Below, piece after piece: positions 1-64,000 of a stretch of 64,000 nucleotides of DNA. Origin of the DNA: an uncultured delta proteobacterium. Its GTDB lineage: Bacteria > Myxococcota_A > Polyangia > Polyangiales > Polyangiaceae. The notes beneath the pieces were generated by a model. The model was not told the origin of the DNA. It saw only the letters and a program-made list of their open reading frames with translations, and ran no database searches. Position numbers and translations under genes: made by a program. The stretch is taken from contig CAWJCS010000005.1 of NCBI GenBank assembly GCA_963841435.1, forward strand, positions 1,728,001 through 1,792,000, written 5' to 3'. Position 1 is the first letter of the stretch. The number at the start of each line of letters is the position of its first letter.

Positions 1-447
1 CTCGATTTCGTAAAGTACGAACACCGCGCGGAGCTCGAGCGGAAGCTCCGCGAGGATTGTATCGAGCAGCTCGCGAGCGCGGTGCTGATCGAGGGCTGCA
101 TCGGCGTCGATGCTCGCGTCGGCGAGCGCTTCGGGGTCCTCGAGCGGCTCGGGGCGGCGCGCCGCGGCGGCGCGCCATTTGGCAACGACGTTGAGCGCCG
201 TGCCGTACAGGAACGCCCGCTCGCTGCCCCGCGCGATCGCGTCGATGCGACGCGCCGCAACGAGGAAGACCTGCTGCGCGGCGTCGTCGGCGTCGGTTGC
301 CGGGAGACCGAGGCGGCGCAGCAGACGCCAGACGTAGCGAAAGTGCGCGCGGACGAGGTCCGTCACCGCTCCGGGTGCTGGCGGCTCCGACACCGTTCGG
401 GCTGGCGCTGGTGGCACCCTGGGCTCATCCCTGCTCCTCGCCTCCAC
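1..447 (-). CDS. ECF (sigma-70 family) RNA polymerase sigma factor, 3' end outside window
   Basis: Not in the ORF track. Manual translation from GTG at 447 gives LVRAHFRYVWRLLRRLG-DADDAAQQVFL-ERAFLYGTALNV (region 2) and LAELPLELRAVFVLYEIE (start of region 4). Open to position 1. Confidence 0.9.
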   Translation of the reverse strand, partial: MEARSRDEPRVPPAPARTVSEPPAPGAVTDLVRAHFRYVWRLLRRLGLPATDADDAAQQVFLVAARRIDAIARGSERAFLYGTALNVVAKWRAAAARRPEPLEDPEALADASIDADAALDQHRARELLDTILAELPLELRAVFVLYEIE

Positions 448-449
448 GA

Positions 450-1598
450 TCACGGAAAGTGAAGCAGCAGACCGACCCGGAAGCCCGTGCCGACCGTCGG
501 GATCTCGAAAACGGTGGCCTTCGGGCGCTCGAAGACGAACGCGTGCCGCCTCAGCGGGAAAGCCAAAAACCCCTCTCCCTCGAGCTCGAACAGGCGCGTG
601 GGGGCGACGCGCAGCCGGCCAACGGCCCGTGCGTCCGCCCAGAAAATCGTCGATTGTCCGGGGCTCGGCAGCGTCGCGCTTTCGCGACCGTGACCCTCGA
701 GGGCGCCCAGCGTCACGGCGGCGCAGGGCTCGAGCGAGAGCAGGCCCGCGGCCGGCCACGCGAGCGGACAGGCCTCGGCGCTGCCGCCCCAGCCCCGAAA
801 GCTCGCCGAGCGCTGGTCAACCTCGATGGTCAACCGCCAGTGCGTCACGGCGACGCGACCCGAGGCGCTCGAATCGGACCGGCCCACCCGCAGGAGCACG
901 TCGATGCCGAGAGGCGTGCCGGGAGCAGCGTGCATCGGGCTTCCCGCGCCGAGGCCGACGGCGAACCTCCAGCGCGGCGCGACGGCCTGTCGCGGCGGGG
1001 TGGGGGCCGGGTTCGCAGGCGGTGGCGAGGGTGGCGAAGGCGGGCTCGGCTTCGGCTTCGGCCTCGGCTCCGGCGGGGGCGTGATGGCCGGTCCGCTCGG
1101 TGTCGTTTCGCGCTCGAGCTGGGCTTCGAGCGCGAGCGCCGTCACGAGCGCGATACCGGAAACGACTTCGTCGCACGTGGCGCCGGTGAGCGTCCGCGTG
1201 ATCGCCTCGCCGTGCACGTCAACGAAGTCGAGTCGGGCGAGGTACCCGACTTCGTCTTCTGCCACGGTGACGGTGACCTGGCGCGCGAGCTCACCGGGAG
1301 CGGCGGCGTGCGCGCTCGGCACGCGCGCCGTGACCCGCGCGAAATAGGCGTCCTGGTCCGGACAGCCCGGGCGCGCGGAGTAGCTCACTCGCACGGCCTC
1401 GCTCGCGGCGGGCGTCGGAGACGGTGCCGCGCTCGAGGCGGGCCCTGGCGGCGCGATGGGCGCTGCCGCGGGCAATTCGGGCTCGGCGAAGCCGAGCCGC
1501 GTCAGGGCCGTGACCCCGACTCCCAGCAGGATGCCGCGCCCGCTCAGCGCACGTCGAGTGGAGCCGGGCAACTCGACCTCAGGCGGCAGGCGCCGCAC
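450..1598 (-). CDS. Exported Pro-rich hypothetical protein with possible C-terminal beta-barrel, co-oriented upstream of the ECF sigma
   Basis: Signal-like N-terminus, Cys pair (CPD...CDE), Pro-rich linker, amphipathic C-terminal strands ending LLLHFP. Start uncertain; annotated start overlaps the PLD gene. Confidence 0.6.
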   Translation of the reverse strand: MRRLPPEVELPGSTRRALSGRGILLGVGVTALTRLGFAEPELPAAAPIAPPGPASSAAPSPTPAASEAVRVSYSARPGCPDQDAYFARVTARVPSAHAAAPGELARQVTVTVAEDEVGYLARLDFVDVHGEAITRTLTGATCDEVVSGIALVTALALEAQLERETTPSGPAITPPPEPRPKPKPSPPSPPSPPPANPAPTPPRQAVAPRWRFAVGLGAGSPMHAAPGTPLGIDVLLRVGRSDSSASGRVAVTHWRLTIEVDQRSASFRGWGGSAEACPLAWPAAGLLSLEPCAAVTLGALEGHGRESATLPSPGQSTIFWADARAVGRLRVAPTRLFELEGEGFLAFPLRRHAFVFERPKATVFEIPTVGTGFRVGLLLHFP

Positions 1599-2158
1599 TC
1601 GCGGCCCGACCAGATGCGGTCGAAGCGCGCCTGTGTGGCGTCGAGCAGCACGTCGTCGTCGGTGGACAAGCCAAGCTCGAAGTTGCGCCGCCCGTCGCCC
1701 TTCGCGCCGAGCCCCGCTCCCGTGAAGTTCGCGCTGCCAAGATAGAGATAGCCGCCGTCCACCACGATGAGCTTGAGGTGCACGCGCGGGCAGTGCCTGA
1801 GCTCGAAGCCCGGCGCGCGAAGGGCGCGGCGGCGCCGGAGCGACTCACGAAAGGGCCGCGACGGCAACGCACCGTGCAAAATGCGCACCTCCACGCCTCG
1901 CGCGACGAGCTCCTCGAAGCGCTCGGTCATCGACAGGTATTGCCCCCGTGCCCTCGCCCGGGTGCCGATGGGTGCTTCGACGTGCACGTCCTTGACGTTC
2001 GCCGTGGCAATCCAGACGGACACGCGGGCGTTGCCGATCGCTCGGAGGATGACCGCGTCGTAGTGCTCGCGGTCCTGGATGAGCTCGACGGCCGCCTTGC
2101 GCGCCGCTGGCCCCGGCAGCGCCGGAAGGACCGCCAGGGCGCGCGCACGGACTCCCAC
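1544..2158 (-). CDS. Phospholipase D/Nuc-like protein with a single HKD motif
   Basis: VHLKLIVVDGGYLYLGSANFT...NFELG motif. Start estimated at GTG 2158 because the upstream ORF extension is antisense to the next gene. Confidence 0.85.
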   Translation of the reverse strand: MGVRARALAVLPALPGPAARKAAVELIQDREHYDAVILRAIGNARVSVWIATANVKDVHVEAPIGTRARARGQYLSMTERFEELVARGVEVRILHGALPSRPFRESLRRRRALRAPGFELRHCPRVHLKLIVVDGGYLYLGSANFTGAGLGAKGDGRRNFELGLSTDDDVLLDATQARFDRIWSGRECGACRLRSSCPAPLDVR

Positions 2159-2303
2159 GTCGCGAACGATACCGACCGGCGAGCCGCCGCACCAAGTTCG
2201 TGACAGTCGGGCGGTCACCGTGGGAAGAGGGGCTGCCTGGGCGGCGTAGGTTTGCCCGGGCGACGCCGTCATGCGTCGCGCGGTCTCTAAAGTGGAGGTA
2301 CGG

Positions 2304-2996
2304 ATGGCATCGCCCGAGGTCTTTCCGGTGGTGGTGGTGATGGTGGCGTGCGCGTCGGCCTGCTCGGCGCAGCACATGCAGGTTCCGCCCGAAATCGCGT
2401 CGCGCTCCGACGTGCTCGACGTGACGGACCGGAGCTCGTGGTCGGGAGCGCTCGTCAACGAAAGCTTCGAGCTAGGCCCGTACGCGATCAGTGACGTCGA
2501 TCGCAAATGGGATTCGAGCTCGGGTTTTTCGATCGGCAGCGTGTCACACGAGACCTCGGAAGGCGGCTACGCGTACGCGCTCGAGGGCGGTGGCCCGAAG
2601 CAGGTCGGCCACTGCATGACGGGCAAACGCGACACGGGCATCGGCCTCGGCAACGGCCTCGGTCTCGAGTTTCAGTTCTCCAAGCTCGCCTGCCAGTGCG
2701 AGGCGGGTGGCAAGCAGGCAACCGTGACGGTCGAGAGCCGCGACGGCACCTACGCCGGCGCGGTGACGACCTCGGGCGGCACCTACCAGATAAAAAGCGT
2801 GCACGAGCTCGAGGGCGGCGGGAGCACGGGCAAGCCCAGCGGCTATCGCATGGACGGTGACCGCGCCGTGGGCGCCGCCGAGGTGACGCACCCGGGCAGG
2901 GTCTGGCTCGACAAAGCGCTCGAGACGAACGAGCGACGCGAGGTGGCGTGCCTGTTCGCGGGGCTCATGTTGTACAAGCCCAAAGACAGCGAGTGA
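2304..2996 (+). CDS. Hypothetical lipoprotein
   Basis: GGAGG just before ATG 2304; hydrophobic stretch followed by ASAC lipobox-like motif. Confidence 0.65.
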   Translation: MASPEVFPVVVVMVACASACSAQHMQVPPEIASRSDVLDVTDRSSWSGALVNESFELGPYAISDVDRKWDSSSGFSIGSVSHETSEGGYAYALEGGGPKQVGHCMTGKRDTGIGLGNGLGLEFQFSKLACQCEAGGKQATVTVESRDGTYAGAVTTSGGTYQIKSVHELEGGGSTGKPSGYRMDGDRAVGAAEVTHPGRVWLDKALETNERREVACLFAGLMLYKPKDSE

Positions 2997-3032
2997 GTCG
3001 CTGCGCCGGCACCCCGGCGGACGGGCAGCGGG

Positions 3033-3971
3033 TCAGGGACCAATACCCTCGCGCACGTCCTTGTCGGAGGCATGCTCGAGCGCGTCGATGGCCTTCTCGA
3101 CTTCGGCGGATTCGCTCTCGGGCAGCTTGATCTCGAAGCGCACGTACAGATCGCCTTGCTGGTTCTGGCGCTTGACACCCTTGCCCTTGAGTCTCGCCAC
3201 CTGCCCGCTCTGCGCGTGCTTTGGCACGGTGAGCGTGACCGAGCCCTCGATGGTCGGCACCCTCACTTTCGCGCCTCGATAGGCCTCAGCCGCGGTCACG
3301 GGCAAGTCCAGGTAGAGGTCGAGCCCGTCGCGCTCGAAGTAGCGATGGGGCGCCACGCGGATCGTGAGCATGAGGTCGCCCGGCGCGCCGCCGAAGGGTC
3401 CCGGGGCGCCGTGGCCCGCGATGCGCACGCGATCGCCGTCGCCGGCGCCGGGCGGGACGCGCACCTTGACCTCCTCGCCGCCGTCTTGCACCCGCAACCT
3501 GAGCTCCGCGCCGCGGATGGCGGAGAGGAAATCGACGGTCACCTCGCTCGCGAGGTCGGCGCCCTTGGCGCTCGCGCCGCGCCGCCGGCCGCCGCCGCCG
3601 CCGAATAGGTCGCCCAGCATGTCGCCGATGCCGCCCGAGCCGCCGCCCCCGCCGCCGAACAGTTCCTCGATGCTCGGGCCGCCGCTGTGGCGCACCCGAC
3701 CGCCCCGTGTCGCCGAGCGGTAGGCACGCGCCGCGTTGGCGTCGAACCCCTCGCGGAGGCCGTCCTCGCCGAATTCGTCGTAGAGCTTGCGCTTCTCGGG
3801 ATCGCCGAGCACCTGGTTCGCGCGATTGACGAGCTTGAAGCGTGCTTCCGCCTTCTTGTCGCCCGCGTGCTTGTCGGGATGCAACTGGGAGGCGAGCTTG
3901 CGATACGCCTTCTTGATCTCGTCGGCGCTCGCCGTCCGAGAAACACCGAGCTCCTTGTAGTAGTCCGCCAT
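3033..3971 (-). CDS. DnaJ-class co-chaperone without zinc finger (CbpA/class B type)
   Basis: J-domain with HPD, G/F-rich linker, DnaJ C-terminal domains (GDLMLTI, GDLYVRF), no CxxCxGxG repeats. Confidence 0.93.
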
Positions 3972-4010
3972 GCTTTGATTCCGATCAGCGTAACCACCCG
4001 AGAGCGGGTT

Positions 4011-4841
4011 TCAACGGCTTGCCACCCGGCAGGAAACCACGACCGAGTCGGTCAGGTGGTCAGCGGGAGCATCGCCGAAATCCGCGTGAAAGCCGATCTC
4101 GGAGAAGCCGTTGTAGTGGAGCAGCGCCTCGACTTCGCGCGGGAAGAGCTGGCGGTGGGTGAGTGGAATGGTCCACGGGTCGCCGTGCTCGGGGCTGAAG
4201 CGTGTCGTCACGAGCAGCAGCTGGCGGACGGGATCGTACTCGAAGCGCTCGTCGTAGCGCACGAGGTCGCCCGTGCTGGGGTGGCGGATGCGCGGCGCGC
4301 CGAACCACCTGTCGGGGTCGCGCGAGAGATCGGCCGCCGACGGCAACGAGAAGTCGAAGACGAACTGCCCGCGGGGCGCGAGGTGCTCGCGGACGCGGCT
4401 GAAGAAGTCCTCGAAGTCGTCGCGTTCGTACAGATGCAGCACGGCATTGAACGGCGCGATGACGAGCGCGAACCTTCGCCCGAGCTCGAGCGTTCGCATG
4501 TCACCGTGATGGAAGCGCACTCGCTCGCGCACCGGCCCCGGCAGCTTTTGGAGCCGCACCGCGAGGTCGTCGAGCATGGCGCGCGACAGGTCGACGCCCT
4601 CGACGTGGACACCCGCCTGAGCAATGGCGAGCGCGACGCGCCCGTTGCCCACGCCGTACTCGAGCACGGGTCCGCCCGACGCCCTCGACGTGCGCACGTA
4701 GTAGTCGACATCGTGTCGGCGATTGCCGTACGTCTTCGTGTAGTAGGCGGGGTCGGAGTAGTGCGCGAGCGCACCAGCGTCGCCGGCCCGGCCGAGGTCG
4801 CCGAGCAACGCGGGGAATGGGGCGGCCGGCGGGCGCGTCAC
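4011..4841 (-). CDS. Class I SAM-dependent methyltransferase
   Basis: VLEYGVGNGR motif I, GVDLS, HGDMR, post-II FALVIAPFN. Start estimated. Confidence 0.88.
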   Translation of the reverse strand: MTRPPAAPFPALLGDLGRAGDAGALAHYSDPAYYTKTYGNRRHDVDYYVRTSRASGGPVLEYGVGNGRVALAIAQAGVHVEGVDLSRAMLDDLAVRLQKLPGPVRERVRFHHGDMRTLELGRRFALVIAPFNAVLHLYERDDFEDFFSRVREHLAPRGQFVFDFSLPSAADLSRDPDRWFGAPRIRHPSTGDLVRYDERFEYDPVRQLLLVTTRFSPEHGDPWTIPLTHRQLFPREVEALLHYNGFSEIGFHADFGDAPADHLTDSVVVSCRVASR

Positions 4842-4854
4842 GACGACGCGCCCG

Positions 4855-5094
4855 TCAGGGATGCAGCCGCGCCACTTCTTCGATGTATTCCTGGACGGCC
4901 TCGATCGAGGGGCGGTGGTACCGCACGCGGCCGGCAGCGATCTCACGCAAGCTGATCACCGGCGCCTTGTTCTTGGCGTTGACGAGCTGCGGAGCACCCT
5001 TCATGAGCGACCGGGCACGCGATGCAGCGAGCACGACGAGCGCGAAGCGGTTCTCTTCCTTTTCCAGGCAATCTTCGACGGTGACACGGGCCAT
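4855..5094 (-). CDS. rpoZ: DNA-directed RNA polymerase subunit omega
   Basis: [10 protein letters not shown]...[14 protein letters not shown]...[13 protein letters not shown] signature; ATG at 5094, 79 aa. Confidence 0.97.
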
Positions 5095-5319
5095 TGGGGG
5101 GCCGAAAGCTAGTCCCCGGTCCCCGGTCACGCAAGCGATGGCCCGACGGGGCGGTTCTCGACCCCGGAAAGCCCACGAAACCCGGGAAATCCGGGCGGGA
5201 GCGCTGCGCACCACACCCGCCCGGCCACACTGGGCCGCCCGTGCGTCACCCCGCGGCGCGACCCGCGCGGCGGCCTCGCCGAGGCGCCGTGCCGCTCGCG
5301 GCGGCGGGCGGCATGGCGC

Positions 5320-6159
5320 GTGCTTCGTGGATCGGTCGTGCGCTGGCTGACGACCCTCGTCTTTTCTCTCGGTGGCTCCGGGTGCCTGCCGTTCGTGGTG
5401 CCGCCCGCGAAGCTGAGCGTTGGCGCGGGCCCCGCCGTGGGCAGCATCCCGCGCACCTCGGGTACGCTCGAGCCGCGGAGCGTCACGACCCTGCGCGCGG
5501 GGTTGCACCCGCTCCAGCTCGTCGAGGGCGCGTCGCGTCGAGCATTCGACCTAGGGCTCGGCTACGGCGGCGATTTCGTGTTCGGGCGCGCGCCCGAGCA
5601 CTACGACGAGCGCGCGGTGGCGCACGGCCCCTACCTCGAAGGCGCCTACTACCCGGTCCGATTGCCCGTGGGCTCGACCTCGACGTTTCGCTGGGGAGCG
5701 CGTGTGAACGCTGATCTGCTGTTCCTCGAGCCGCTCGACCTCCTGGGCTACGGCGCGATGGCGGCAACCGAAATCGAGCTTTCGGGCGATGCCAACGGCC
5801 CGTTCGCCGAGGCCGACGAGCAGGACGGGATTTTGGCGGGCGCCGCGATCGGCCAGTGGTCGATCGGCGCGTTTTTGGGCGGCGCGGTGCGAGCGTTTCC
5901 CGAGGCTCGCTACGGCGCGCTGACCGCGGGGATCAGCGTGCGGATCCCGTTCGCCTTCGGCGTGGCGTGCTGCGCCTGGTCGTGGGGGAGCGACGCGACG
6001 ACGACCGAGACCACGGAGCACTCCGAGCCTCACCATCACCACGCCGAGCCGGCGAAGTCCCCGCCCCCCGAGCGCGTCAGGGCCAAGCCGAAACGCGTCG
6101 AGGCTTCGCTGCCTCCGGAGCGCGTCAAGGCGACGCCGCGCGCCGTGGAAGATCGCTGA
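5320..6159 (+). CDS. Hypothetical lipoprotein / outer-membrane protein
   Basis: Signal peptide with GSGC lipobox-like motif, beta-strand-like core, C-terminal PPERV repeats. Confidence 0.55.
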
Positions 6160-6195
6160 CCGCCGAGGCGCGCCGCTCGTTCCGAGCGGCGCATC

Positions 6196-7016
6196 GTGAG
6201 CGCGGACACGCTTTCCGACGTGCTCCACCACGTGCGCCTGTGCGGTGCGGTGTTCTTCGACATCGATGCGAGCGCACCGTGGGTTGCCGAGACGCCGCCC
6301 GCGCGGGCGGTAGCGCCCTACATCATGCCGGGCGCCGAGCACGTCATCGAGTACCACCTCGTGGTGTCCGGCACCTGCTACGGCCGCATCGCCGGAGATT
6401 CGCAGGTCGAGCTCACGGCGGGTGATCTCATCGTCTTTCCACAGGGTGATCCACACGTGATGTCGAGCTCCGCCGGCCTGCGCGCCAAGCCCGAGATCGA
6501 GATCCACCAGCGACCGCCGGGCGCGCTCCTGCCCATCGCCTTGCAGATGAATGGCGGCGGTGAGCGAGCCCAGGTGATTTGCGGTTTTCTCGGCTGCGAC
6601 GCGCGGCCGTCGCGAGCGGCTCGGCGCTCGCGTTGCTCACCCAGCTTGCACTCGCGGAGTCGAAGGGTCGGCGTGCGGGCAGCGAGTGCACGCTTTCGCG
6701 CCTGTGAGCTCCTGTTCATCGCGGCGGTCCGGCGCTACGTTCAACCTCTTGCCGCCGGGGCAGGACGGCTGGCTCGCGGGGCTGCGCGATCCACAGGTGG
6801 GTCGGGCGCTCGCGCTCCTGCACGAGCATCCGGCACGCGACTGGAGCCTCGAAAGTCAGCGGAGCGCCTGCGGGGCACGAGCGACAGCCTTTCGGAGATC
6901 GCCGAGCGCGCAGGCTACGGCTCCGAGTCGGCCCTCAGCCGTGCGTTCAAACGTCTCGTCGGCGTGGCGCCTGCCGTTTCCGCCAGTCGCCCCCTCGCCC
7001 CGCCCTCGACGCCTGA
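6196..7016 (+). pseudogene. Degraded AraC-family regulator (cupin + HTH)
   Basis: DTLSDVL...YHLVVSG...GDLIVFPQGDPH...ICGFLGCD cupin. GWLAGLRDPQVGRALALLHEHPARDWSLE lies in another frame. SLSEIAERAGYGSESALSRAFKRLVG is back in frame. The first HTH and a middle segment are absent. Confidence 0.75.
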
Positions 7017-7059
7017 AGCACCTTGCGATGGCGGCAGGGCCCGCCGATGCTTCCGCCCC

Positions 7060-7650
7060 ATGCCGGCTTCGAAAATGCGCTGTGCCTGGGCGGGCTCGGA
7101 CCCGCTCTACGTTCGCTATCACGACGAAGAGTGGGGTGTGCCCGTCGAGGACGACCGGCTGCTGTTCGAGTTTCTGGTGCTCGAGGGCGCGCAAGCGGGG
7201 CTTTCCTGGATCACGATTTTGAGAAAGCGCGCCGCCTACCGCAAGGCGTTTGCACGCTTCGACCCCAAGCGCGTCGCCCGCTTCGGCGCGAAGGACGTGA
7301 AGCGGCTGCTCGCCGATGCGGGCATCGTCCGGAACCGACTCAAGGTCGAGTCCGCCATCAAGAATGCGTCCGCCTTTCTCGAGGTCCAAGCCGAGTTCGG
7401 CACCTTCTCGGCGTACCAGTGGCGGTTCGTCGACGGGCGGCCGCTCGTCAACCGCCACCGCTCGATGAAGGAAGTCCCGGCACGGACGGCCATTTCGGAC
7501 GCGTTCAGCAAGGACCTTCGCGCGCGGGGGTTTTCCTTCGTGGGCTCGACCATCGTCTACGCCCACATGCAGGCCGTGGGCATGGTCAATGATCACGTCG
7601 TCGACTGCTTCCGGCATCGCGCGCTCGGTGGTGGGCGGCGGGCGCGCTGA
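7060..7650 (+). CDS. tag: DNA-3-methyladenine glycosylase I
   Basis: RCAW...YHDEEWG...LFEFLVLEGAQAGLSWITILRKR...GIVRNRLK...GFSFVGSTIVYAHMQAVGMVNDHVVDCF. Confidence 0.96.
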   Translation: MPASKMRCAWAGSDPLYVRYHDEEWGVPVEDDRLLFEFLVLEGAQAGLSWITILRKRAAYRKAFARFDPKRVARFGAKDVKRLLADAGIVRNRLKVESAIKNASAFLEVQAEFGTFSAYQWRFVDGRPLVNRHRSMKEVPARTAISDAFSKDLRARGFSFVGSTIVYAHMQAVGMVNDHVVDCFRHRALGGGRRAR

Positions 7651-7743
7651 GCGCTCCTTGCCGGAGGGCGACGCCCCGGGGCGCTGGCCTTTGATGACTC
7701 GGTCGCCTGGTGCTAGGATCGAATTTGGAGGACGGGTTTTCGC

Positions 7744-8148
7744 TTGCTTCGTCGCTATTGGCTGGTCATTTTGGTGGGCGCATCGTGCTCGGTTGCCTGC
7801 AACCTGAACGACGGCCCGGATTTGCCCGCCAATCCACCCCCCGCAACGGGCAGCGGCGCCGGTGGCACGGGCACCGGTGGCAGCGGCGGCTCGGGTGCGT
7901 CGAGCGGTACGGGCGCGGCTACGGGCGGCGGCGCCGGTAGCGGCGGTAGTGGCGGCACGCTGGCGACCGGTGGGTCTGCGGGTAGCGGTCAGTCGGCTGG
8001 CAACGGCGGTGCGAGCGGGAGCGGGACGGCGGGAGGCGCGGGCTCGGGCGGCCTCGGCGGCGAGCTCGGTGAGGGCGGCGCGAACGATGGGGGCGAAGGC
8101 GGCGAGGCCGGTGAGGCCGGGGCCACTTCGGGCACCGGCGGTCGCTGA
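7744..8148 (+). CDS. Short Gly-rich lipoprotein
   Basis: Signal peptide with SVAC lipobox followed by a Gly/Ser/Thr low-complexity tail. Confidence 0.55.
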   Translation: MLRRYWLVILVGASCSVACNLNDGPDLPANPPPATGSGAGGTGTGGSGGSGASSGTGAATGGGAGSGGSGGTLATGGSAGSGQSAGNGGASGSGTAGGAGSGGLGGELGEGGANDGGEGGEAGEAGATSGTGGR

Positions 8149-8171
8149 AGCGCGCCTTCGCGCGTCAACTG

Positions 8172-8960
8172 TCAGGCGGGCGACAGGAAGCGGCTCGCCA
8201 CCCAGCCTTCGACGTTGCCGTCCTCCGTGACGACATGAAGGTAGGTGCCGTGGCGCGCGACGGGCGTCACCCGGACACCGTTCGGTAGCGGGCTGCCCGG
8301 CACCGGATCGAACGACACCGCGGGCCCCTTGCGGACGTTGAGCAGCGCGCTCGTCACGAAGACCTCGGGTCCGTCGTCGGCGCGGCCGAACAGCCTGCCG
8401 CGCAGGGTTTCCATCGGGAAAGCCGGCCCCGGGTCGATCTTCCTGCCCGGCGCGATGTCGTCGTGGCCCACGACGTCTTTCAGGCGATAGGCGGCGACGA
8501 GCAGCGACGCGAGCTCTTCTACGGCGCTTAGCTGCGCTTCTTCGTACGCCGCCCAGTGCGTGTACGGCCCGCCGTTCTTGTGCGTGGCGTCGATCACGGG
8601 GCCATGCCACGGGCGCCCGTACACGTCGGTGGGCTGCCCGCTCACGAGCCGGAGCGGTCCGGGGTTCGCAATCTCGATGCCGAGCGAGAACTGATTGCAG
8701 CCGCTGCGCCCCGCCCACTGGCTCTTGCCGGCATGCCACGCCACCCGATCGAACGGGACGAGCTGCGTGAGCGAGCCGTCGATGTCGACGACGACGTGCG
8801 CCGACGCCGCGCGGACCTTCGACCGCAGCGCGGCGATCGCCGGGGCGGCGCTCGCCGTCGCCGTGTAGTGCATCACCAGGTAGTCGGCGCCGAGCGGGCC
8901 ACCCATGTTGGGCGTCGCCTCGAACGGAACGCCCTTTAGTCGATGCTCGACAATCTCCAT
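8172..8960 (-). CDS. N-acetylmuramoyl-L-alanine amidase (AmpD/amidase_2 type) with C-terminal SH3b domain
   Basis: VMHYTA, ASAHVVVD, AWHAGKS, SLGIEIAN, VGHDDIAPGRKIDPG; C-terminal LNVRKGP...GWVASRFL; GGAGG before ATG 8960. Confidence 0.93.
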   Translation of the reverse strand: MEIVEHRLKGVPFEATPNMGGPLGADYLVMHYTATASAAPAIAALRSKVRAASAHVVVDIDGSLTQLVPFDRVAWHAGKSQWAGRSGCNQFSLGIEIANPGPLRLVSGQPTDVYGRPWHGPVIDATHKNGGPYTHWAAYEEAQLSAVEELASLLVAAYRLKDVVGHDDIAPGRKIDPGPAFPMETLRGRLFGRADDGPEVFVTSALLNVRKGPAVSFDPVPGSPLPNGVRVTPVARHGTYLHVVTEDGNVEGWVASRFLSPA

Positions 8961-9121
8961 TTTGGCCTCCACGTCCCCACGCGTCCGGCGAGGGCCCCGT
9001 GCCCCGCGAGCGCGATCGAACCCATCATGCCACGAGACGCGACGACGGTTCCAGGCGGGGCCGCGCGCAGCCGAAGAACCTGGCAGCCATGGGCGGGCGC
9101 CTCGTGTTATTGACCCTCACC

Positions 9122-10120
9122 ATGCGACGCCGAGCCTTCGGCCTCACGCTGTTCAGCCTGGCCGCGCTCGCGTGCTCGAAACGAAGCGAAGGCGGCGCGC
9201 CCGACCGTCCCGCGCGCCTCCGCATCGCCGTGATCCCCAAGGGCACGACGCACGAGTTCTGGAAGAGCGTGCACGCCGGCGCCGTGAAGGCCGCGCGCGA
9301 GCTCGACTGCGACGTGATCTGGAAGGGGCCGCTCAAGGAAGACGACCTCAAGAGCCAGATTGACTTGGTGCAGAGTTTCACGGCGCAAAAGGTGTCGGGC
9401 ATTGCGCTCGCGCCCCTCAACGACAAGGCGCTCATCGCATCGGTGAATCAGGCCGAGCAGGCCGGCTCGCCCGTCGTGATCTTCGATTCGGCGCTCTCGG
9501 GCGGAAAAGTCGTGAGCTTCGTGGCGACCGACAATCGCGCCGCGGGGCGTCTCGCGGGTGATCGGCTTTCGGAGCTGCTCGGGGGCAAGGGCAAGGTCGT
9601 CGTCTTGCGCTATCAGGAGGGCTCGGCGAGCACGCACGAGCGCGAGGAGGGGTTTCTCGAGGCGGTCCGCGCTCACCCCGAGCTCAGCGTCGTGAGCGAC
9701 AATCAATACGGCGGCGCCACGACGGAGTCGGCGTTCTCGGCCGCCGAGAGCCTACTCTTGGCGAAGGACGCGGCGGGCGGGGGCGTCAACGGCCTCTTCG
9801 CTCCCAACGAGTCGACCACCTTCGGCGCACTGCTCGCCCTCGAGAAGACGAACCTCCAGGGCAAGCTTCGCTTCGTCGGCTTCGACGCCTCCGACAAGCT
9901 CGTCAGGGCCGTCGAGGCCGGCGCCATCGACGCGCTCGTCCTACAAAATCCCTTCAAGATGGGCTACCTCGCCGTCAAGGCGCTCGTCGACCACCTGCGT
10001 GGCAAGAAAGTGGAGCCGCGCACCGACACGGGCGCACAGGTCGTCGACAAAAAGAATCTCGCCGACCCGGCTGTGCGAGAGATCGTCAAGCCGGACCTCG
10101 CCAAGTGGTTGGGACCGTAG
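9122..10120 (+). CDS. Monosaccharide ABC transporter substrate-binding lipoprotein (RbsB-like)
   Basis: LAC lipobox; IAVIPKGTTHEFWKSVHAGA, VVIFDS, VATDN, FVGFD, QNPFKMGY. Confidence 0.93.
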   Translation: MRRRAFGLTLFSLAALACSKRSEGGAPDRPARLRIAVIPKGTTHEFWKSVHAGAVKAARELDCDVIWKGPLKEDDLKSQIDLVQSFTAQKVSGIALAPLNDKALIASVNQAEQAGSPVVIFDSALSGGKVVSFVATDNRAAGRLAGDRLSELLGGKGKVVVLRYQEGSASTHEREEGFLEAVRAHPELSVVSDNQYGGATTESAFSAAESLLLAKDAAGGGVNGLFAPNESTTFGALLALEKTNLQGKLRFVGFDASDKLVRAVEAGAIDALVLQNPFKMGYLAVKALVDHLRGKKVEPRTDTGAQVVDKKNLADPAVREIVKPDLAKWLGP

Positions 10121-11608
10121 TGGGGCGGCTCGCCGTCTCGGGGCTCGCGAAGAGCTTCGGCAAGACGCGCGTGCTCGACGACGTATCCCTCACGCTCGCT
10201 CCGGGGTCCATCCACGCCGTGCTCGGCGAAAACGGCGCGGGCAAGAGCACTCTGATGAAGATCGTCGCCGGGGCGCTCGCGCCCGATGCGGGGACGATGC
10301 TCGTCGACGGCGAGCCGTTCGCGCCGGAAGATCCGCTCGCCGCGCGGCGTCGTGGCGTCGCGATCGTGTACCAGGAGCTCTCGGTTTGCCCGCACCTAAG
10401 CGTGGCGGAGAACATCGCGCTCGGGGCCGAACCGGCGCGTTTCGGCTGGAATCTCGCGGGCGGCGCTCGCCGAGCGGGCGCGGCGAGCGCTCGCGCCCGT
10501 CGTCGGCCGGCATGCGGCGATCCGGCCCGAGGCGGTCGTCGGGGAGCTTTCGACCGGCGAGCAGCAGCTCGTCGAGATCGCTCGCGCGCTCTCGACCGAG
10601 GGGTGCCGCGTGCTCATCGTCGACGAACCGACGAGCAGCCTTGGCGGCGACGACGTCGCGCGGCTGTTCGAGACGCTCGCCGCGCTGCGCGAACGTGGGC
10701 TCGGCATTCTCTACATTTCCCACTTTCTCGACGAAGTGCGGCGCATCGCCGACGCCTTCACGGTGCTCAGCGACGGCCGCGTCGTCGCGAGCGGCGAGGT
10801 CAAAACGAAGAGCAACGACGAGCTCGTCGTAGCCATGGCGGGGCACGGCGTCGAGGCTGTCGAGCGCGGTGCCCGACGCGAGCCCGGCGAGGTCGTGCTT
10901 TCGCTCGACGAGCTCGGCGGCGAGCGGCTCCCCGTTCGCGTGACGCTCGAGCTTCACCGCGGCGAGGTGTTGGGCGTGGCCGGTCTCGTGGGCTCGGGGC
11001 GCACCGAGCTATTGCGAGCCATTTTCGGCCTCGACAAGGTGAAGCGCGGCAAGCTTCGCGTGCTTTTGCTCGACGGGCCCCGTTCGGCGCGGGAGCGACT
11101 CGCGCAGGGCGTCGGCATGGTGAGCGAGGACCGCGCGCGCGAGGGGCTCGCGCTCGACCTCTCCATCGCGCAAAACCTCGTGCTTTCACGGCTCGGAGCG
11201 TTGACGCGCCACGGCTTGCTATCGCTTGCACGCGAGCGCGACGCCGCGCGCCGCGTGATGCGCGAGCTCGACATCAAGGCCGCGGACGGCGCGGTGCGCG
11301 TCGGGGACCTGTCGGGCGGCAACCAGCAGAAGGTCGCGCTCGGTCGCCTCTTGTTCCACGACGTCAACGTGCTCTTGCTCGACGAGCCGACGCGCGGCAT
11401 CAACGTCCGGAGCCGCACCGAGATCCACCGCTTGATAGGTGAGCTTGCCGCGCGGGGCAAGGCCGTGCTCATGGTTTCGAGCCATCTCGAGGAGCTGCTT
11501 TCCGTGTGCGATCGCGTAACGGTGATGCGTCGCGGCGTGCTCGGTGCGGCGCGATCGACTGAGGGGCTCTCGGAGCGGGAGCTGCTCGGCGAGGCCGCGG
11601 GCGCATGA
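10120..11608 (+). CDS. Monosaccharide ABC transporter ATPase (two-domain, RbsA-like), frameshifted near 10450-10500
   Basis: GENGAGKST and YQEL in the first frame; LIVDEPTSSL, LSGGNQQK, LLDEPTRG in the second frame. Confidence 0.88.
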
Positions 11609-12537
11609 AAGGCCTCGTGGGGCGCGCGTGGCTGGGTCCGCTCGTGGCGCTCTGCCTCGTCTACGGCCTGTTCGCGCTGCTCGCGCCGAGCACGTTCTCG
11701 GGCTCGGTGAACCTCTTCACGATGGCGCGCCAGACGGTCGTGGTGGCCGTGACGGCGCTCGGCATGACGTACGTCATCCTGCTCGGTGGCATCGACCTTT
11801 CGGTGGGCTCCGGCGTGGCCCTCGCGGGTGTCGTCGTCGCGCGGGCGCTTTCGGCCGGGGCGGGACCCGCGAGCGCTGCCGCTGTCGGGGTCTTGGTGAC
11901 GGCGTCGTTCGGCGCGCTCAACGGCGGGCTCGTGGCGCGACTGCGCATCACGCCGTTCATCGTGACGCTCGGCACGATGAGCCTGATGCGCGGTCTCGCG
12001 AAGGGATTGTCGGGCGAACAGAAGATCGACGCCGATCCTCGCGGGCTCGACGCGCTGATGGCGCCGAGCCTCGGGCTCGCGTCGCCGGGCGTCGTTTTGC
12101 TCTTCGTGCTCGCCGTGCTCGGGGCCGTGATCCTCCACTTTACGGTGTTCGGGCGCCACACCGTGGCGATCGGCTCGAACGCCCAGACGGCGCGGCTCTG
12201 CGGTGTGCCCGTGGAACGCATGACGCTGCTCGTTTACGCGCTCGCCGGGTTGCTCACCGGCGTCGCGGGTGTGCTCGAGTTCGCCACGCTCACCGTCGGC
12301 GACCCCACGGATTCGATCGGCCTCGAGCTCGAAGCCATCGCGGCGGTCGTGATCGGCGGCGGCTCGCTCTCGGGCGGTCAGGGCTCGATCGCAGGCGCGA
12401 TGATCGGCGCGCTCTTGATGACGGTGATCAAGACCGGCTGCACGCACGTCGGCGTGCCGAACTGGGTCCAGGAGATCCTCACGGGCGTCATCATCGTGGT
12501 CGCCGTGGGCATCGACCGGGTGCGAAAGCGCCGCTGA
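11605..12537 (+). CDS. Monosaccharide ABC transporter permease (RbsC-like)
   Basis: GGIDLSVG, PFIVTLG, ELEAIAAVVIGG; ATGA coupling with the ATPase. Confidence 0.94.
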   Translation: MKGLVGRAWLGPLVALCLVYGLFALLAPSTFSGSVNLFTMARQTVVVAVTALGMTYVILLGGIDLSVGSGVALAGVVVARALSAGAGPASAAAVGVLVTASFGALNGGLVARLRITPFIVTLGTMSLMRGLAKGLSGEQKIDADPRGLDALMAPSLGLASPGVVLLFVLAVLGAVILHFTVFGRHTVAIGSNAQTARLCGVPVERMTLLVYALAGLLTGVAGVLEFATLTVGDPTDSIGLELEAIAAVVIGGGSLSGGQGSIAGAMIGALLMTVIKTGCTHVGVPNWVQEILTGVIIVVAVGIDRVRKRR

Positions 12538-12597
12538 CCGTGGCGCGGGTGTCGCTTCGATGCCGAACGGCGCGGGTGCGCGGCGGGCCCTCTGGCC

Positions 12598-12870
12598 TCA
12601 GGCGGTGCCGAAACGGCGGGCGGCCTGGGCGCGGCGCTTGTCGGCTTCGATGTCGCGATTGCGCGGCGGGGCATTCGTCACGAGGGCGTCGATGAGCGTC
12701 GTGGCGCTCGCCTTGACCTCGGCAACGGCGCGTTCGAAGGCCGCCTGATTCGCCTTGGAGGGGTGCGTGAAGCCGCTCAGCTTACGGACGAATTGCAACG
12801 AGGCCTCGCGAATCTCTTCCTCGGTCGCCGGCGGCTCGAAGTTGAACAGCGTGCGGATGTTGCGGCACAT
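12598..12870 (-). CDS. DUF2277 family protein
   Basis: Characteristic MCRNIRTLFNFEPPATEEEI...LQFVRKLSG N-terminus. Confidence 0.85.
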   Translation of the reverse strand: MCRNIRTLFNFEPPATEEEIREASLQFVRKLSGFTHPSKANQAAFERAVAEVKASATTLIDALVTNAPPRNRDIEADKRRAQAARRFGTA

Positions 12871-12876
12871 GGTGCG

Positions 12877-13095
12877 TCAGGGTTTGGGCGGGGCGAGACT
12901 TTTGAGCATCGCCATCACGTTCGCGCGCTGCTCGGGGGCGGCTGCGGCGTAGAGCGGGAGGACGTCGAGCAGGTCGGCACGCGCGGCGGCGTCGAGGTTC
13001 GCGTAGCGGGCCGCGAGGTCCACGAATTCCATGCGCTGCTCGGGTGTCATCTCGTCGAACACGCTGAGCAAGCTCTGGTAGATCGATGCTGTCAC
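12877..13095 (-). CDS. Small helical hypothetical protein
   Basis: Ordinary codon usage with internal PEQR/AAAR helical repeats; co-oriented with DUF2277. Start estimated. Confidence 0.55.
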   Translation of the reverse strand: MTASIYQSLLSVFDEMTPEQRMEFVDLAARYANLDAAARADLLDVLPLYAAAAPEQRANVMAMLKSLAPPKP

Positions 13096-13333
13096 GTTCT
13101 TCTGCTTCGTCGGCGGTTCCGAATAGAACTGAGGAAACTCATCTCGCGAAGATTTCACGCGCGAAAAAGATCCTGCTTCCACGCGCCGAAGTCAAATCGC
13201 GGCGTAGGAGCGGCGGCTGCAATGTAGGTGGAGCACCGACCAAAGTGTGCGAGAACCCTCGACGGTGTCGGCGGAAACGCGCAGCGACACTTCTCCACGT
13301 CACGAAACCCGGATACTCTCGTGAGATCGGGTC

Positions 13334-13963
13334 ATGCGTCCGAGGGTCGTCTCGTTGGCGCTCGTGGTGGCGTTCCCGGTCTCGCTTGCACGAGCCGAGC
13401 CCGCGGCGACGCCCGACTCGGGTGCTCCCGCGGCGCTTCCGAGCGCGCCTGCGTCGCCACCGCCCGCGTCGCCCCCGGCCGGCTCGCCCGGCGCCCCTGG
13501 AGCTGCGCCTGTCGCTCCGCCGGCTGTCGCTCCAGCGCTAGGGCGGCGCCGCGCCGTCGCCCCCCGCCGGCGCCCGCGCCCGCGCCCGTCGCTCCCCCCC
13601 GGGCGCCGGCGTCCGCTACGCCTCCGGCGCCCGCGTCGTCCCCGGCTCCGGCCCCCGTTGCTGCTGCCGCGGGCGTGGGGCCCGCGCCGAACGCCGCCGC
13701 GCCGGCCCCCGGCGCATCGGCCCAGCGCGAAGGCGCGCGCGGCTTCGGTATCGGTGTCGCCTACGCGGAGGTCGCGCCGCGGCCCGCGTCGCGCTCGGCC
13801 GCCGCACGTGGGTGTCGGGCCGAACCTTGGCGTGGGCTTTCGCGTCCGCACGCTGCACGTGGGCGCGACGGGAACTTGGTCGCCGCCACACCTGCACGGC
13901 GAGGCGCGCGAGGGACGCTCGAGCCTTTTCACGGGTGCCTTGAGCGTCGGGCTCGATCACTGA
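13334..13963 (+). CDS. Exported Pro/Ala-rich hypothetical protein, probably with internal frameshifts
   Basis: Signal peptide ending ARA. The Pro/Ala-rich linker continues in another frame from about 13560 to 13800. C-terminal beta-strand-like GALSVGLDH. Confidence 0.45.
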   Translation: MRPRVVSLALVVAFPVSLARAEPAATPDSGAPAALPSAPASPPPASPPAGSPGAPGAAPVAPPAVAPALGRRRAVAPRRRPRPRPSLPPGRRRPLRLRRPRRPRLRPPLLLPRAWGPRRTPPRRPPAHRPSAKARAASVSVSPTRRSRRGPRRARPPHVGVGPNLGVGFRVRTLHVGATGTWSPPHLHGEAREGRSSLFTGALSVGLDH

Positions 13964-14061
13964 GCCCGACCAAAAGCCGCCAGACGACGGCACGTCGAGC
14001 GGCCCACCCCTCGGCCTTTTCGAACCTCGAACCTGCGAACGCGGCGCGCTGCTCTGCGCGG

Positions 14062-15579
14062 TCAGGTCGCGCCGAGGATTCGCACGCGAAACCCGAGCTC
14101 TTGGCTGAGCGCGACCATCTCGCCGAACACGTCGCCGTACGCGACCGCCACGTGGTTCGACTGATAGTGCGCCATCAGCGTGTCGCGCCCGACGCCGAGG
14201 TCGGCCGCCATGAAGGGCCACTCACGCGTCGTGCCTTCCCACCACGCATCACGCGTCGCCGGTGGCAGCTTCACGACCTCGCCCTTGCCGACGTCCATGA
14301 AAAGCTCGTCGTGCTGGATGTAGGCGCGTGCCCAGGTGATGCTGCCGGGCAAGCTCTCGCCCGCGAATGACCCGCCTGGCGTGGGGAAATAGAGCGCGGG
14401 CTGGCGGTAGCTGTGCGCGCCCTTCAGCGTGTCGGGATCGTGATTGAAGGCGTACGCGCCACACGAGCCCGAGTTCAGAAGCACCCACAGAAAGCGCCCG
14501 TCGTGCTCGGCGCCCCAGCGCACGTCGTGGAACATCACGGCCTGGTGCAGGCCCTTGTCGGCGAGCAGCCGTTTGAGCATCTCCATCGGGATGACGTTGC
14601 CCTGGTCGGCTTCGGTGGCGGTCGCGAGCGTGTCGCCGTTCGATTCGGGTCGGCACTTCGAGTTGAAGAGCCCTTCGGCGAGATCCGAGGGGGGGCGGAG
14701 CGGAATGAGGCCGAGCTGGTACTGCCAGCCGAGGCAATCGGCGCCGTACTCGCCGACGAGGTCGAGCACGGCGAGGTAGTCGCGGAGCTGCTCGCGCGAG
14801 GCCTTTTCCGTGAAGTCCTGTGCCGTGCCTTCGCCGAAGTGAAAGACGAGACCGCGATCTTTCACGAAGCGGAAGGCGTCGTCGATGCGTGCGTCGGCGA
14901 TGCCGCGACCACGGTCGATGATCCACGCCTGGTCGATCTTGTGCTCGGAAAAGCCGTAGGGCGCGAGCAGCCGCGGGCCGAAGTAGCCGTTGATCATGCC
15001 CATCGACGTGTCGCCCAGCATGAGGATCAGCGGGCGCTTCTCACGGATGCCCTGCGCGACCCTCGCCGCGCGCGCTGCGGCGTCCTCGGAGACGGCGGCG
15101 TGATGGCGGATGCCGTCGGTCGGGTACGTCACCGTTCCGGTGCGGCACCACTCGTCGAGCGCGGCCATGAACTGCGGATCGGACGAGAAGTCCGCGGCCG
15201 TCGTCCAGATGCGCGAGTGCTTGCGGTTCAGGCTCGTGAGGCACGCACCCGTGTTCAAAAGTCCCACGAGGCCAGGCCAGCGACCCGAGAAGTTCGAGGC
15301 GAGCAGGAGCGGGTTGTCCTTGCCGACGACGCCCTCGGTCGTGTGCGGCCCGTACACCCAGTGTGCGAAGACACCCGCGATCGGGTCGTCGATCGGACCG
15401 AGCTTGTCGCGCGCCTCGTGCGGCTTCTCGAGGAAGCCCGGCACGCGCTGCGGCTCGCGCCCTACCTTCTTCAGGGCTTTCTCGAGCTCGACGCTGGCGC
15501 TCTCGACGCTTTCGAGCGCGAGCTCGTTGGGCTTGCGGCGGGCGTCGCCGGGCCAGTAAACGAAAACCTTCTTAGACAT
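14062..15579 (-). CDS. L-fucose/L-arabinose isomerase-like protein
   Basis: 505 aa; LLLASNFSGRWPGLVGLLN, GCLGWQYQ-like segment, EAD, SNHVAVAYG recall the FucI/AraA superfamily; flanked by sugar ABC genes. Confidence 0.7.
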   Translation of the reverse strand: MSKKVFVYWPGDARRKPNELALESVESASVELEKALKKVGREPQRVPGFLEKPHEARDKLGPIDDPIAGVFAHWVYGPHTTEGVVGKDNPLLLASNFSGRWPGLVGLLNTGACLTSLNRKHSRIWTTAADFSSDPQFMAALDEWCRTGTVTYPTDGIRHHAAVSEDAAARAARVAQGIREKRPLILMLGDTSMGMINGYFGPRLLAPYGFSEHKIDQAWIIDRGRGIADARIDDAFRFVKDRGLVFHFGEGTAQDFTEKASREQLRDYLAVLDLVGEYGADCLGWQYQLGLIPLRPPSDLAEGLFNSKCRPESNGDTLATATEADQGNVIPMEMLKRLLADKGLHQAVMFHDVRWGAEHDGRFLWVLLNSGSCGAYAFNHDPDTLKGAHSYRQPALYFPTPGGSFAGESLPGSITWARAYIQHDELFMDVGKGEVVKLPPATRDAWWEGTTREWPFMAADLGVGRDTLMAHYQSNHVAVAYGDVFGEMVALSQELGFRVRILGAT

Positions 15580-15642
15580 CGGGTCCCTCGGTTCGGCTCA
15601 TTCTGAGCCTCCGGGGCCCGCCGGGTAAAGCCCCGTGCGCGG

Positions 15643-16248
15643 TCAGCTGCGATCCGGGCCTTCGCGGAAGATCGCTTCGATCTTCTCGAGCGCTTCGTCG
15701 AACACCTGATGCACTGCGTGCATCGTGTGCGGATTCACGGCGCCGCGACGCGCCACGCGCCGAAACGCCCTCACGAGGCGCGAGAAGCGCTTCGCGAGCT
15801 CCGCGACCTGATCGGCGTGCGTCTCCCACGGCGAGTCTTCGACGCGGTCGTAGAACGCGGCAACGAGGTCGCGGTGCTCGTCGAGATCGCGCCGGCCGGC
15901 TTCGGTGATCGCGTACACCTTGCGGCCATCGCGCTCGGCGCTCGTCGTGTGACCGAGCTCCTCGAGCATCTGCAACGTCGGGTACACGACGCCCGGGCTC
16001 GGGCGGTACGCGCCGCCGCTCTTCTCCTCGATGTGGTGCATCACCTCGTAGCCGTGGCGCGCGGTCTCGGCGAGCGCATCGAGCACGAGGTAACGAACGG
16101 CGCCTCGGTCGGCGCGCGGCGCCGGCTCGCCCGACAGCTCGGACCAGAGCCCGAAACGGCGCGCGCCGTGGTGGTGCCGACCGTGCCAGTGGCCGCGCAT
16201 GAACATTCCGTGGGGACCCCATTCACCTTGATAAAACATCGAATTCAT
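15643..16248 (-). CDS. PadR-family transcriptional regulator (YqjI-like, His-rich N-terminus)
   Basis: RGAVRYLVLDAL...HGYEV...YRPSPGVVYPTLQMLEELG...RKVYAITEAG; N-terminal HWHGRHHH. Confidence 0.92.
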   Translation of the reverse strand: MNSMFYQGEWGPHGMFMRGHWHGRHHHGARRFGLWSELSGEPAPRADRGAVRYLVLDALAETARHGYEVMHHIEEKSGGAYRPSPGVVYPTLQMLEELGHTTSAERDGRKVYAITEAGRRDLDEHRDLVAAFYDRVEDSPWETHADQVAELAKRFSRLVRAFRRVARRGAVNPHTMHAVHQVFDEALEKIEAIFREGPDRS

Positions 16249-16298
16249 TCCTGTTTTAAGTATCGACCCGGCCCGGAAACCCTACCGAGCCATCTGGC

Positions 16299-16321
16299 AG
16301 ATACATCATGAAGATATATCT
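16299..16321. promoter_or_regulatory. Candidate PadR operator: perfect palindrome AGATATATCT plus adjacent degenerate copy AGATACATCA
   Basis: AT-rich palindromes at 16312-16321 and 16299-16308, 50-75 bp upstream of the padR start in a very GC-rich background. Confidence 0.6.
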
Positions 16322-16406
16322 GGATCGAGCCGCCGCGGGCGTCAAGTGGGAGGCAGGGCGCCCACGGACGGGCATACAGCCGGCTGTCGCGAGCGGGGTC
16401 AGCGCG

Positions 16407-16814
16407 GTCGCGCGGGCGCAGGGCGGCGTGTCGCGCGGGCGCAGGGCGGCGTGTCGCGCGGGCGCAGGGCGGCGTGTCGCGCGGGCGCAGGGCGGCGTGT
16501 CGCGCGGGCGCAGGGCGGCGTGTCGCGCGGGCGCAGGGCGGCGTGTCGCGCGGGCGCAGGGCGGCGTGTCGCGCGGGCGCAGGGCGGCGTGTCGCGCGGG
16601 CGCAGGGCGGCGTGTCGCGCGGGCGCAGGGCGGCGTGTCGCGCGGGCGCAGGGCGGCGTGTCGCGCGGGCGCAGGGCGGCGTGTCGCGCGGGCGCAGGGC
16701 GGCGTGTCGCGCGGGCGCAGGGCGGCGTGTCGCGCGGGCGCAGGGCGGCGTGTCGCGCGGGCGCAGGGCGGCGTGTCGCGCGGGCGCAGGGCGGCGTGTC
16801 GCGCGGGCGCAGGG
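16407..16814. repeat. Perfect 23-bp tandem repeat GTCGCGCGGGCGCAGGGCGGCGT, 17 full copies plus a partial
   Basis: Unit starts at 16407 and 16798 differ by 391 = 17 x 23; no spacers; intergenic. Confidence 0.97.
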
Positions 16815-16870
16815 GCAGCCGCGTCGCGTGGGAGCGACGTTCGCCCGGCGCTCTGCGGCGGCGGGTGTCG

Positions 16871-17845
16871 CTATTCGAGCGCGGCGCCGCCCCTTGCGAC
16901 GTTGTCTTTCGTGAAGAGGCGGGTGCCGAGGGTGATGCGCTTGGGGGCGGGCCTGCCGGCGAGGATCGAGAGCGCAAGCTCGATCGCTTCGGCGCCGCCC
17001 GTCGGGTAGGCGAACGTCGCGTCGAGGATGCCATCGCGCACGTAGCGCACCCCTTCGTGCGGCAGCGCGTCGATGCCGACGAACTTCATCTCGTGCTCGC
17101 GACCCGCCGCCTTCGCGGCGAGGTACGCGCCGTGCGCGCCGGGGTCGTTGTGCGCGTACACGAGCGAGATCTTCGGGTTCGCCGCGAGCGCCGACTCCAT
17201 CTCTCGCCGCGCGTTTGGCTCGAGCCACTGCATGTCGGCCTCGAACACCACCTTGAGGCCGGGGTGCGCTTCGAGCGCGATGGCCTGGCGAAACCCGCTG
17301 TGCCGGTCCTGTCCCGGCGTCGATGTCATGAGGCCCTCGAGCTCCACGATCGTGCCTTTGCCGCCGAGCGCGGCGAGGGCCCATTTGCCTGCCTCGCGAC
17401 CGATACGCTGGTTGTCCGCGCCGATGAAAGTCGTGAAGGCGTCGCCCTCGACGGCCCGGTCGAGCACGATCACGGGGATGCCCTTTTTGAACACCTCCGC
17501 TACGGGCTTCGTGAGCGGCGCCGCCTCCTTGGGTGACACGAGCAACAGGTCGATTCCCTGGGCCAAGAGCTCCTCCACCTGAGCGCGCTGTCGCAGAGAA
17601 TCATTTTGCGCATCCTTGAACACGAGCTTCAGGTTCGGGTGTGCCTTGGCGGCCTCGGCGATGTCGGCGTTCATCTGCACGCGCCAGGGCTCGCCGAGGT
17701 TGCACTGGCTCATGCCGACCACGAAAGTCTTCGGTCCGGCGGCGCTCGGCGCCGCCGACGGAACGGGCGCTAGGGACTTGTCGCGGCAACCCAAGAGGCC
17801 CGCGAAGGCCCCGAGCAGCGCGACCAGCGTCGGCAGGCGCGTCAT
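16871..17845 (-). CDS. Monosaccharide ABC transporter substrate-binding lipoprotein
   Basis: LLGC lipobox; VGMSQCNLGEPWRVQMN, VIVLDR, IGADN, VYAHND, FVGIDAL. Confidence 0.92.
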   Translation of the reverse strand: MTRLPTLVALLGAFAGLLGCRDKSLAPVPSAAPSAAGPKTFVVGMSQCNLGEPWRVQMNADIAEAAKAHPNLKLVFKDAQNDSLRQRAQVEELLAQGIDLLLVSPKEAAPLTKPVAEVFKKGIPVIVLDRAVEGDAFTTFIGADNQRIGREAGKWALAALGGKGTIVELEGLMTSTPGQDRHSGFRQAIALEAHPGLKVVFEADMQWLEPNARREMESALAANPKISLVYAHNDPGAHGAYLAAKAAGREHEMKFVGIDALPHEGVRYVRDGILDATFAYPTGGAEAIELALSILAGRPAPKRITLGTRLFTKDNVARGGAALE

Positions 17846-17989
17846 GGAGGGCATCTCAGCTCCCCGGCACGGCGAGATCAAGCACGCGACCGGCGTGGCC
17901 CGCTGTGGGTGGAACGGCGCGCCGCCTGCGGCCGTTTCGTAGGGCTCCGCTGGTCGCCCAAAAACCCAACGAACCGCGGCGCTGAAGGC

Positions 17990-18355
17990 TCAGCCTCGCC
18001 GGTCGCCGCCCGGCTGCAGATCGGCCTTGAGCACGGTGAGATCTTCGAGGAGCTCGAGCAGCTCCGCCTCGAGGCCGCCGTTGCCGAGCAGCGAAAGCGC
18101 CTGGTCGAGCGACAGCACACGCGACCCCGGGCGCTTGCGCAGCGCGCGGCGAATGCAGCGATTCCCGAGCACCGGCACCCCGGCGACCAGCGTGACGATG
18201 CGAGAACGGCCGGCCCAGGGGTCGTTGAGCGCGCTCAGCAGGTCGTGCACGGTTGCGAGCGAGTTCAGGTCCTCGGCGTTCACGCGACACGCGTCGCCGT
18301 CCGGAGAGAGTAGCGCGTCGGGCTCGAGCGGAGCGCGAACGGTCGAGCCCGGCAT
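17990..18355 (-). CDS. Small protein resembling a truncated HDOD-domain N-terminus
   Basis: LLSALNDP...IVTLVAGVPVLGNRCIRRA...VLSLDQALSLLG parallels the HDOD pattern LxxLNDP...DPALxxRLL...IxxAIxxLG. Confidence 0.45.
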   Translation of the reverse strand: MPGSTVRAPLEPDALLSPDGDACRVNAEDLNSLATVHDLLSALNDPWAGRSRIVTLVAGVPVLGNRCIRRALRKRPGSRVLSLDQALSLLGNGGLEAELLELLEDLTVLKADLQPGGDRRG

Positions 18356-18723
18356 CCTACCGACCTAGCCGGGTTTGGCGCGGGCCGCCACCGGACGGAA
18401 GACGATGCGGCACGTGAACGGTCCTCGATGCGGTTCGTGACTGCGCGGCGAAACGAGCAGGACAGCCGCCGGGGATGAGCTCGACGGCCTCGAGCCGCAC
18501 CCAGAGGCAGCCTTTTCCGAACAGAACGGCGACGTTGAGATGACCCGTGCTGACGCGAAGTAGCCGTCGTGGGTCGCGCGCGCTTCGAGCACCGCCGTCG
18601 TGCTTTCGTTGCCATGATGGTCTCCTGGTCCCGCGGGGCGAGACCTTCCGAGCGGGGCTACGGCCGCCCCCGTCGGCGCGTAACCCCGGCGCGACCGAGC
18701 CCGAAAAGAGCGCGGAAAGCCGT

Positions 18724-20178
18724 TCATTTGGCGGCGACGAGGAACGCGATCGCGATGGCGAGCGCCACGGCGGCGACGGCCAGGCCGATGAGCGTTCGTC
18801 GCACGCCGCCCGGCGAGACGCTGACCGCGCCGTCGGCGACCGACAGACGCTCCGGTGAGCGACGCAAGAGGTCGAGCGCGGGGTGCGGCGCTTCGGGCGT
18901 GGGCGGCGGTGGGGTGAAAAGCACGGCGGCTTCCGCGGTGAACGGTGCCGAGCTGAGCGGCAGGTCTCCGGGTCCCGCCCAGGTCTCCACCTGCGCGACG
19001 AGTCGGGCTCGCGCCGCGAGTGTCTCGGCGGCAAGATCGTTCACCCACTCGGCGACACGCCGCGCGGACGCGCCCGGTACTGCTTGCTCGAGTGCCAACG
19101 CGAAATCGCGCGGGCTCTCGAAGCGCGCCTCGGCCTCGGACTGAAGGGCACGCATGGCAACGGCTTCCACCTTCGACGAGAGGTCCTGCCGATACTCGCT
19201 CGGCTTGGGATAGTTACCGTCGAGGATCTTCTGCATGCGCTCGTGCTCGCTGTCGGCCATGAACAGGCGCCGCGTCGAGAGCAGCTCCCACAGGATGATC
19301 CCCGCCGAGAACACGTCCGAACGCTGCGTGAGGCGCTCGCCGCGGATCTGCTCGGGCGACATGTAGCCGCTCTTGCCCTTCACACGGTTCGGGTTCGATT
19401 CTTCGAGCGATTCCAGGGCCTTAGCGATGCCGAAGTCGAGCACGCGCGACTGCCCGTCGGCCCCGACGATCACGTTGGGCGGCGAGATGTCACGGTGCAC
19501 GAGACCGAGCGGCTTGCCCTTCTCGTCGAGCGCGTCGTGCACGGCTTCGAGGCCCTGCAGCATGTCTTGCACGATCCTCACGGCGACATCGAGCGGGATG
19601 TGCTCCTTCTTCTCCTTGGCCTGCTTGCGGCAGAGCGTGCTCAGCGCCTCGCCGTGCACGTACTCGAGCACGAGCAACACGTCGCCCTTCGAGGCGACGA
19701 CGTCGAGCGTGGGCACGACGTTCGGGTGGCGCACGCGCGCGGCAAGCCGTGCCTCGTTGAGCAGCATCTGCGTGAAGTCCTCGTTTTGGACGAGGTTCGG
19801 CAGCAAGCGCTTGATCGCGACCACGCGCGAGAAGCCGCCGGCGCCGTCGAGGCGACCGAGGTGCACGGTGGCCATGCCGCCCGTCGCGAACTGATCGAAG
19901 AGCGCGTAGCGGCCGATGCGCGCGATGGGCAGTCGCATGGAGAGCGGAGCGCTGCTCGCGGGCGCCGAGTCCGGCACCACGAGCTCCTCTTCTTCGCCGA
20001 GCCAGAGGCCGCCCGACACGACGGGGTTGTGCGTGCCGGCGCTGCCGTCGAGCTTGATCTTCCCGTTGCAGCCGCGGCACGCGAGCAGCGAAACGCGGCC
20101 GCGCACGCGCTTCTCGTAGAGATCGTACGGCACGGCCATCCGTTTGCCGCAGCTCGAGCACTGGACGGTGTACGCCAT
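18724..20178 (-). CDS. Ser/Thr protein kinase with N-terminal zinc ribbon and C-terminal membrane anchor
   Basis: CSSC...CRGC; GGMATV, VAIK, HRDISPPN, DFGIAK, YMSPEQ, DVFSAG; terminal hydrophobic helix. Confidence 0.95.
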   Translation of the reverse strand: MAYTVQCSSCGKRMAVPYDLYEKRVRGRVSLLACRGCNGKIKLDGSAGTHNPVVSGGLWLGEEEELVVPDSAPASSAPLSMRLPIARIGRYALFDQFATGGMATVHLGRLDGAGGFSRVVAIKRLLPNLVQNEDFTQMLLNEARLAARVRHPNVVPTLDVVASKGDVLLVLEYVHGEALSTLCRKQAKEKKEHIPLDVAVRIVQDMLQGLEAVHDALDEKGKPLGLVHRDISPPNVIVGADGQSRVLDFGIAKALESLEESNPNRVKGKSGYMSPEQIRGERLTQRSDVFSAGIILWELLSTRRLFMADSEHERMQKILDGNYPKPSEYRQDLSSKVEAVAMRALQSEAEARFESPRDFALALEQAVPGASARRVAEWVNDLAAETLAARARLVAQVETWAGPGDLPLSSAPFTAEAAVLFTPPPPTPEAPHPALDLLRRSPERLSVADGAVSVSPGGVRRTLIGLAVAAVALAIAIAFLVAAK

Positions 20179-20297
20179 CGGCCGGGGGAGACGAGACTAG
20201 TGCCTGGCGCTAAACTTCACAAATCCTGGACTGCGGCCGGAGCGCATTCGTGCACTTCCGCCCGCAGCGGTATGCGCGCGTGGCATTTCGGCCGTGG

Positions 20298-21294
20298 CTA
20301 CTCGGCCTTCTTGGAGGGCGCGAGCCGCTTTTGAAACAGCACGGCGAGAATCAGAATCGCGCCCGTGAGCATCAAGCGCGTCTCGCTCGAGTACGCGTTC
20401 AAGCTCAATACCTTCTGCAGGTAACCGAGCGTCAAGGCGCCGATCAGCGTGAGACCGATGCCACCGCGACCGCCGGCGAGGCCGGTGCCACCGAGCACCA
20501 CCATGGCGATGGCGTCGAGCTCGTAGCCGAGCCCTGTCTCCGGGTCTCCTTGGGTTTCTTGCGCGGCCTGGCAAATGCCCGCGACGGCGGCGAGCAGGCC
20601 CGACAGCGCGTAGGCGAAAATCAGGGTGAAACGCACGGGGACGCCCGCGAGACGCGCGGCCTCGAAGTTTCCGCCGACGGCGTACAGGTAGCGCCCGATG
20701 CGAAGGCGCTCGAGCACGACGAACGCCACGAGCGCCACCGCGGCAAAGACGAGTGTCACCACCGACACGCTGCCGCCAAGCACGCGCTGGTCGAGCGCGG
20801 CGAACGCGTCCGGCAGCGGGACGTTCACGAAGCGCCCGTCCGACGTTCTGAAAGTAGCTCGATACCTTCTGCCCGCCCGAGAGCTCCTTGGCAACGCCGC
20901 GCGCGAACACCATCGTCGCGAGCGTCACGATGAACGGGGGCAGGCGTGGTACGGCCACCAGAGCGCCCGACACCGCACCGAAAAGCGTCCCGAGCGCGAG
21001 CGCCGCCGGTCCGGCGAGGAGCGCCGACCAGCCGAGGTGCATCGTGAAGAGCGCGAACCCGACCGACGACAGCGCGAGCACGCTACCCACCGAAAGATCG
21101 ATGCCCGCCGTGACGATGACGACCGTCATGCCGCAGGCGAGGATGCCTTCGACCGCAATCTCGCGCAGTAGCGCGCGGTGTGTTTGCCACTCGAAAAACG
21201 CGCCGCTGGCGTTGAAAAGCGCTCCCACGACGAGCACGGCGAGGAGCGGCAAAAGTGCGCGACCGAGTGGCTTTTCGAGCCAGCGCTTCGTCAT
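20298..21294 (-). CDS. Monosaccharide ABC transporter permease, frameshifted near 20860-20880
   Basis: AGIDLSVG and PPFIVTLA in one frame; GRYLYAVGGN, YELDAIAMVVLGG in another. Confidence 0.88.
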
Positions 21295-22778
21295 GCGGTC
21301 GCTCCCATCACCAGCGAAAGCAGCCGTTCGGTCGCGATCTCGCCGCGTTCGAGGTTGGCGACGATCGCGCCGCGAAAGAGCACGAGCACGCGATCGGCGT
21401 GCTCGACGAGCTCGGTGAGGTCGGACGAGTAAAAGAGCGTGCTCGTGCCGCCCCGCGCGGCGTCGTGCAGGCGGGCGAAGAGGTCGGCCTTGGCGCCGAG
21501 GTTGACGCCTCGCGCCGGATCGTCGAGTAAGAGCAGCCGCGGTCGCGCGGCGAGGCAGCGCAAAAGCGCGACCTTCTGCTGGTTGCCACCCGAGAGGGAC
21601 TCGGCGCGAGCTTCCAGCGAGGCGGCCTTGAGCCTGAGGCGCGCGACCTCGGGCGCGAGCACGCGGCGCTCGGCACCGCGGTCCACGAAGGCGAAAGCGT
21701 GGCCGAGCGTCGCCGTCAGCATTGCGTTGTCGCGCACGCCGAGGTTGGCAAGCACGCTCTCCTTTCGATCGCCGGGCAGGATCGACACGCCGCGCGCGAG
21801 CGCCTGACGCGGGCTCGTCGGCGCGTAGGGGCGGCCGTCGAGCTTTATCGAGCCGGATGCTCGCCGCGCGTCGCCCGAAAGCGCGGCAAAGAGCGCGCTC
21901 GCGCCCGAGCCGTGCGCCCCGGCGACGCCGACGATCTCGCCGGGCTCGACCTCGAAAGACACGCCTCGGAGCGGCGTGCCGGCCGACGAGAGCTCGCGCA
22001 CGGCGAGGCGCACGGGGCCGCGCGCGGCTCGCTCGGGCAGCGGGGCGGGCTCGAGCCTACGTCCCAGCATCGCGAAGAGCAGCTCGTCGCGCCCGAGCTC
22101 GGCGGCGCGCGCCGTGAGCACGCGCTCCCCGTCGCGCAGCACGGTCACTCGGTCGGCGACGCTTTCGATCTCGCGCAGGCGGTGCGAGATGTAGATCACG
22201 CTCGTCCCGCGCAGGACGACGCTCCGCACCCGCTCGAACAGCCGCGCCGTCTCCGACTCGGTGAGCGCGCTCGTGGGCTCGTCCATCACGAGGATGCGCG
22301 CGTCGCGATCGAGCGCTCGTGCGATCTCGACGAGCTGCCGTTCGGCCACGCCGAGCGTTTCGACCGGCGCGTCGGGGTCGACGGCGAGCCCCACGCGCTC
22401 GAGCGCGGTCAGCGCTCGCCCTCGCGCCGCGCGTCGATCGAACGGGCCGAGCGCGGCGCCCTGGGTGCCGAGCGCGAGGTTGTCGGCGACGCTGAGCTCC
22501 GGCACGAGCGAAAGCTCCTGGTGAATCGTCGCGACGCCCGCGCGGAGCGCGTCGGCGGGTCCGCGAAATCGCCGCACGACGCCGTCGATGGCGAGGCTCC
22601 CCTCGAAAGCCGTGACGACGCCCGCAACGACGCGAATGAGCGTGCTTTTCCCGGCGCCGTTCTCGCCGGCCAGAACGTGCACCTCGCCCGGCGAAAGCTC
22701 GAACGAGACGTTGACGAGCGCGCTCGTCGAGCCGAACCGCACCGAGACGCAGCGAAGCTCGAGGCGCGGCGGCGTCAT
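21291..22778 (-). CDS. Monosaccharide ABC transporter ATPase (two-domain)
   Basis: GENGAGKST, HQEL, MDEPTSAL, LSGGNQQK. Confidence 0.93.
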   Translation of the reverse strand: MTPPRLELRCVSVRFGSTSALVNVSFELSPGEVHVLAGENGAGKSTLIRVVAGVVTAFEGSLAIDGVVRRFRGPADALRAGVATIHQELSLVPELSVADNLALGTQGAALGPFDRRAARGRALTALERVGLAVDPDAPVETLGVAERQLVEIARALDRDARILVMDEPTSALTESETARLFERVRSVVLRGTSVIYISHRLREIESVADRVTVLRDGERVLTARAAELGRDELLFAMLGRRLEPAPLPERAARGPVRLAVRELSSAGTPLRGVSFEVEPGEIVGVAGAHGSGASALFAALSGDARRASGSIKLDGRPYAPTSPRQALARGVSILPGDRKESVLANLGVRDNAMLTATLGHAFAFVDRGAERRVLAPEVARLRLKAASLEARAESLSGGNQQKVALLRCLAARPRLLLLDDPARGVNLGAKADLFARLHDAARGGTSTLFYSSDLTELVEHADRVLVLFRGAIVANLERGEIATERLLSLVMGATA

Positions 22779-22800
22779 CGGAGCGTGCCTCGCGGAGTTT

Positions 22801-25005
22801 TCACACCCAGTCGAGGGCGTCGCGGTCCCAAGTGCGGAACGTGCCGTCGATGCGTTGCTCGAGATCGCGCGTGCCGGTTCGAACGCGAAAGTCGAGGTTC
22901 GTCACGAGCTCGGCGATCGGCGCCGGCAGCTCGGCGGGCGGCTTTGTCACGAGCTCGTCGTCGAGCGTGACGAACGTCACCTCCAGGGCCTCCGCGCCCG
23001 CCGTGACGAGCGCGCAACCGTTCTTCACGAGGTCGAGCCAGCCGATGTGTGGGTTCGGGCGGCTCGCCGGATCCTGCAGAAGCGTACCGACGGCGCCCGC
23101 GAGCAGCGCGGCCTCGGCCGGTATGGTCGGGTCGGAAGCGATGGCGCTCTGGATGCCCGTGAGCCAGGTCGTCGACGAAATGCTGCCCGACACGAATTCG
23201 ACGACGCGCGCGCCTTCGTTGCCCTCGGGGTAAGGTGTCCCGGCGAAGAAGGCGTGCAGATCACCCGTGAAAACGGCCACGTTCTCGACATCGGCGAGCT
23301 CGTCGAGCAGGGCGTCGCGCTCGTTGGGCGCGCCGTCCCAGTCCTCGCCGCTGAGCAGGATCTTCTGCTGGTATTGCTGGGGCGCGAAGAGAATCCCCGT
23401 GAGGTCGATGCGGCGGCGCATCAGCGTGTACTCGTTGCCCCAGAGCTTCCACGTGCGCGTCGAGCCCTTCATCGTGTCGAGGAACCAGCGGCGCTGTTCG
23501 TCGCCCATGAGCCGCTCGCTCTCGCCGTCGCTCGCCTTCGCGCGCAGCGCCGCGAGGGCGCGAAACGGGCCCTCCGCCACGAGGTAGCGCGAGCCGACCG
23601 ACGAGTACGGCGAGGTCTTGAGGAGCTGGTGGTACGCATAGCCCCGCTCGAGCGACGTGTCGTCGAGATCGATCGGAGGATCGCCCCCGGCGCCCTCGAT
23701 GATGCCGTTGACCCAAGGTGCCGAGAGCAAGCCCGTGACGCGCGCGGGCTCGACGTTCTGATCGTCGGCGGCAGCGAGCAGCGCGTCGCGAACGGTATTC
23801 CACGCGTCGTCGTCGATGTCGACATACGGCACCGCGTCGTCCGGCACCTCGCCGAGGAGGTCCAGGGCGTCGCTCTTTGTGAGGAACATCGCGCCCGGAA
23901 ACGCGTCCTCGGGGACGACGTGGTCGGGCCGATAGCGCCTCAGATCGGTGAGCACGAGCTCGACGTGTCGGCCGAGCTCGAAGCGACGATACAGCCGAAA
24001 ATCATCAGGAAACGCGGCCGTTTCGTCGAGCGCCGCGGCCGGCGCCGTCTCGTCGTCGAACGGCATGAACTCGAACCATGCGCGATCCGCGTTGCGGCGC
24101 CGCTCGAAGTCCTCCTCGTTCTCGCGCCCGTCTTCGTAGGTTGCGGTGGCCCCGTAGCAGTCGTTCGAGAACTCGTGATCGTCCGGGATCGCGATCATGG
24201 GGAAGAGCTCGTGCACCTTCTGCAGATCGGGATCGCTCCGCGCCGTGCGGTAAAGGTCGCGGTAGTTGTCGAGCGAGCGCGCGGCGAGCACCGCTTCGCT
24301 CGGAGCGTCGTCGCCGATCACGCCGCCGCTCAGCGAAAGGGCTTGCTCCGGCTGCCGGAACACGACGGCGCGCCCAGCCCCGTCGCCGCTCGTCGTGCGC
24401 GTCGTCTCGTACACGTAGTCGCCGAGGTGCAGCACGAAGTCGAGCGGTTGCGCCGCGACGTACCGGAGCACGTGAAAGTACTTGTCGGCGTAGTCCTGGC
24501 AGGACACCACGGCGAAACGCACGCTCACGTCGGCGTCCGGCTCGGGCGCCGTACGTGTCCGGCCGACGCGCGACGCGTGGCGCTCGTCGCCTCGCAGGTA
24601 CGTGAAGCGGTAGTAGTAGGTCGTTCCGGCATCGAGCCCCTCGAGCCGCGCCTTCACGCAGCCGCCGTCCGAGCCGAGAGCCGTGAGCGCCACCGTTTCG
24701 CCGCCGTCGAGCGCGATGCGATCGCGAAAGCCCTCGTCGAGCGCGACCTCGAGCTCGAGCGGAAAGTCCGCTTCCTCGAAGTCTGCGTCTTCGACGCGCG
24801 TCCAGACGACGACGCTCGTGGGCCGCGGATCGCCCGACGCGACCGATAGCGGAAAGTAGACGGGCCCCCGCGTGATCGGTTGCGCCGACCGCTCGCCGTC
24901 GCCGCAGGCTTCGAGCAATCCCGGTGCGGCGACCACCGCGACGGCGCGCAAGAAGTCGCGACGGTGGACTCCAGTCACGTAGGCCTCGTACGGCGTCCGC
25001 GTCAC
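22801..25005 (-). CDS. phoD: Alkaline phosphatase D family protein, Tat-exported lipoprotein
   Basis: RRDFL Tat motif; SVASGDP, VVWTR, SCQDY, LHLGDYVYE, DDHEFSND, DLRRYR, WDG, TGDLH. Confidence 0.92.
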   Translation of the reverse strand: MTRTPYEAYVTGVHRRDFLRAVAVVAAPGLLEACGDGERSAQPITRGPVYFPLSVASGDPRPTSVVVWTRVEDADFEEADFPLELEVALDEGFRDRIALDGGETVALTALGSDGGCVKARLEGLDAGTTYYYRFTYLRGDERHASRVGRTRTAPEPDADVSVRFAVVSCQDYADKYFHVLRYVAAQPLDFVLHLGDYVYETTRTTSGDGAGRAVVFRQPEQALSLSGGVIGDDAPSEAVLAARSLDNYRDLYRTARSDPDLQKVHELFPMIAIPDDHEFSNDCYGATATYEDGRENEEDFERRRNADRAWFEFMPFDDETAPAAALDETAAFPDDFRLYRRFELGRHVELVLTDLRRYRPDHVVPEDAFPGAMFLTKSDALDLLGEVPDDAVPYVDIDDDAWNTVRDALLAAADDQNVEPARVTGLLSAPWVNGIIEGAGGDPPIDLDDTSLERGYAYHQLLKTSPYSSVGSRYLVAEGPFRALAALRAKASDGESERLMGDEQRRWFLDTMKGSTRTWKLWGNEYTLMRRRIDLTGILFAPQQYQQKILLSGEDWDGAPNERDALLDELADVENVAVFTGDLHAFFAGTPYPEGNEGARVVEFVSGSISSTTWLTGIQSAIASDPTIPAEAALLAGAVGTLLQDPASRPNPHIGWLDLVKNGCALVTAGAEALEVTFVTLDDELVTKPPAELPAPIAELVTNLDFRVRTGTRDLEQRIDGTFRTWDRDALDWV

Positions 25006-25108
25006 GCCTGCAAGTCCAGGACCTACTTCGCCGCAGCCCTAGCGGTCGGGCGCTGGTAGGCTTCGGCATCGGCGGTGCCTGTTGCCCGCCGACGAGCTCT
25101 GCACGACG

Positions 25109-25879
25109 ATGGTGCACACGGCGCTCTCACGCACGGATCACCGCCCGTGGCCGCTCCCCGCGCGGCCGTGGACGTGGCGCCAGTCGTGGCAAAAGCTGTT
25201 GTTCGCACATTGGGCGCTGCCAAGCGCCGCGCTCAGACCGCTCGTGCCGCGCGAGCTCGAGCTCGACGTGTTCGACGGGCGCTGTTTCGTGGGTGTCGTG
25301 CCTTTTTGCATGACGGGCGTCATGCGGCGACCGCTGCCGGACCTGCCGTGGCTCTCGGCATTTCCCGAGCTCAACGTGCGCACCTACGTCACGCGCGATG
25401 GCAAGCCCGGCGTGTGGTTCCTCAGCCTCGACGCCACGAACCCCGTCGCAGTGTGGGCAGCGCGCCGTTTCTTCCACCTGCCGTACCATCGCGCGCGCAT
25501 TACGGTTGCGTCCGGCGAGCGTGACGTGCGCTACGTTTCCGAGCGGCCCGGCGCCGCCTTCACGGCAAGCTACGGCCCGACCTCGGGCGTCTTCGCGGCG
25601 CGGTCCGGGTCGCTCGAGCACTTCCTCACAGAGCGCTACTGCCTGTACGCGCGCGCGCCGGGCGGCACCCTGCTTCGCAACGACGTGCACCACCACCCCT
25701 GGCCCCTCCAGCCGGCGCGCGCCGCAATCGAGCGGAACACCATGCTCGCCGTGCACGGCCTCTCCACGCCCGCGGAGCCGCCGCTCTTGCACTTTGCCGA
25801 GCGGGTCGACGTCGTCGTCTGGGGCTCCGAAAGAGTTGACGGCGCGCTCGAGCGCCTGGACGAGCCCGCCGCCCGATGA
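25109..25879 (+). CDS. DUF2071 / YqjF family protein
   Basis: QSWQKLLFAHW, FPELNVRTYV, PGVWFLSLDA, FLTERYCLY, HHPWPLQPA. Confidence 0.9.
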   Translation: MVHTALSRTDHRPWPLPARPWTWRQSWQKLLFAHWALPSAALRPLVPRELELDVFDGRCFVGVVPFCMTGVMRRPLPDLPWLSAFPELNVRTYVTRDGKPGVWFLSLDATNPVAVWAARRFFHLPYHRARITVASGERDVRYVSERPGAAFTASYGPTSGVFAARSGSLEHFLTERYCLYARAPGGTLLRNDVHHHPWPLQPARAAIERNTMLAVHGLSTPAEPPLLHFAERVDVVVWGSERVDGALERLDEPAAR

Positions 25880-25913
25880 CCGCTCGGCGGCCGCGACCGC
25901 AGCGCCGCCCGAC

Positions 25914-26000
25914 GCGAAACGACGACGACGGCGCCGCGCGAAGCGAAACGACGACGGCGCCGCGCGAAGCGAAACGACGACGGCGCCGCGCGAAGCGACA
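25914..26000. repeat. About 3 copies of a 26-bp tandem repeat (GCGAAACGACGACGGCGCCGCGCGAA) between convergent genes
   Basis: Read directly from the sequence. Confidence 0.85.
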
Positions 26001-26037
26001 CGGCGACGGCAGCGTCACCCGCGGGCCAGCTTTCCGC

Positions 26038-27894
26038 TCACTTCGCGGCGAGGTGACTGGGCTCGGGTCGCGACTTTTCTTCGGCGCGCAGGCGGGCGCC
26101 CACCGGGTCCTTCGGAGCGAGTAGCTCCAGGCGCTCCAGCGTTTGCGACAAAAGCTCGTGGTCATCGTGCCCGGCGAGGAAGAGAGCGCGCTGCCGCAGC
26201 GCCGAGACGACCACGGCGCGGGTCGCACCATCGGTCGGCGCGCCGTCGGTCGGCGTCACGGCGCGGACGGCGCGTTCGAAGCGCCCCGTCGCGTGCTCGA
26301 TGGCGAGAGTGCGATCGGAGCGCGCCACGGGGTTCGAACGGAACGCGAGCCAGAACGACTCCGGCAGCACGTGGTCGCTCAGCCGCTCGTCCCAGCCGGG
26401 CTCGAGCTCGACGAAGAGCGGGCGGGCGTCGGCGAGGGAGGTGAGGGCGTACTCACCCGGGCGCCCGTTTAGCGCGATGTCGCGAAGGAGCGGCGCGAGC
26501 GCCGGCTCTGCGTCGATCAAGCGACGCCGCAGCGCCCCCCGCTCGAGCCACGACACCGGGACGATCAGCGCGTCCGGGCGCTCGCCCCGCACGAGCTGCG
26601 CCGCCCACAGCCGGTACGCGAGGGACTCGGAGCGCGCGAGCAAGAGCGCGTGATCCGGCATGCTGGCGAGCCCTTCGTCCGTCCACACTTCGGTGGCGTA
26701 GGTGTCACGGCGCTCCGTGGCGGCCGCTGATGCCTCCGAGCCGACGAACACGAGCGTGAAATCGAACGCCACGAGCAGCACGGCCGCCGGACGCGCGAAC
26801 GGCAGTCGTGCCCGCACGATGCCCAACGCCGCCGCCTGCACGCCGAGCGCCGCCGTGACACCGAGCGCGGCGAGCGCGAGCAACCGCGTGGGAGCGAAGG
26901 GGTCCGCGGCGAGCGGCCCGACGTGTGTGGCGGGCAGCGCGAGATCCACGAGCACGAGCGTGACGAGCGGCAGGAGCGCGCGCCGGACGGTTTTCCTCGC
27001 GAGCCCCACGACGAGGCCGAAGACCGAGAGCGCGAGCGGGACGAGACCCATGTCGGCGAGCCACGCGGAAAGCGCCGTGAGTCGTTCGCTGCCGGCGTCG
27101 CCCGCCGTGAGGCTCGACTGGCCGAGCCCGAAGCCGAGATCGAGCCAGGCGTTCGGTGCCACCGAGCGCATGAAGAGCGCACCCACCACCAAACCCACCA
27201 CCACGCCGGCTCCCGCAGCACCGGCGAGCACGGTGCGAAGCTCGGGCAGCGCGCGTCGCGCGACGGAGCGGGCCGCGAGCGCAAGGAAAAGCGCCAGCGC
27301 CGCCGCGTGGCTCTCGACGGCGGTGACACCCACGAGCGCGCCGACGAGTAGGCTCGAGCGCGCGTCGCGTCGCGGCAGGGCTTCGCTCGCTGCGAGCGCG
27401 GCGAGCGCCGCTGCCGTGCCGAGTGCCGCGCCGCCCACCACGGTTGCCTCGAGCTGGAAGCTCGGCGAGAGCACCGCCGTGAGCGCGGCCGCGAGCGCGA
27501 GCGCCGGATTGAGCGCAGGCATGCGATCGCTCCTCGCGAGCAGCGCGCGAGCGCGGTCGTAAATCAGGCGCGAGGCCAGCGCGAGTGCGAAGCTTGCCGC
27601 CCACGCCGCGCGGAGCCAACGACCGCCCACGGGCAAGAACGAGAACAGCTGGTCGGCGACGATACCGAGCCATCCCTCGCCGCCGAGCGGCAGGAACGCG
27701 AAGCCGGTCACGGCGGGCAGATCGTCGCGCCAGCCGCTGCTCGACCCCGCCCTGAGCAGCGTGATCACGAGGGGCACGACGAGCGACAGCGCCGCGCACG
27801 TCCGCTCGAAGGTCCCTGGTTCTTGCTCGCCCGAGCCGCGCGTCACCGCCCCATCGCTACGGGATCTGGCGGATTTATCCCAATTTTCGGCCAT
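26038..27894 (-). CDS. Polytopic membrane protein, DUF2723 / GT-C glycosyltransferase-like
   Basis: About 11 hydrophobic segments; C-terminal MPDHALLL...LWAAQLVRGERPDALIV resembles the DUF2723-protein motif. Confidence 0.55.
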   Translation of the reverse strand: MAENWDKSARSRSDGAVTRGSGEQEPGTFERTCAALSLVVPLVITLLRAGSSSGWRDDLPAVTGFAFLPLGGEGWLGIVADQLFSFLPVGGRWLRAAWAASFALALASRLIYDRARALLARSDRMPALNPALALAAALTAVLSPSFQLEATVVGGAALGTAAALAALAASEALPRRDARSSLLVGALVGVTAVESHAAALALFLALAARSVARRALPELRTVLAGAAGAGVVVGLVVGALFMRSVAPNAWLDLGFGLGQSSLTAGDAGSERLTALSAWLADMGLVPLALSVFGLVVGLARKTVRRALLPLVTLVLVDLALPATHVGPLAADPFAPTRLLALAALGVTAALGVQAAALGIVRARLPFARPAAVLLVAFDFTLVFVGSEASAAATERRDTYATEVWTDEGLASMPDHALLLARSESLAYRLWAAQLVRGERPDALIVPVSWLERGALRRRLIDAEPALAPLLRDIALNGRPGEYALTSLADARPLFVELEPGWDERLSDHVLPESFWLAFRSNPVARSDRTLAIEHATGRFERAVRAVTPTDGAPTDGATRAVVVSALRQRALFLAGHDDHELLSQTLERLELLAPKDPVGARLRAEEKSRPEPSHLAAK

Positions 27895-27938
27895 TCGGCG
27901 TGGAAGCTCGCGTGCGGAGCCGATGCTAGGCTCCACGA

Positions 27939-28443
27939 GTGACGGCGGGTGGGTCACGTCGCTGCTTGGCGCTTGGCTGGCCGGGGCTGGCCTTCGTCCT
28001 TTTGCCGCTCCAGGCGTGCGGCGGCCTCTCGGCCGATGATCGCGGACGGGGTCCGGATCTGGATGGTGGCGGGCCGAAGTTGACCTGCACCTGGAACGGC
28101 GAAATGTACGCCGACGGGGCGAGCGTTTCGTGGGGCTGCAACTCGTGCTTTTGCGATCACGGTCAAATGGCGTGCACGCTGATTGCATGCACTCCGCCGC
28201 CCTGCGACTACGCGGGCACGACGTACGCCGTCGGCGTGCGGCTGCCCGACGACCGTGAGCCACACGGACGAGCTCGACGCGCTCGCGGCGGAGTACGCCG
28301 GCGCGCAGTGTGTGAGCGACGTGCTCTGCGACGAATGCCCCTTCGGTGACCTGCGCGGCATGTGCGTCGACGGGTCTTGTACGGACGTTTGGCTCGTACC
28401 GAGCCCGCCGTTCGAGCCTCCGCCGTCCGATCCGGCGCCCTAG
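27939..28443 (+). CDS. Cys-rich lipoprotein with VWC/pacifastin-like module, frameshifted or internally deleted near 28230
   Basis: LQAC lipobox; C-x16-CNSCFC-DH-G-QMA-CT-LIA-C; a second repeat CDYAGTTYAVG breaks off and Cys-rich coding continues in another frame. Confidence 0.6.
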
Positions 28444-28603
28444 TCAGCGGGGGCCTGCCGTCTCGCCGCCGCGTGCCGTGCCGTCGTGGGCTACTTCTGG
28501 CTCGACCGCCCGGACCTCGGCTGCTACCTGAACCGCTCGGGCTGCGACGTACCGGCGGCGCGGGTGTGGGCAGAAGAAGACGCCGGCAAGGAATACCAAA
28601 ACG

Positions 28604-29524
28604 GTGCCATCTGCCCCCGCCGCCCTGATCGCGCTTTCGCTCTTCATGTTTGCGCGATCGGCGAGTGCAGACGCCCGCTACGCCGCCGACAGCTTGCTCG
28701 GCGACGTTGAGCGCATCGTGAGCGACACCGAAAGCTCGGGCTGGTTCGTCGACGACGACGCACTGCAGGATGCGCGCCGCGCGTTGCTCGAATCGGTGTG
28801 TCGGACGCCACCCGAATCCCGCGCCCTCGCGCTCGGGCGCCTTGAGCAGGCGAGCCGCGCGGCGGGCTCGGCGCGCTCTCTTTACGAGGCGGAGGGTCGC
28901 AAGCTCACGGCCGTCGTCGTGCGCGCCCGCTTCGTCGAACGCGAGGTTCTCGCCTTGAAGACGGCGATGAGCTGGGCCGAGCGCGATTGTCCTTTCTGGG
29001 TCGAGCCGGAGCCCGGGTTTCGCGGGCTGCAGACCGACCGCGATCGCTTTGCGCTTTCGGTCGAATCGGCCGGCAACGTGCAGATACGGCGCACCGCAGG
29101 CACGACCACGATCGGCGCCGGGGGGCTCGGGCGCCTGCTCGTCGCGCGCGGGTTCGGCGGGCGCTATTCGCTGCTTGCCGGTTTCGAGTTCGGCGGCAAT
29201 GCCATGCTGAGGCCGGGCGCCGTGCCGACGGAGTTCGTCGTGAACTACCTTCCCGCGCTGCCCGTCGTGTTCCGCATTCACCAAGTCGCCTGGCACTACG
29301 AGGTCGAGCTTGCGCCTGTGGCGCTGTTTCAAGCGGACAACGGCGCGTTCAGCTTCGGCGGTCGCGTCGGCGTCGGCATCGGTGTGTCGTCGTTGCGCAC
29401 TCGCGGCGTGATCGCGTGGGCGGGGCTGTCGCTCGCGTACGAGCGCTACGTCGCCTCAGGCCATCGTCCGTCGGCCGACTTCCTGCGAAGCGGTCTGGGC
29501 GTCGGCGTGATTTGGGACGGTTGA
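28604..29524 (+). CDS. Exported hypothetical protein (helical N-domain with Cys pair plus beta-barrel-like C-domain)
   Basis: Signal peptide ending ASA; alternating hydrophobic strands; terminal W. Confidence 0.6.
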   Translation: MPSAPAALIALSLFMFARSASADARYAADSLLGDVERIVSDTESSGWFVDDDALQDARRALLESVCRTPPESRALALGRLEQASRAAGSARSLYEAEGRKLTAVVVRARFVEREVLALKTAMSWAERDCPFWVEPEPGFRGLQTDRDRFALSVESAGNVQIRRTAGTTTIGAGGLGRLLVARGFGGRYSLLAGFEFGGNAMLRPGAVPTEFVVNYLPALPVVFRIHQVAWHYEVELAPVALFQADNGAFSFGGRVGVGIGVSSLRTRGVIAWAGLSLAYERYVASGHRPSADFLRSGLGVGVIWDG

Positions 29525-29569
29525 GGCGCTGTCATTGAACTCCCCCCGAGACGCGCCTATCATCGATTG

Positions 29570-30022
29570 ATGGAGCCAAGCCGCCTGCCACTCGAGGGGC
29601 AGGGGTACAGGACTCCGCTCGGCGAGCTCGACATCTGGGTACCGTCGGCGTCGCTCGTGCTCGTGCGCATGACGGGCGTCGGCGACGCGCGCTTCGCAGG
29701 CCCGGTGCTCGAGCACTTCGACGCCGCCGCCAAGGCGGGCGCGCCCGTGCACCTGTTCGTCGATTTCCAACGTCTCGACACGTACGAGTCCGGCCTTCGA
29801 ACGCGAGCGACCGCTCACCTCGGCGGCCAACGCCAAAACATCGGAGGCCTGCACGTGCTCGTCCGCTCGCGTCTGGTGGCGATGGGCGTCGCCGTCGCGA
29901 ACCTCGCGCTCGGTGGGATCATTCGTGCTCACTCCCAACGGGCCAGCTTCAGCGAGGCGCTCGACCGCGAGCTCCGCGCCCAGGGCGTGGTCGGCTTCTC
30001 GAGCGCCGTTCTCGCGGCGTAG
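29570..30022 (+). CDS. Hypothetical STAS/SEC14-like small protein
   Basis: LFVDF...YESGLR...HVLVRSRLVAMGVAVANL pattern typical of this myxobacterial family. Confidence 0.55.
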   Translation: MEPSRLPLEGQGYRTPLGELDIWVPSASLVLVRMTGVGDARFAGPVLEHFDAAAKAGAPVHLFVDFQRLDTYESGLRTRATAHLGGQRQNIGGLHVLVRSRLVAMGVAVANLALGGIIRAHSQRASFSEALDRELRAQGVVGFSSAVLAA

Positions 30023-30119
30023 GGCCGCTTGGGCCCGCGCATGGCGCGTGACGCGCCCGCCCGGGCGCGCTAAGAGCCGAGCCCCGTCGTACGGCGGGGA
30101 AAAGGCGAGGAATATCAGC

Positions 30120-32009
<1,890 letters not shown>

Positions 32010-32027
32010 CGCGGGGCGCCGCGGCGC

Positions 32028-32564
32028 TCAGAGAAGGAGCGAAAGGAGGCGCTCGGGGTCGGCGTCGACGAGCAAGAGCTCGAGATCCCGTTCTCGCAGG
32101 AAGCCGCGCTCGTGAGCATGCTTCATCAGCGCGACGAGGGGCTGAAAGTAGCCGCCCACGTCGAGCACGCCGATGGGCTTTTCGTGAAAGCCGAGCTGCG
32201 CCCAGCTCCAGACCTCGAACAGCTCTTCCAGGGTTCCGAGCCCGCCGGGCAGGACCATGAACGCGTCGGACAGCGTTGCCATGCGCGCTTTGCGCTCGTG
32301 CATCGTGTCCACGTAGTGAAGCTCGGTGAGGGCGGCGTGTGCGAGCTCGCGATCGGCGAGACTTCGCGGAATGACGCCGACCGCGGCGCCACCCTGAGCA
32401 AGCACCGCGTCGGCGAGCGCTCCCATGACGCCGCCGCCTCCGCCGCCGTACACGAGGCGGATGCCACGGCGCGCGAGCAGCGCCCCGACGCTTCGCGCCG
32501 CCTCGAGCGCCAGGCCGTCGTGCCCCGGGCTCGCACCGCAAAACACGCAAAGGCTCGACGGCAT
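32028..32564 (-). CDS. LOG family nucleotide monophosphate phosphoribohydrolase (TIGR00730-like)
   Basis: CVFCGAS, LVYGGG, MHERK, PGGLGTLEE. Confidence 0.94.
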   Translation of the reverse strand: MPSSLCVFCGASPGHDGLALEAARSVGALLARRGIRLVYGGGGGGVMGALADAVLAQGGAAVGVIPRSLADRELAHAALTELHYVDTMHERKARMATLSDAFMVLPGGLGTLEELFEVWSWAQLGFHEKPIGVLDVGGYFQPLVALMKHAHERGFLRERDLELLLVDADPERLLSLLL

Positions 32565-33211
32565 CAGAAGGGTCCGAGCACGCTGTTCTTCGCCGGTCGC
32601 TCGATCCCCGCCCAGGCGGCGACGCTCGGCCGCCGCCACACGGCTTCGGCGTAGTCGCGCAGGCGCCGGGGCACGGGGTCGCCGTTCTTGACGAGGCGCA
32701 TCACCGCGAACGCGAGGTCCGCGTCGGCGACGCAAAATTCGGCGAACAACGTGGTCCGCCCTTCGCCGAGCAGCGTGTCGGCGATGCGAACCAGCTTGTC
32801 GGCATCGGCCCGGGCTCGATCACCGAGCGGGGCATCCGCGCGCTCGAGAAACAGGCTGCTCGACGGTCGCTCCGCGCGGAGCGCCGTGATGTCGGAGCGT
32901 AGCCAGCCGAGCACCTGGCGAGAGCGCGCGCGCTCGTGCAAGTTGACGGGCAAGACGCGGGCGTGGGGCGGCGGCAACGTCTCTTCGAGGTACTCGACAA
33001 TCGCGAGTGACTCGCTGAGCGAAAAGTCGCCGTCCGTGAGCGTCGGCACGCGCGCCGTGAGCGAGCGCTCGACGAACTCGGGCGTGCGCTGCTCACCGCG
33101 CGACAGCCTCACGATGCGGAGCTCGAACGGCACGCCCTTCTCCGCGAGCGCCACGAACGCGGTGAACACGAAGGGGCTATCGAGATGCGACTCGCCGTAC
33201 AGCGTCAGCAT
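32564..33211 (-). CDS. Glutathione S-transferase (YfcF-like)
   Basis: SPFVFTAFVALAEKG, SLTARVPTL, LSESLAIVEYLEE, RARSRQVLGWLRSD, ADADLA. Confidence 0.92.
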   Translation of the reverse strand: MLTLYGESHLDSPFVFTAFVALAEKGVPFELRIVRLSRGEQRTPEFVERSLTARVPTLTDGDFSLSESLAIVEYLEETLPPPHARVLPVNLHERARSRQVLGWLRSDITALRAERPSSSLFLERADAPLGDRARADADKLVRIADTLLGEGRTTLFAEFCVADADLAFAVMRLVKNGDPVPRRLRDYAEAVWRRPSVAAWAGIERPAKNSVLGPF

Positions 33212-33840
33212 GCGGCGGAGCCTAACCCCGTGCGCTCTGCTCGGGGGAACATCGGTCGGCCGCGACGCCGCGGCGCGCGGCGAAGTGCCTCGCAGCCATC
33301 GCCGTCGCGCCTCCGTGAGCGGGCGTGCGCAGGGAACGGTCCCCGCCGCCATCGGCGCGCCTCCGAAGGTACGTTGTGCTGCGGCGGGCGCGGCTCGGGC
33401 GCGGCTCGTACGCGGCTCGTACGCGGCTCGTACGCGGGGTCGTCCCTCTGGCCCGCTGGTTCCGCGGAGGTCCGTCGGGTCAATGCATGCGCGGGCTTCT
33501 GCGCCGTCAACCTCATTTTGGCTGCGCCATTGGGTAACCGTGTTCAAGGGCTCGAATTGATTCATGAGTTCATGCTGCTCCGCAGCGCCACGCGCTCAGG
33601 TGGCCGAGTCAAACGACAATTTTCGCGGTTCCCGCCTCGCGCCGCCGCCACGCCAGGCATTTCACCCGACGGATCCACCGCGCTCCCCACACTCAGCCAC
33701 GAATGAAGAGCTCCGGAGGTGGACATCAGCGTGGCGCGCGGCGCGGCGTGACCGCGGTCCGAGCGGGCCGTTGTTCGCTGGTCGGCGCCGGGACGCCGCT
33801 TCGGGCGACGCCGTCCGTCGCCGGGGCGGCCCTTCGGGCC

Positions 33841-35049
33841 GTGGCGGGCTGGCGCACCGCCGCAGTGTGCACGCTCGCGGCTGGCGCCCTGCTCGTGTCG
33901 GCGTGTCAGCTCCCGGTTCTCGATGACGAACCCGGCACAGGCGGTAGCGCTGGCACCGCCGGTGCGGGTGGCGCCACGAGCGCCGGCGGCAGCAGCGGCA
34001 CGAGCGCCGGTGGCACGACGAACGCAACGGGCGGCACCGCAACGGGCGGCACCGCAACGGGCGGCACCGGCGGCACGATCACCATCGTCGAGCCGGGCGA
34101 CACGGGCGGCACCCTGTCGTCAGGCTCCGGCCTTGAGTTTCCCGGCATCGGAACGCCACCCACGATCCCGTGCTCGACGGCCGGCGACGGCCAGTCGGTG
34201 GCGTACGCCTTCTGCGATCAGGTCGTCTGGAACGTCGCGCCCGCAGCGCGCGTCCTCTACTCTTGGACGACGGCCGAGCAGGCCGCCGAGCTTCGTGCCG
34301 ACCGCGTGCTGCTCACGCGCACCGAAACACCGGGCCTCGGGCGCGGCTACGCCTTCACCTCGATCGACGAGCTTGCGGCACGCGGGAACGCCCCGGAAAA
34401 CCAGCTGCTCGCGAAGCTGAGCTCCGAGCTCTTCACCAAAGTTCGCTACGCCTGGCCGCACGCGTGGGCCACGCGCATGGGCTGGCCCGGCGAGGACTAC
34501 GGCGACCAGCTTTTGCGCATCGTGCTCAAGCCGGAAGCGTGGATCGTGGTCGTGAGCGATCGCGTGGGCATGGTCGTCATCGATCTACAAAACCAGATCG
34601 TCCCCATCGAGGATGCGCTCGCGAACAGTGAGCGCATCGGTGCCATCTTCTTTTACAAGGTCGACGTCACGGGCCAGGGGACATTCCACTCGTGCAGCGG
34701 CGGCTACCGCGAGTTCATCGTCGGCAACGAGGCCATGATCGAAGAGTGGTCCCTCGGCACGGAGCAAATTCGCGCCGAGCTCGAGCAAGACGCCGCCCGG
34801 CTCGAAGCTTTCTTCGAGCTCGTTCGTCCCGCGCCCCCGAGCCTGAGCAGCGCGACCTACAACGCGATCGTCGTCTGCAACTGGGACTTTGCACCGAGCG
34901 ACGACGTCGGCACGTACGAACGCTCCCTCTCGATCCCGAGCGACTACTACGTGCCCCTGCCCGCCGAGCTTGCGGCCCTCGTCGAAACGCTGCGCGCAAG
35001 CCTGTTCGAGCCCGATCCGCTCGTCGTTACCCCCGGAGGTTCGCCATGA
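33841..35049 (+). CDS. Lipoprotein with Gly/Thr linker and uncharacterised globular domain
   Basis: VSAC lipobox, TGGTA repeats, about 280-aa folded domain; overlaps the cytochrome gene start (ATGA). Start estimated. Confidence 0.7.
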   Translation: MAGWRTAAVCTLAAGALLVSACQLPVLDDEPGTGGSAGTAGAGGATSAGGSSGTSAGGTTNATGGTATGGTATGGTGGTITIVEPGDTGGTLSSGSGLEFPGIGTPPTIPCSTAGDGQSVAYAFCDQVVWNVAPAARVLYSWTTAEQAAELRADRVLLTRTETPGLGRGYAFTSIDELAARGNAPENQLLAKLSSELFTKVRYAWPHAWATRMGWPGEDYGDQLLRIVLKPEAWIVVVSDRVGMVVIDLQNQIVPIEDALANSERIGAIFFYKVDVTGQGTFHSCSGGYREFIVGNEAMIEEWSLGTEQIRAELEQDAARLEAFFELVRPAPPSLSSATYNAIVVCNWDFAPSDDVGTYERSLSIPSDYYVPLPAELAALVETLRASLFEPDPLVVTPGGSP

Positions 35050-37079
35050 CGCCCGCTCGCCCGAAGACCGTCGCCCTCGTCGGGGCCGTCACGCTCGGCG
35101 CCCTCACCGCCGCGTGCTCCGACACCGTGGCGCCGCGCCAACTCGTGCCGGCACCGCCCGCGACGACCGCCGGCACGACGGCGCCGCCCACGCCGACCGT
35201 CACGATCGCTCCCACGGCGACGACGACACCGCCGCCCCCCACGCCCAGCTCGACGACGACGACGATCACCCCGACGCCCGAACCGACCGCGACCGTCACA
35301 CCGATCGACGAGCGCCCGCCGCTCTTCGCCGATCCGGTGCGCACGGCACCCGCGGCCCCCATCGCGGGCGGCACCTTGCTGGTCACGCAAGACGGCACGA
35401 CGGCCGTCGCCGCCGACCCCGACCGCGACCAGGTCTTCCTCGTCAATCTCGCATCGCGCGCCGTGCGCTCCGTTTTCGTGCCGCCCGGCGACGAGCTCGG
35501 CCGCGTCCTCGAAGGCCCGCCCGGGCGCGTGTACGTCGCGGCCCGGCGCGGCGGCGTGCTGCTCGCCATCGACATTGCTGCCGCCACCGTCACGGGCCGC
35601 TACCCCGTGTGCAACGCGCCGCGCGGCCTCGCGTACGACCCACAGAACGGCCGCGTGCTCGTCGCGTGTCGCTCCGGGCACCTGGTCTCGCTCGACGCCG
35701 AAACGGGCGCCGTCCTCACGACGTGGGAGCTCGGCGAGGACCTACGCGACGTGCTCCTCGTCAACGGCTCGCTCATCGTCACGCGCTTTCGCAGCGCCGA
35801 GGTCCTGCTCGTCGATAGCGAGGGCGCCATCACGGCGCGTAGCGCCCCGCCCACGTCGAGCAGCCTCGTTCCCTCGGTCGCGTTTCGCGGTGTCGCCCTT
35901 CCGAACGGCATGATGCTCATGGCGCACCAGGTCGAAAGCAGCGCCCCGCTCGGCACGGGCTTCGGCGCCTACTACGGCGGCGGTTGCTCGGGCGGTGGCG
36001 TCGTCGAACAGGTGCTGAGCGTCGTCTCGCCCGACGGCACGCCGCTCCCCCTGCCCGAGCCCGGCAGCGAAACCGCATCGCTCGGCTTCGCTCCCACGGT
36101 GAGCGCGCCGACGGCGCCATTTCCCATCGCCTGGCGCATCATCGGCGGCGCGCTCGGCCCGCTCGACCTCGCCGTCACGCGTGACGGCAAGCGCGTCGCC
36201 GTCGTCGCGAGCGGCAACGCCTGGCTCGTGAAGAGCGAGCTACCGACGCTCTATGTCACCTCGCTCGACCTCGAGCACGACACGCCGCCCGCGGCCTTCA
36301 GCCAGGGCACGTGCAACGGCGCCGCCCTGCACGCGCGCTACCTCGCCGGCGAGCCCGTCGCCGTCGCCTTCGACGCCGCCGGCCGCTACGTCGTCCAATC
36401 GCGCGAGCCTGCCATGCTCGAGCTCGAGGGCGACATCTTCGTCCCGCTGAGCGACGAGTCGCACTTCGACACGGGCTTCGCCATGTTCCACATGAACTCG
36501 AGCGGGGGCATCTCGTGCGCCTCGTGCCACCCCGAAGGCGGCGACGACGGCCGCGTCTGGTCCTTCACGCAAGTGGGTTTGAGGCGGTCGCAGGCGCTCG
36601 AAGGTGGCGTCACCTCGCGCGCACCGTTCCACTGGTCCGGCGACCTCACGACCTTCGACGACCTCTTCAGCGAAGTGATGCTAAAGCGCATGGCCCTCCC
36701 GCTCACGCCGCCCCCCGAAGACGTGCAGGCGCTCGCCAGCTGGCTCGACACCGTCCCCGCGCTCGCCCCCGCCGACGGCCTCGACCCCCAAGAAGTCGAG
36801 CGCGGCCGCGCCCTCTTCGACGACACGACGATTGGCTGCGCCAAGTGCCACACGGGCCCCGCCTACACCGACAACCGCACCTACGACGTTGGCACCGGCG
36901 GAGACTTCGTCACCCCCTCCCTACTCGGCGTCGCCCTCCGCGCCCCCCTCATGCACGACGGCTGCGCCGCCGACCTCGCCGCCCGCTTCGGCCCCTGCGG
37001 CGGCGCCTCCCACGGCGACACAACGTCACTAACCCCCTCCGACCGCACCGCCCTCGTCACCTTCATGCGCTCACTGTGA
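35046..37079 (+). CDS. Beta-propeller plus di-heme cytochrome c peroxidase/MauG-like lipoprotein
   Basis: TAAC lipobox, Thr/Pro linker, YVTN-like repeats, two heme motifs CASCH and CAKCH, RAPFHWSG, TPSLLG...PLMHDG. Confidence 0.88.
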   Translation: MTPARPKTVALVGAVTLGALTAACSDTVAPRQLVPAPPATTAGTTAPPTPTVTIAPTATTTPPPPTPSSTTTTITPTPEPTATVTPIDERPPLFADPVRTAPAAPIAGGTLLVTQDGTTAVAADPDRDQVFLVNLASRAVRSVFVPPGDELGRVLEGPPGRVYVAARRGGVLLAIDIAAATVTGRYPVCNAPRGLAYDPQNGRVLVACRSGHLVSLDAETGAVLTTWELGEDLRDVLLVNGSLIVTRFRSAEVLLVDSEGAITARSAPPTSSSLVPSVAFRGVALPNGMMLMAHQVESSAPLGTGFGAYYGGGCSGGGVVEQVLSVVSPDGTPLPLPEPGSETASLGFAPTVSAPTAPFPIAWRIIGGALGPLDLAVTRDGKRVAVVASGNAWLVKSELPTLYVTSLDLEHDTPPAAFSQGTCNGAALHARYLAGEPVAVAFDAAGRYVVQSREPAMLELEGDIFVPLSDESHFDTGFAMFHMNSSGGISCASCHPEGGDDGRVWSFTQVGLRRSQALEGGVTSRAPFHWSGDLTTFDDLFSEVMLKRMALPLTPPPEDVQALASWLDTVPALAPADGLDPQEVERGRALFDDTTIGCAKCHTGPAYTDNRTYDVGTGGDFVTPSLLGVALRAPLMHDGCAADLAARFGPCGGASHGDTTSLTPSDRTALVTFMRSL

Positions 37080-37231
37080 CCCCCGCGCGCGGCGCGCACC
37101 GCGAGCGGCGGGTGTCGCGCTTGTTCCCGTTCGTCGCGTCGCCGCGCGACGCACCCGCGCACTTGCACGAGCTTTCGCAATGTCTCCGAGCCCGGATGCC
37201 GTAACCCGCCCCGGCGCCCCAAGCCCCCAGC

Positions 37232-37278
37232 TTGTCCACAGATAAAGGCTTGAGTTGCGGTCAATCATATGATATAGC
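37232..37278 (+). promoter_or_regulatory. Candidate sigma70 promoter/operator region upstream of the HUH transposase
   Basis: TTGAGT (37250-55), 17-bp spacer, TG-n-TATAGC (37270-78); palindrome ATCATATGAT (37264-73); DnaA-box-like TTGTCCACA (37232-40). Confidence 0.5.
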
Positions 37279-37288
37279 CCTAATCAAG

Positions 37289-38404
37289 ATGGCAATGGGG
37301 TCCAGGGCTGGGGCAAGCCGCTCACCAACGCGACCATCGAGCCCGCGGCCGGGCTCACGCCAGGCGCAAGCAGCTCGCCATCCACGCCCAGCGTCTCGAG
37401 CTCGCTCTTCGGACGCGGGCGGCGCGCCGCGGGGCGCGCCGCGAGCGCAGCTCGCGCTGCCGTTGTCTGGCGGATGGGGTGGCGCGCGTCCTGGTGCTGG
37501 TCGCAAGCCGGGGTCTCGCCGGGCGACGCCGCATCGCGCGCGTCCCGAGCACCGTTCGTATCAACCGGTGCACGTCACGCTGCGCGCGGCGCTCGGGCCC
37601 TTGCGCAGCCAGCACCTGTTCCCGACGGTGCGGCTCGCGCTCGTGCGCTCGGGTCGCGCCACGCCAGAGTCCTTTCGAATCGTGCAGTTCTCCGTGCAAA
37701 ACGACCATCTGCACCTCATCGTGGAGGCGCGCTCGAAACGCGCGCTGTCGAGCGGCATGCGCTCGCTTGCCATCCGCACGGCCCGCTACGTCAACGATCT
37801 TCTCCAACGACGCGGCCGCTTTTGGGCGGACCGCTGGCACGGTCGTGCGCTCACCTCACCGCGCGAGGTGCGCGCGGGGCTCGTCTACGTGCTCGCGAAT
37901 TTCCGCAAGCACGCGCGGCGTCCCCCGCCGCTCGGCATCGACCCGTGCTCCTCCGCCGCGTGGTTTGGCGGGTTTGCTGGCTATCACCCCGGGCGCGATC
38001 CCGTTCCGTACGCAAGCGGCCTGCCACCGCCCTCGCAGGGCGTCGGCGTGCCCGTGTCGCCCGCGCGCACCTGGCTCGTGACGACGGGCTGGCGTCGCCT
38101 CGCTCCGCTCGGGCTCGCCGAAGCGCCCGCAGGGCCGCGGGACGCTCGGAAGGCACGCGCCGTTCGGCAACCCCGAGCGCCGCGCCGCGAGTCACCGCCG
38201 CTCGCCGTGGCGCCGCGCCGCCCGCCGCCGTGTCCACCGCCGCACGAAGCAGGGCCCACACGCGGCGCGCCGACGCGTCGTGCGTCGCGCGCTCGACACG
38301 AGAGCCCGCCCAGCGACCACACCCCGCGCTCGTTGGCGGCGCTCGTCGCTCCGACCACGGGCCCCACGCGGCATTCGACGCGAACGCGCCGCGGCTCACC
38401 GTAA
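37289..38404 (+). mobile_element. HUH/Y1 transposase-like gene (RAYT / IS200-IS605 TnpA superfamily)
   Basis: PVHVTLR, FSVQNDHLHLIVEA (HUH), GRFWADRWH, YVLAN (catalytic Tyr), DPCSS; N-terminal GWGGARPGAGRKP; low-complexity C-tail; no tnpB nearby. Confidence 0.85.
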
Positions 38405-38428
38405 CCTCACGCACTTCATGGGCCTGCC

Positions 38429-38953
38429 ATGCCGCGCACCATCGAGAAACCCGAAGCCCTGACGCTCCTCGAGGCGAACCGACGAGCGCTGCTCGGCTCC
38501 GACGAAACGTGCGTCATGTGCGCGCTCGTCCGTCGTGCGTCAGGGAGCCCGGAGCTGCTCGCCGAAAGCGAGCATGGCGTCGCGCTGCTCGACCGCTTCG
38601 GCTCGCGTCCCGGGCACTCCATCGTCATTGCCCGCACACACGTCGAGGAAACGACGGCCCTCGGCTGGTCCGTCTACGCGGACCTGCAACGCCTCGCGTA
38701 CCAAGCCTGTGGCGCCCTGGAGCGCGAGCTCGCCCCGGCGCGCACGTTCGTCGCCGTGCTCGGGGCAAGCGCGCAGCTTCCCATGAGCTTTCCGCACTTT
38801 CACATCCACGTCCTTCCCGTCTTCGAAACGGGTGAAGGCGCGCGCCCGGCGCACGTCTTCTCGTGGAGCGCCGGCGTCCTCGTCTACGAAGACGACGAAG
38901 CCCGCACCCTCGCCGCGCGCCTCCGCTCCGCCTGGCCCACCGCGGCCTCTTAG
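38429..38953 (+). CDS. HIT-family hydrolase
   Basis: CVMC, PGHSIVI, HFHIHVLP histidine triad. Confidence 0.85.
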   Translation: MPRTIEKPEALTLLEANRRALLGSDETCVMCALVRRASGSPELLAESEHGVALLDRFGSRPGHSIVIARTHVEETTALGWSVYADLQRLAYQACGALERELAPARTFVAVLGASAQLPMSFPHFHIHVLPVFETGEGARPAHVFSWSAGVLVYEDDEARTLAARLRSAWPTAAS

Positions 38954-39135
38954 TGCCAAGAGCCCGCGATACGTTCGACAAATTCGGAGTTCACTCGCGG
39001 GACTCAGGTCACGAGCCACGAAACGGCCGCCAGGGCTGCCCCCGACCCGTCGGTGCTCGCCCCTGCGGGGCTGCGCGCCGCCGACCACCCCCAAATCGCG
39101 CGCTCGGCGCGCTCAGGGGGTGGTTCTCACGGTCC

Positions 39136-39681
39136 GTCGCCGTTCGCACGCCGTCCGTCGCCGAGCGTCGCTGTTCATGCGCGGCGCGGTTCGCCATCGT
39201 TAACTCGCTGTTCGCCGCCGCTTCGGGTCGTGCGTCCCCGAGCGTCGCCGTTCGCACGCCGTCCGTCGCGGTTCGCACGCCGTCCGTCGCCGCTCGCATG
39301 CCGCGCGTCGCGGTTCGCATGCCGCGCGTCGCCGTTCGCGCGCCGCGCGTCGCCGTTCGCGCGCCGTGCGTCGCCGTTCGCGCGCCGTGCGTCGCCGTTC
39401 GCACGCCGCGCGTCGCGGTTCGCCATCGTTCACTCGCTGTTCGCCGCCGCTTCGGGCCGTTCGCACGCCGCGCGTCGCCGCTCGCATGCCGCGCGTCGCC
39501 GTTCGCATGCCGTGCGTCGCCGTTCGCACGCCGCGCGTCGCCGTTCGCACGCCGCGCGTCGCCGTTCGCACGCCGCGCGTCGCCGCTCGCACGCCGCGCG
39601 TCGCCGCTCGCACGCCGCGCGTCGCCGTTCGCGCGCCGTGCGTCGCCGTTCGCGCGCCGTGCGTCGCCGTTCGCTCGCCGT
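39136..39681. repeat. Degenerate 21-bp tandem array (CGTCGCCGTTCGCACGCCGCG consensus), about 19-20 copies in blocks interrupted twice by a shared ~40-bp segment
   Basis: Units at 21-bp period from 39243 to 39410 and 39473 to 39681; segment GCGGTTCGCCATCGTT(A/C)ACTCGCTGTTCGCCGCCGCTTCGGG near 39186 and 39415. Confidence 0.93.
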
Positions 39682-39779
39682 ATTCCCGCCGGCTCGTCGC
39701 GTTGGTCGCGTGGCGCGTTGGTCGCGCGGGTGGCTGGGTCCGTGGTCGTGTGAGCGGCGCCTAACCGCCGCTCGCTGCG

Positions 39780-42128
39780 TCAGGGGCGCGTGCCGCGGGT
39801 CAGGAATTTGGGGCGGACGCGCAGGACGACGGCGGGGAGGAAGGCGACCGTGGCGGCGCTGCTCGTGACCATCGTGAGGGCGACGAGGACGCCGAGCAGG
39901 ACGTGCACTTTGAAGCCGGAAAGGGCAAGGCAGAGGTAGCCGCCGGCGACGGCGCTCGCGACGTAGGCAATCGCCTTTCCCGAGGTGGTGAGCGCCGTGG
40001 CGGTCGCTTCGCGTAGGTCTCCCTTGCGTTGGACCTCCTCGCGCACGCGAAACAAAAAGTAGACCGCGTAGTCGGCGCCGATGCCCACGGCCATGGCCGA
40101 GATGGCCGCCGTGCCCATCGAAAGCAAAATCCCGCTCCAGCCCATCAGACCAAGGTTCACGAGCGCCGCGGTGGCAAGCGGCAGGAGCACGAGGAAGCCG
40201 CCCGTGATCGAGCGCAGGAGCACCGACGTGATCACGACGACGAGCAACGCGATCTGGATGAGGTTGATGGTCTTGCCGCGTACCATCGTCTCGTTGAGCG
40301 CGATGGCGTTCGTGACGCCGCCGCCGACGGTGGCCTTCGCGGGCAGGCCCTTGAAAAGCTCGTCGGCTTTGGCCTGTGTCGCCACCGTCATCGCCTTCAT
40401 CTTCGTGTAGTCGTCGGTCTTAACGTACGCCGTGAGCACCGCGCGCTGAAAGTCGTGGTCGACGAGGCGGCTGAGGTCGTTTTCGTCGCCGGACATGCCG
40501 TAGAGCAGGAGGAACTGGGCCACGGCTTCGGGGCTGTCGGGCAGCGTCGCGGCGTTCGTGTCGTTGTTGATGACGCGGCTCATCTGCTTGAGCACGTCGA
40601 CGATCGACATCACCTTCCCGATCGGCAGCGGTTGATGCTGGATGAAGCTCGAAAGCTCGTCCATCTTGCGCAGGACCACGGGGTCCTTGATCGTGTCGGG
40701 GGCGTTGCCCTCGACGAGCACCTGAATCACGCGCGTGCCCGCCAAGCGCGAGTCGGCGAGTCTAAAGCCGCGCACGGGTGCGTTCGACTCGAAGAACTGC
40801 GCGCCCAGGCTGTTGCCCGCCTGCAGCCGGAAGGCCCCGACGGCCGCGACGGCGATGAGCACGCCGAACACCCAGAGAATCGGCCGCTCCTTGCCCGCCC
40901 GCACCGTCGCCGCGAGCTTTTCGAGGATGGGGTCGAAGTACTCCTCGCGCTTCTCGCGCTCGGTCTGACGCGCCGACGGAGGCGACATCAACATGCGCAC
41001 GGCGGGGATGAAGGTCATCTCCACGACGAGCGCCGCGACGATCCCGAAAGCGGTGCAGAGGCCGAAGTTCTTGATCGACGGCAGCCCGAACGCGGCGAGC
41101 GAGCCGAAGCTGAGCGACGCGATCGTCCCGGCGGCGAGCATCACGGCGCCGACCTTGGTCGTGGCCTCGATCACGGCGAGCCGGTTGTGCTCGACCGGGC
41201 TGAGCCCGGGCTCTGCTTCGCGCACGCGCGCGTATTCCTCGTAGTAGCGTTTGAGGATCTGCACGGAGTGCCCGGCGCCGATCGCGAGCAGGAGGATCGG
41301 CGTCATGATGTTCCACGGATCCATCGGGGCCTGGATGAGCCCCATCAGGCCGAGCGCCCAGACCACGCCCATGAGCGCCGTGACGAGCGGCACGATCATG
41401 CCCTGTAGCGTGCGGAAAGCCCGGTAGTGGAGATACCCGATCATGGCGAGCGCGAGCACGAACAGAAAGGCCACGCGCCGCGTGTAAATCAGCAGCCAAT
41501 AGAGGATGGTCGGCGCTCCTGCGGCCTTGATCTCGAGGCCCGGCTCGCGCTCGGCATTCAGGATCTTCTCGAGCTTGAGATAGAGGCCTTTGGCCCCTCC
41601 CGCCTTCTCGAAGTCGTCGAAGTCGACGAGCACGGCGGTCGCCCTCCCGTCGTCGCTCACGAGCAAGCTCGTGACGACGTTGTTGCGTTTCACCCGCGCA
41701 CGGAACGCGTCCACCTCTTCGGGCGTCTTCGGCACCGCGCTCGCGAGCGGCGTCACGTCGAGCGCGTCCTCGGTGCTGTTCACGTCCTTCACGCGGCTCG
41801 ACATGAGCGAGAGCACGCTGCCGCTCTTGGCGCCCGGAAGCTTCTCGAGCTCGTCGTTGATGCGCTTGACCTTGCCGAGGATCTTCGGCGTGTAGACGGT
41901 GCCGCTCTCGGGGTACACGCCGATGACGGTCATGTACTTTCCGCCGAAGAGCTTCTCGATGCGCTTGCCGACGATCACGAGCGGGTGCCCGGGCGGGATC
42001 TGCGCGTCGATGTCGAGCAGGACCTTGAGGTGCCCGATGAAGAAGCCGAGCACTAGAGTGATGGCGACGACCGCGGCCACGACAGCCTTGGGCGAGCCGA
42101 CGACGAACGTGACGTAGCGGCGCAGCAT
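39780..42128 (-). CDS. MMPL/RND-superfamily lipid transporter
   Basis: 782 aa with duplicated 1+5 TM architecture and two periplasmic domains; AIGAGHSVQ (TM4) and GIGADYAVY (TM10). Confidence 0.92.
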   Translation of the reverse strand: MLRRYVTFVVGSPKAVVAAVVAITLVLGFFIGHLKVLLDIDAQIPPGHPLVIVGKRIEKLFGGKYMTVIGVYPESGTVYTPKILGKVKRINDELEKLPGAKSGSVLSLMSSRVKDVNSTEDALDVTPLASAVPKTPEEVDAFRARVKRNNVVTSLLVSDDGRATAVLVDFDDFEKAGGAKGLYLKLEKILNAEREPGLEIKAAGAPTILYWLLIYTRRVAFLFVLALAMIGYLHYRAFRTLQGMIVPLVTALMGVVWALGLMGLIQAPMDPWNIMTPILLLAIGAGHSVQILKRYYEEYARVREAEPGLSPVEHNRLAVIEATTKVGAVMLAAGTIASLSFGSLAAFGLPSIKNFGLCTAFGIVAALVVEMTFIPAVRMLMSPPSARQTEREKREEYFDPILEKLAATVRAGKERPILWVFGVLIAVAAVGAFRLQAGNSLGAQFFESNAPVRGFRLADSRLAGTRVIQVLVEGNAPDTIKDPVVLRKMDELSSFIQHQPLPIGKVMSIVDVLKQMSRVINNDTNAATLPDSPEAVAQFLLLYGMSGDENDLSRLVDHDFQRAVLTAYVKTDDYTKMKAMTVATQAKADELFKGLPAKATVGGGVTNAIALNETMVRGKTINLIQIALLVVVITSVLLRSITGGFLVLLPLATAALVNLGLMGWSGILLSMGTAAISAMAVGIGADYAVYFLFRVREEVQRKGDLREATATALTTSGKAIAYVASAVAGGYLCLALSGFKVHVLLGVLVALTMVTSSAATVAFLPAVVLRVRPKFLTRGTRP

Positions 42129-42718
42129 GGTGATCCGGGCTCAGGGTCGGGTCGCGGGCGAGCTCGTGCTGCCGAGCGTCCGAGCGAGCAGGGCGCGCAC
42201 CTTTCGCACGTCGAGGCAAGGGCGGCAAGCCATTGGGCCGGCCGACCTTCGGCAAGACTCGCCGCGCTCACGCGGAACGGTGCGCGTTGCCAATGCCCGG
42301 TTGCTGGCTCTCGTATTGCGTCGCGGCAGTTTGGTGCCCGGCGTCATTGGCGTCGCAAATTGCTCCTTGGACGCAAGAGGTTGGACGCACGGGGCGCAAG
42401 TTCCCGCTCTCGCTTCTCGCATCAGCATCCACCTCTTCTTCGCAGGACAGGCGTCCATCGATCGAGGCGATCGCGTCGATGAATCCCGGGCATGAAGTAA
42501 TCCCGGGCAATGACGAACATGGTCGTCGCAAAACCACGAGCTTTTGCAGGAAGCGGTTTGCGCTCCCACCGATTGAGAAGTAAAACGCCTGAACGCTGTC
42601 AGGTGTTGGGAACGACGCTCGCTACGTCCAACGGGTGCGCCTGGAAGCGTCCCGGCTCGGTTACTCCAAAGTGCGGGCTTGCGCGTCGTTCCCCCTCACG
42701 CTTTCACTGGATCTTTAC

Positions 42719-43432
42719 ATGAAGCAAAATCTCCGCCCCTCAAGAATCGCGCTCGCCCTCGTCGCCTCGACCAGCCTGTTTGCCGCCGCATGCAGCGGTG
42801 GTGACGACGACGCTGCCTCCACCCCCAACGCGTGGCAGGGCCACACGTACCTGCTCTCGATTCCCGAAACGTCGTGGATTGAGCCCGATCCGCGGATCGG
42901 CGGCGAAATTGCTCCGTTCGTCCCCGACTTCGTGCTGCGCGTTGACGCCGCGGCTGATCCCACCATGTCCGCCGCGGTCGGCACCTCCAAGGCCGGCGCG
43001 CAGGACACGTGCAACCTCACGTTGACGGTTTCGGGGAGCAGCGCTTACCCGAACGGGACCCTGAGCGCGCAGACGTACCCGATGCACATTCACGACGCCG
43101 ATCACGACGTCACCGTCAACACCACCGTTTACAACCTCCAGTTCAAGAACGTGTTGCCGAACGGGTTGACGACGAGCACCACGGGCGAGTTCTCCGCCAC
43201 GCTCGACGCTCGCGAGATCTACCCGCTCTTCTACAAGCTCATCGGCGCAACGCCGGATGCGGTCTGCACGGCGCTCGGGCAGTACGATGCGAACTGCCAG
43301 GCATGCCCGAACGATGGCGGCGTCTACTGTTTGCCCCTCAAGGCGATCGGCGTCGGTGCGGTCGAATCGAGCGCTGCGTTCACGGACGTTGCAGAAGCCG
43401 ACCTCGACGCGTCTTGCGCCGACACGCAATAG
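42719..43432 (+). CDS. Uncharacterised Cys-containing lipoprotein, copy 1
   Basis: AAAC lipobox; paralog of the next gene. Confidence 0.85.
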   Translation: MKQNLRPSRIALALVASTSLFAAACSGGDDDAASTPNAWQGHTYLLSIPETSWIEPDPRIGGEIAPFVPDFVLRVDAAADPTMSAAVGTSKAGAQDTCNLTLTVSGSSAYPNGTLSAQTYPMHIHDADHDVTVNTTVYNLQFKNVLPNGLTTSTTGEFSATLDAREIYPLFYKLIGATPDAVCTALGQYDANCQACPNDGGVYCLPLKAIGVGAVESSAAFTDVAEADLDASCADTQ

Positions 43433-44200
43433 GCCATCCGCACCGATGGAGACTCCATGAATCGCTACCTTCCGCTCGCTCTCCTGGCATCGACCAGCCA
43501 GTTCGCGGCCGGGTGCAGCAGCGCTGACGACGACGCAACCCCCAACGCGTGGCAGGGCCACACGTACCTGCTCTCGATTCCCGAAACGTCGTGGATTGAG
43601 CCCGATCCGCGGATCGGCGGCGAAATTGGGCTGTACGTGCCGGAGTTCCTCATCAGGGTGGATGCTTCGAGCGATCCAAGCATTTCTGCCACGGTAGGGA
43701 CGTCGTGGGGCGGCGTCCAAGACATGTGCGGTGTCACCCAGAAGGTTTTGGGTAGCAGCGCCTACCCGATGGGCACCTTGAGCGCGCACACCTACCGTGT
43801 GCACATCCGTCAGGAAGACCGGCAAGTGACGGTCAACACCGACGTGTGGAACCTGGAAATGAAGGACGTGTTGCCCAACGAATCGACGCCGAACGCCACG
43901 GGAACGTTTTCCGCGACGCTCGACGCTCGTGAGATCTATCCGCTCTTCTATCAGATCCCGGGTCGGACGCCCGAAACGGTCTGCGCCGCGCTTGGACAAT
44001 GGGGCGTTGCATGTGAGCCGTGCCCGAAGGACAACGAGGTCTTCTGCCTAACGATCGAGGCGGTCGACCTCGGTGCGGTTGAGTCGACAGCATCTCTCTC
44101 AACGGTCGCGCAGGGCGACCTCGACGCGTCTTGCGCCGACACGCAATAGGCCATCCGGACCGATGGAGACTCCATGAATCGCTACCTTCCGCTCGCTCTC
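42821..44200 (+). repeat. 717-bp-period tandem duplication with near-identical blocks: 42821-42911 = 43538-43628 (91 bp identical); 43399-43483 vs 44116-44200 (85 bp, 1 mismatch)
   Basis: Direct comparison; both offsets equal 717. Confidence 0.95.
43457..44149 (+). CDS. Uncharacterised Cys-containing lipoprotein, copy 2 (chimeric signal peptide)
   Basis: AAGC lipobox; first 9 codons identical to the downstream gene, body paralogous to the upstream gene. Confidence 0.85.
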   Translation: MNRYLPLALLASTSQFAAGCSSADDDATPNAWQGHTYLLSIPETSWIEPDPRIGGEIGLYVPEFLIRVDASSDPSISATVGTSWGGVQDMCGVTQKVLGSSAYPMGTLSAHTYRVHIRQEDRQVTVNTDVWNLEMKDVLPNESTPNATGTFSATLDAREIYPLFYQIPGRTPETVCAALGQWGVACEPCPKDNEVFCLTIEAVDLGAVESTASLSTVAQGDLDASCADTQ

Positions 44201-45848
44201 GTCGTCCCGTCCTGTTTCTTGCTCAGCGCTGCCGGTTGCAGCGACGGGGGCACCTCCGATCAAACGGGTGGGACGGGCGCCGGAGCGGTCGGCGGTAGCG
44301 GCGCAGGGATCGGCGGTAGCGCCGGGACGGTCGCCGGGACGGCGGGCACCCCGACGGGCGGCACGGCGGGCGTGGGTGGCGTCGCCGGCTCGCTCGGCGC
44401 GGGCACGGGCGGCACGCTCGCAGGCTCCGCGGGCCTCGCGGGGACGAGCGGCGCAGGCGGGCTCGGCGCTGCGGGTAGCGGCGCCGGCACGGCTGGTGAC
44501 GCCGGCGCGAGCGGGCTCGGTGGTGGGAGCGGTGCGAGCGGCGCCGCCGGCATGGCGGGCGCAGGCGGCACGGGCACTCCCGTGACGTGCACCATCACAC
44601 AGAGCTCCGAGATCAGCACCAAGATCGCGACCGTCGGTATCGTGACCTGGACTTCGGATCTCGCGGGGATGGACAGCGCCGAGATCGAGTTCGGCCTCGA
44701 CACGACCTACGGGATGACCGCCCCGATCCCCCAGGCCGATCTGATGGCGTCGAACCGCACGCTCTTGCTCGGCATGAAGCCGTCGAAGATGTACCACTAT
44801 CGCGTCGTGGCTCACGCTGGCGCAAGCGTGTGCGCGGGCGACGACCAGACCGTCATGACCGGCGCGAAGGCGTCGAACCTGCCGAACATCTCGCTGACTA
44901 CGACGCCCGGTGCTCAGCTCTCGGGCGGCTTTTTGATCACGGGCCAGTACGCGACCTCGGGCGGGTCGAGCCCCGCGTACATCATCGACGCCGATGGCGA
45001 TTTCGTCTGGTGGTACAGCATCAACAGCGACGTGACCGGCGCTCGCATGAGCTACGACGGCAAGTACATGTGGATCAATCGCGGCAACGTCCCCGAAAGC
45101 CAGGGCGCGAGCGTTCACCGCGTCAGCATGGACGGGCTGACGGACGAGAATTTGAGCAGCCAATTCACGGGGCAAAATCACCAGCTCACGGTGCTCCCCG
45201 ACGAGACGATCGCCTTCTACGCGTACAACAGCAACGGTTGCGACGACATCAAGGAGCGCTCGCCCGCAGGGATGGTAAAGACCATCATCAACGCGGGAAC
45301 GGCGCACGGTGCCGGCGGCCCCTGCCACGTGAACACCATTCAGTACTCGGCCGAAGACGATTCCTACGTCTTTTCCGACCTCGACAACGACAACTACACG
45401 AAGGTCACGCGTAGCGGCACCGTGAAGTGGGTGCTCGGCGGCTCGACCAGCACGTTCACGGGCATGGGGGCTTCGTGGAGCCGGCAGCACGGGTGCGACA
45501 TCCTCGGCCTCGATCGCTTGTTGTTTTTCAACAACGGCTCGATGGGCGGCGGTGGCGGGTCGCTCGCCATCGAGGTTCTGCTCGCGGGAGCCGCGGTCGG
45601 CGGCCAGGGCGCCGACACCGCGACGCGCGCTTGGACCTACACCGCCATGCCCTCCATCAACAACGCCATCATGGGCGACGTTCGAGCGTATGCCGAACGG
45701 CAACACCATCGTCGCGTACTCCACGCAGGGCGTCCTGCACGAGGTCGACAAGGACGGCAATCTCCTGCAGGAGATCAGCTGGCCCATCGGCGGCGCTTTC
45801 GGCTACATCGAGAAGCGCGCGAGCCTGTACGGGCCGCCCCCCAAGTAA
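44174..45848 (+). CDS. FN3 plus arylsulfotransferase (ASST)-like beta-propeller lipoprotein, frameshift near 45682
   Basis: Lipobox, Gly linker, LLGMKPSKMYHYRV FN3 strand, AYIIDADGDFVWWY, NH, CHVN, RQH, FNNG; C-terminal RMPNGNTIVAYS...EVDKDG in a shifted frame. Confidence 0.75.
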
Positions 45849-45903
45849 CCCCGTCCTCGTGCCGGCGCGCAGCCGGCACACGCGAATCGGTGTGAGGTAA
45901 GTC

Positions 45904-47088
45904 ATGAAGTCACTCATCGTCCCGGCCGTGCTCATTCTCGCTTCCACCGTGGGGTGCAGCGGCACCAGCGACGACGACGCCGCGAGCGGCGGCACCGCGG
46001 GTACCGGGGCGAGCGGCGGCACCGCGGGCACCGGGGCGAGCGGCGGCACGGGCGGTGCGGGTGCCACGGGTGGCGCGGCCGGCACGGGCGCGGGGACGGG
46101 TGGCAGCGGAGCGGGTAGCGGCGGCGCGACGTGCGGCGGCAGCATCGTGGCAAGCCCCGAAAATGACTACGCTTTCACGAGCACGCTCAGTTTTCCGCCC
46201 ATCGCGGTCAAGCCCGACTCGAACCTGACCTTCGAGTGGGGCGGGACCACGAAAGACTTCTTGAAGCACTCGCTCGACCCGATGAACAACGTCGATAGCG
46301 TCAACCTGATGCTGTGGAAGCTCACCCAGAGCGAGCTCGAGACGAAGCTGAACGACGACGCGCTCGCCCAGCGCGATCTGGCCATCATCGCGACGGTTTA
46401 CACGCAGAAGATGCTCACGTCGTCCGAGCTCTTCGATTTTACGTCGGTCGGGACGCCGCTCACGCCCTGTCAGATCTTGCCGTTCGTGCAGGCTTTGAAT
46501 CCGGACCCGAACGGGCACCCGGAGTGTGCGGACTGGGCGATGAACGTGGGCGACGGCTACGATCCCGCGGCACACATCTACACGGTGATGCTGGCGACGG
46601 GAGAAGAGCTCGGCCAGGGGACGCGCATGATCCAGTCCTTCAAGCTCGATCCTGCCTCCACCAACACCACGGTCACCATCGACTCGACCTCTACGGTGCT
46701 CGACTACAGCGTCGATCTGCACTCCCTGACGCCGACGATGGTGCCCGCCGGCACGCCCGCGCTCAGCATCGATTGGACCGGGCTGACGACGAACGGGCTC
46801 GGCAAGCCGTTCAACAAGCCCATCACGCGTGCTCGCATCGGCCGCTACACGCAGACGCCCGCCGAGATGGAGGCCCAGTTCTTGGACCTCGACATGATCG
46901 CCGATAAGATGTGGTCCGCCGACGTTCCCGGCGGGATGACCATGGATCTGTCCCAGCTCACCGACGACATGGGGCAGCCCTTCCCGGGCATCGACGCTTC
47001 CTACACGTGGATCGTGGCCCTCGACTGCGGCAGCTGCGCAAACCCCGCGCCCTGGTATCTTTCGCTCCTCGAACCGTGCACCCCTTAG
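45904..47088 (+). CDS. Uncharacterised lipoprotein with C-terminal WxVALxCxxCxNPxP motif
   Basis: VGC lipobox, Gly linker; paralog of 57346-58386. Confidence 0.85.
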   Translation: MKSLIVPAVLILASTVGCSGTSDDDAASGGTAGTGASGGTAGTGASGGTGGAGATGGAAGTGAGTGGSGAGSGGATCGGSIVASPENDYAFTSTLSFPPIAVKPDSNLTFEWGGTTKDFLKHSLDPMNNVDSVNLMLWKLTQSELETKLNDDALAQRDLAIIATVYTQKMLTSSELFDFTSVGTPLTPCQILPFVQALNPDPNGHPECADWAMNVGDGYDPAAHIYTVMLATGEELGQGTRMIQSFKLDPASTNTTVTIDSTSTVLDYSVDLHSLTPTMVPAGTPALSIDWTGLTTNGLGKPFNKPITRARIGRYTQTPAEMEAQFLDLDMIADKMWSADVPGGMTMDLSQLTDDMGQPFPGIDASYTWIVALDCGSCANPAPWYLSLLEPCTP

Positions 47089-47137
47089 CGGCGCCCCCCG
47101 TCTCGAACGCCGTGCTTAGCACGGGCGGGGGCAGCGC

Positions 47138-48787
47138 ATGATCGGTCGCGGGGCGCGCCGCGTCGCGCTGTTCTCGTGTGCGCTGGGCCTCTGGGCGTGC
47201 GGGCGCAGCATGCCGGACCTCGTGCCGGCGTACGAGCTCGCCGGGGCGGGCGCGGGTGGAGCAGTCGGCGGTCATGGCGGTTCGTCGAGCGGTGGTGTCT
47301 CGGCAGGCGCGCCCCCGATGGCCGGAATCGGCGGCGTGGGCGGCGTGGTGGTGGGCGGGCAAGGCGGCTTCTTTCAAGGCGGCACGAGCTCGGGCTTCGC
47401 GGGGGCCGGTCAGAGTGGAGGCGGCTTCGCGGGCGCGCTCGTGGGCGGCGCGGGCGCGGGTGGGTTCGGCGGTGGCATCGGTGGCGTGTCGGGCGACAGC
47501 GGCATGAGCGGCGGCGGTGCGGGCGGCTCACCCGTGCTCGGGCTGCTCGGAACGCCCTACGTGCACAGCACGACGGCCGAAAGCTTCGTGCTCAACGCTG
47601 CGGTCTCGGGCGGAGCGCCGGGTGACCTCCGGGCTTACGTGCGGGAGCCGGGAGCGCCTGGCTGGACGCTCTTGCCCCCGCTCGCGCCTCCGACGACGGA
47701 CGTCATCGAGTGGTCGGCGACCGGTCTCACGGGTGGAACCCGCTACGACTACGACGTGACGGGCTTCTTCGACGGGCGCGAGGTCGACCTGTATTCAGGC
47801 CACATCGTCACCGAGCGCGCTCCAGGCTCGACGTTCGTCTTCTCGCTCATCACCGACACGCACATCGCCCCGCGCCTGGACGTGGCCACCGCCTCCGAGA
47901 CGGACACCTCGATGGAGAGCACGCTCGTCCAGGTGACGCCCGACGTGCTGGCCGACGCTCCCGACTTCGTGATCAACCTCGGTGACATCCTCGATTTTCA
48001 CATGTTCGGCTTCAACGAGCCGCCCCCGGACCCTTCGTGGACGCGCCTCGGTTACCTGAACTACCGGCGCCTACTCGGCGACACGCTCGGCAACGCCACG
48101 CACTTTCCGGTGATCGGCAACTGGGACGGCGAGAACGGCTGCAACACGCTCGAACAGATCGAGCGCTCGCGCAGCCAGCGGCTCATCTACCTGCCCGGGC
48201 CCAAGCCGGACACCTACCCCGAGGGCGGCAGTCCCTTCGAGGACTACTACGCGTTCACCTGGGGCGACGCGCTCTTCATCGTGCTCAACGTGATGACGTA
48301 CACGCCGTCGTGCCACCTGCTCGGAACCTACCCCGGCCTCCCCGACGACTGGACGCTCGGCGACGCCCAGCTCGCCTGGCTGCGCCAGACGCTCGAAAAC
48401 GCGACGTCGAAGTGGCGGTTCACGTTCATCCACCACACGGTCGGGGGCAACGGCGGCAACGACGTCGATTCGGCGTATGGCCGGGGCGGCGGTCGCGCAG
48501 CGTACGTGGGGGAGCAAGCCATCATTCAGGATCTGCTCACGACCTACGGCGTCCAGATCTTCTTCTACGCGCACGATCACGTCTTCACGGACATGGTCGT
48601 CAACGGCGTGCACTACACGTTGCCGGGGAGCGCGGGCGCGCCCTGGAAGTTTACGACCTACGAGACCGGCTACGAGGACTTCTGGTCGGACTCCGGCCAC
48701 GCTCGCGTCACCGTGAGCCCCGACGACGTGAACGTCGAGCTCGTCGCCCAGGGCGGCAGCGTGCTCTCGAGCTACACGCTGCCGTAG
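47138..48787 (+). CDS. Calcineurin-like / purple acid phosphatase-type metallophosphoesterase lipoprotein
   Basis: TDTH, LGD, GNWD, HH, AHDH motifs; FN3-like N-domain; Gly linker. Confidence 0.88.
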   Translation: MIGRGARRVALFSCALGLWACGRSMPDLVPAYELAGAGAGGAVGGHGGSSSGGVSAGAPPMAGIGGVGGVVVGGQGGFFQGGTSSGFAGAGQSGGGFAGALVGGAGAGGFGGGIGGVSGDSGMSGGGAGGSPVLGLLGTPYVHSTTAESFVLNAAVSGGAPGDLRAYVREPGAPGWTLLPPLAPPTTDVIEWSATGLTGGTRYDYDVTGFFDGREVDLYSGHIVTERAPGSTFVFSLITDTHIAPRLDVATASETDTSMESTLVQVTPDVLADAPDFVINLGDILDFHMFGFNEPPPDPSWTRLGYLNYRRLLGDTLGNATHFPVIGNWDGENGCNTLEQIERSRSQRLIYLPGPKPDTYPEGGSPFEDYYAFTWGDALFIVLNVMTYTPSCHLLGTYPGLPDDWTLGDAQLAWLRQTLENATSKWRFTFIHHTVGGNGGNDVDSAYGRGGGRAAYVGEQAIIQDLLTTYGVQIFFYAHDHVFTDMVVNGVHYTLPGSAGAPWKFTTYETGYEDFWSDSGHARVTVSPDDVNVELVAQGGSVLSSYTLP

Positions 48788-48833
48788 ACCTCGGCGCTCG
48801 CGCGCTCCCTGCGCGGCGAGGCGCGTCGGAACC

Positions 48834-49514
48834 TCAGAACAAGCAATCGACCGGTTGCGGGTTTTCGTCCTCGACGTCGGCCGCGAACGAGCCGTCGATG
48901 TCGGGGGCCTCGGTGAAACCGTCGGCCGCGCTGCCGCGCATCGCCATGCCGCGATAGCCGCCGACGCTCATGTGCGCGCGCACGACGACGATCTCGTCGG
49001 CGGCCACCGGGACGGCGCCACCCGTGCGGGTGAAGGTGTTGCCGGGCGCGTCCGCGTCGGAGGTGCCGTTTTCGTCGGTGTGCGAGTGATCGAGCGTGCG
49101 CCGGTAGATGAGGGCGCCCGCTTCGCTCAGGACCTCCCACCAGTTGGCGTATTGACTGCAGTCGATGTCGGCGCTTTCGACGGTCACGGTAAAGACGTAG
49201 CTTTGCTCGGCGCCGCTCGCGGAGACCGCGACGACGTTGGCGTAGGGCGCATCGTCCGTCGCGCCGCCGGCCCCCGCCGCGTCGTCCGGTGCGCCACCCT
49301 CGCCGGCCTGGCCGCCCGACGCCGCCGAGGTGCCGCCGGTCCCTCCGCCCGAGGTCGCGCCTCCGCCCGGGGTCGCACCTCCGCCCGGGGTCGCGCTTCC
49401 GCCCGAGGTCGCGCCTCCGCCCGGGGTCGCACCGTTGCACGGGGTCCCGGAGGGCTCGCTCGTGCAGCCGAATGCGGCCGCGATGCCGAAAGCACAGACG
49501 GCGAAAAGCTTCAT
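48834..49514 (-). CDS. Conserved hypothetical lipoprotein with GGGAT(P/S) 18-bp repeats
   Basis: FGC lipobox; YANWWEV...RRTLDHSH...FTR...VRAHM domain. Confidence 0.7.
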   Translation of the reverse strand: MKLFAVCAFGIAAAFGCTSEPSGTPCNGATPGGGATSGGSATPGGGATPGGGATSGGGTGGTSAASGGQAGEGGAPDDAAGAGGATDDAPYANVVAVSASGAEQSYVFTVTVESADIDCSQYANWWEVLSEAGALIYRRTLDHSHTDENGTSDADAPGNTFTRTGGAVPVAADEIVVVRAHMSVGGYRGMAMRGSAADGFTEAPDIDGSFAADVEDENPQPVDCLF

Positions 49515-49731
49515 GGCTCACGCGGCGCCGGCGACTGGCCCGCGACGCTCAGTGTGGCGCGCCGCGCGGCGTCTGAAAAGGAGACTCTCGCTCTCGTGGC
49601 CGGCGCCGCACGATGACGCCGCGGTGTCGGACGGCCGCACGCGGCGACTAAGGGCGCCGCGGCCCCGCACGGCAAGACTCACGCGCGCTTGGAAACCCAA
49701 GCGGCGCCCGTCTGGTCACGCTACCGCGCGC

Positions 49732-51312
49732 TCAGGGCGCGCCGGCGTCGAGGCCGTCTTCTTTCAGCAGATCGTCGAGTGTTTCGCCGGCATCGGGGCT
49801 CTTGGCCTCCGGCGGAGCCGCCGGAGGCTCGTCACCCTTCATCAGGTCATCGAGCGTTTCGCCGGCGTGGTCGGCGCCGTTGTCGTTCAAGAGATCATCG
49901 AGGGTTTCGCCGGACGGCGCCGCGCTGCCGGGCGCTGCCGCGCTGTCCGTGGGAGCGCCGGCGCTTGCTCCGGGTGGCGGCAAGAGGTCACGCAGCTTGG
50001 CGTCGTCGTTCGTCGGGCTCGCGTCGAGCACCACGGGCGCGAGCAAGCGGGAGCTCCACGTCGAGAGCTTGGGGACGTAGCTCACGAGCAGGAGCGCGCC
50101 AGCGAGAATCGCGACGAACGGCCCCACGGCGCGGTACACGACGGGCAGCGGCTTGTCGAAGCGGAAGCTCGAGATGAAGAGGTTCAAGCCGAGCGGCGGC
50201 GCAAGGTACGCGATCTCGAGGTTCAAGAGGAAGATCGCGCCGAGGTGATACGGATCGATACCGAAGTGCAGGCCGATCGGCGCGATGAGAGGCGGCACCA
50301 CGACCACCGCCGAGAAGATCTCCATCAACATGCCGACCACCAGCAAGAAGATGTTGATGACGATCATGAACGTCCACTTCGAGTCGATGAACGTCTTCAT
50401 CGCCTCGAGGAGCAGCTGGGGAACGTTCGCCTGCACGAGGTACGCCGTGAGGCCCACCGCCATGGCGAGGATGATGAGGATCGCGCCCACGAGCACGACG
50501 CACTCGTTCACGATGCGCGGGAGCTCGTTGAGCTTGATGTCCTTGTAGACGAACACCTCGACGATGAGGACGTAGAGCGCCGTGAAGGCCGCCGCCTCGT
50601 GGATGCGCAGCATGCCCGTCGCGAGGCCGCCGATGAGCACGGGGGGCAAGAGGGCCTCCCACTTCGCGTACCAGAGCGCCTTGGCGGCCGCCTTGCCGTC
50701 GAAGGTGGTCCGAGCGATCTTGAGCCGCGTGCCGACGAGGGCGGCGTAGACGGAGAGGGCCACCACCGTCAGCAGCCCCGGGATGAGCGCCGCGATGAAC
50801 AGCCCCTCGATGTCCAGGCCGCTGACGACGCCGTACAGGATGACGGGCACGCTCGGCGGGAAGAGCACGCCGAGCGAGCCGCCCGTCGTGACGAGCCCGA
50901 GCGAGAAGCGCTCCTGGTATTTTTCGGCGACGAGCGCCGGGAACAGCAGCGCGCCGATGGCGACGATCGTGACGCCGCTTCCCCCCGTGAACGTCGTGAA
51001 AATGGCCGACGTGATGAGGCAAACGATCGCGAGGCCGCCCGGTACCCAGCCGAACAGCGCGCGCGCCACGCTGACGAGGCGCAAGGGGGCCTTGCTCGAC
51101 GCGAGCGCCACGCCCGCGAACGTAAAGAGCGGAATCGTCACGAGCAGCGGCGAATCCGCGAATTTCGCGCTGAACATGTCGTTCGCCGCGCTGCTGAGCG
51201 GCGTGTTCGGCAAGAGCGCGAAGAGCCAGACGGAGAGGCCGCCGAAAATCAGAAAGAGCGGCGCACCCGAGATCGCGAGCGCCAGCATGACGAGCAGCGC
51301 AACCCCGACCAT
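49732..51312 (-). CDS. dctM: TRAP transporter large permease
   Basis: IPLFTFAG, FTGGSGVTIVAIG, GSLGVLFPPS, GIDPYHLG, PPLGLNLF; extended C-tail. Confidence 0.95.
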   Translation of the reverse strand: MVGVALLVMLALAISGAPLFLIFGGLSVWLFALLPNTPLSSAANDMFSAKFADSPLLVTIPLFTFAGVALASSKAPLRLVSVARALFGWVPGGLAIVCLITSAIFTTFTGGSGVTIVAIGALLFPALVAEKYQERFSLGLVTTGGSLGVLFPPSVPVILYGVVSGLDIEGLFIAALIPGLLTVVALSVYAALVGTRLKIARTTFDGKAAAKALWYAKWEALLPPVLIGGLATGMLRIHEAAAFTALYVLIVEVFVYKDIKLNELPRIVNECVVLVGAILIILAMAVGLTAYLVQANVPQLLLEAMKTFIDSKWTFMIVINIFLLVVGMLMEIFSAVVVVPPLIAPIGLHFGIDPYHLGAIFLLNLEIAYLAPPLGLNLFISSFRFDKPLPVVYRAVGPFVAILAGALLLVSYVPKLSTWSSRLLAPVVLDASPTNDDAKLRDLLPPPGASAGAPTDSAAAPGSAAPSGETLDDLLNDNGADHAGETLDDLMKGDEPPAAPPEAKSPDAGETLDDLLKEDGLDAGAP

Positions 51313-52010
51313 CAGCCCTCCTCTTTCGGCGGCGTGCCCGGCCCGTGAGCATCATCCGCCTTGAGAGTGACGCCACGAGTGTGGGCGATGACGATCGAAA
51401 TCGAGCGCGCGATGAGGCGGATGCCGATCGCGACGAACATCAGCGGCGTGATGAGCTGCGCCATGCCTTCGCCGCTCGACACGGGAATGTGGATGGCGGT
51501 GAACCCGGCGCGCAGCGCACAGAAGAAGGCCGGCCTGCCGAGCTTTTCGGCGATGTCAGGCGCGGCGTCGCAGATGTGAATGACCTGCCCGTCGCGGGTG
51601 AGCGCCTCGTAGTCGAACGGAATCGCCTGGTCGGCGATCAGGCACGCCTGGAAGAACACCTTGGCGAGCACGAAGGCGATGATGCCCGCGCCGAACGCCG
51701 CAAACACCCGTAAGATCGCGGAGATACGCTGCGGGGCCAGGCGCGGCAAAAGATCGATCGCGATGTGCTTGTTCTTCTGAGTCGCCAGCGACGCTCCGAG
51801 GAACGCGACCCAGAGCGTCCCCTTCTGCAAGAACGCGTCCGACCAGGACATCGCGTCGAGCGCGGCGCGCGCCCAGCTGATGTCGTGCTCGGCGATGTTG
51901 AAGAACAGCGCCTGCAGCGACGCGACCACGACCATTCCGAGCAGGACAGCGACGGCAATCGCCCCCTCCACGCGTGCGACGCGCTGATCGAAACGCTCGA
52001 GCTTTCCCAC
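51312..52010 (-). CDS. dctQ: TRAP transporter small permease
   Basis: 4 TMs, LWVAFLGASLAT...HIAIDLL; periplasmic Cys pair. Confidence 0.9.
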   Translation of the reverse strand: MGKLERFDQRVARVEGAIAVAVLLGMVVVASLQALFFNIAEHDISWARAALDAMSWSDAFLQKGTLWVAFLGASLATQKNKHIAIDLLPRLAPQRISAILRVFAAFGAGIIAFVLAKVFFQACLIADQAIPFDYEALTRDGQVIHICDAAPDIAEKLGRPAFFCALRAGFTAIHIPVSSGEGMAQLITPLMFVAIGIRLIARSISIVIAHTRGVTLKADDAHGPGTPPKEEG

Positions 52011-52022
52011 GATAGAATTGGA

Positions 52023-53027
52023 TCAGGCGTGGGAGGCGATGTCCTCGACGCGCTTCAGGAGGTCGGCAGGGTACAGCTTGCCGACCAGGGATAGGCGGGC
52101 CTTCTTGAGCACTTCGTCCCAAGCCTTCATGTTGTCGGCGAGGCTCACGGCCTTGACGCCGCGTTTGAGGATGGCGTCGAAGGCGCGGTCGTCGTCGCGA
52201 CGGATGGCCGCCGTGAGCGCGCGCTCGGCCGTCTTGCTCGTTTCCACGAGGGCGGCCCGCAGCGGCTCAGCGAGCTTCATAAAGCTTTCCTTCTTGATGA
52301 CGATGGCGCCGACGACGATGCCGCGCGGCTCCTTCGTCACGTGCGTCGCCTTGGTGAACCACTGGAAGGCGACCGCGGCGATCGAAGTGCCGGGGAAGGC
52401 GTCGATGCGGTTCGTGCGGAGGGCCGGGTAAACCTCGGGCAAGCCGAGCGGCACGCCGTTGACGCCGGCCGCGTCGAGCACGCTCTGCCAGGTCGGGTCG
52501 TCGCGCCAGGTCCACATGCGCGTCTGCCGCATGTCGGCAGGCGTGACGATCGGCCGATTCGCGAACACACGACCCTGACCGGCGTCACCCCAGTAAAGTA
52601 GCTTGAAACCGGCCGAGTCGAACTGCTGCTCGAACTCCGAAGCGAGCTTGGTGCGCACGGCGTCGATGCGCGGGTAGGTGTGGCAAACGCCGGGCGCCTG
52701 CAGCACGAGCGAGGAGCGCACGATCTGGCCGAGCCCGACCGTCGTCACGGCCGCGGCGTCGATCTGACCGGCGCGCATCTTGCGCACGGCGTCACGCTCG
52801 TCGCCCGCGGCACCGCCCGAGTAGAAGTGGATCTCGAGCTGGCCCTTCGTCTTTTCCTTGAGCGAGTTGTTCCACGCTTCGAACACGCGCATCCAGGACG
52901 AACCGTTCGGCGCCAGCGTGGCCATGCGCAGCACCGTCTTCTCGTCGGCGCGGGCGTTGGTGGTGAGGCCGAGCGCCGACGCCGAAGCGGTGGCGGCGGC
53001 AGCCTTCAGGAAATGACGACGCTGCAT
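52023..53027 (-). CDS. dctP: TRAP substrate-binding protein (DctP/TatP type), Tat signal
   Basis: QRRHFLK Tat motif; MATLAPNGSSW, GDERDAVRKMRAGQID, EVYPALRT. Confidence 0.93.
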   Translation of the reverse strand: MQRRHFLKAAAATASASALGLTTNARADEKTVLRMATLAPNGSSWMRVFEAWNNSLKEKTKGQLEIHFYSGGAAGDERDAVRKMRAGQIDAAAVTTVGLGQIVRSSLVLQAPGVCHTYPRIDAVRTKLASEFEQQFDSAGFKLLYWGDAGQGRVFANRPIVTPADMRQTRMWTWRDDPTWQSVLDAAGVNGVPLGLPEVYPALRTNRIDAFPGTSIAAVAFQWFTKATHVTKEPRGIVVGAIVIKKESFMKLAEPLRAALVETSKTAERALTAAIRRDDDRAFDAILKRGVKAVSLADNMKAWDEVLKKARLSLVGKLYPADLLKRVEDIASHA

Positions 53028-53208
53028 GGGGCAATTCTCCTACGGGCGGAATGTTTTCGAGGCGAGCGATCCGCCACGAGGCATCGTACGCGCGGTTGAC
53101 CTAGCACACCCCCTATTCCCGACCAACGTTGGCAATCTCTCGTAACGCGCTGGATTTCTCATCTTTTTGTGTCCGACCCCGCGACGCGTCGCGCGCTGGG
53201 CGAGGCGC

Positions 53209-54435
53209 TCACTTCGCCGCGCCCGAGGGTGTCTTCGTGGTGGTGCTCGGCGCCTTCGTGGGGGCGGTCGGCTCCTTGGGTGCCGCGGTCGTCTTGGTTG
53301 AGGGAGGCTTGGGCGGGGTAGCGGCCTTCGCGGCGGACGCCGGCTTCGCCGGCTCGGGCTTGGCGGCGGCCGGTGCTGCAGCGGTGGCGGGCGTCGGAGG
53401 CGCAGCCGCCGGTGTCACAGCACCAGGCGCCTCTTCAGACTGTGGCCCATCGGGTGGAAGGTCAGGCAGCGGCGGCAAGATCAAATCGTCGCCCCGGCGC
53501 AGAAGGCGCACCGCCCGCCGGTGGGCGATGGTGTTCGGCAGCGCGAGCGTCGTGTGCTCCGGAATGGGCGCGTTGACCACCTCGTTGAGCAGCGCGTCGA
53601 AGAGCTTCCGATTCTGAGACTGGACCGCGTAGTACTGGGCGTAGTTCACGTGTGCGAGCAGGGCCTTGCGCCCCGTGAGCGCGAGCGCGCGCTCGAAGTG
53701 CTGCTTGCCGAGCTCCGGATTTCCTCCGACGCTCGCGCCCCGGCTCGAGTTCACGACGCCGAGGAACACGTGACCCGCCGCGTTGTAATACTTCTCGTCG
53801 AGCTCGACCGACCGCTCGACGAGGGTGCTCGCGAGCGCGAGATCCGCGATGAGCGTCGGATCGTCGCGTGAAACGCCGATGGCCGAGCCCCAGGCGTACC
53901 CGGTCCAGAAAAGGGCCGGAGCGTCCTCCGGATCCTTCAACTCTTCGGTCAGGAACTTCTTGAGCGCGTCGGGGTCGCGCTGGAGCACGTCCTTCAGCTT
54001 GGGCGTCTCGAGCTCGAGGAGCCGGAGCCCGAAGTCGCGGCCCTTGAGGTACATCGCGCGAGCGCGGGCGCGCGCCTGGTCGGCCGCGTCGAGGTCGCCC
54101 TTCTCCTCGGCCCGTTCCTTGTCGTCCTCGACGAAACCGTACGCGTAGGACGCAAACCCCCAGGCCGCGAGCAAAAGAAGATGCGGATCATCCGGACTGA
54201 CGCGCAGCAGCCCCTCGGTCTGGATCAGGTTTCCCGGGATGCCCGTGCGCGCAAACTCGTAGTCCGTCTGCTCCTCGATCGTGGGCGAGGCCTTCTCCAT
54301 GATCTCGGCCTGCGTGCTCACGGCGAGCTTCGTCATGCTGCAGCCGGCGCACAGCGCCACCGCGCCGAGCGGCAGCGCGCGATTCGAAAAGCGACCGAGG
54401 GCCGCCCAGGCGGAGCGTTCACGATGCATGGTCAT
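53209..54435 (-). CDS. tatT: TRAP transporter T-component (TatT) lipoprotein
   Basis: CAGC lipobox; EGLLRVSPDD, SYAYGFVE, ALFWTGYAWG, SVELDEKY, VGGNPELGKQHFERAL helical repeats; sits directly upstream of dctPQM. Confidence 0.88.
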   Translation of the reverse strand: MTMHRERSAWAALGRFSNRALPLGAVALCAGCSMTKLAVSTQAEIMEKASPTIEEQTDYEFARTGIPGNLIQTEGLLRVSPDDPHLLLLAAWGFASYAYGFVEDDKERAEEKGDLDAADQARARARAMYLKGRDFGLRLLELETPKLKDVLQRDPDALKKFLTEELKDPEDAPALFWTGYAWGSAIGVSRDDPTLIADLALASTLVERSVELDEKYYNAAGHVFLGVVNSSRGASVGGNPELGKQHFERALALTGRKALLAHVNYAQYYAVQSQNRKLFDALLNEVVNAPIPEHTTLALPNTIAHRRAVRLLRRGDDLILPPLPDLPPDGPQSEEAPGAVTPAAAPPTPATAAAPAAAKPEPAKPASAAKAATPPKPPSTKTTAAPKEPTAPTKAPSTTTKTPSGAAK

Positions 54436-54494
54436 CTCTCTGGGGCGAAGGACGATGAAGACTCGCTGGCCGAACGTTTCCGGCACTCTTTTCG

Positions 54495-55958
54495 TCAGAA
54501 ACGATACATGAGGTCAATCGACGCCACGTGCGCGTGCGCATCGTACGTGCCGGCGTTGACGGCGGGGGCGGGAATGCCGGGGTAATTCGGGTCACAGAGT
54601 GCGGGATCGGTGTACGGCGGCGTGCACGCGCTGCCCGGCACCACTTGATGAACCCGGGCGTCACCTTCGCTCACGTGGGCGGTCGGCTGATGGCGGTATT
54701 CGTAGGCGAGGGCGAGCTCTGCGCCGCGGTAGAAGAACGACGCGCCGAGTGTCCCGCCCAGCTGCTCACCGCTCGCGAAATCGACGTTCAGGTAGTGTGG
54801 GTTCGCAACGGCGCTCTCGTAGAAGGCACCGGCCCGTACGGTCACGAGGTCCTTCACGGCGGCGTAGTCGCCGCCGAGCATCACGGCGAGCGTGTTGCGC
54901 CAGTGCTTCTCGATCTCGATGCGACCGATGGGGACGTCGTTGCCCTGCAGGTTTGCAATCAAATTGTTCGACTCGACGTCGAAGCGTTTCACCCGGCGCC
55001 ACGTCTCGAGCACGAAGTCGAGCTCCACGTCGAATAGCTCGCGCTCGCCCTCGAGGTGCCGGTAGCGCGCACCGGCGCGGGCCGTGAGCGGCAGCGGGAA
55101 GGTGATGCTCACGTCGTCGGCCGGAATCCCGTCACGCTTGAGCGTGATATCGCCCGCAACGTCGGGGTCCACGGCGGTCGTCGTCAGCTTGCTCTTGGTT
55201 TTCACGTCCGCCGGGATGATCTGCCCCGACAGCGCGAGCTCGAGGAACGGCGCCGGTCGATACCAGGTGCCGAGCACGGCGTTCGGCGTGAAAAGGTCCG
55301 AGCCGTCCGTCGTGGCATGGATGTCGAGCTCGCTCGAAACCGGGTAAGCATTGCCGCCGATCGATGAGCCCTGGATGACGAGGTCGTAGCGGAGCTTCGG
55401 CACGGCGACCCAGACGAGGCTCACTCCGGCGCCGAACACCTCGCGATAGTGATAGGCGGCCGTTGCCGCGTAGTTCACGATCAGCGCCTCGCGGCTCAGC
55501 ATCATGTAGCGCTGGCCGCCGGTGATCGGAAACTCCTCGCGGCTCGCTCCGGTGACGGCGACCGCCGCGAGCGCAAAGCGAAAGTCCGGGAGGCCGAAGT
55601 CGGTCGCCACGCCGAGCAGCGGATCGAGAACCTGCCAGGGCTTCTCGTTGTCCACCGTCGCAAACTCCACGTACGGCGGCACGGCATCGCTCGAGCCCCA
55701 GTCGAGCGTCGGCGCGCGCTTGTACGAGAGCGCATTGTACGAAAAGCGGTTCCCGAGCTGCAGCAGGGTTCCATGCCCGTGGGCGAGACCCGCGGGATTG
55801 ATGATGACGGCGCTGATATCGTCCGCCTTGGCGACGAACGCCCCGCCGCGCCCCGAAGCCTGGGCGCCGTTCGGCCCGTAGAAGTAGCCGCCCGCGAGCG
55901 CCGGGGTGGCCAAGCCCACGAGCGTGCCGAAGACCGACAGGGCAAAGAGTGACCTCAT
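54495..55958 (-). CDS. FadL/OmpP1/TodX-family outer-membrane transporter for hydrophobic compounds
   Basis: Signal ending ALA, then GGY...ASGRGGAFVAKADDISAVIINPAGL hatch motif; terminal YRF. Confidence 0.9.
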   Translation of the reverse strand: MRSLFALSVFGTLVGLATPALAGGYFYGPNGAQASGRGGAFVAKADDISAVIINPAGLAHGHGTLLQLGNRFSYNALSYKRAPTLDWGSSDAVPPYVEFATVDNEKPWQVLDPLLGVATDFGLPDFRFALAAVAVTGASREEFPITGGQRYMMLSREALIVNYAATAAYHYREVFGAGVSLVWVAVPKLRYDLVIQGSSIGGNAYPVSSELDIHATTDGSDLFTPNAVLGTWYRPAPFLELALSGQIIPADVKTKSKLTTTAVDPDVAGDITLKRDGIPADDVSITFPLPLTARAGARYRHLEGERELFDVELDFVLETWRRVKRFDVESNNLIANLQGNDVPIGRIEIEKHWRNTLAVMLGGDYAAVKDLVTVRAGAFYESAVANPHYLNVDFASGEQLGGTLGASFFYRGAELALAYEYRHQPTAHVSEGDARVHQVVPGSACTPPYTDPALCDPNYPGIPAPAVNAGTYDAHAHVASIDLMYRF

Positions 55959-57349
55959 GGCTCGCTCTTCGGCACTCGGCTCGCGCTCGAGTACAGGGAA
56001 TTCGACTTCGTGAGCGTGTGGTAACCGAACGACCAATCGCTCGGCGCTTCGACTCGCCACAGCGACTCGTCGTCCTCGTTGACGAGCTCGAGGCGACCGG
56101 CAGAGCCCCAGCTCACGAACCAATCGCGATTCGGCAGGCGTGTCGGCTCACCGAACGCGTCGACATGGACGCTCGGGTCAGGCAGTAGCACACGCGTTTC
56201 TGCGACGGTCATCGCCGTGAGGTCGAGCTGGTACTCCACGACGCGCGACTCGTCCGCGTTGGCGTCGTTGTCCATCACGAGCAGGCGATCGCCGTAGGCC
56301 GCGAACTGGTGCTGATGCAGGAAAGGGGTCGAGCCGTCCGCGAAGTCGAGCGTGCCGCCCGTCGCGCCGACCACCCAGTCGCAGCTCCCCGTTTGGCGAT
56401 CGACGCGCGCGATGCTGCTCAGGTTTTCGAGGCTCACGTAGTAAACGTCCTCGTCGGCGGTCTCCGAATAATCGAGCGCGTTCGCAAACGTCCAGACCGC
56501 GCCCGTGCTGTCGCCGACGTCGACCGCAGGATCGAAACAGTCTGCCGTCGTGAAGACCGTCGAATTGTCGCCGCCGGGAGCAATCTCGACGATGCGGTCG
56601 CCCCGCGGATCGCTGCCAGAGGGCTCCTCCATCGCGATCGCGGCGATGGTCCCGTCAGCGCGCTCCACGAAATCTCCCGCGAGGTACGGCACCGAAAACG
56701 ACTCCTTCTCCTCACCGTCCAGCCCCACGCGCACGATCTCGGAGTCGGGCGTCGAGTCCTCACCGAGCAGGCTGGCGTCGTAGAGCACGCTGGTGCCGTC
56801 GACGGAGAGCACGGCTCGGTGGATTTCGAGTCCCCGGTCGTCTTCGTGGTACCAGACGATCTGCCCGTCCGTGTCGATGATCGCGACGGTAGGCGCGCCG
56901 CCCTGAAGCGGCACGACGACGTAGCGCTCGAGCCCGCCGCCCTCGAGCGAGAGCGCGGGCAGCTTCGACGGTAGCGAGCCGGTGCGAAACGTCAGGATTT
57001 CGCTCGCGCCCGCGTCGTCGCCGTCCCAGGTGACGACGCGGTAGTAGTACGTCGTATCGGCCTGCAAACCGAGCAACATGTCGGCGTGGGCGACGGCCGG
57101 GTCGGTCTCCATGGGTGTCGAGTACGCCATGGAGGGTGTGGGCCCGTACTCGACGTAAGCCGTACTAGCTTCCGTCGTGCCAAACGTCACGGTCACGAGC
57201 GTCGCGATGTCAGGGCTCTTTTCGACGGATACGCCCGTCGGACGGCGCGCGGCGAGCTCGTCGCCACACGCGCTCACCGCGAGCGCGGCGCCGCAACACG
57301 AAATGGCCAGCCGCCGGCCGACGCCGCCGAACGGACCAGTCGCACTCAC
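55955..57349 (-). CDS. FN3 plus ASST-like beta-propeller lipoprotein, probably catalytically degenerate
   Basis: VSAC lipobox; LLGLQADTTYYYRV, IIDTDGQIVWY, WTFAN, HQHQF, MDN, RLPN; overlapping start/stop with both neighbours. Confidence 0.75.
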   Translation of the reverse strand: MSATGPFGGVGRRLAISCCGAALAVSACGDELAARRPTGVSVEKSPDIATLVTVTFGTTEASTAYVEYGPTPSMAYSTPMETDPAVAHADMLLGLQADTTYYYRVVTWDGDDAGASEILTFRTGSLPSKLPALSLEGGGLERYVVVPLQGGAPTVAIIDTDGQIVWYHEDDRGLEIHRAVLSVDGTSVLYDASLLGEDSTPDSEIVRVGLDGEEKESFSVPYLAGDFVERADGTIAAIAMEEPSGSDPRGDRIVEIAPGGDNSTVFTTADCFDPAVDVGDSTGAVWTFANALDYSETADEDVYYVSLENLSSIARVDRQTGSCDWVVGATGGTLDFADGSTPFLHQHQFAAYGDRLLVMDNDANADESRVVEYQLDLTAMTVAETRVLLPDPSVHVDAFGEPTRLPNRDWFVSWGSAGRLELVNEDDESLWRVEAPSDWSFGYHTLTKSNSLYSSASRVPKSEP

Positions 57350-58386
57350 GGAGCGCTCGGGTTGAGCTCGGAGAGCACGAGAGGCTGCGGGTTCTGGCAG
57401 TTGTTGCAGCGCAGGGCGACCATCCAACTGCCCGTCCCCTGGCCGTCGAAACCGTCGAACGCGTTGCCGTCGGCATCGCGTGCCGCCTCCAGGTTCATGC
57501 TCTTGGTCGCCGCTGGGACGCTCACCTTCCAGAGCGGGTCAGCATTGATCTCAACGTCGAAGAAGTCGTCCTGGACCTGGGTGGGCGTCATGTTCGGGTA
57601 GAACCCGACCAACAGCTCGTTGATGAGATTGAACGCAGTGGGGTTCCCCAGCGAGTCCACCTTGACGTCGCCCCAGCTCGCGACCCACGGGCCGTTCATG
57701 GGAGCGTCAACGGGCGTTCCGAGCGAAGCCTCGAAATCGAGCAGGCCGCAGCCGGTCTCGACGTCCACCTGATCGACGACCGAGCTGTCCGACGGCTTGA
57801 GGAAGGCCATGGTGCTCGTGCCGATGCCCGGGCTCTTCGTGGTACCGGCCGCGACCAGATAAATCAGATTGCTGTCCGTCGTGAAGTCGGACTCGAGATC
57901 GATTGGCGTGCCACCGAGACTTTTGAAGGCGTCGAGCGAAACGCACGGCGACGACTGATCCGTCTCGTACGTCCACACGGCGTCGAAGTCGCTCTGGCTC
58001 AGCGTACCCTTGGTGAGGACCTGGGCCGCCTCCTCTTCGGTCACGTCCTTGAAGCGAAGCAGCGTGAGGAGCTTGATGCCGCTCACGTCAACCGCGTGGC
58101 ACTGAATGTCGTCCATGATGCTGTCGAGGCAGACTTCGACATTCGTACCCGCAACCGTGGGGTGACTGACGGGTGTCAGCACGCTCTTCACGGTCGTGTA
58201 GTTGTTCGCTTGCGACAGCACGATGGTCGCCTGCGTCGAAGGACCTGGATTGGGTCCACTGTCGTCATCGCCACCACCACAGCCCAGCGCGAGGCAAGCT
58301 GCGTAGGCCGCGGAAACTAAAAGAGAAATGCGCGGGCCCTTCGAAGCGCGCGCGAGGGAATGAACGTGTGACGAACGGCTCGACAT
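57346..58386 (-). CDS. Uncharacterised lipoprotein with C-terminal WxVALxCxxCxNPxP motif
   Basis: LGC lipobox; paralog of 45904-47088. Confidence 0.85.
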   Translation of the reverse strand: MSSRSSHVHSLARASKGPRISLLVSAAYAACLALGCGGGDDDSGPNPGPSTQATIVLSQANNYTTVKSVLTPVSHPTVAGTNVEVCLDSIMDDIQCHAVDVSGIKLLTLLRFKDVTEEEAAQVLTKGTLSQSDFDAVWTYETDQSSPCVSLDAFKSLGGTPIDLESDFTTDSNLIYLVAAGTTKSPGIGTSTMAFLKPSDSSVVDQVDVETGCGLLDFEASLGTPVDAPMNGPWVASWGDVKVDSLGNPTAFNLINELLVGFYPNMTPTQVQDDFFDVEINADPLWKVSVPAATKSMNLEAARDADGNAFDGFDGQGTGSWMVALRCNNCQNPQPLVLSELNPSAP

Positions 58387-58735
58387 GGTCGCGGAAGTAG
58401 AGCCCAAAGCGCGACGTTGCGCCAGCCGATCCGAGCACATTTTCGGCTCGAATCATGCGATCAGCGGCTGGGTGCGCGGCCGGTCGGTACACAAATCGAA
58501 ACAACAATTTGGTCTGAAAAGTGCGCGCAAGACTTTGTCCGGGCATCTCTGGTTACAGTTCGCTCTGTCCCCATCGCATGGTCGTGCTCTTGAACTTTTC
58601 CGTTGGCGTCGCGCTTTCGCGAACGGTTTTGCAGTGAGACTGCCCGAATACTATGATGGAGCACGCACGGCGGCGCGGTCGCGCGCACCCGCGAGGTGAC
58701 GCGCGTGACCCACCGTCCCGCCACGGAGATCCCCA

Positions 58736-59792
58736 TTGAGCCTACCCGAACTCTACGTGTCGCGACCGGGCATCAGCCACCCTGCAGCACGCGTCGACAA
58801 CCAGGAAATTCTGCGGCGGGTGCACGAGCGCTACCGAGGCGACGAGGCGGACTGGCCGACCGTCGAATCCGCCATCACGCACGTCTTTGGGCTGTGCAAC
58901 ACGAAGGTCCGCTACCTCGAGGATGATCCGAATGCGCGCGTCGCCGACTACGCCGTGCAGGCAGCGCAGCGTTGCCTCAAGATCAACGGCGTCACGGCGA
59001 GCGAGGTCGACATCGTGATCAGCGGCGGCATCGCCCGGCAGTACTTCGAGCCCGCCACGGCCATGGAGATCGCCGCGAAGCTCGGCCTGAAGCGCACGCA
59101 CGCGCTCGAACGTCACGGCCGCCTGCGTCGGCCACCTCGAAGCCATCCAGGCGGCCGCCGGCTACTTCGCGATCCATGACGACTACCAGACGGCGCTCGT
59201 CTGCGCGTCCGAGCTCTTCGGTCACTACCTGAGCTACGACATCCAGACGGTCAAGGACCTCTACATGAAGTCCGCGGGCCTCACGGTCGGCAACGCCGCG
59301 GCCTGCGTCCTGCTCCGACGGGTGCCGTGGCCAGGTGGTGGCATTCGCCTGATCAAGATCGACTCGTATACGGCGCCTGATCACTGGCACCTCTGCCAGG
59401 TGCCCATCGATCGCACCTTCGAGTCGTCGTCCGTCGAGATGATGCGGCTGAGCAAGCTCATCCCGCCGTGGCTCAAAGACCGCCTGGAGACGCTCGGGTG
59501 GACCCCGCAAGAGGTCAACCACTACGTCTTCCATCAGCCGAGCGAAATGATGGTGAGAAAGCTATTGGAAGACGTGGGCGCGGATCCCGAACGGGGCGTC
59601 TACACCCACTCGCTCTACGGCAACACGGCGAGCGCCGCCGTGGGCGTCACGTACCACCGGCTGCTGGAATCGCGGCAGGTGAAAGAGGGCGACAAGCTCG
59701 TGCTCGGCAGCGCCGCTGCCGGGTTTTCAATGGTATTTTCGGCTGGCATTTGGACGGGACCGAGCGTCGGTCCAACGGAGAATTCAGCATGA
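58736..59792 (+). CDS. OleA-like thiolase/KAS III condensing enzyme, single-base frameshift at about 59110
   Basis: Removing one A restores RQYFEPATA...DVTAAC (catalytic Cys), AGLTVGNAAA, VFHQPS (His), YGNTASA (Asn). Confidence 0.82.
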
Positions 59793-61513
59793 GCTCGTGC
59801 GCGCTCGTCTCGCCGCCATGGCGGCGCGGGCATCGTTTCACGCTCCTCGGAGCGCTTTCGGTTTTGGGGGGTCTGGTTTTCGTCGCGAACGATGCGCGCG
59901 CGCAAGCCGCGCCGGCGGCCCCTCCCGCGGCGCCCGCTCCAACGACCCCGGCGCCGCCCGTGGCGGCCCCGCCAACTGCGGCGCCCGTTGCGCCGGCGGC
60001 GCCAGTGCCGAGCCCTTCGACGGAACCTTCGGCAGGAGCTCCCGCCGAGGGCACCGAGCCTGCGACGACCGAAGCCGAGCCGCCCCCCGCCGAGGCCGAG
60101 GCTTCGTCGGGGAGTGAAAGTGCGGCGACGGATACGGGCTCGGGCCTCTTCGAGAGCAGCTTGTCGGGAAGTGACGACGCCGGCTCTGTAGCTGGAGGCG
60201 GCGGTGCAACGGGCATCGACCTCGGGGGCTACGTTCGCGGTGACGTGTTCGCAGGGATGGTGCCCGACTCCAAGCGCTACGAGATGAAGGCCGCCTACGG
60301 CGAGCTAGCGCTCAAGGTCACCGCCAAAAAGGAGCACCTCGGGACCGCGTTCGCCGAGGCGCGCTTCATGTACGGGCGCGTCGGCGACGACGTGGGGCCG
60401 ACAATAAACCTGCGCGAAGCGTACGTGAGCACGTATCTCGGCCCGCTCGACCTCCGCCTGGGCCAACAGATCGTCGTGTGGGGTCGCGCCGATGCCTTCA
60501 ACCCGACGAATAATCTGACGCCCTTTGATCTGCGCGTGCGTTCTCCCGCCGAGGACGACCGTCAACAGGGTAACGTTGGCGCTCGCGCCTCACTCAACTT
60601 GAGCCCCATCCGGATCGAGGGCGTGTGGATGCCGCTCTACCGGCCGGCGCAGATCCCGTTCATCGTTCCCTGGTACGCGAGGCTGGTGGACGATACTCCA
60701 GAGCCCGATCTCGCGCACGGTACGCAGGGCGCGCGGGTGCACTTGGAGTTGCCGGCCTTCGAGATGTCTGCGTCGTACGTGTACGGCTACGCGCCGCTTC
60801 CGGGGTTCACGTACCACCACCTGATTCACGCCAGCGACGAGCCCAGCGAAACCGCTGCGAGGCCGTGGCAGCTCGAGATCGGGCGAACGCCGTACCAGCA
60901 TCACGTAGTCGGCTTCGATTTCTCCACGGCCATCGGCGATGTGCTCGGCTTGCGTGGCGAGGCCGCCTACCGCTTCCCCATGCATTTTCGCACCCGGTAC
61001 TGGGAGCCGCGCCCGGACCTCCAATACGTGGTTGGGGTCGATCACAATTTCGGCTCGGTGAGTGTCATTGCGCAGTACATGGGCCGCGTGGCGTTTCATT
61101 GGAGCAAGGTCGAAAAGCCGGAGCTTCCCGCGATTGTTAACGGCGACCTCGATACGTTCCTGACCAACGAGATCCTGCCGACCTTCGCGGCGGCCGACAT
61201 CGCGGCGTACGCTCCCGACGACCTCGCGTTCCGAAACCAGATGCTCTTCGGCCAGCTGCACGAGGTGCAGCACCTTGCCTCGCTGCGCGTCGAGTGGCTC
61301 ACCCTGCACGACACGCTCTCGCTCTCGGCGCTCGGCATGGTGAACTTCACCACGCAGGAGTGGCTCGCGTTTCCGAAGGTGCTCTATCACCTGACCGATG
61401 CCCTGAGCACTTCGGTGGGCGCGGAAATCTACGCTGGCCCCACGGGCACCCTGTTCGGTCTCATCGACGAGGAGCTCAGCGCCGTCTACGGCGAGCTCCG
61501 CGCGAGCTTCTGA
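59789..61513 (+). CDS. Outer-membrane beta-barrel (DUF1302-like) with Pro/Ala-rich N-terminus
   Basis: LREAYV...DLRLGQQIVVWGRADAFNPTNNL motif; terminal ASF; ATGA coupling to the thiolase. Confidence 0.78.
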   Translation: MSSCALVSPPWRRGHRFTLLGALSVLGGLVFVANDARAQAAPAAPPAAPAPTTPAPPVAAPPTAAPVAPAAPVPSPSTEPSAGAPAEGTEPATTEAEPPPAEAEASSGSESAATDTGSGLFESSLSGSDDAGSVAGGGGATGIDLGGYVRGDVFAGMVPDSKRYEMKAAYGELALKVTAKKEHLGTAFAEARFMYGRVGDDVGPTINLREAYVSTYLGPLDLRLGQQIVVWGRADAFNPTNNLTPFDLRVRSPAEDDRQQGNVGARASLNLSPIRIEGVWMPLYRPAQIPFIVPWYARLVDDTPEPDLAHGTQGARVHLELPAFEMSASYVYGYAPLPGFTYHHLIHASDEPSETAARPWQLEIGRTPYQHHVVGFDFSTAIGDVLGLRGEAAYRFPMHFRTRYWEPRPDLQYVVGVDHNFGSVSVIAQYMGRVAFHWSKVEKPELPAIVNGDLDTFLTNEILPTFAAADIAAYAPDDLAFRNQMLFGQLHEVQHLASLRVEWLTLHDTLSLSALGMVNFTTQEWLAFPKVLYHLTDALSTSVGAEIYAGPTGTLFGLIDEELSAVYGELRASF

Positions 61514-61635
61514 CGGAGGTCCGGCACGTCGCCTTTTTGCCTTCGAAAATTTTCGTCGCCGGCGAGGAAGATCCTCGACCGAGCCACCGTCTAATCGTAT
61601 TGGAAATACCCCCGCTAAAGGAGCCCGGACCACCG

Positions 61636-62460
61636 ATGAACCAGCTCAGAATCCCGCGCAGAACGGCAACTTTGGCCCTCGTTGCAGCCGCTTCGTTCGG
61701 CTTGCTCGCCGGGGCACGGGACGCGGAGGCGGGCCCCTCCCCCCGCGAGATCATGGACAAGGTGGCCCTCACCCGGAAGCTCGCCGGGTCGGAAGCCGTC
61801 GTGAAGATGACCATCGTCAACGAGAAGGGCCAGACGCGGGAGCGCAAGATCTCGCTCGCCACCAAGCTCTTCGACGGCGGCAAGACCGAGAAGCGCGTCT
61901 ACCAGTTCCTCGCCCCGGCCGACGTGAAGGGCACCGGCGTGCTCGTCTTCGACTACGACGACAAGTCGGACGACACGTGGATCTTTCTCCCCGCTCTACG
62001 CAAGACGCGCCGCATCGTGAGCTCGCAGCGGTCGCAGGCCTTCATGGGTAGCGAATTTTCCTTCGGCGACCTCGCCGTGCCGGCGCTCGACGACTTCAAC
62101 TACAACCTCTTGAAGGAAGAGGCCGCGGGCGGCGAGCCCTGCTGGGTCATCAACGTCATTCCGAAGAACGACGACGTGAAGAAGAGCGACGGCTACTCCA
62201 AGAAGACCTACTGGGTGAGCAAGGACAAGTTCTCCGTCCGCAAGGGCGTCTACTACGACATGGGCGGCAAGCTCCTGAAGGAGCTTGCGACGAGCGATCT
62301 GAAGCTCCTCGACCCGAAGAACAAGCGCTACCGCCCCATGAAGATGGAAATGACCAACAAGCAGAACGGTCGCCGCTCCGTCTTCCAGTCCGAGAAAATC
62401 AGCTTCGCCCCCGACACGAAGGACGACTACTTCACGACGGCGTTCCTCGAGCGGACGTAG
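61636..62460 (+). CDS. LolA-like outer-membrane lipoprotein-sorting protein
   Basis: FLAPADVKGTGVL, WIFLPALRKTRRI, FMGSEFSFGDL, YYDMGGKLLK; GGAG before ATG 61636. Confidence 0.88.
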   Translation: MNQLRIPRRTATLALVAAASFGLLAGARDAEAGPSPREIMDKVALTRKLAGSEAVVKMTIVNEKGQTRERKISLATKLFDGGKTEKRVYQFLAPADVKGTGVLVFDYDDKSDDTWIFLPALRKTRRIVSSQRSQAFMGSEFSFGDLAVPALDDFNYNLLKEEAAGGEPCWVINVIPKNDDVKKSDGYSKKTYWVSKDKFSVRKGVYYDMGGKLLKELATSDLKLLDPKNKRYRPMKMEMTNKQNGRRSVFQSEKISFAPDTKDDYFTTAFLERT

Positions 62461-63473
62461 CGCGACGCGCTGTCCGGCGACTGCTGCGCGAGCGCGCCGC
62501 GCTCACGCGCCGGATCCGAGCCGGGCTGCACGGCGAAGCGTTCAGCCGTCGAAACGCCCCGCAAATCGAGCTGGTGCGCGACGTACGTGAGCTCGCCGCG
62601 CTCGACCTGCGCGCGCCGCGTGCGGAGCCAAGCGTCGAGCGTGGCGCGGTCAACGCCGGGGTCCGCTTCGAGCGCTTCCTCGATCGTCCTCAGAATGTGG
62701 AAGAGGAAGAACGCTTCATTCTCCGGATAGCGTCCGTCGCTCGGGAAGACGACCCAGTCGGAGCTCCCCGCCGCGAGGACCCGCGCGCCTGCCGCGTGAA
62801 GCTGGGCGAATAGGTGTCGACCGGCGCGGCTCTCGCCCGCCCTGTGGCCGAAGCGCACGCGCTCGTCCATCGTCCGGTGGAACGCCGCCATGAGCGCGTC
62901 GTCGGCCGGGTGATCGGGCTGGAAGATCGACTCGCCGTCGAAGTTGATCGTGAACCAGAAGACGCCTCGCGGCGCGAGCCGTGCAAGCAGCGTCGGCAGC
63001 ACGGCGGGCACGTCGACGAGGTCGAGCACGGCGTTCGCGACGAGCAGATCCACACCGTGTGCGTCCGCTGGCCGCCCGGCGAAATCCTGGAGCTCCGCCT
63101 GCGTGCTCAAGACGTCGATCGTGGTGCCGTCGTCGGCCCGTATCCGCGCGGCTGCGCCTTCCACCTCGACCTTGCGCCTCGTCCCAACGGCCCAGCTCTG
63201 GAGCCAGCGGTGAAGGTCGCCGAGCAGCCGCGCGTCAACGTCGAGAGCGACGTATTCACCCGCGCGGAGCACCCTCCAGTCGACGAGCCTGGTCAGCATC
63301 GTCCCGACGCCCGCGCCGATCTCGAGCACACGCGCCGTCGGTAGCGGTGCGAGCGCGCTCCGCACGGTCTCGAGCACGTGGCGGTTCAGCGCGCGATCGT
63401 CAACGGAGATCTTGGAGAGCAGGTACCGGGTCTCGCCGTAGGTCGCAGGGTCCGAGGCGAAATCCGGCAACAT
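62427..63473 (-). CDS. Class I SAM-dependent methyltransferase; true 3' end probably near 62542 after a homopolymer indel
   Basis: YLLSKISVDDRALN, VLEIGAGVG, ANAVLDL, GSSDWVV, HQLD. One extra T would give QLDFAGRFDG-stop and remove the overlap with the LolA-like gene. Confidence 0.85.
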   Translation of the reverse strand: MLPDFASDPATYGETRYLLSKISVDDRALNRHVLETVRSALAPLPTARVLEIGAGVGTMLTRLVDWRVLRAGEYVALDVDARLLGDLHRWLQSWAVGTRRKVEVEGAAARIRADDGTTIDVLSTQAELQDFAGRPADAHGVDLLVANAVLDLVDVPAVLPTLLARLAPRGVFWFTINFDGESIFQPDHPADDALMAAFHRTMDERVRFGHRAGESRAGRHLFAQLHAAGARVLAAGSSDWVVFPSDGRYPENEAFFLFHILRTIEEALEADPGVDRATLDAWLRTRRAQVERGELTYVAHQLDLRGVSTAERFAVQPGSDPARERGALAQQSPDSASRYVRSRNAVVK

Positions 63474-63523
63474 CGCTTCGTCTCCGCGCCGTTAGGCGCG
63501 CTGGGCTTCGCGCCGCGCGGCGC

Positions 63524-64000
63524 TCAAGCGGACGCCGCCGGTTGCGCGCCGTTCGTCACTTGCGCGGGCGGCTGCCAGGGCGGGAGGAACGTGTCGTAGA
63601 AGAACGCGCAGTCTTTCCGGATCTGGGCTTCGTCGAGGCCGAACTTGGCGAGATCGTACTGGTGCTCGGACTCGTACTTGCGCTGCTTTTCGGCGCGCTT
63701 CTTCACCGTGGCGCGAAGCTCGGGCGTCATCTCGTGGTTCAGGAACGTGCACATCTCTTCCATCACGTTCTCGAAATCCATCATCATCCGATCGTAGCGC
63801 ACGATGAACACGCGCTCGTGATCGATGGCACCGCTCTGCCACTCCTCGTGGAACCGCTCGAGCAGTGAGACGAGGGCGCGGTACATGCGTTCGAGCCAGC
63901 GCTTCCTGATTTCCTCGGGCTGCGACCAGAAGCCGAAGGCCCGGTCGAGCACGCCCGTGACGAGGCTCATGGCGCTCGGCAGGACCGCGATGGGATCGCG
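63524..64000 (-). CDS. PAPS-dependent sulfotransferase, C-terminal part (5' end outside window)
   Basis: In frame from 64000: RDPIAVLPS (3'-phosphate-binding RDP..S), VRYDRM, HQYDLAKFGL tail. Confidence 0.82.
   Translation of the reverse strand, partial: RDPIAVLPSAMSLVTGVLDRAFGFWSQPEEIRKRWLERMYRALVSLLERFHEEWQSGAIDHERVFIVRYDRMMMDFENVMEEMCTFLNHEMTPELRATVKKRAEKQRKYESEHQYDLAKFGLDEAQIRKDCAFFYDTFLPPWQPPAQVTNGAQPAASA

Follow-up and report, generated by a model that had tools for sequence, protein, structure and literature searches.

A question raised by this locus is whether the genes that fill positions 39780–64000 of the window (i.e., the whole analyzed stretch of 64,000 nucleotides from an uncultured polyangial bacterium) belong to a single system and, if so, what this system makes and where it moves its product. 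Genes were called by ORF calling with a GC3 filter and families were assigned with Pfam and NCBIfam, which gave 19 genes for this region (Table 1). All 19 encode envelope transport, sulfuryl/phosphoryl chemistry, or lipoproteins, which an earlier note on this DNA had observed for nearly every gene; nine of the proteins carry a lipobox cysteine and three more a signal peptide. The two divergent gaps that had been described as AT-richer are so indeed, with GC contents of 0.634 (42129–42715) and 0.603 (58441–58735) as compared to a median of 0.687 (5th percentile 0.62) across the whole window.

Table 1. Genes of the analyzed region and of the adjoining sequence, in window coordinates.
Feature	Position	Strand	Evidence
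MMPL/HAE3-type RND inner-membrane transporter, 782 aa	39780..42128	-	PF03176, 144.9 bits
lipoA1, lipoprotein	42719..43432	+	lipobox FAAAC; no Pfam match
lipoA2, lipoprotein, tandem paralogue of lipoA1	43457..44149	+	65 % identical to lipoA1
ASST1, lipoprotein arylsulfate-sulfotransferase-like beta-propeller	44174..45895	+	PF05935, 40.9 bits
lipoB, lipoprotein, lipoB/D family	45904..47088	+	no Pfam match; lipoD paralogue
Metallophosphoesterase lipoprotein	47138..48787	+	PF00149, 33.4 bits; lipobox LWAC
lipoC, small lipoprotein	48834..49514	-	lipobox AFGC; last gene of minus-strand operon
DctM, TRAP large permease	49732..51312	-	PF06808, 256 bits; TIGR00786, 302.7 bits, above cut-off
DctQ, TRAP small permease	51312..52010	-	PF04290, 45.4 bits
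DctP, TRAP periplasmic binding protein	52023..53027	-	NF037995, 257 bits; PF03480, 111 bits; Tat signal
TatT, TPR lipoprotein, T-component of TPAT	53209..54486	-	PF16811, 247.8 bits; lipobox CAGC
FadL-like outer-membrane barrel	54495..55961	-	Toluene_X, 24.7 bits, below 29.7 cut-off; signal peptide
ASST2, ASST-like propeller lipoprotein with fibronectin/PAP_N domain (purple-acid-phosphatase N)	55955..57427	-	PF05935, 47.3 bits
lipoD, lipoprotein, lipoB/D family	57346..58440	-	lipobox ALGC
OleA-like thiolase (FabH/OleA-like, KAS III fold)	58736..59792	+	two frames in this assembly
DUF1302-family outer-membrane barrel	59786..61513	+	PF06980, 36.2 bits; signal peptide
LolA_like/DUF1329-like periplasmic protein	61636..62460	+	PF17131, 183.3 bits; PF07044, 33.5 bits; signal peptide
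SAM-methyltransferase-like protein	62427..63473	-	PF08242 and PF13489, both below cut-offs
PAPS-type sulfotransferase, 3' part	63524..64000	-	full gene to window-equivalent 64669
CysH-like, DHH-like, CysN/C, CysD	upstream of sulfotransferase, to window-equivalent 69418		

The clustering exceeds chance, since dozens of other genomes carry the same set in the neighborhood of the sulfotransferase. Neighborhoods (genes within 10 kb) were compared for 64 sulfotransferase orthologues of 64–84 % identity, and all 64 loci stem from MAGs (with Polyangia or Myxococcales as the label, save for a few bins whose labels are generic or differ), with no cultured organism among the carriers. A core recurs that consists of CysD, CysN/C, a DHH-like protein, the sulfotransferase, the OleA-like thiolase, the DUF1302 barrel, LolA_like, lipoB/D, the FadL-like barrel, and MMPL. 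Near the sulfotransferase, CysN/C was present in 44 of the 64 loci, the DHH-like protein and LolA_like in 38 each, the DUF1302 barrel in 33, lipoD in 32, the OleA-like gene in 31–32, the FadL-like barrel in 31, CysD in 26, and MMPL in 25 (17 matches at ≥60 % identity, 72–83 % where a value is given, and eight paralogues at 27–31 %). For loci of at least 20 kb (n=29), the corresponding numbers were 26 for LolA_like, 22–23 for OleA-like, 22 for lipoB/D, 21 for FadL, 20 for CysN/C, 19 for DUF1302, and 17 for MMPL, and just one of these 29 lacked any envelope gene. The usual order is CysD-CysNC-DHH-sulfotransferase, followed on the opposite strand by LolA_like-DUF1302-OleA and then by lipoD-(ASST)-FadL-MMPL; locus L048 leaves no space for additional genes, and in a genome of another family (G037) the cluster is compacted into ~13.6 kb, where an MMPL orthologue (83 % identical) adjoins the sulfotransferase (75 % identical).

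Thus, the sub-operons, whose failure to co-occur in related genomes would have refuted the reading of the earlier note, do recur together in Polyangia loci as far as the core is concerned. The idea of one 24-kb island, however, did not hold: the region is a composite, in which the TPAT genes form a separate unit and the methyltransferase, with relatives in none of the 64 loci, is an accessory particular to this genome. The cluster is real, conserved, and undescribed (a literature search found no published description of this gene combination), and it is common to many uncultured soil myxobacteria (Polyangia). The window, on balance, seems to hold a rearranged and enlarged copy of it. Beyond these loci, the OleA-like gene was detected in 17 of 301 Myxococcota genomes, and in four of seven distant Myxococcota loci a sulfotransferase lies less than 6 kb away from it. 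One of these genomes, G160, carries OleA, sulfotransferase, APS kinase, and MMPL on one strand in an operon-like row that lacks FadL and TPAT. Judging from such neighborhoods, the pairing of OleA and sulfotransferase is the deepest conserved link of the cluster.

The earlier note had suggested looking for further biosynthetic genes beyond position 64000, and this sequence indeed contains the rest of the sulfotransferase together with a dedicated PAPS pathway; a further CysD/CysNC copy is located elsewhere in the genome. The DHH-like protein scored below threshold (DHHA1 E 0.0018, DHH E 0.093), with a profile match to RecJ at E 0.45. The full-length sulfotransferase matches PF13469 with 71.5 bits, and its model (pLDDT 83.5) has its nearest structural matches in the mycobacterial sulfotransferases 2z6v and 2zq5 (TM 0.62–0.66), far above the sulfotransferase domain of CurM (4gbm, TM 0.34).

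The assignment of the thiolase as OleA-like was likewise corroborated, OleA being its closest relative by both solved-structure matches and aligned residues. Among solved structures, 3fk5 and 3row are its best relatives (E 1e-22), and the 13 best solved matches belong to the 3fk5, 3row, 4kti, 5vx, and 6b2 series (E 1.5e-22 to 3e-20) with the exception of rank 7, i.e., 4wzu (E 1.2e-20), the chain of which is named synthase 3 protein 2; the remaining chains named synthase 3 or FabH follow at E 2e-19 and 1e-12 to 1e-16. The catalytic Glu, Cys, His, and Asn align with Glu117, Cys143, His, and Asn of OleA (Glu117 and Cys143 as named in PMC4090904). In the present assembly one extra base near 59109 splits the gene into two frames. 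A single intact ORF was found in 28 of 30 other loci and a contig of run X2 (one contig, depth 2.1) lacks the extra base; the frameshift is probably an assembly error.

As for the envelope proteins, MMPL occurs as one copy in the genome and scored 206.7 bits with the HAE3 model TIGR00921, the cut-off of which (351.9) is not reached. The sterol link that had been proposed found no backing, with 37.5 bits for BstA (cut-off 1400) and 82 for HpnN (cut-off 752), and no sterol-synthesis families in Pfam scans of the cluster neighborhood including the sequence beyond 64000. The DUF1302 barrel is present in six of 151 genomes of the order. DUF1302 and DUF1329 proteins and a COG1033 RND transporter are described as a co-fitness set believed to act in exporting a component of the envelope (10.1101/072470). 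For the FadL-like barrel, a profile of 18 orthologues matches the FadL homologue 3dwo (E 3.9e-8).

The gene families, the conservation and order of the genes, and their catalytic residues are what was observed; from these we infer substrate and product, the direction in which transport runs, and what each envelope protein does, as follows: the cluster would make a sulfated long-chain lipid and move it to the outer membrane, a reading to which we assign a probability of roughly 55 %. The OleA-like thiolase would join two acyl chains head to head, CysD and CysN/C would make PAPS locally, and the sulfotransferase of mycobacterial Stf1/Stf9 structural type would sulfate the lipid either directly or after reduction, while the by-product PAP is probably removed by the DHH-like protein. 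MMPL/HAE3 would then take the product from the inner membrane, and four envelope components, the LolA_like carrier, the DUF1302 barrel, the lipoprotein lipoB/D, and the FadL-like barrel, would bring it to the outer membrane or across it. This genome also has a fatty-acid-type importer, TatT-DctPQM, which has been inserted behind the FadL-like gene, and a second operon (two lipoA genes, an ASST-like enzyme with catalytic histidines, lipoB, and the phosphoesterase) as well as the methyltransferase have been gained. No reductase is encoded in the cluster, and a hydroxyl acceptor on the OleA product consequently has to come from an enzyme with its gene outside the cluster, unless another acceptor is used. 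It also counts against this reading that MMPL neighbors the sulfotransferase in no more than 25 of the 64 loci, eight of which have the distant paralogue. Of the earlier overall interpretation, a gene set for making, sulfating, and exporting a lipid that is conserved across Polyangia thus persists, without sterols and without the single island.

The tight OleA-sulfotransferase pairing could also mean that sulfate serves as an activating group: the beta-hydroxyl of a reduced OleA product would be sulfated, and the sulfate would leave upon decarboxylation to give a long-chain olefin, as is established for the sulfotransferase domains of CurM and Ols, which activate a beta-hydroxyl for decarboxylative elimination (PMC4090904). 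This would amount to an OleA route in which CurM/Ols-type chemistry replaces OleC and OleB. The compact clusters do lack OleBCD-type genes, and an ample PAPS supply is co-encoded with a probable PAP-removing enzyme, but the sulfotransferase fold is much nearer to Stf1/Stf9 than to the CurM/Ols domains (TM 0.34–0.37), neither a thioesterase nor a reductase is present, and the co-conserved MMPL, LolA_like, and two outer-membrane barrels would be superfluous for a hydrocarbon, which makes this route improbable.

The ASST-like propellers bear on a different possibility. For ASST1, the family profile matches the sulfotransferase 9kf4 (E 7.7e-25) and E. coli AssT 3elq (E 3.8e-12), and equivalents of His252, His356, Asn358, and His436 are kept in 11 of 11 ASST1-type sequences, all lipoproteins. 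ASST2 is probably non-catalytic as judged from its residues, since two of the three mapped histidines (His252 and His356) are missing in five of five ASST2-type sequences and a histidine in the His436 column occurs only in the copy of this genome. The locus combines a condensing enzyme with a PAPS sulfotransferase and an ASST, the same trio as reported for caprazamycin (PMC4257720, citing Tang 2013), and a PAPS-sulfated beta-keto/enol OleA-like product exported by MMPL might conceivably donate its sulfate to the lipoprotein ASST-like enzyme, analogous to the two-step sulfation by Cpz6/Cpz8/Cpz4. Such an enzyme would sulfate an envelope or external acceptor where PAPS is absent. ASST-like genes are present in 15 of the 29 full loci, and their lack in about half of them implies that the core works without one; in addition, the ASST-like gene of the conserved lipoD-FadL operon is the one devoid of two histidines, the Arg374 equivalent is mostly unconserved, and an enol sulfate as donor is conjecture. 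ASST and lipoB pairs furthermore stand at four other sites of this genome in unrelated contexts (at least six occurrences of an ASST with lipoB/D in total). We therefore regard such a relay as unlikely.

Returning to the export of a sulfated lipid, the direction of transport has to be weighed against uptake, in which FadL-like, DUF1302/LolA_like, MMPL, and TPAT proteins would import external hydrophobic or sulfated compounds and the cytoplasmic enzymes would process these or be unrelated. FadL proteins and TatT systems are described as importers, and palmitate is a ligand of a myxobacterial TatT (PMC11713862); DUF1302/DUF1329 genes are important when Pseudomonas grows on fatty esters, with P. 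putida mutants reported as impaired, which uptake would fit better than export (10.1101/2020.07.04.188060). However, the OleA-like, sulfotransferase, and PAPS genes are conserved in the cluster as much as the envelope genes, the operon-like row of G160 does without FadL and TPAT, Pfam scans (including beyond 64000) found no sulfatase among the cluster genes, and 62 of 64 loci are devoid of TPAT, all of which renders scavenging a poor candidate. The re-import proposed in the earlier note has a single observation in its favor, the FadL-TatT adjacency here and in one other genome (L073), where TPAT likewise lies immediately behind FadL.

Whether TPAT is an ordinary fatty-acid-type importer that landed beside the cluster with no functional tie is, in our view, an even question. 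TatT is widespread (138 of 151 genomes of the order, including G123, which is flagged as unpublished), and of 16 TatT loci, 15 have an adjacent DctP and none has a cluster gene within 10 kb; moreover, TPAT accompanies the cluster in only two of 64 loci. On the other hand, linkage exists in three genomes and in two arrangements, namely behind FadL (this genome and L073) and divergent from CysNC (L057), the L073 protein is the closest to this TatT among the loci searched (52 % identity, others ≤48 %), and FadL followed by TatT is a plausible route from the outer to the inner membrane by which the thiolase could be supplied with acyl chains.

Relatives of lipoA1 occur in six of the 64 loci, and lipoA2 matched solely unnamed Myxococcota clusters in a protein atlas. 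The model of lipoD (pLDDT 84.5), the first gene of the lipoD-(ASST)-FadL operon, has two beta-sandwich domains, and a structural search gave no specific relative. The metallophosphoesterase (eight loci) lies within the cluster in G037 and G113, and lipoC (seven loci) directly follows FadL in L031–L033.

Open reading frame calling with a third-position GC filter, combined with Pfam and NCBIfam scans, resolved window positions 39780-64000 into 19 genes and assigned families across this island (see the first table); the window corresponds to C5:1728001-1792000 of the source genome, G000, whose assembly totals 7.78 Mb in 6 contigs at 95 % completeness. A lipobox cysteine is present in nine of the island proteins, ordinary signal peptides in the FadL-like barrel, the DUF1302 barrel and the LolA_like protein, and a Tat signal in DctP. 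Both the gene content and the AT-richer divergent gaps described in the earlier note were borne out by annotation and base composition, with GC contents of 0.634 and 0.603 in the two intergenic gaps as compared to a window median of 0.687 (0.69 for the window, 0.67 for the island). Reading on past 64000, as had been proposed there, recovered the rest of the sulfotransferase gene and, upstream of it on the same strand, genes for a CysH-like member of the PAPS reductase family, a 320-aa protein, a CysN/APS-kinase fusion (CysN/C) and CysD.

Features of the island, with related and neighbouring genes (window positions unless a contig of the source genome, C2 to C6, is named; L002, DNA of the same contig beyond the window end; genes 7 to 14 are numbered in the direction of transcription)
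Feature	Description	Position	Strand
Gene 1	MMPL/HAE3 transporter		minus
Gene 2	lipoA1		plus
Gene 3	lipoA2		plus
Gene 4	ASST1, ASST-like lipoprotein	44174-45895	plus
Gene 5	lipoB		plus
Gene 6	metallophosphoesterase lipoprotein		plus
Gene 7	lipoD		minus
Gene 8	ASST2, ASST-like lipoprotein	55955-57427	minus
Gene 9	FadL-like barrel		minus
Gene 10	TatT		minus
Gene 11	DctP		minus
Gene 12	DctQ		minus
Gene 13	DctM		minus
Gene 14	lipoC		minus
Gene 15	FabH/OleA-like thiolase		plus
Gene 16	DUF1302 barrel		plus
Gene 17	LolA_like protein		plus
Gene 18	methyltransferase		minus
Gene 19	PAPS-type sulfotransferase, 3' end only		minus
Tandem pair	lipoA1 and lipoA2	42719-44149	
ASST + lipoB/D pairs	inside the window	44174-47088; 55955-58440	
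ASST + lipoB/D pairs	outside the window	C2:299.9-302.4k; C3:764.6-767.2k; C6:740.7-743.0k; C5:270.1-274.7k	
Second PAPS genes	CysD and CysN/APS-kinase fusion	C5:519884-522639	
Transposase ORF	IS200-like Y1 domain	37232-38404	
Gene fragments	fatty-acid hydroxylase (113 aa), NeuB (135 aa)	L002:7801-8997 (window-equivalent 69801-70997)	
Sugar genes	NeuB fragment to 372-aa protein	L002:8590-14138 (window-equivalent 70590-76138)	

With the sulfotransferase as query, 64 loci (64-84 % identity) were found over one genome per species, all of them in metagenome-assembled genomes. With few exceptions, these are assigned by label to Polyangia, Polyangiaceae or Myxococcales or bear a generic bin name; all carriers of the cluster that were found are uncultured. 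Many of the contigs are broken off short, and 29 loci extend over at least 20 kb. The neighbouring genes counted with G000 proteins (see the second table) come from related genomes that are not independent samples, and divergent homologues are missed by tblastn at these cut-offs. The core, i. e., CysD, CysN/C, the DHH-like protein, the sulfotransferase, the thiolase, DUF1302, LolA_like, lipoB/D, the FadL-like barrel and MMPL, recurs around the sulfotransferase, and only one of the 29 longer loci is without any envelope gene. To this extent the view of the island as one system stands; it does not hold for the TPAT genes (TatT with DctP, DctQ and DctM) and the methyltransferase, which are found at 2/64 and 0/64 loci.

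Genes near the sulfotransferase (tblastn with G000 proteins, E 1e-8)
Gene	All loci (gene within 10 kb)	Loci of at least 20 kb
CysN/C	44/64	20/29
DHH-like	38/64	17/29
LolA_like	38/64	26/29
DUF1302	33/64	19/29
lipoD	32/64	21/29 (lipoB or lipoD 22/29)
Thiolase	31-32/64	22-23/29
FadL-like	31/64	21/29
CysD	26/64	12/29
MMPL	25/64	17/29
ASST-like	21-23/64	15/29
Phosphoesterase	8/64	5/29
lipoC	7/64	5/29
CysH	7/64	6/29
lipoA	6/64	4/29
TPAT	2/64	2/29
Methyltransferase	0/64	0/29

The usual order is CysD-CysN/C-DHH-sulfotransferase, followed on the opposite strand by LolA_like-DUF1302-thiolase and then by lipoD-(ASST)-FadL-MMPL, and in the compact locus L048 the core genes are contiguous and leave no room for additional ones. 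Of the 25 MMPL matches, 17 show at least 60 % identity (72-83 % in those printed), and the remaining eight (27-31 %) represent a paralogue placed between DUF1302 and LolA_like. Among 151 genomes of the order, the DUF1302 protein is present in six (loci counted at E 1e-6), where the island's other genes are carried as well, and ASST2 in four. In G037, a genome of another family, the cluster forms one block of ca. 13.6 kb, in which one strand encodes the phosphoesterase, LolA_like, DUF1302, a thiolase with an intact reading frame, lipoB and ASST1, and the other the FadL-like barrel as well as the sulfotransferase and MMPL, at 75 % and 83 % identity, respectively; subsets of the same genes occur in four further genomes (G142, G113, G134, and G068). 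Across the phylum, the thiolase was detected in 17 of 301 sampled genomes. At four of seven distant thiolase loci (E 1e-5; G160, G175, G192, and G172) a sulfotransferase lies less than 6 kb away, in two cases adjoining, and in G160 a single strand encodes thiolase, sulfotransferase, APS kinase and a 958-aa MMPL protein. Since even these distant loci pair the two genes, thiolase and sulfotransferase are the oldest link of the cluster, which MMPL joins repeatedly.

At 28 of 30 loci, the thiolase gene is a single uninterrupted ORF for ca. 345 aa. Its best solved relatives in a phmmer search of the PDB are 3fk5 (E 1.5e-22) as well as 3row, 3s21, and the 5vx, 4kti and 6b2 series (1e-21 to 3e-20), which the database names just 3-oxoacyl synthase III and which we take to be Xanthomonas OleA. 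The entry 4wzu, named synthase 3 protein 2, ranks seventh (E 1.2e-20), and other chains named synthase 3 or FabH follow at 2e-19 and at 1e-12 to 1e-16. The protein thus has the KAS III/thiolase fold and is closer to OleA than to FabH; on NCBIfam PRK09258 it scores 144 bits, under the cut-off of 285. In the alignment with 3fk5, its E, C, H, and N correspond to E105, C130, H266, and N296 in the G037 orthologue, a set that is nearly invariant over 21 sequences. The OleA active site is described in the accessible text of PMC4090904 as Cys143, His and Asn together with Glu117, which the partner subunit contributes. The OleA-like label is therefore upheld, though the oleBCD partners are missing: in contrast to the OleABCD olefin pathway of Xanthomonas, Shewanella and Micrococcus, with which it shares the OleA-type thiolase and its Glu/Cys/His/Asn residues, the cluster couples this enzyme to a sulfotransferase, and no oleB, oleC or oleD was found in the compact clusters L048 and L080, which are fully explained by other genes. 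In the source genome, an additional base in a GAAC run near 59109 divides the gene between two reading frames; the active-site region remains encoded in full. A 255-base contig from a soil-metagenome sequencing run (X2; single contig, depth 2.1) matches 58974-59229 with zero mismatches and exactly one base fewer at 59109, as would be expected of either an assembly error or a strain variant. Three DNA sequencing runs cover only parts of 58974-59795 at a depth of 2-3. The G000 assembly may carry indel errors, as this frameshift and the gene fragments flanking the cluster suggest, so other split genes need cautious reading.

The full sulfotransferase comprises 381 aa and matches PF13469 (71.5 bits) and PF00685 (42.1 bits). 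The octapeptide GNPRTGTT, presumably the PAPS-binding loop motif, is invariant across 24 sequences. In a Foldseek search with the predicted model (pLDDT 83.5), the structurally closest proteins are mycobacterial STF9 and STF1 (2z6v, E 1.8e-9; 2zq5, E 4.7e-9; TM 0.62-0.66); a literature search on the function of Stf1 and Stf9 returned nothing relevant. That sulfate serves as a leaving group on the way to olefins, as the available part of PMC4090904 describes for CurM/Ols, would agree with the pairing of the sulfotransferase and the OleA-like thiolase, yet TM values of just 0.34-0.37 to the CurM and Ols sulfotransferase domains make it quite unlikely. As for the sulfate donor, a second CysD (67 % identical) and CysN/APS-kinase fusion (43 %) are encoded elsewhere on the contig, so that the copies of the cluster constitute an extra, dedicated PAPS supply. 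The 320-aa protein has no above-threshold Pfam match; DHHA1 (E 0.0018) and DHH (E 0.093), both below their cut-offs, are collinear in the proper order, the DxD, D, DHH, and GGGR motifs are invariant in 20 orthologues, and a profile search against solved structures returned RecJ alone (E 0.45). The protein probably acts as an NrnA-like phosphatase that removes the PAP left over from sulfation.

The envelope genes resemble a described set that is proposed to act in export. PF06980 (DUF1302) is matched with 36.2 bits (cut-off 23.2), and the adjacent gene encodes a LolA_like protein with matches to PF07044 (33.5 bits, cut-off 23.1) and PF17131 (183 bits). To our knowledge, the cargo of the DUF1302/DUF1329/RND machinery has never been identified in any organism. 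In Shewanella, Kangiella and Pseudomonas, DUF1302, DUF1329, a BNR propeller (COG4447) and an RND protein (COG1033) form a co-fitness set, of which DUF1302, DUF1329 and the COG1033 protein were proposed to be an exporter of an envelope component (10.1101/072470, as far as its accessible text goes), and a DUF1302-DUF1329 complex has been predicted in the accessible portion of PMC13499233. The island shares DUF1302, a DUF1329-related LolA_like protein, a COG1033-type MMPL/HAE3 transporter and, often, a β-propeller with these sets; unlike there, the propeller, when present, is ASST-like (Pfam detects no BNR propeller in the island), and the machinery is joined to OleA-like, sulfotransferase and PAPS genes that the accessible text does not report. 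The FadL-like barrel stays below threshold on Pfam Toluene_X (24.7 bits, cut-off 29.7), and a profile of 18 orthologues aligns with 3dwo (E 3.9e-8) over 76 positions only; near its N-terminus it has an NPAGLA motif, which we regard as a hallmark of the FadL/TodX family. MMPL is an HAE3-like transporter that scores far under the cut-offs of BstA (37.5 bits vs 1400) and HpnN (82.1 vs 751.85), and neighbourhood Pfam scans showed no sterol-synthesis family; the sterol-like product entertained at first was rejected on these grounds.

From the gene families, their recurrent co-location and order, the active-site residues and the exported and lipoprotein envelope parts, we consider it somewhat better than an even chance (about 55 %) that the cluster serves the synthesis and export of a sulfated long-chain lipid. 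The thiolase would condense two acyl-CoAs head to head, and the condensed product, or a form reduced by an enzyme encoded elsewhere, would receive its sulfate from PAPS that CysD and CysN/C of the cluster supply, and the DHH-like protein would clear PAP. MMPL would extract the sulfolipid from the inner membrane, and LolA_like and DUF1302 would bring it into or beyond the outer membrane jointly with lipoB/D and the FadL-like barrel. A precedent for such co-encoding is the sulfolipid-1 locus of M. tuberculosis (Stf0, Pks2, PapA1/2, MmpL8, Sap, and Chp1), in which, according to the accessible part of PMC3318749, a PAPS-dependent sulfotransferase and an enzyme that builds the lipid are encoded along with an MMPL protein for an outer-membrane sulfolipid, and the nearest folds of our sulfotransferase are mycobacterial as well. 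In contrast to that locus, the cluster has no polyketide synthase, acyltransferase or trehalose chemistry, uses an OleA-like thiolase as lipid enzyme, and belongs to a diderm host with LolA_like, DUF1302 and FadL-like outer-membrane parts and PAPS genes of its own.

The propellers would allow a further use of sulfate. ASST1 and ASST2 match PF05935 with 40.9 and 47.3 bits (cut-off 24.2) and are six-bladed propellers homologous to AssT; a profile of 16 sequences retrieves 9kf4 (E 7.7e-25) and E. coli AssT 3elq (E 3.8e-12) from the PDB. The AssT residues named in the accessible text of PMC13426309 were mapped through the profile alignment (E. coli numbering). Equivalents of His252, His356, Asn358 and His436 are kept in 11 of 11 ASST1-type sequences, the G000 protein included, and that of Arg374 is mostly not conserved; by its residues, ASST1 is plausibly active in catalysis. 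The ASST2 type, for which the alignment is less certain because identity to ASST1 is just 20-24 %, has no His in the His252 and His356 columns (5/5) and a His in the His436 column of the G000 copy alone (1/5), and is probably a non-catalytic propeller. With 14-17 genes (tblastn), the ASST-like family is greatly expanded in G000, and at least six ASST + lipoB/D pairs occur; the four outside the window have unrelated neighbourhoods with no common context, which marks the pair as a separate module. The best solved relative, 9kf4/9kf6 (472 aa), is named only "Sulfotransferase"; the title of the neighbouring entry 9kf2 refers to Cpz8 of caprazamycin synthesis, so that Cpz4, which is of the ASST type, may be the protein in 9kf4.

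In the caprazamycin pathway, Cpz6 (a type III PKS), the PAPS sulfotransferase Cpz8 and the ASST Cpz4 bring about a two-step sulfation, as the accessible texts of PMC4257720 and PMC13426309 state. Both systems combine a condensing enzyme with a PAPS sulfotransferase and an ASST-type enzyme in one locus; here, by contrast, the ASST is an exported lipoprotein and optional, the condensing enzyme is OleA-like instead of a type III PKS, and the sulfotransferase fits the fold of Cpz8 poorly (9kf2, E 2.2e-3). A corresponding periplasmic sulfate relay through ASST1 (cf. the accessible part of PMC4257720) would draw on its conserved residues and is rather unlikely in view of the optional ASST. A fuller version, in which some Polyangia sulfate an OleA-made β-keto/enol lipid with PAPS, MMPL flips it out, the lipoprotein ASST with lipoB/D sulfates envelope or external molecules, and the carrier or its acyl chains return via FadL and TatT-DctPQM, is doubtful to a slightly greater degree; if true, it would be the first described supply route of activated sulfate to the bacterial periplasm. 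G000 may be one of the Polyangia that would run such an inner-membrane relay; LpxC (PF03331) and LptD (PF04453) gave no match in it at 95 % completeness, with E. coli and Caulobacter controls positive. The organism may be devoid of LPS, as has been reported for Sorangium cellulosum (Keck 2011 as cited in the accessible text of PMC12971839). Among other carriers, an LpxC match is absent from G037 and G142 and present in G113 and G160, and a tie between cluster and LPS loss was dropped for want of a consistent association.

Import is suggested by the TPAT genes, which in the island are contiguous on one strand, with TatT at 247.8 bits (PF16811) and a lipobox, and DctP, DctQ and DctM above their cut-offs. 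Of 151 sampled genomes of the order, 138 carry TatT (among them G123, flagged unpublished). DctP adjoins it at 15 of 16 loci inspected over 10 kb on either side, all four TPAT genes were detected at eight, and these flanks contained no other island gene at a cut-off of E 1e-6, so that TPAT stands as an autonomous and widespread unit. In loci L031-L033, the order is lipoD-ASST2-FadL-lipoC, and G000 has the same operon with TatT-DctP-DctQ-DctM between FadL and lipoC. Locus L073 reads lipoD-FadL-TatT-DctPQM, with TPAT in the usual position of MMPL, and its TatT is the closest found (52 % identity vs at most 48 % among genomes of the order); in L057, TPAT is divergent from CysN/C. Given two different arrangements, TPAT is rare in the cluster yet linked to it, and a mere neighbour and a functional add-on are about equally likely. 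Known TPAT systems (T. pallidum Tp0956-0958; Enhygromyxa salina TatT) likewise have the TatT lipoprotein followed by DctP, DctQ and DctM; here, by contrast, the unit lies directly downstream of a FadL-like barrel within a lipid-sulfation cluster. TatT proteins bind long-chain fatty acids, according to the accessible text of PMC11713862. That the whole cluster is an uptake system would suit TatT-DctPQM behind the FadL-like barrel and is improbable with TPAT at so few sulfotransferase loci. Compared to the common plan, the G000 MMPL is displaced by 11 kb from the FadL-like gene and faces a second operon (lipoA1, lipoA2, ASST1, lipoB, phosphoesterase). About 1.4 kb to its left, at the edge of the rearranged cluster, lies the transposase-domain ORF (E 1.7e-6).

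The cluster is thus probably of the lipid synthesis-and-export type, with the DUF1302/DUF1329 machinery beside genes for its probable cargo, which makes the long-open question of that cargo directly testable. None of the five closest described systems has this gene combination, and a full-text search, with most subscription journals outside its coverage, found no published description; the corresponding statement of the earlier note agrees with the searchable literature, which is not proof of absence. If this reading is true, soil myxobacteria of an entire abundant, uncultured clade produce a sulfolipid for their envelope by an undescribed route, in which the DUF1302/DUF1329/RND machinery is coupled to head-to-head condensation of the OleA type and to an Stf-type sulfotransferase with a dedicated supply of PAPS; the uses of OleA-like enzymes would extend past olefins and β-lactones, and G000 would provide an example of a TatT-TRAP importer coupled to a FadL-like barrel.

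The lipoproteins lipoB and lipoD are paralogous. The lipoD model (pLDDT 84.5) shows two β-sandwich domains, for which Foldseek returned generic tandem Ig-like folds only (best E 4.5e-4, TMq 0.15) and a wide VIA search a best Z of 6.0, so that no family was assigned; a lipoB/D profile gave nothing significant against PDB sequences (best E 0.72), and lipoD had no usable match in the protein atlas. LipoA1 and lipoA2 are tandem duplicates with 65 % identity, and in the same atlas lipoA2 falls into unnamed Myxococcota clusters alone, to which the lipoA family is confined. Just downstream of the cluster, the fatty-acid hydroxylase and NeuB are represented by mere fragments. With an aminotransferase of class III, a cytidylyltransferase of the CMP type and an unknown protein of 372 aa encoded after it, the NeuB fragment beside the PAPS genes looks like part of a nonulosonic-acid sugar pathway.
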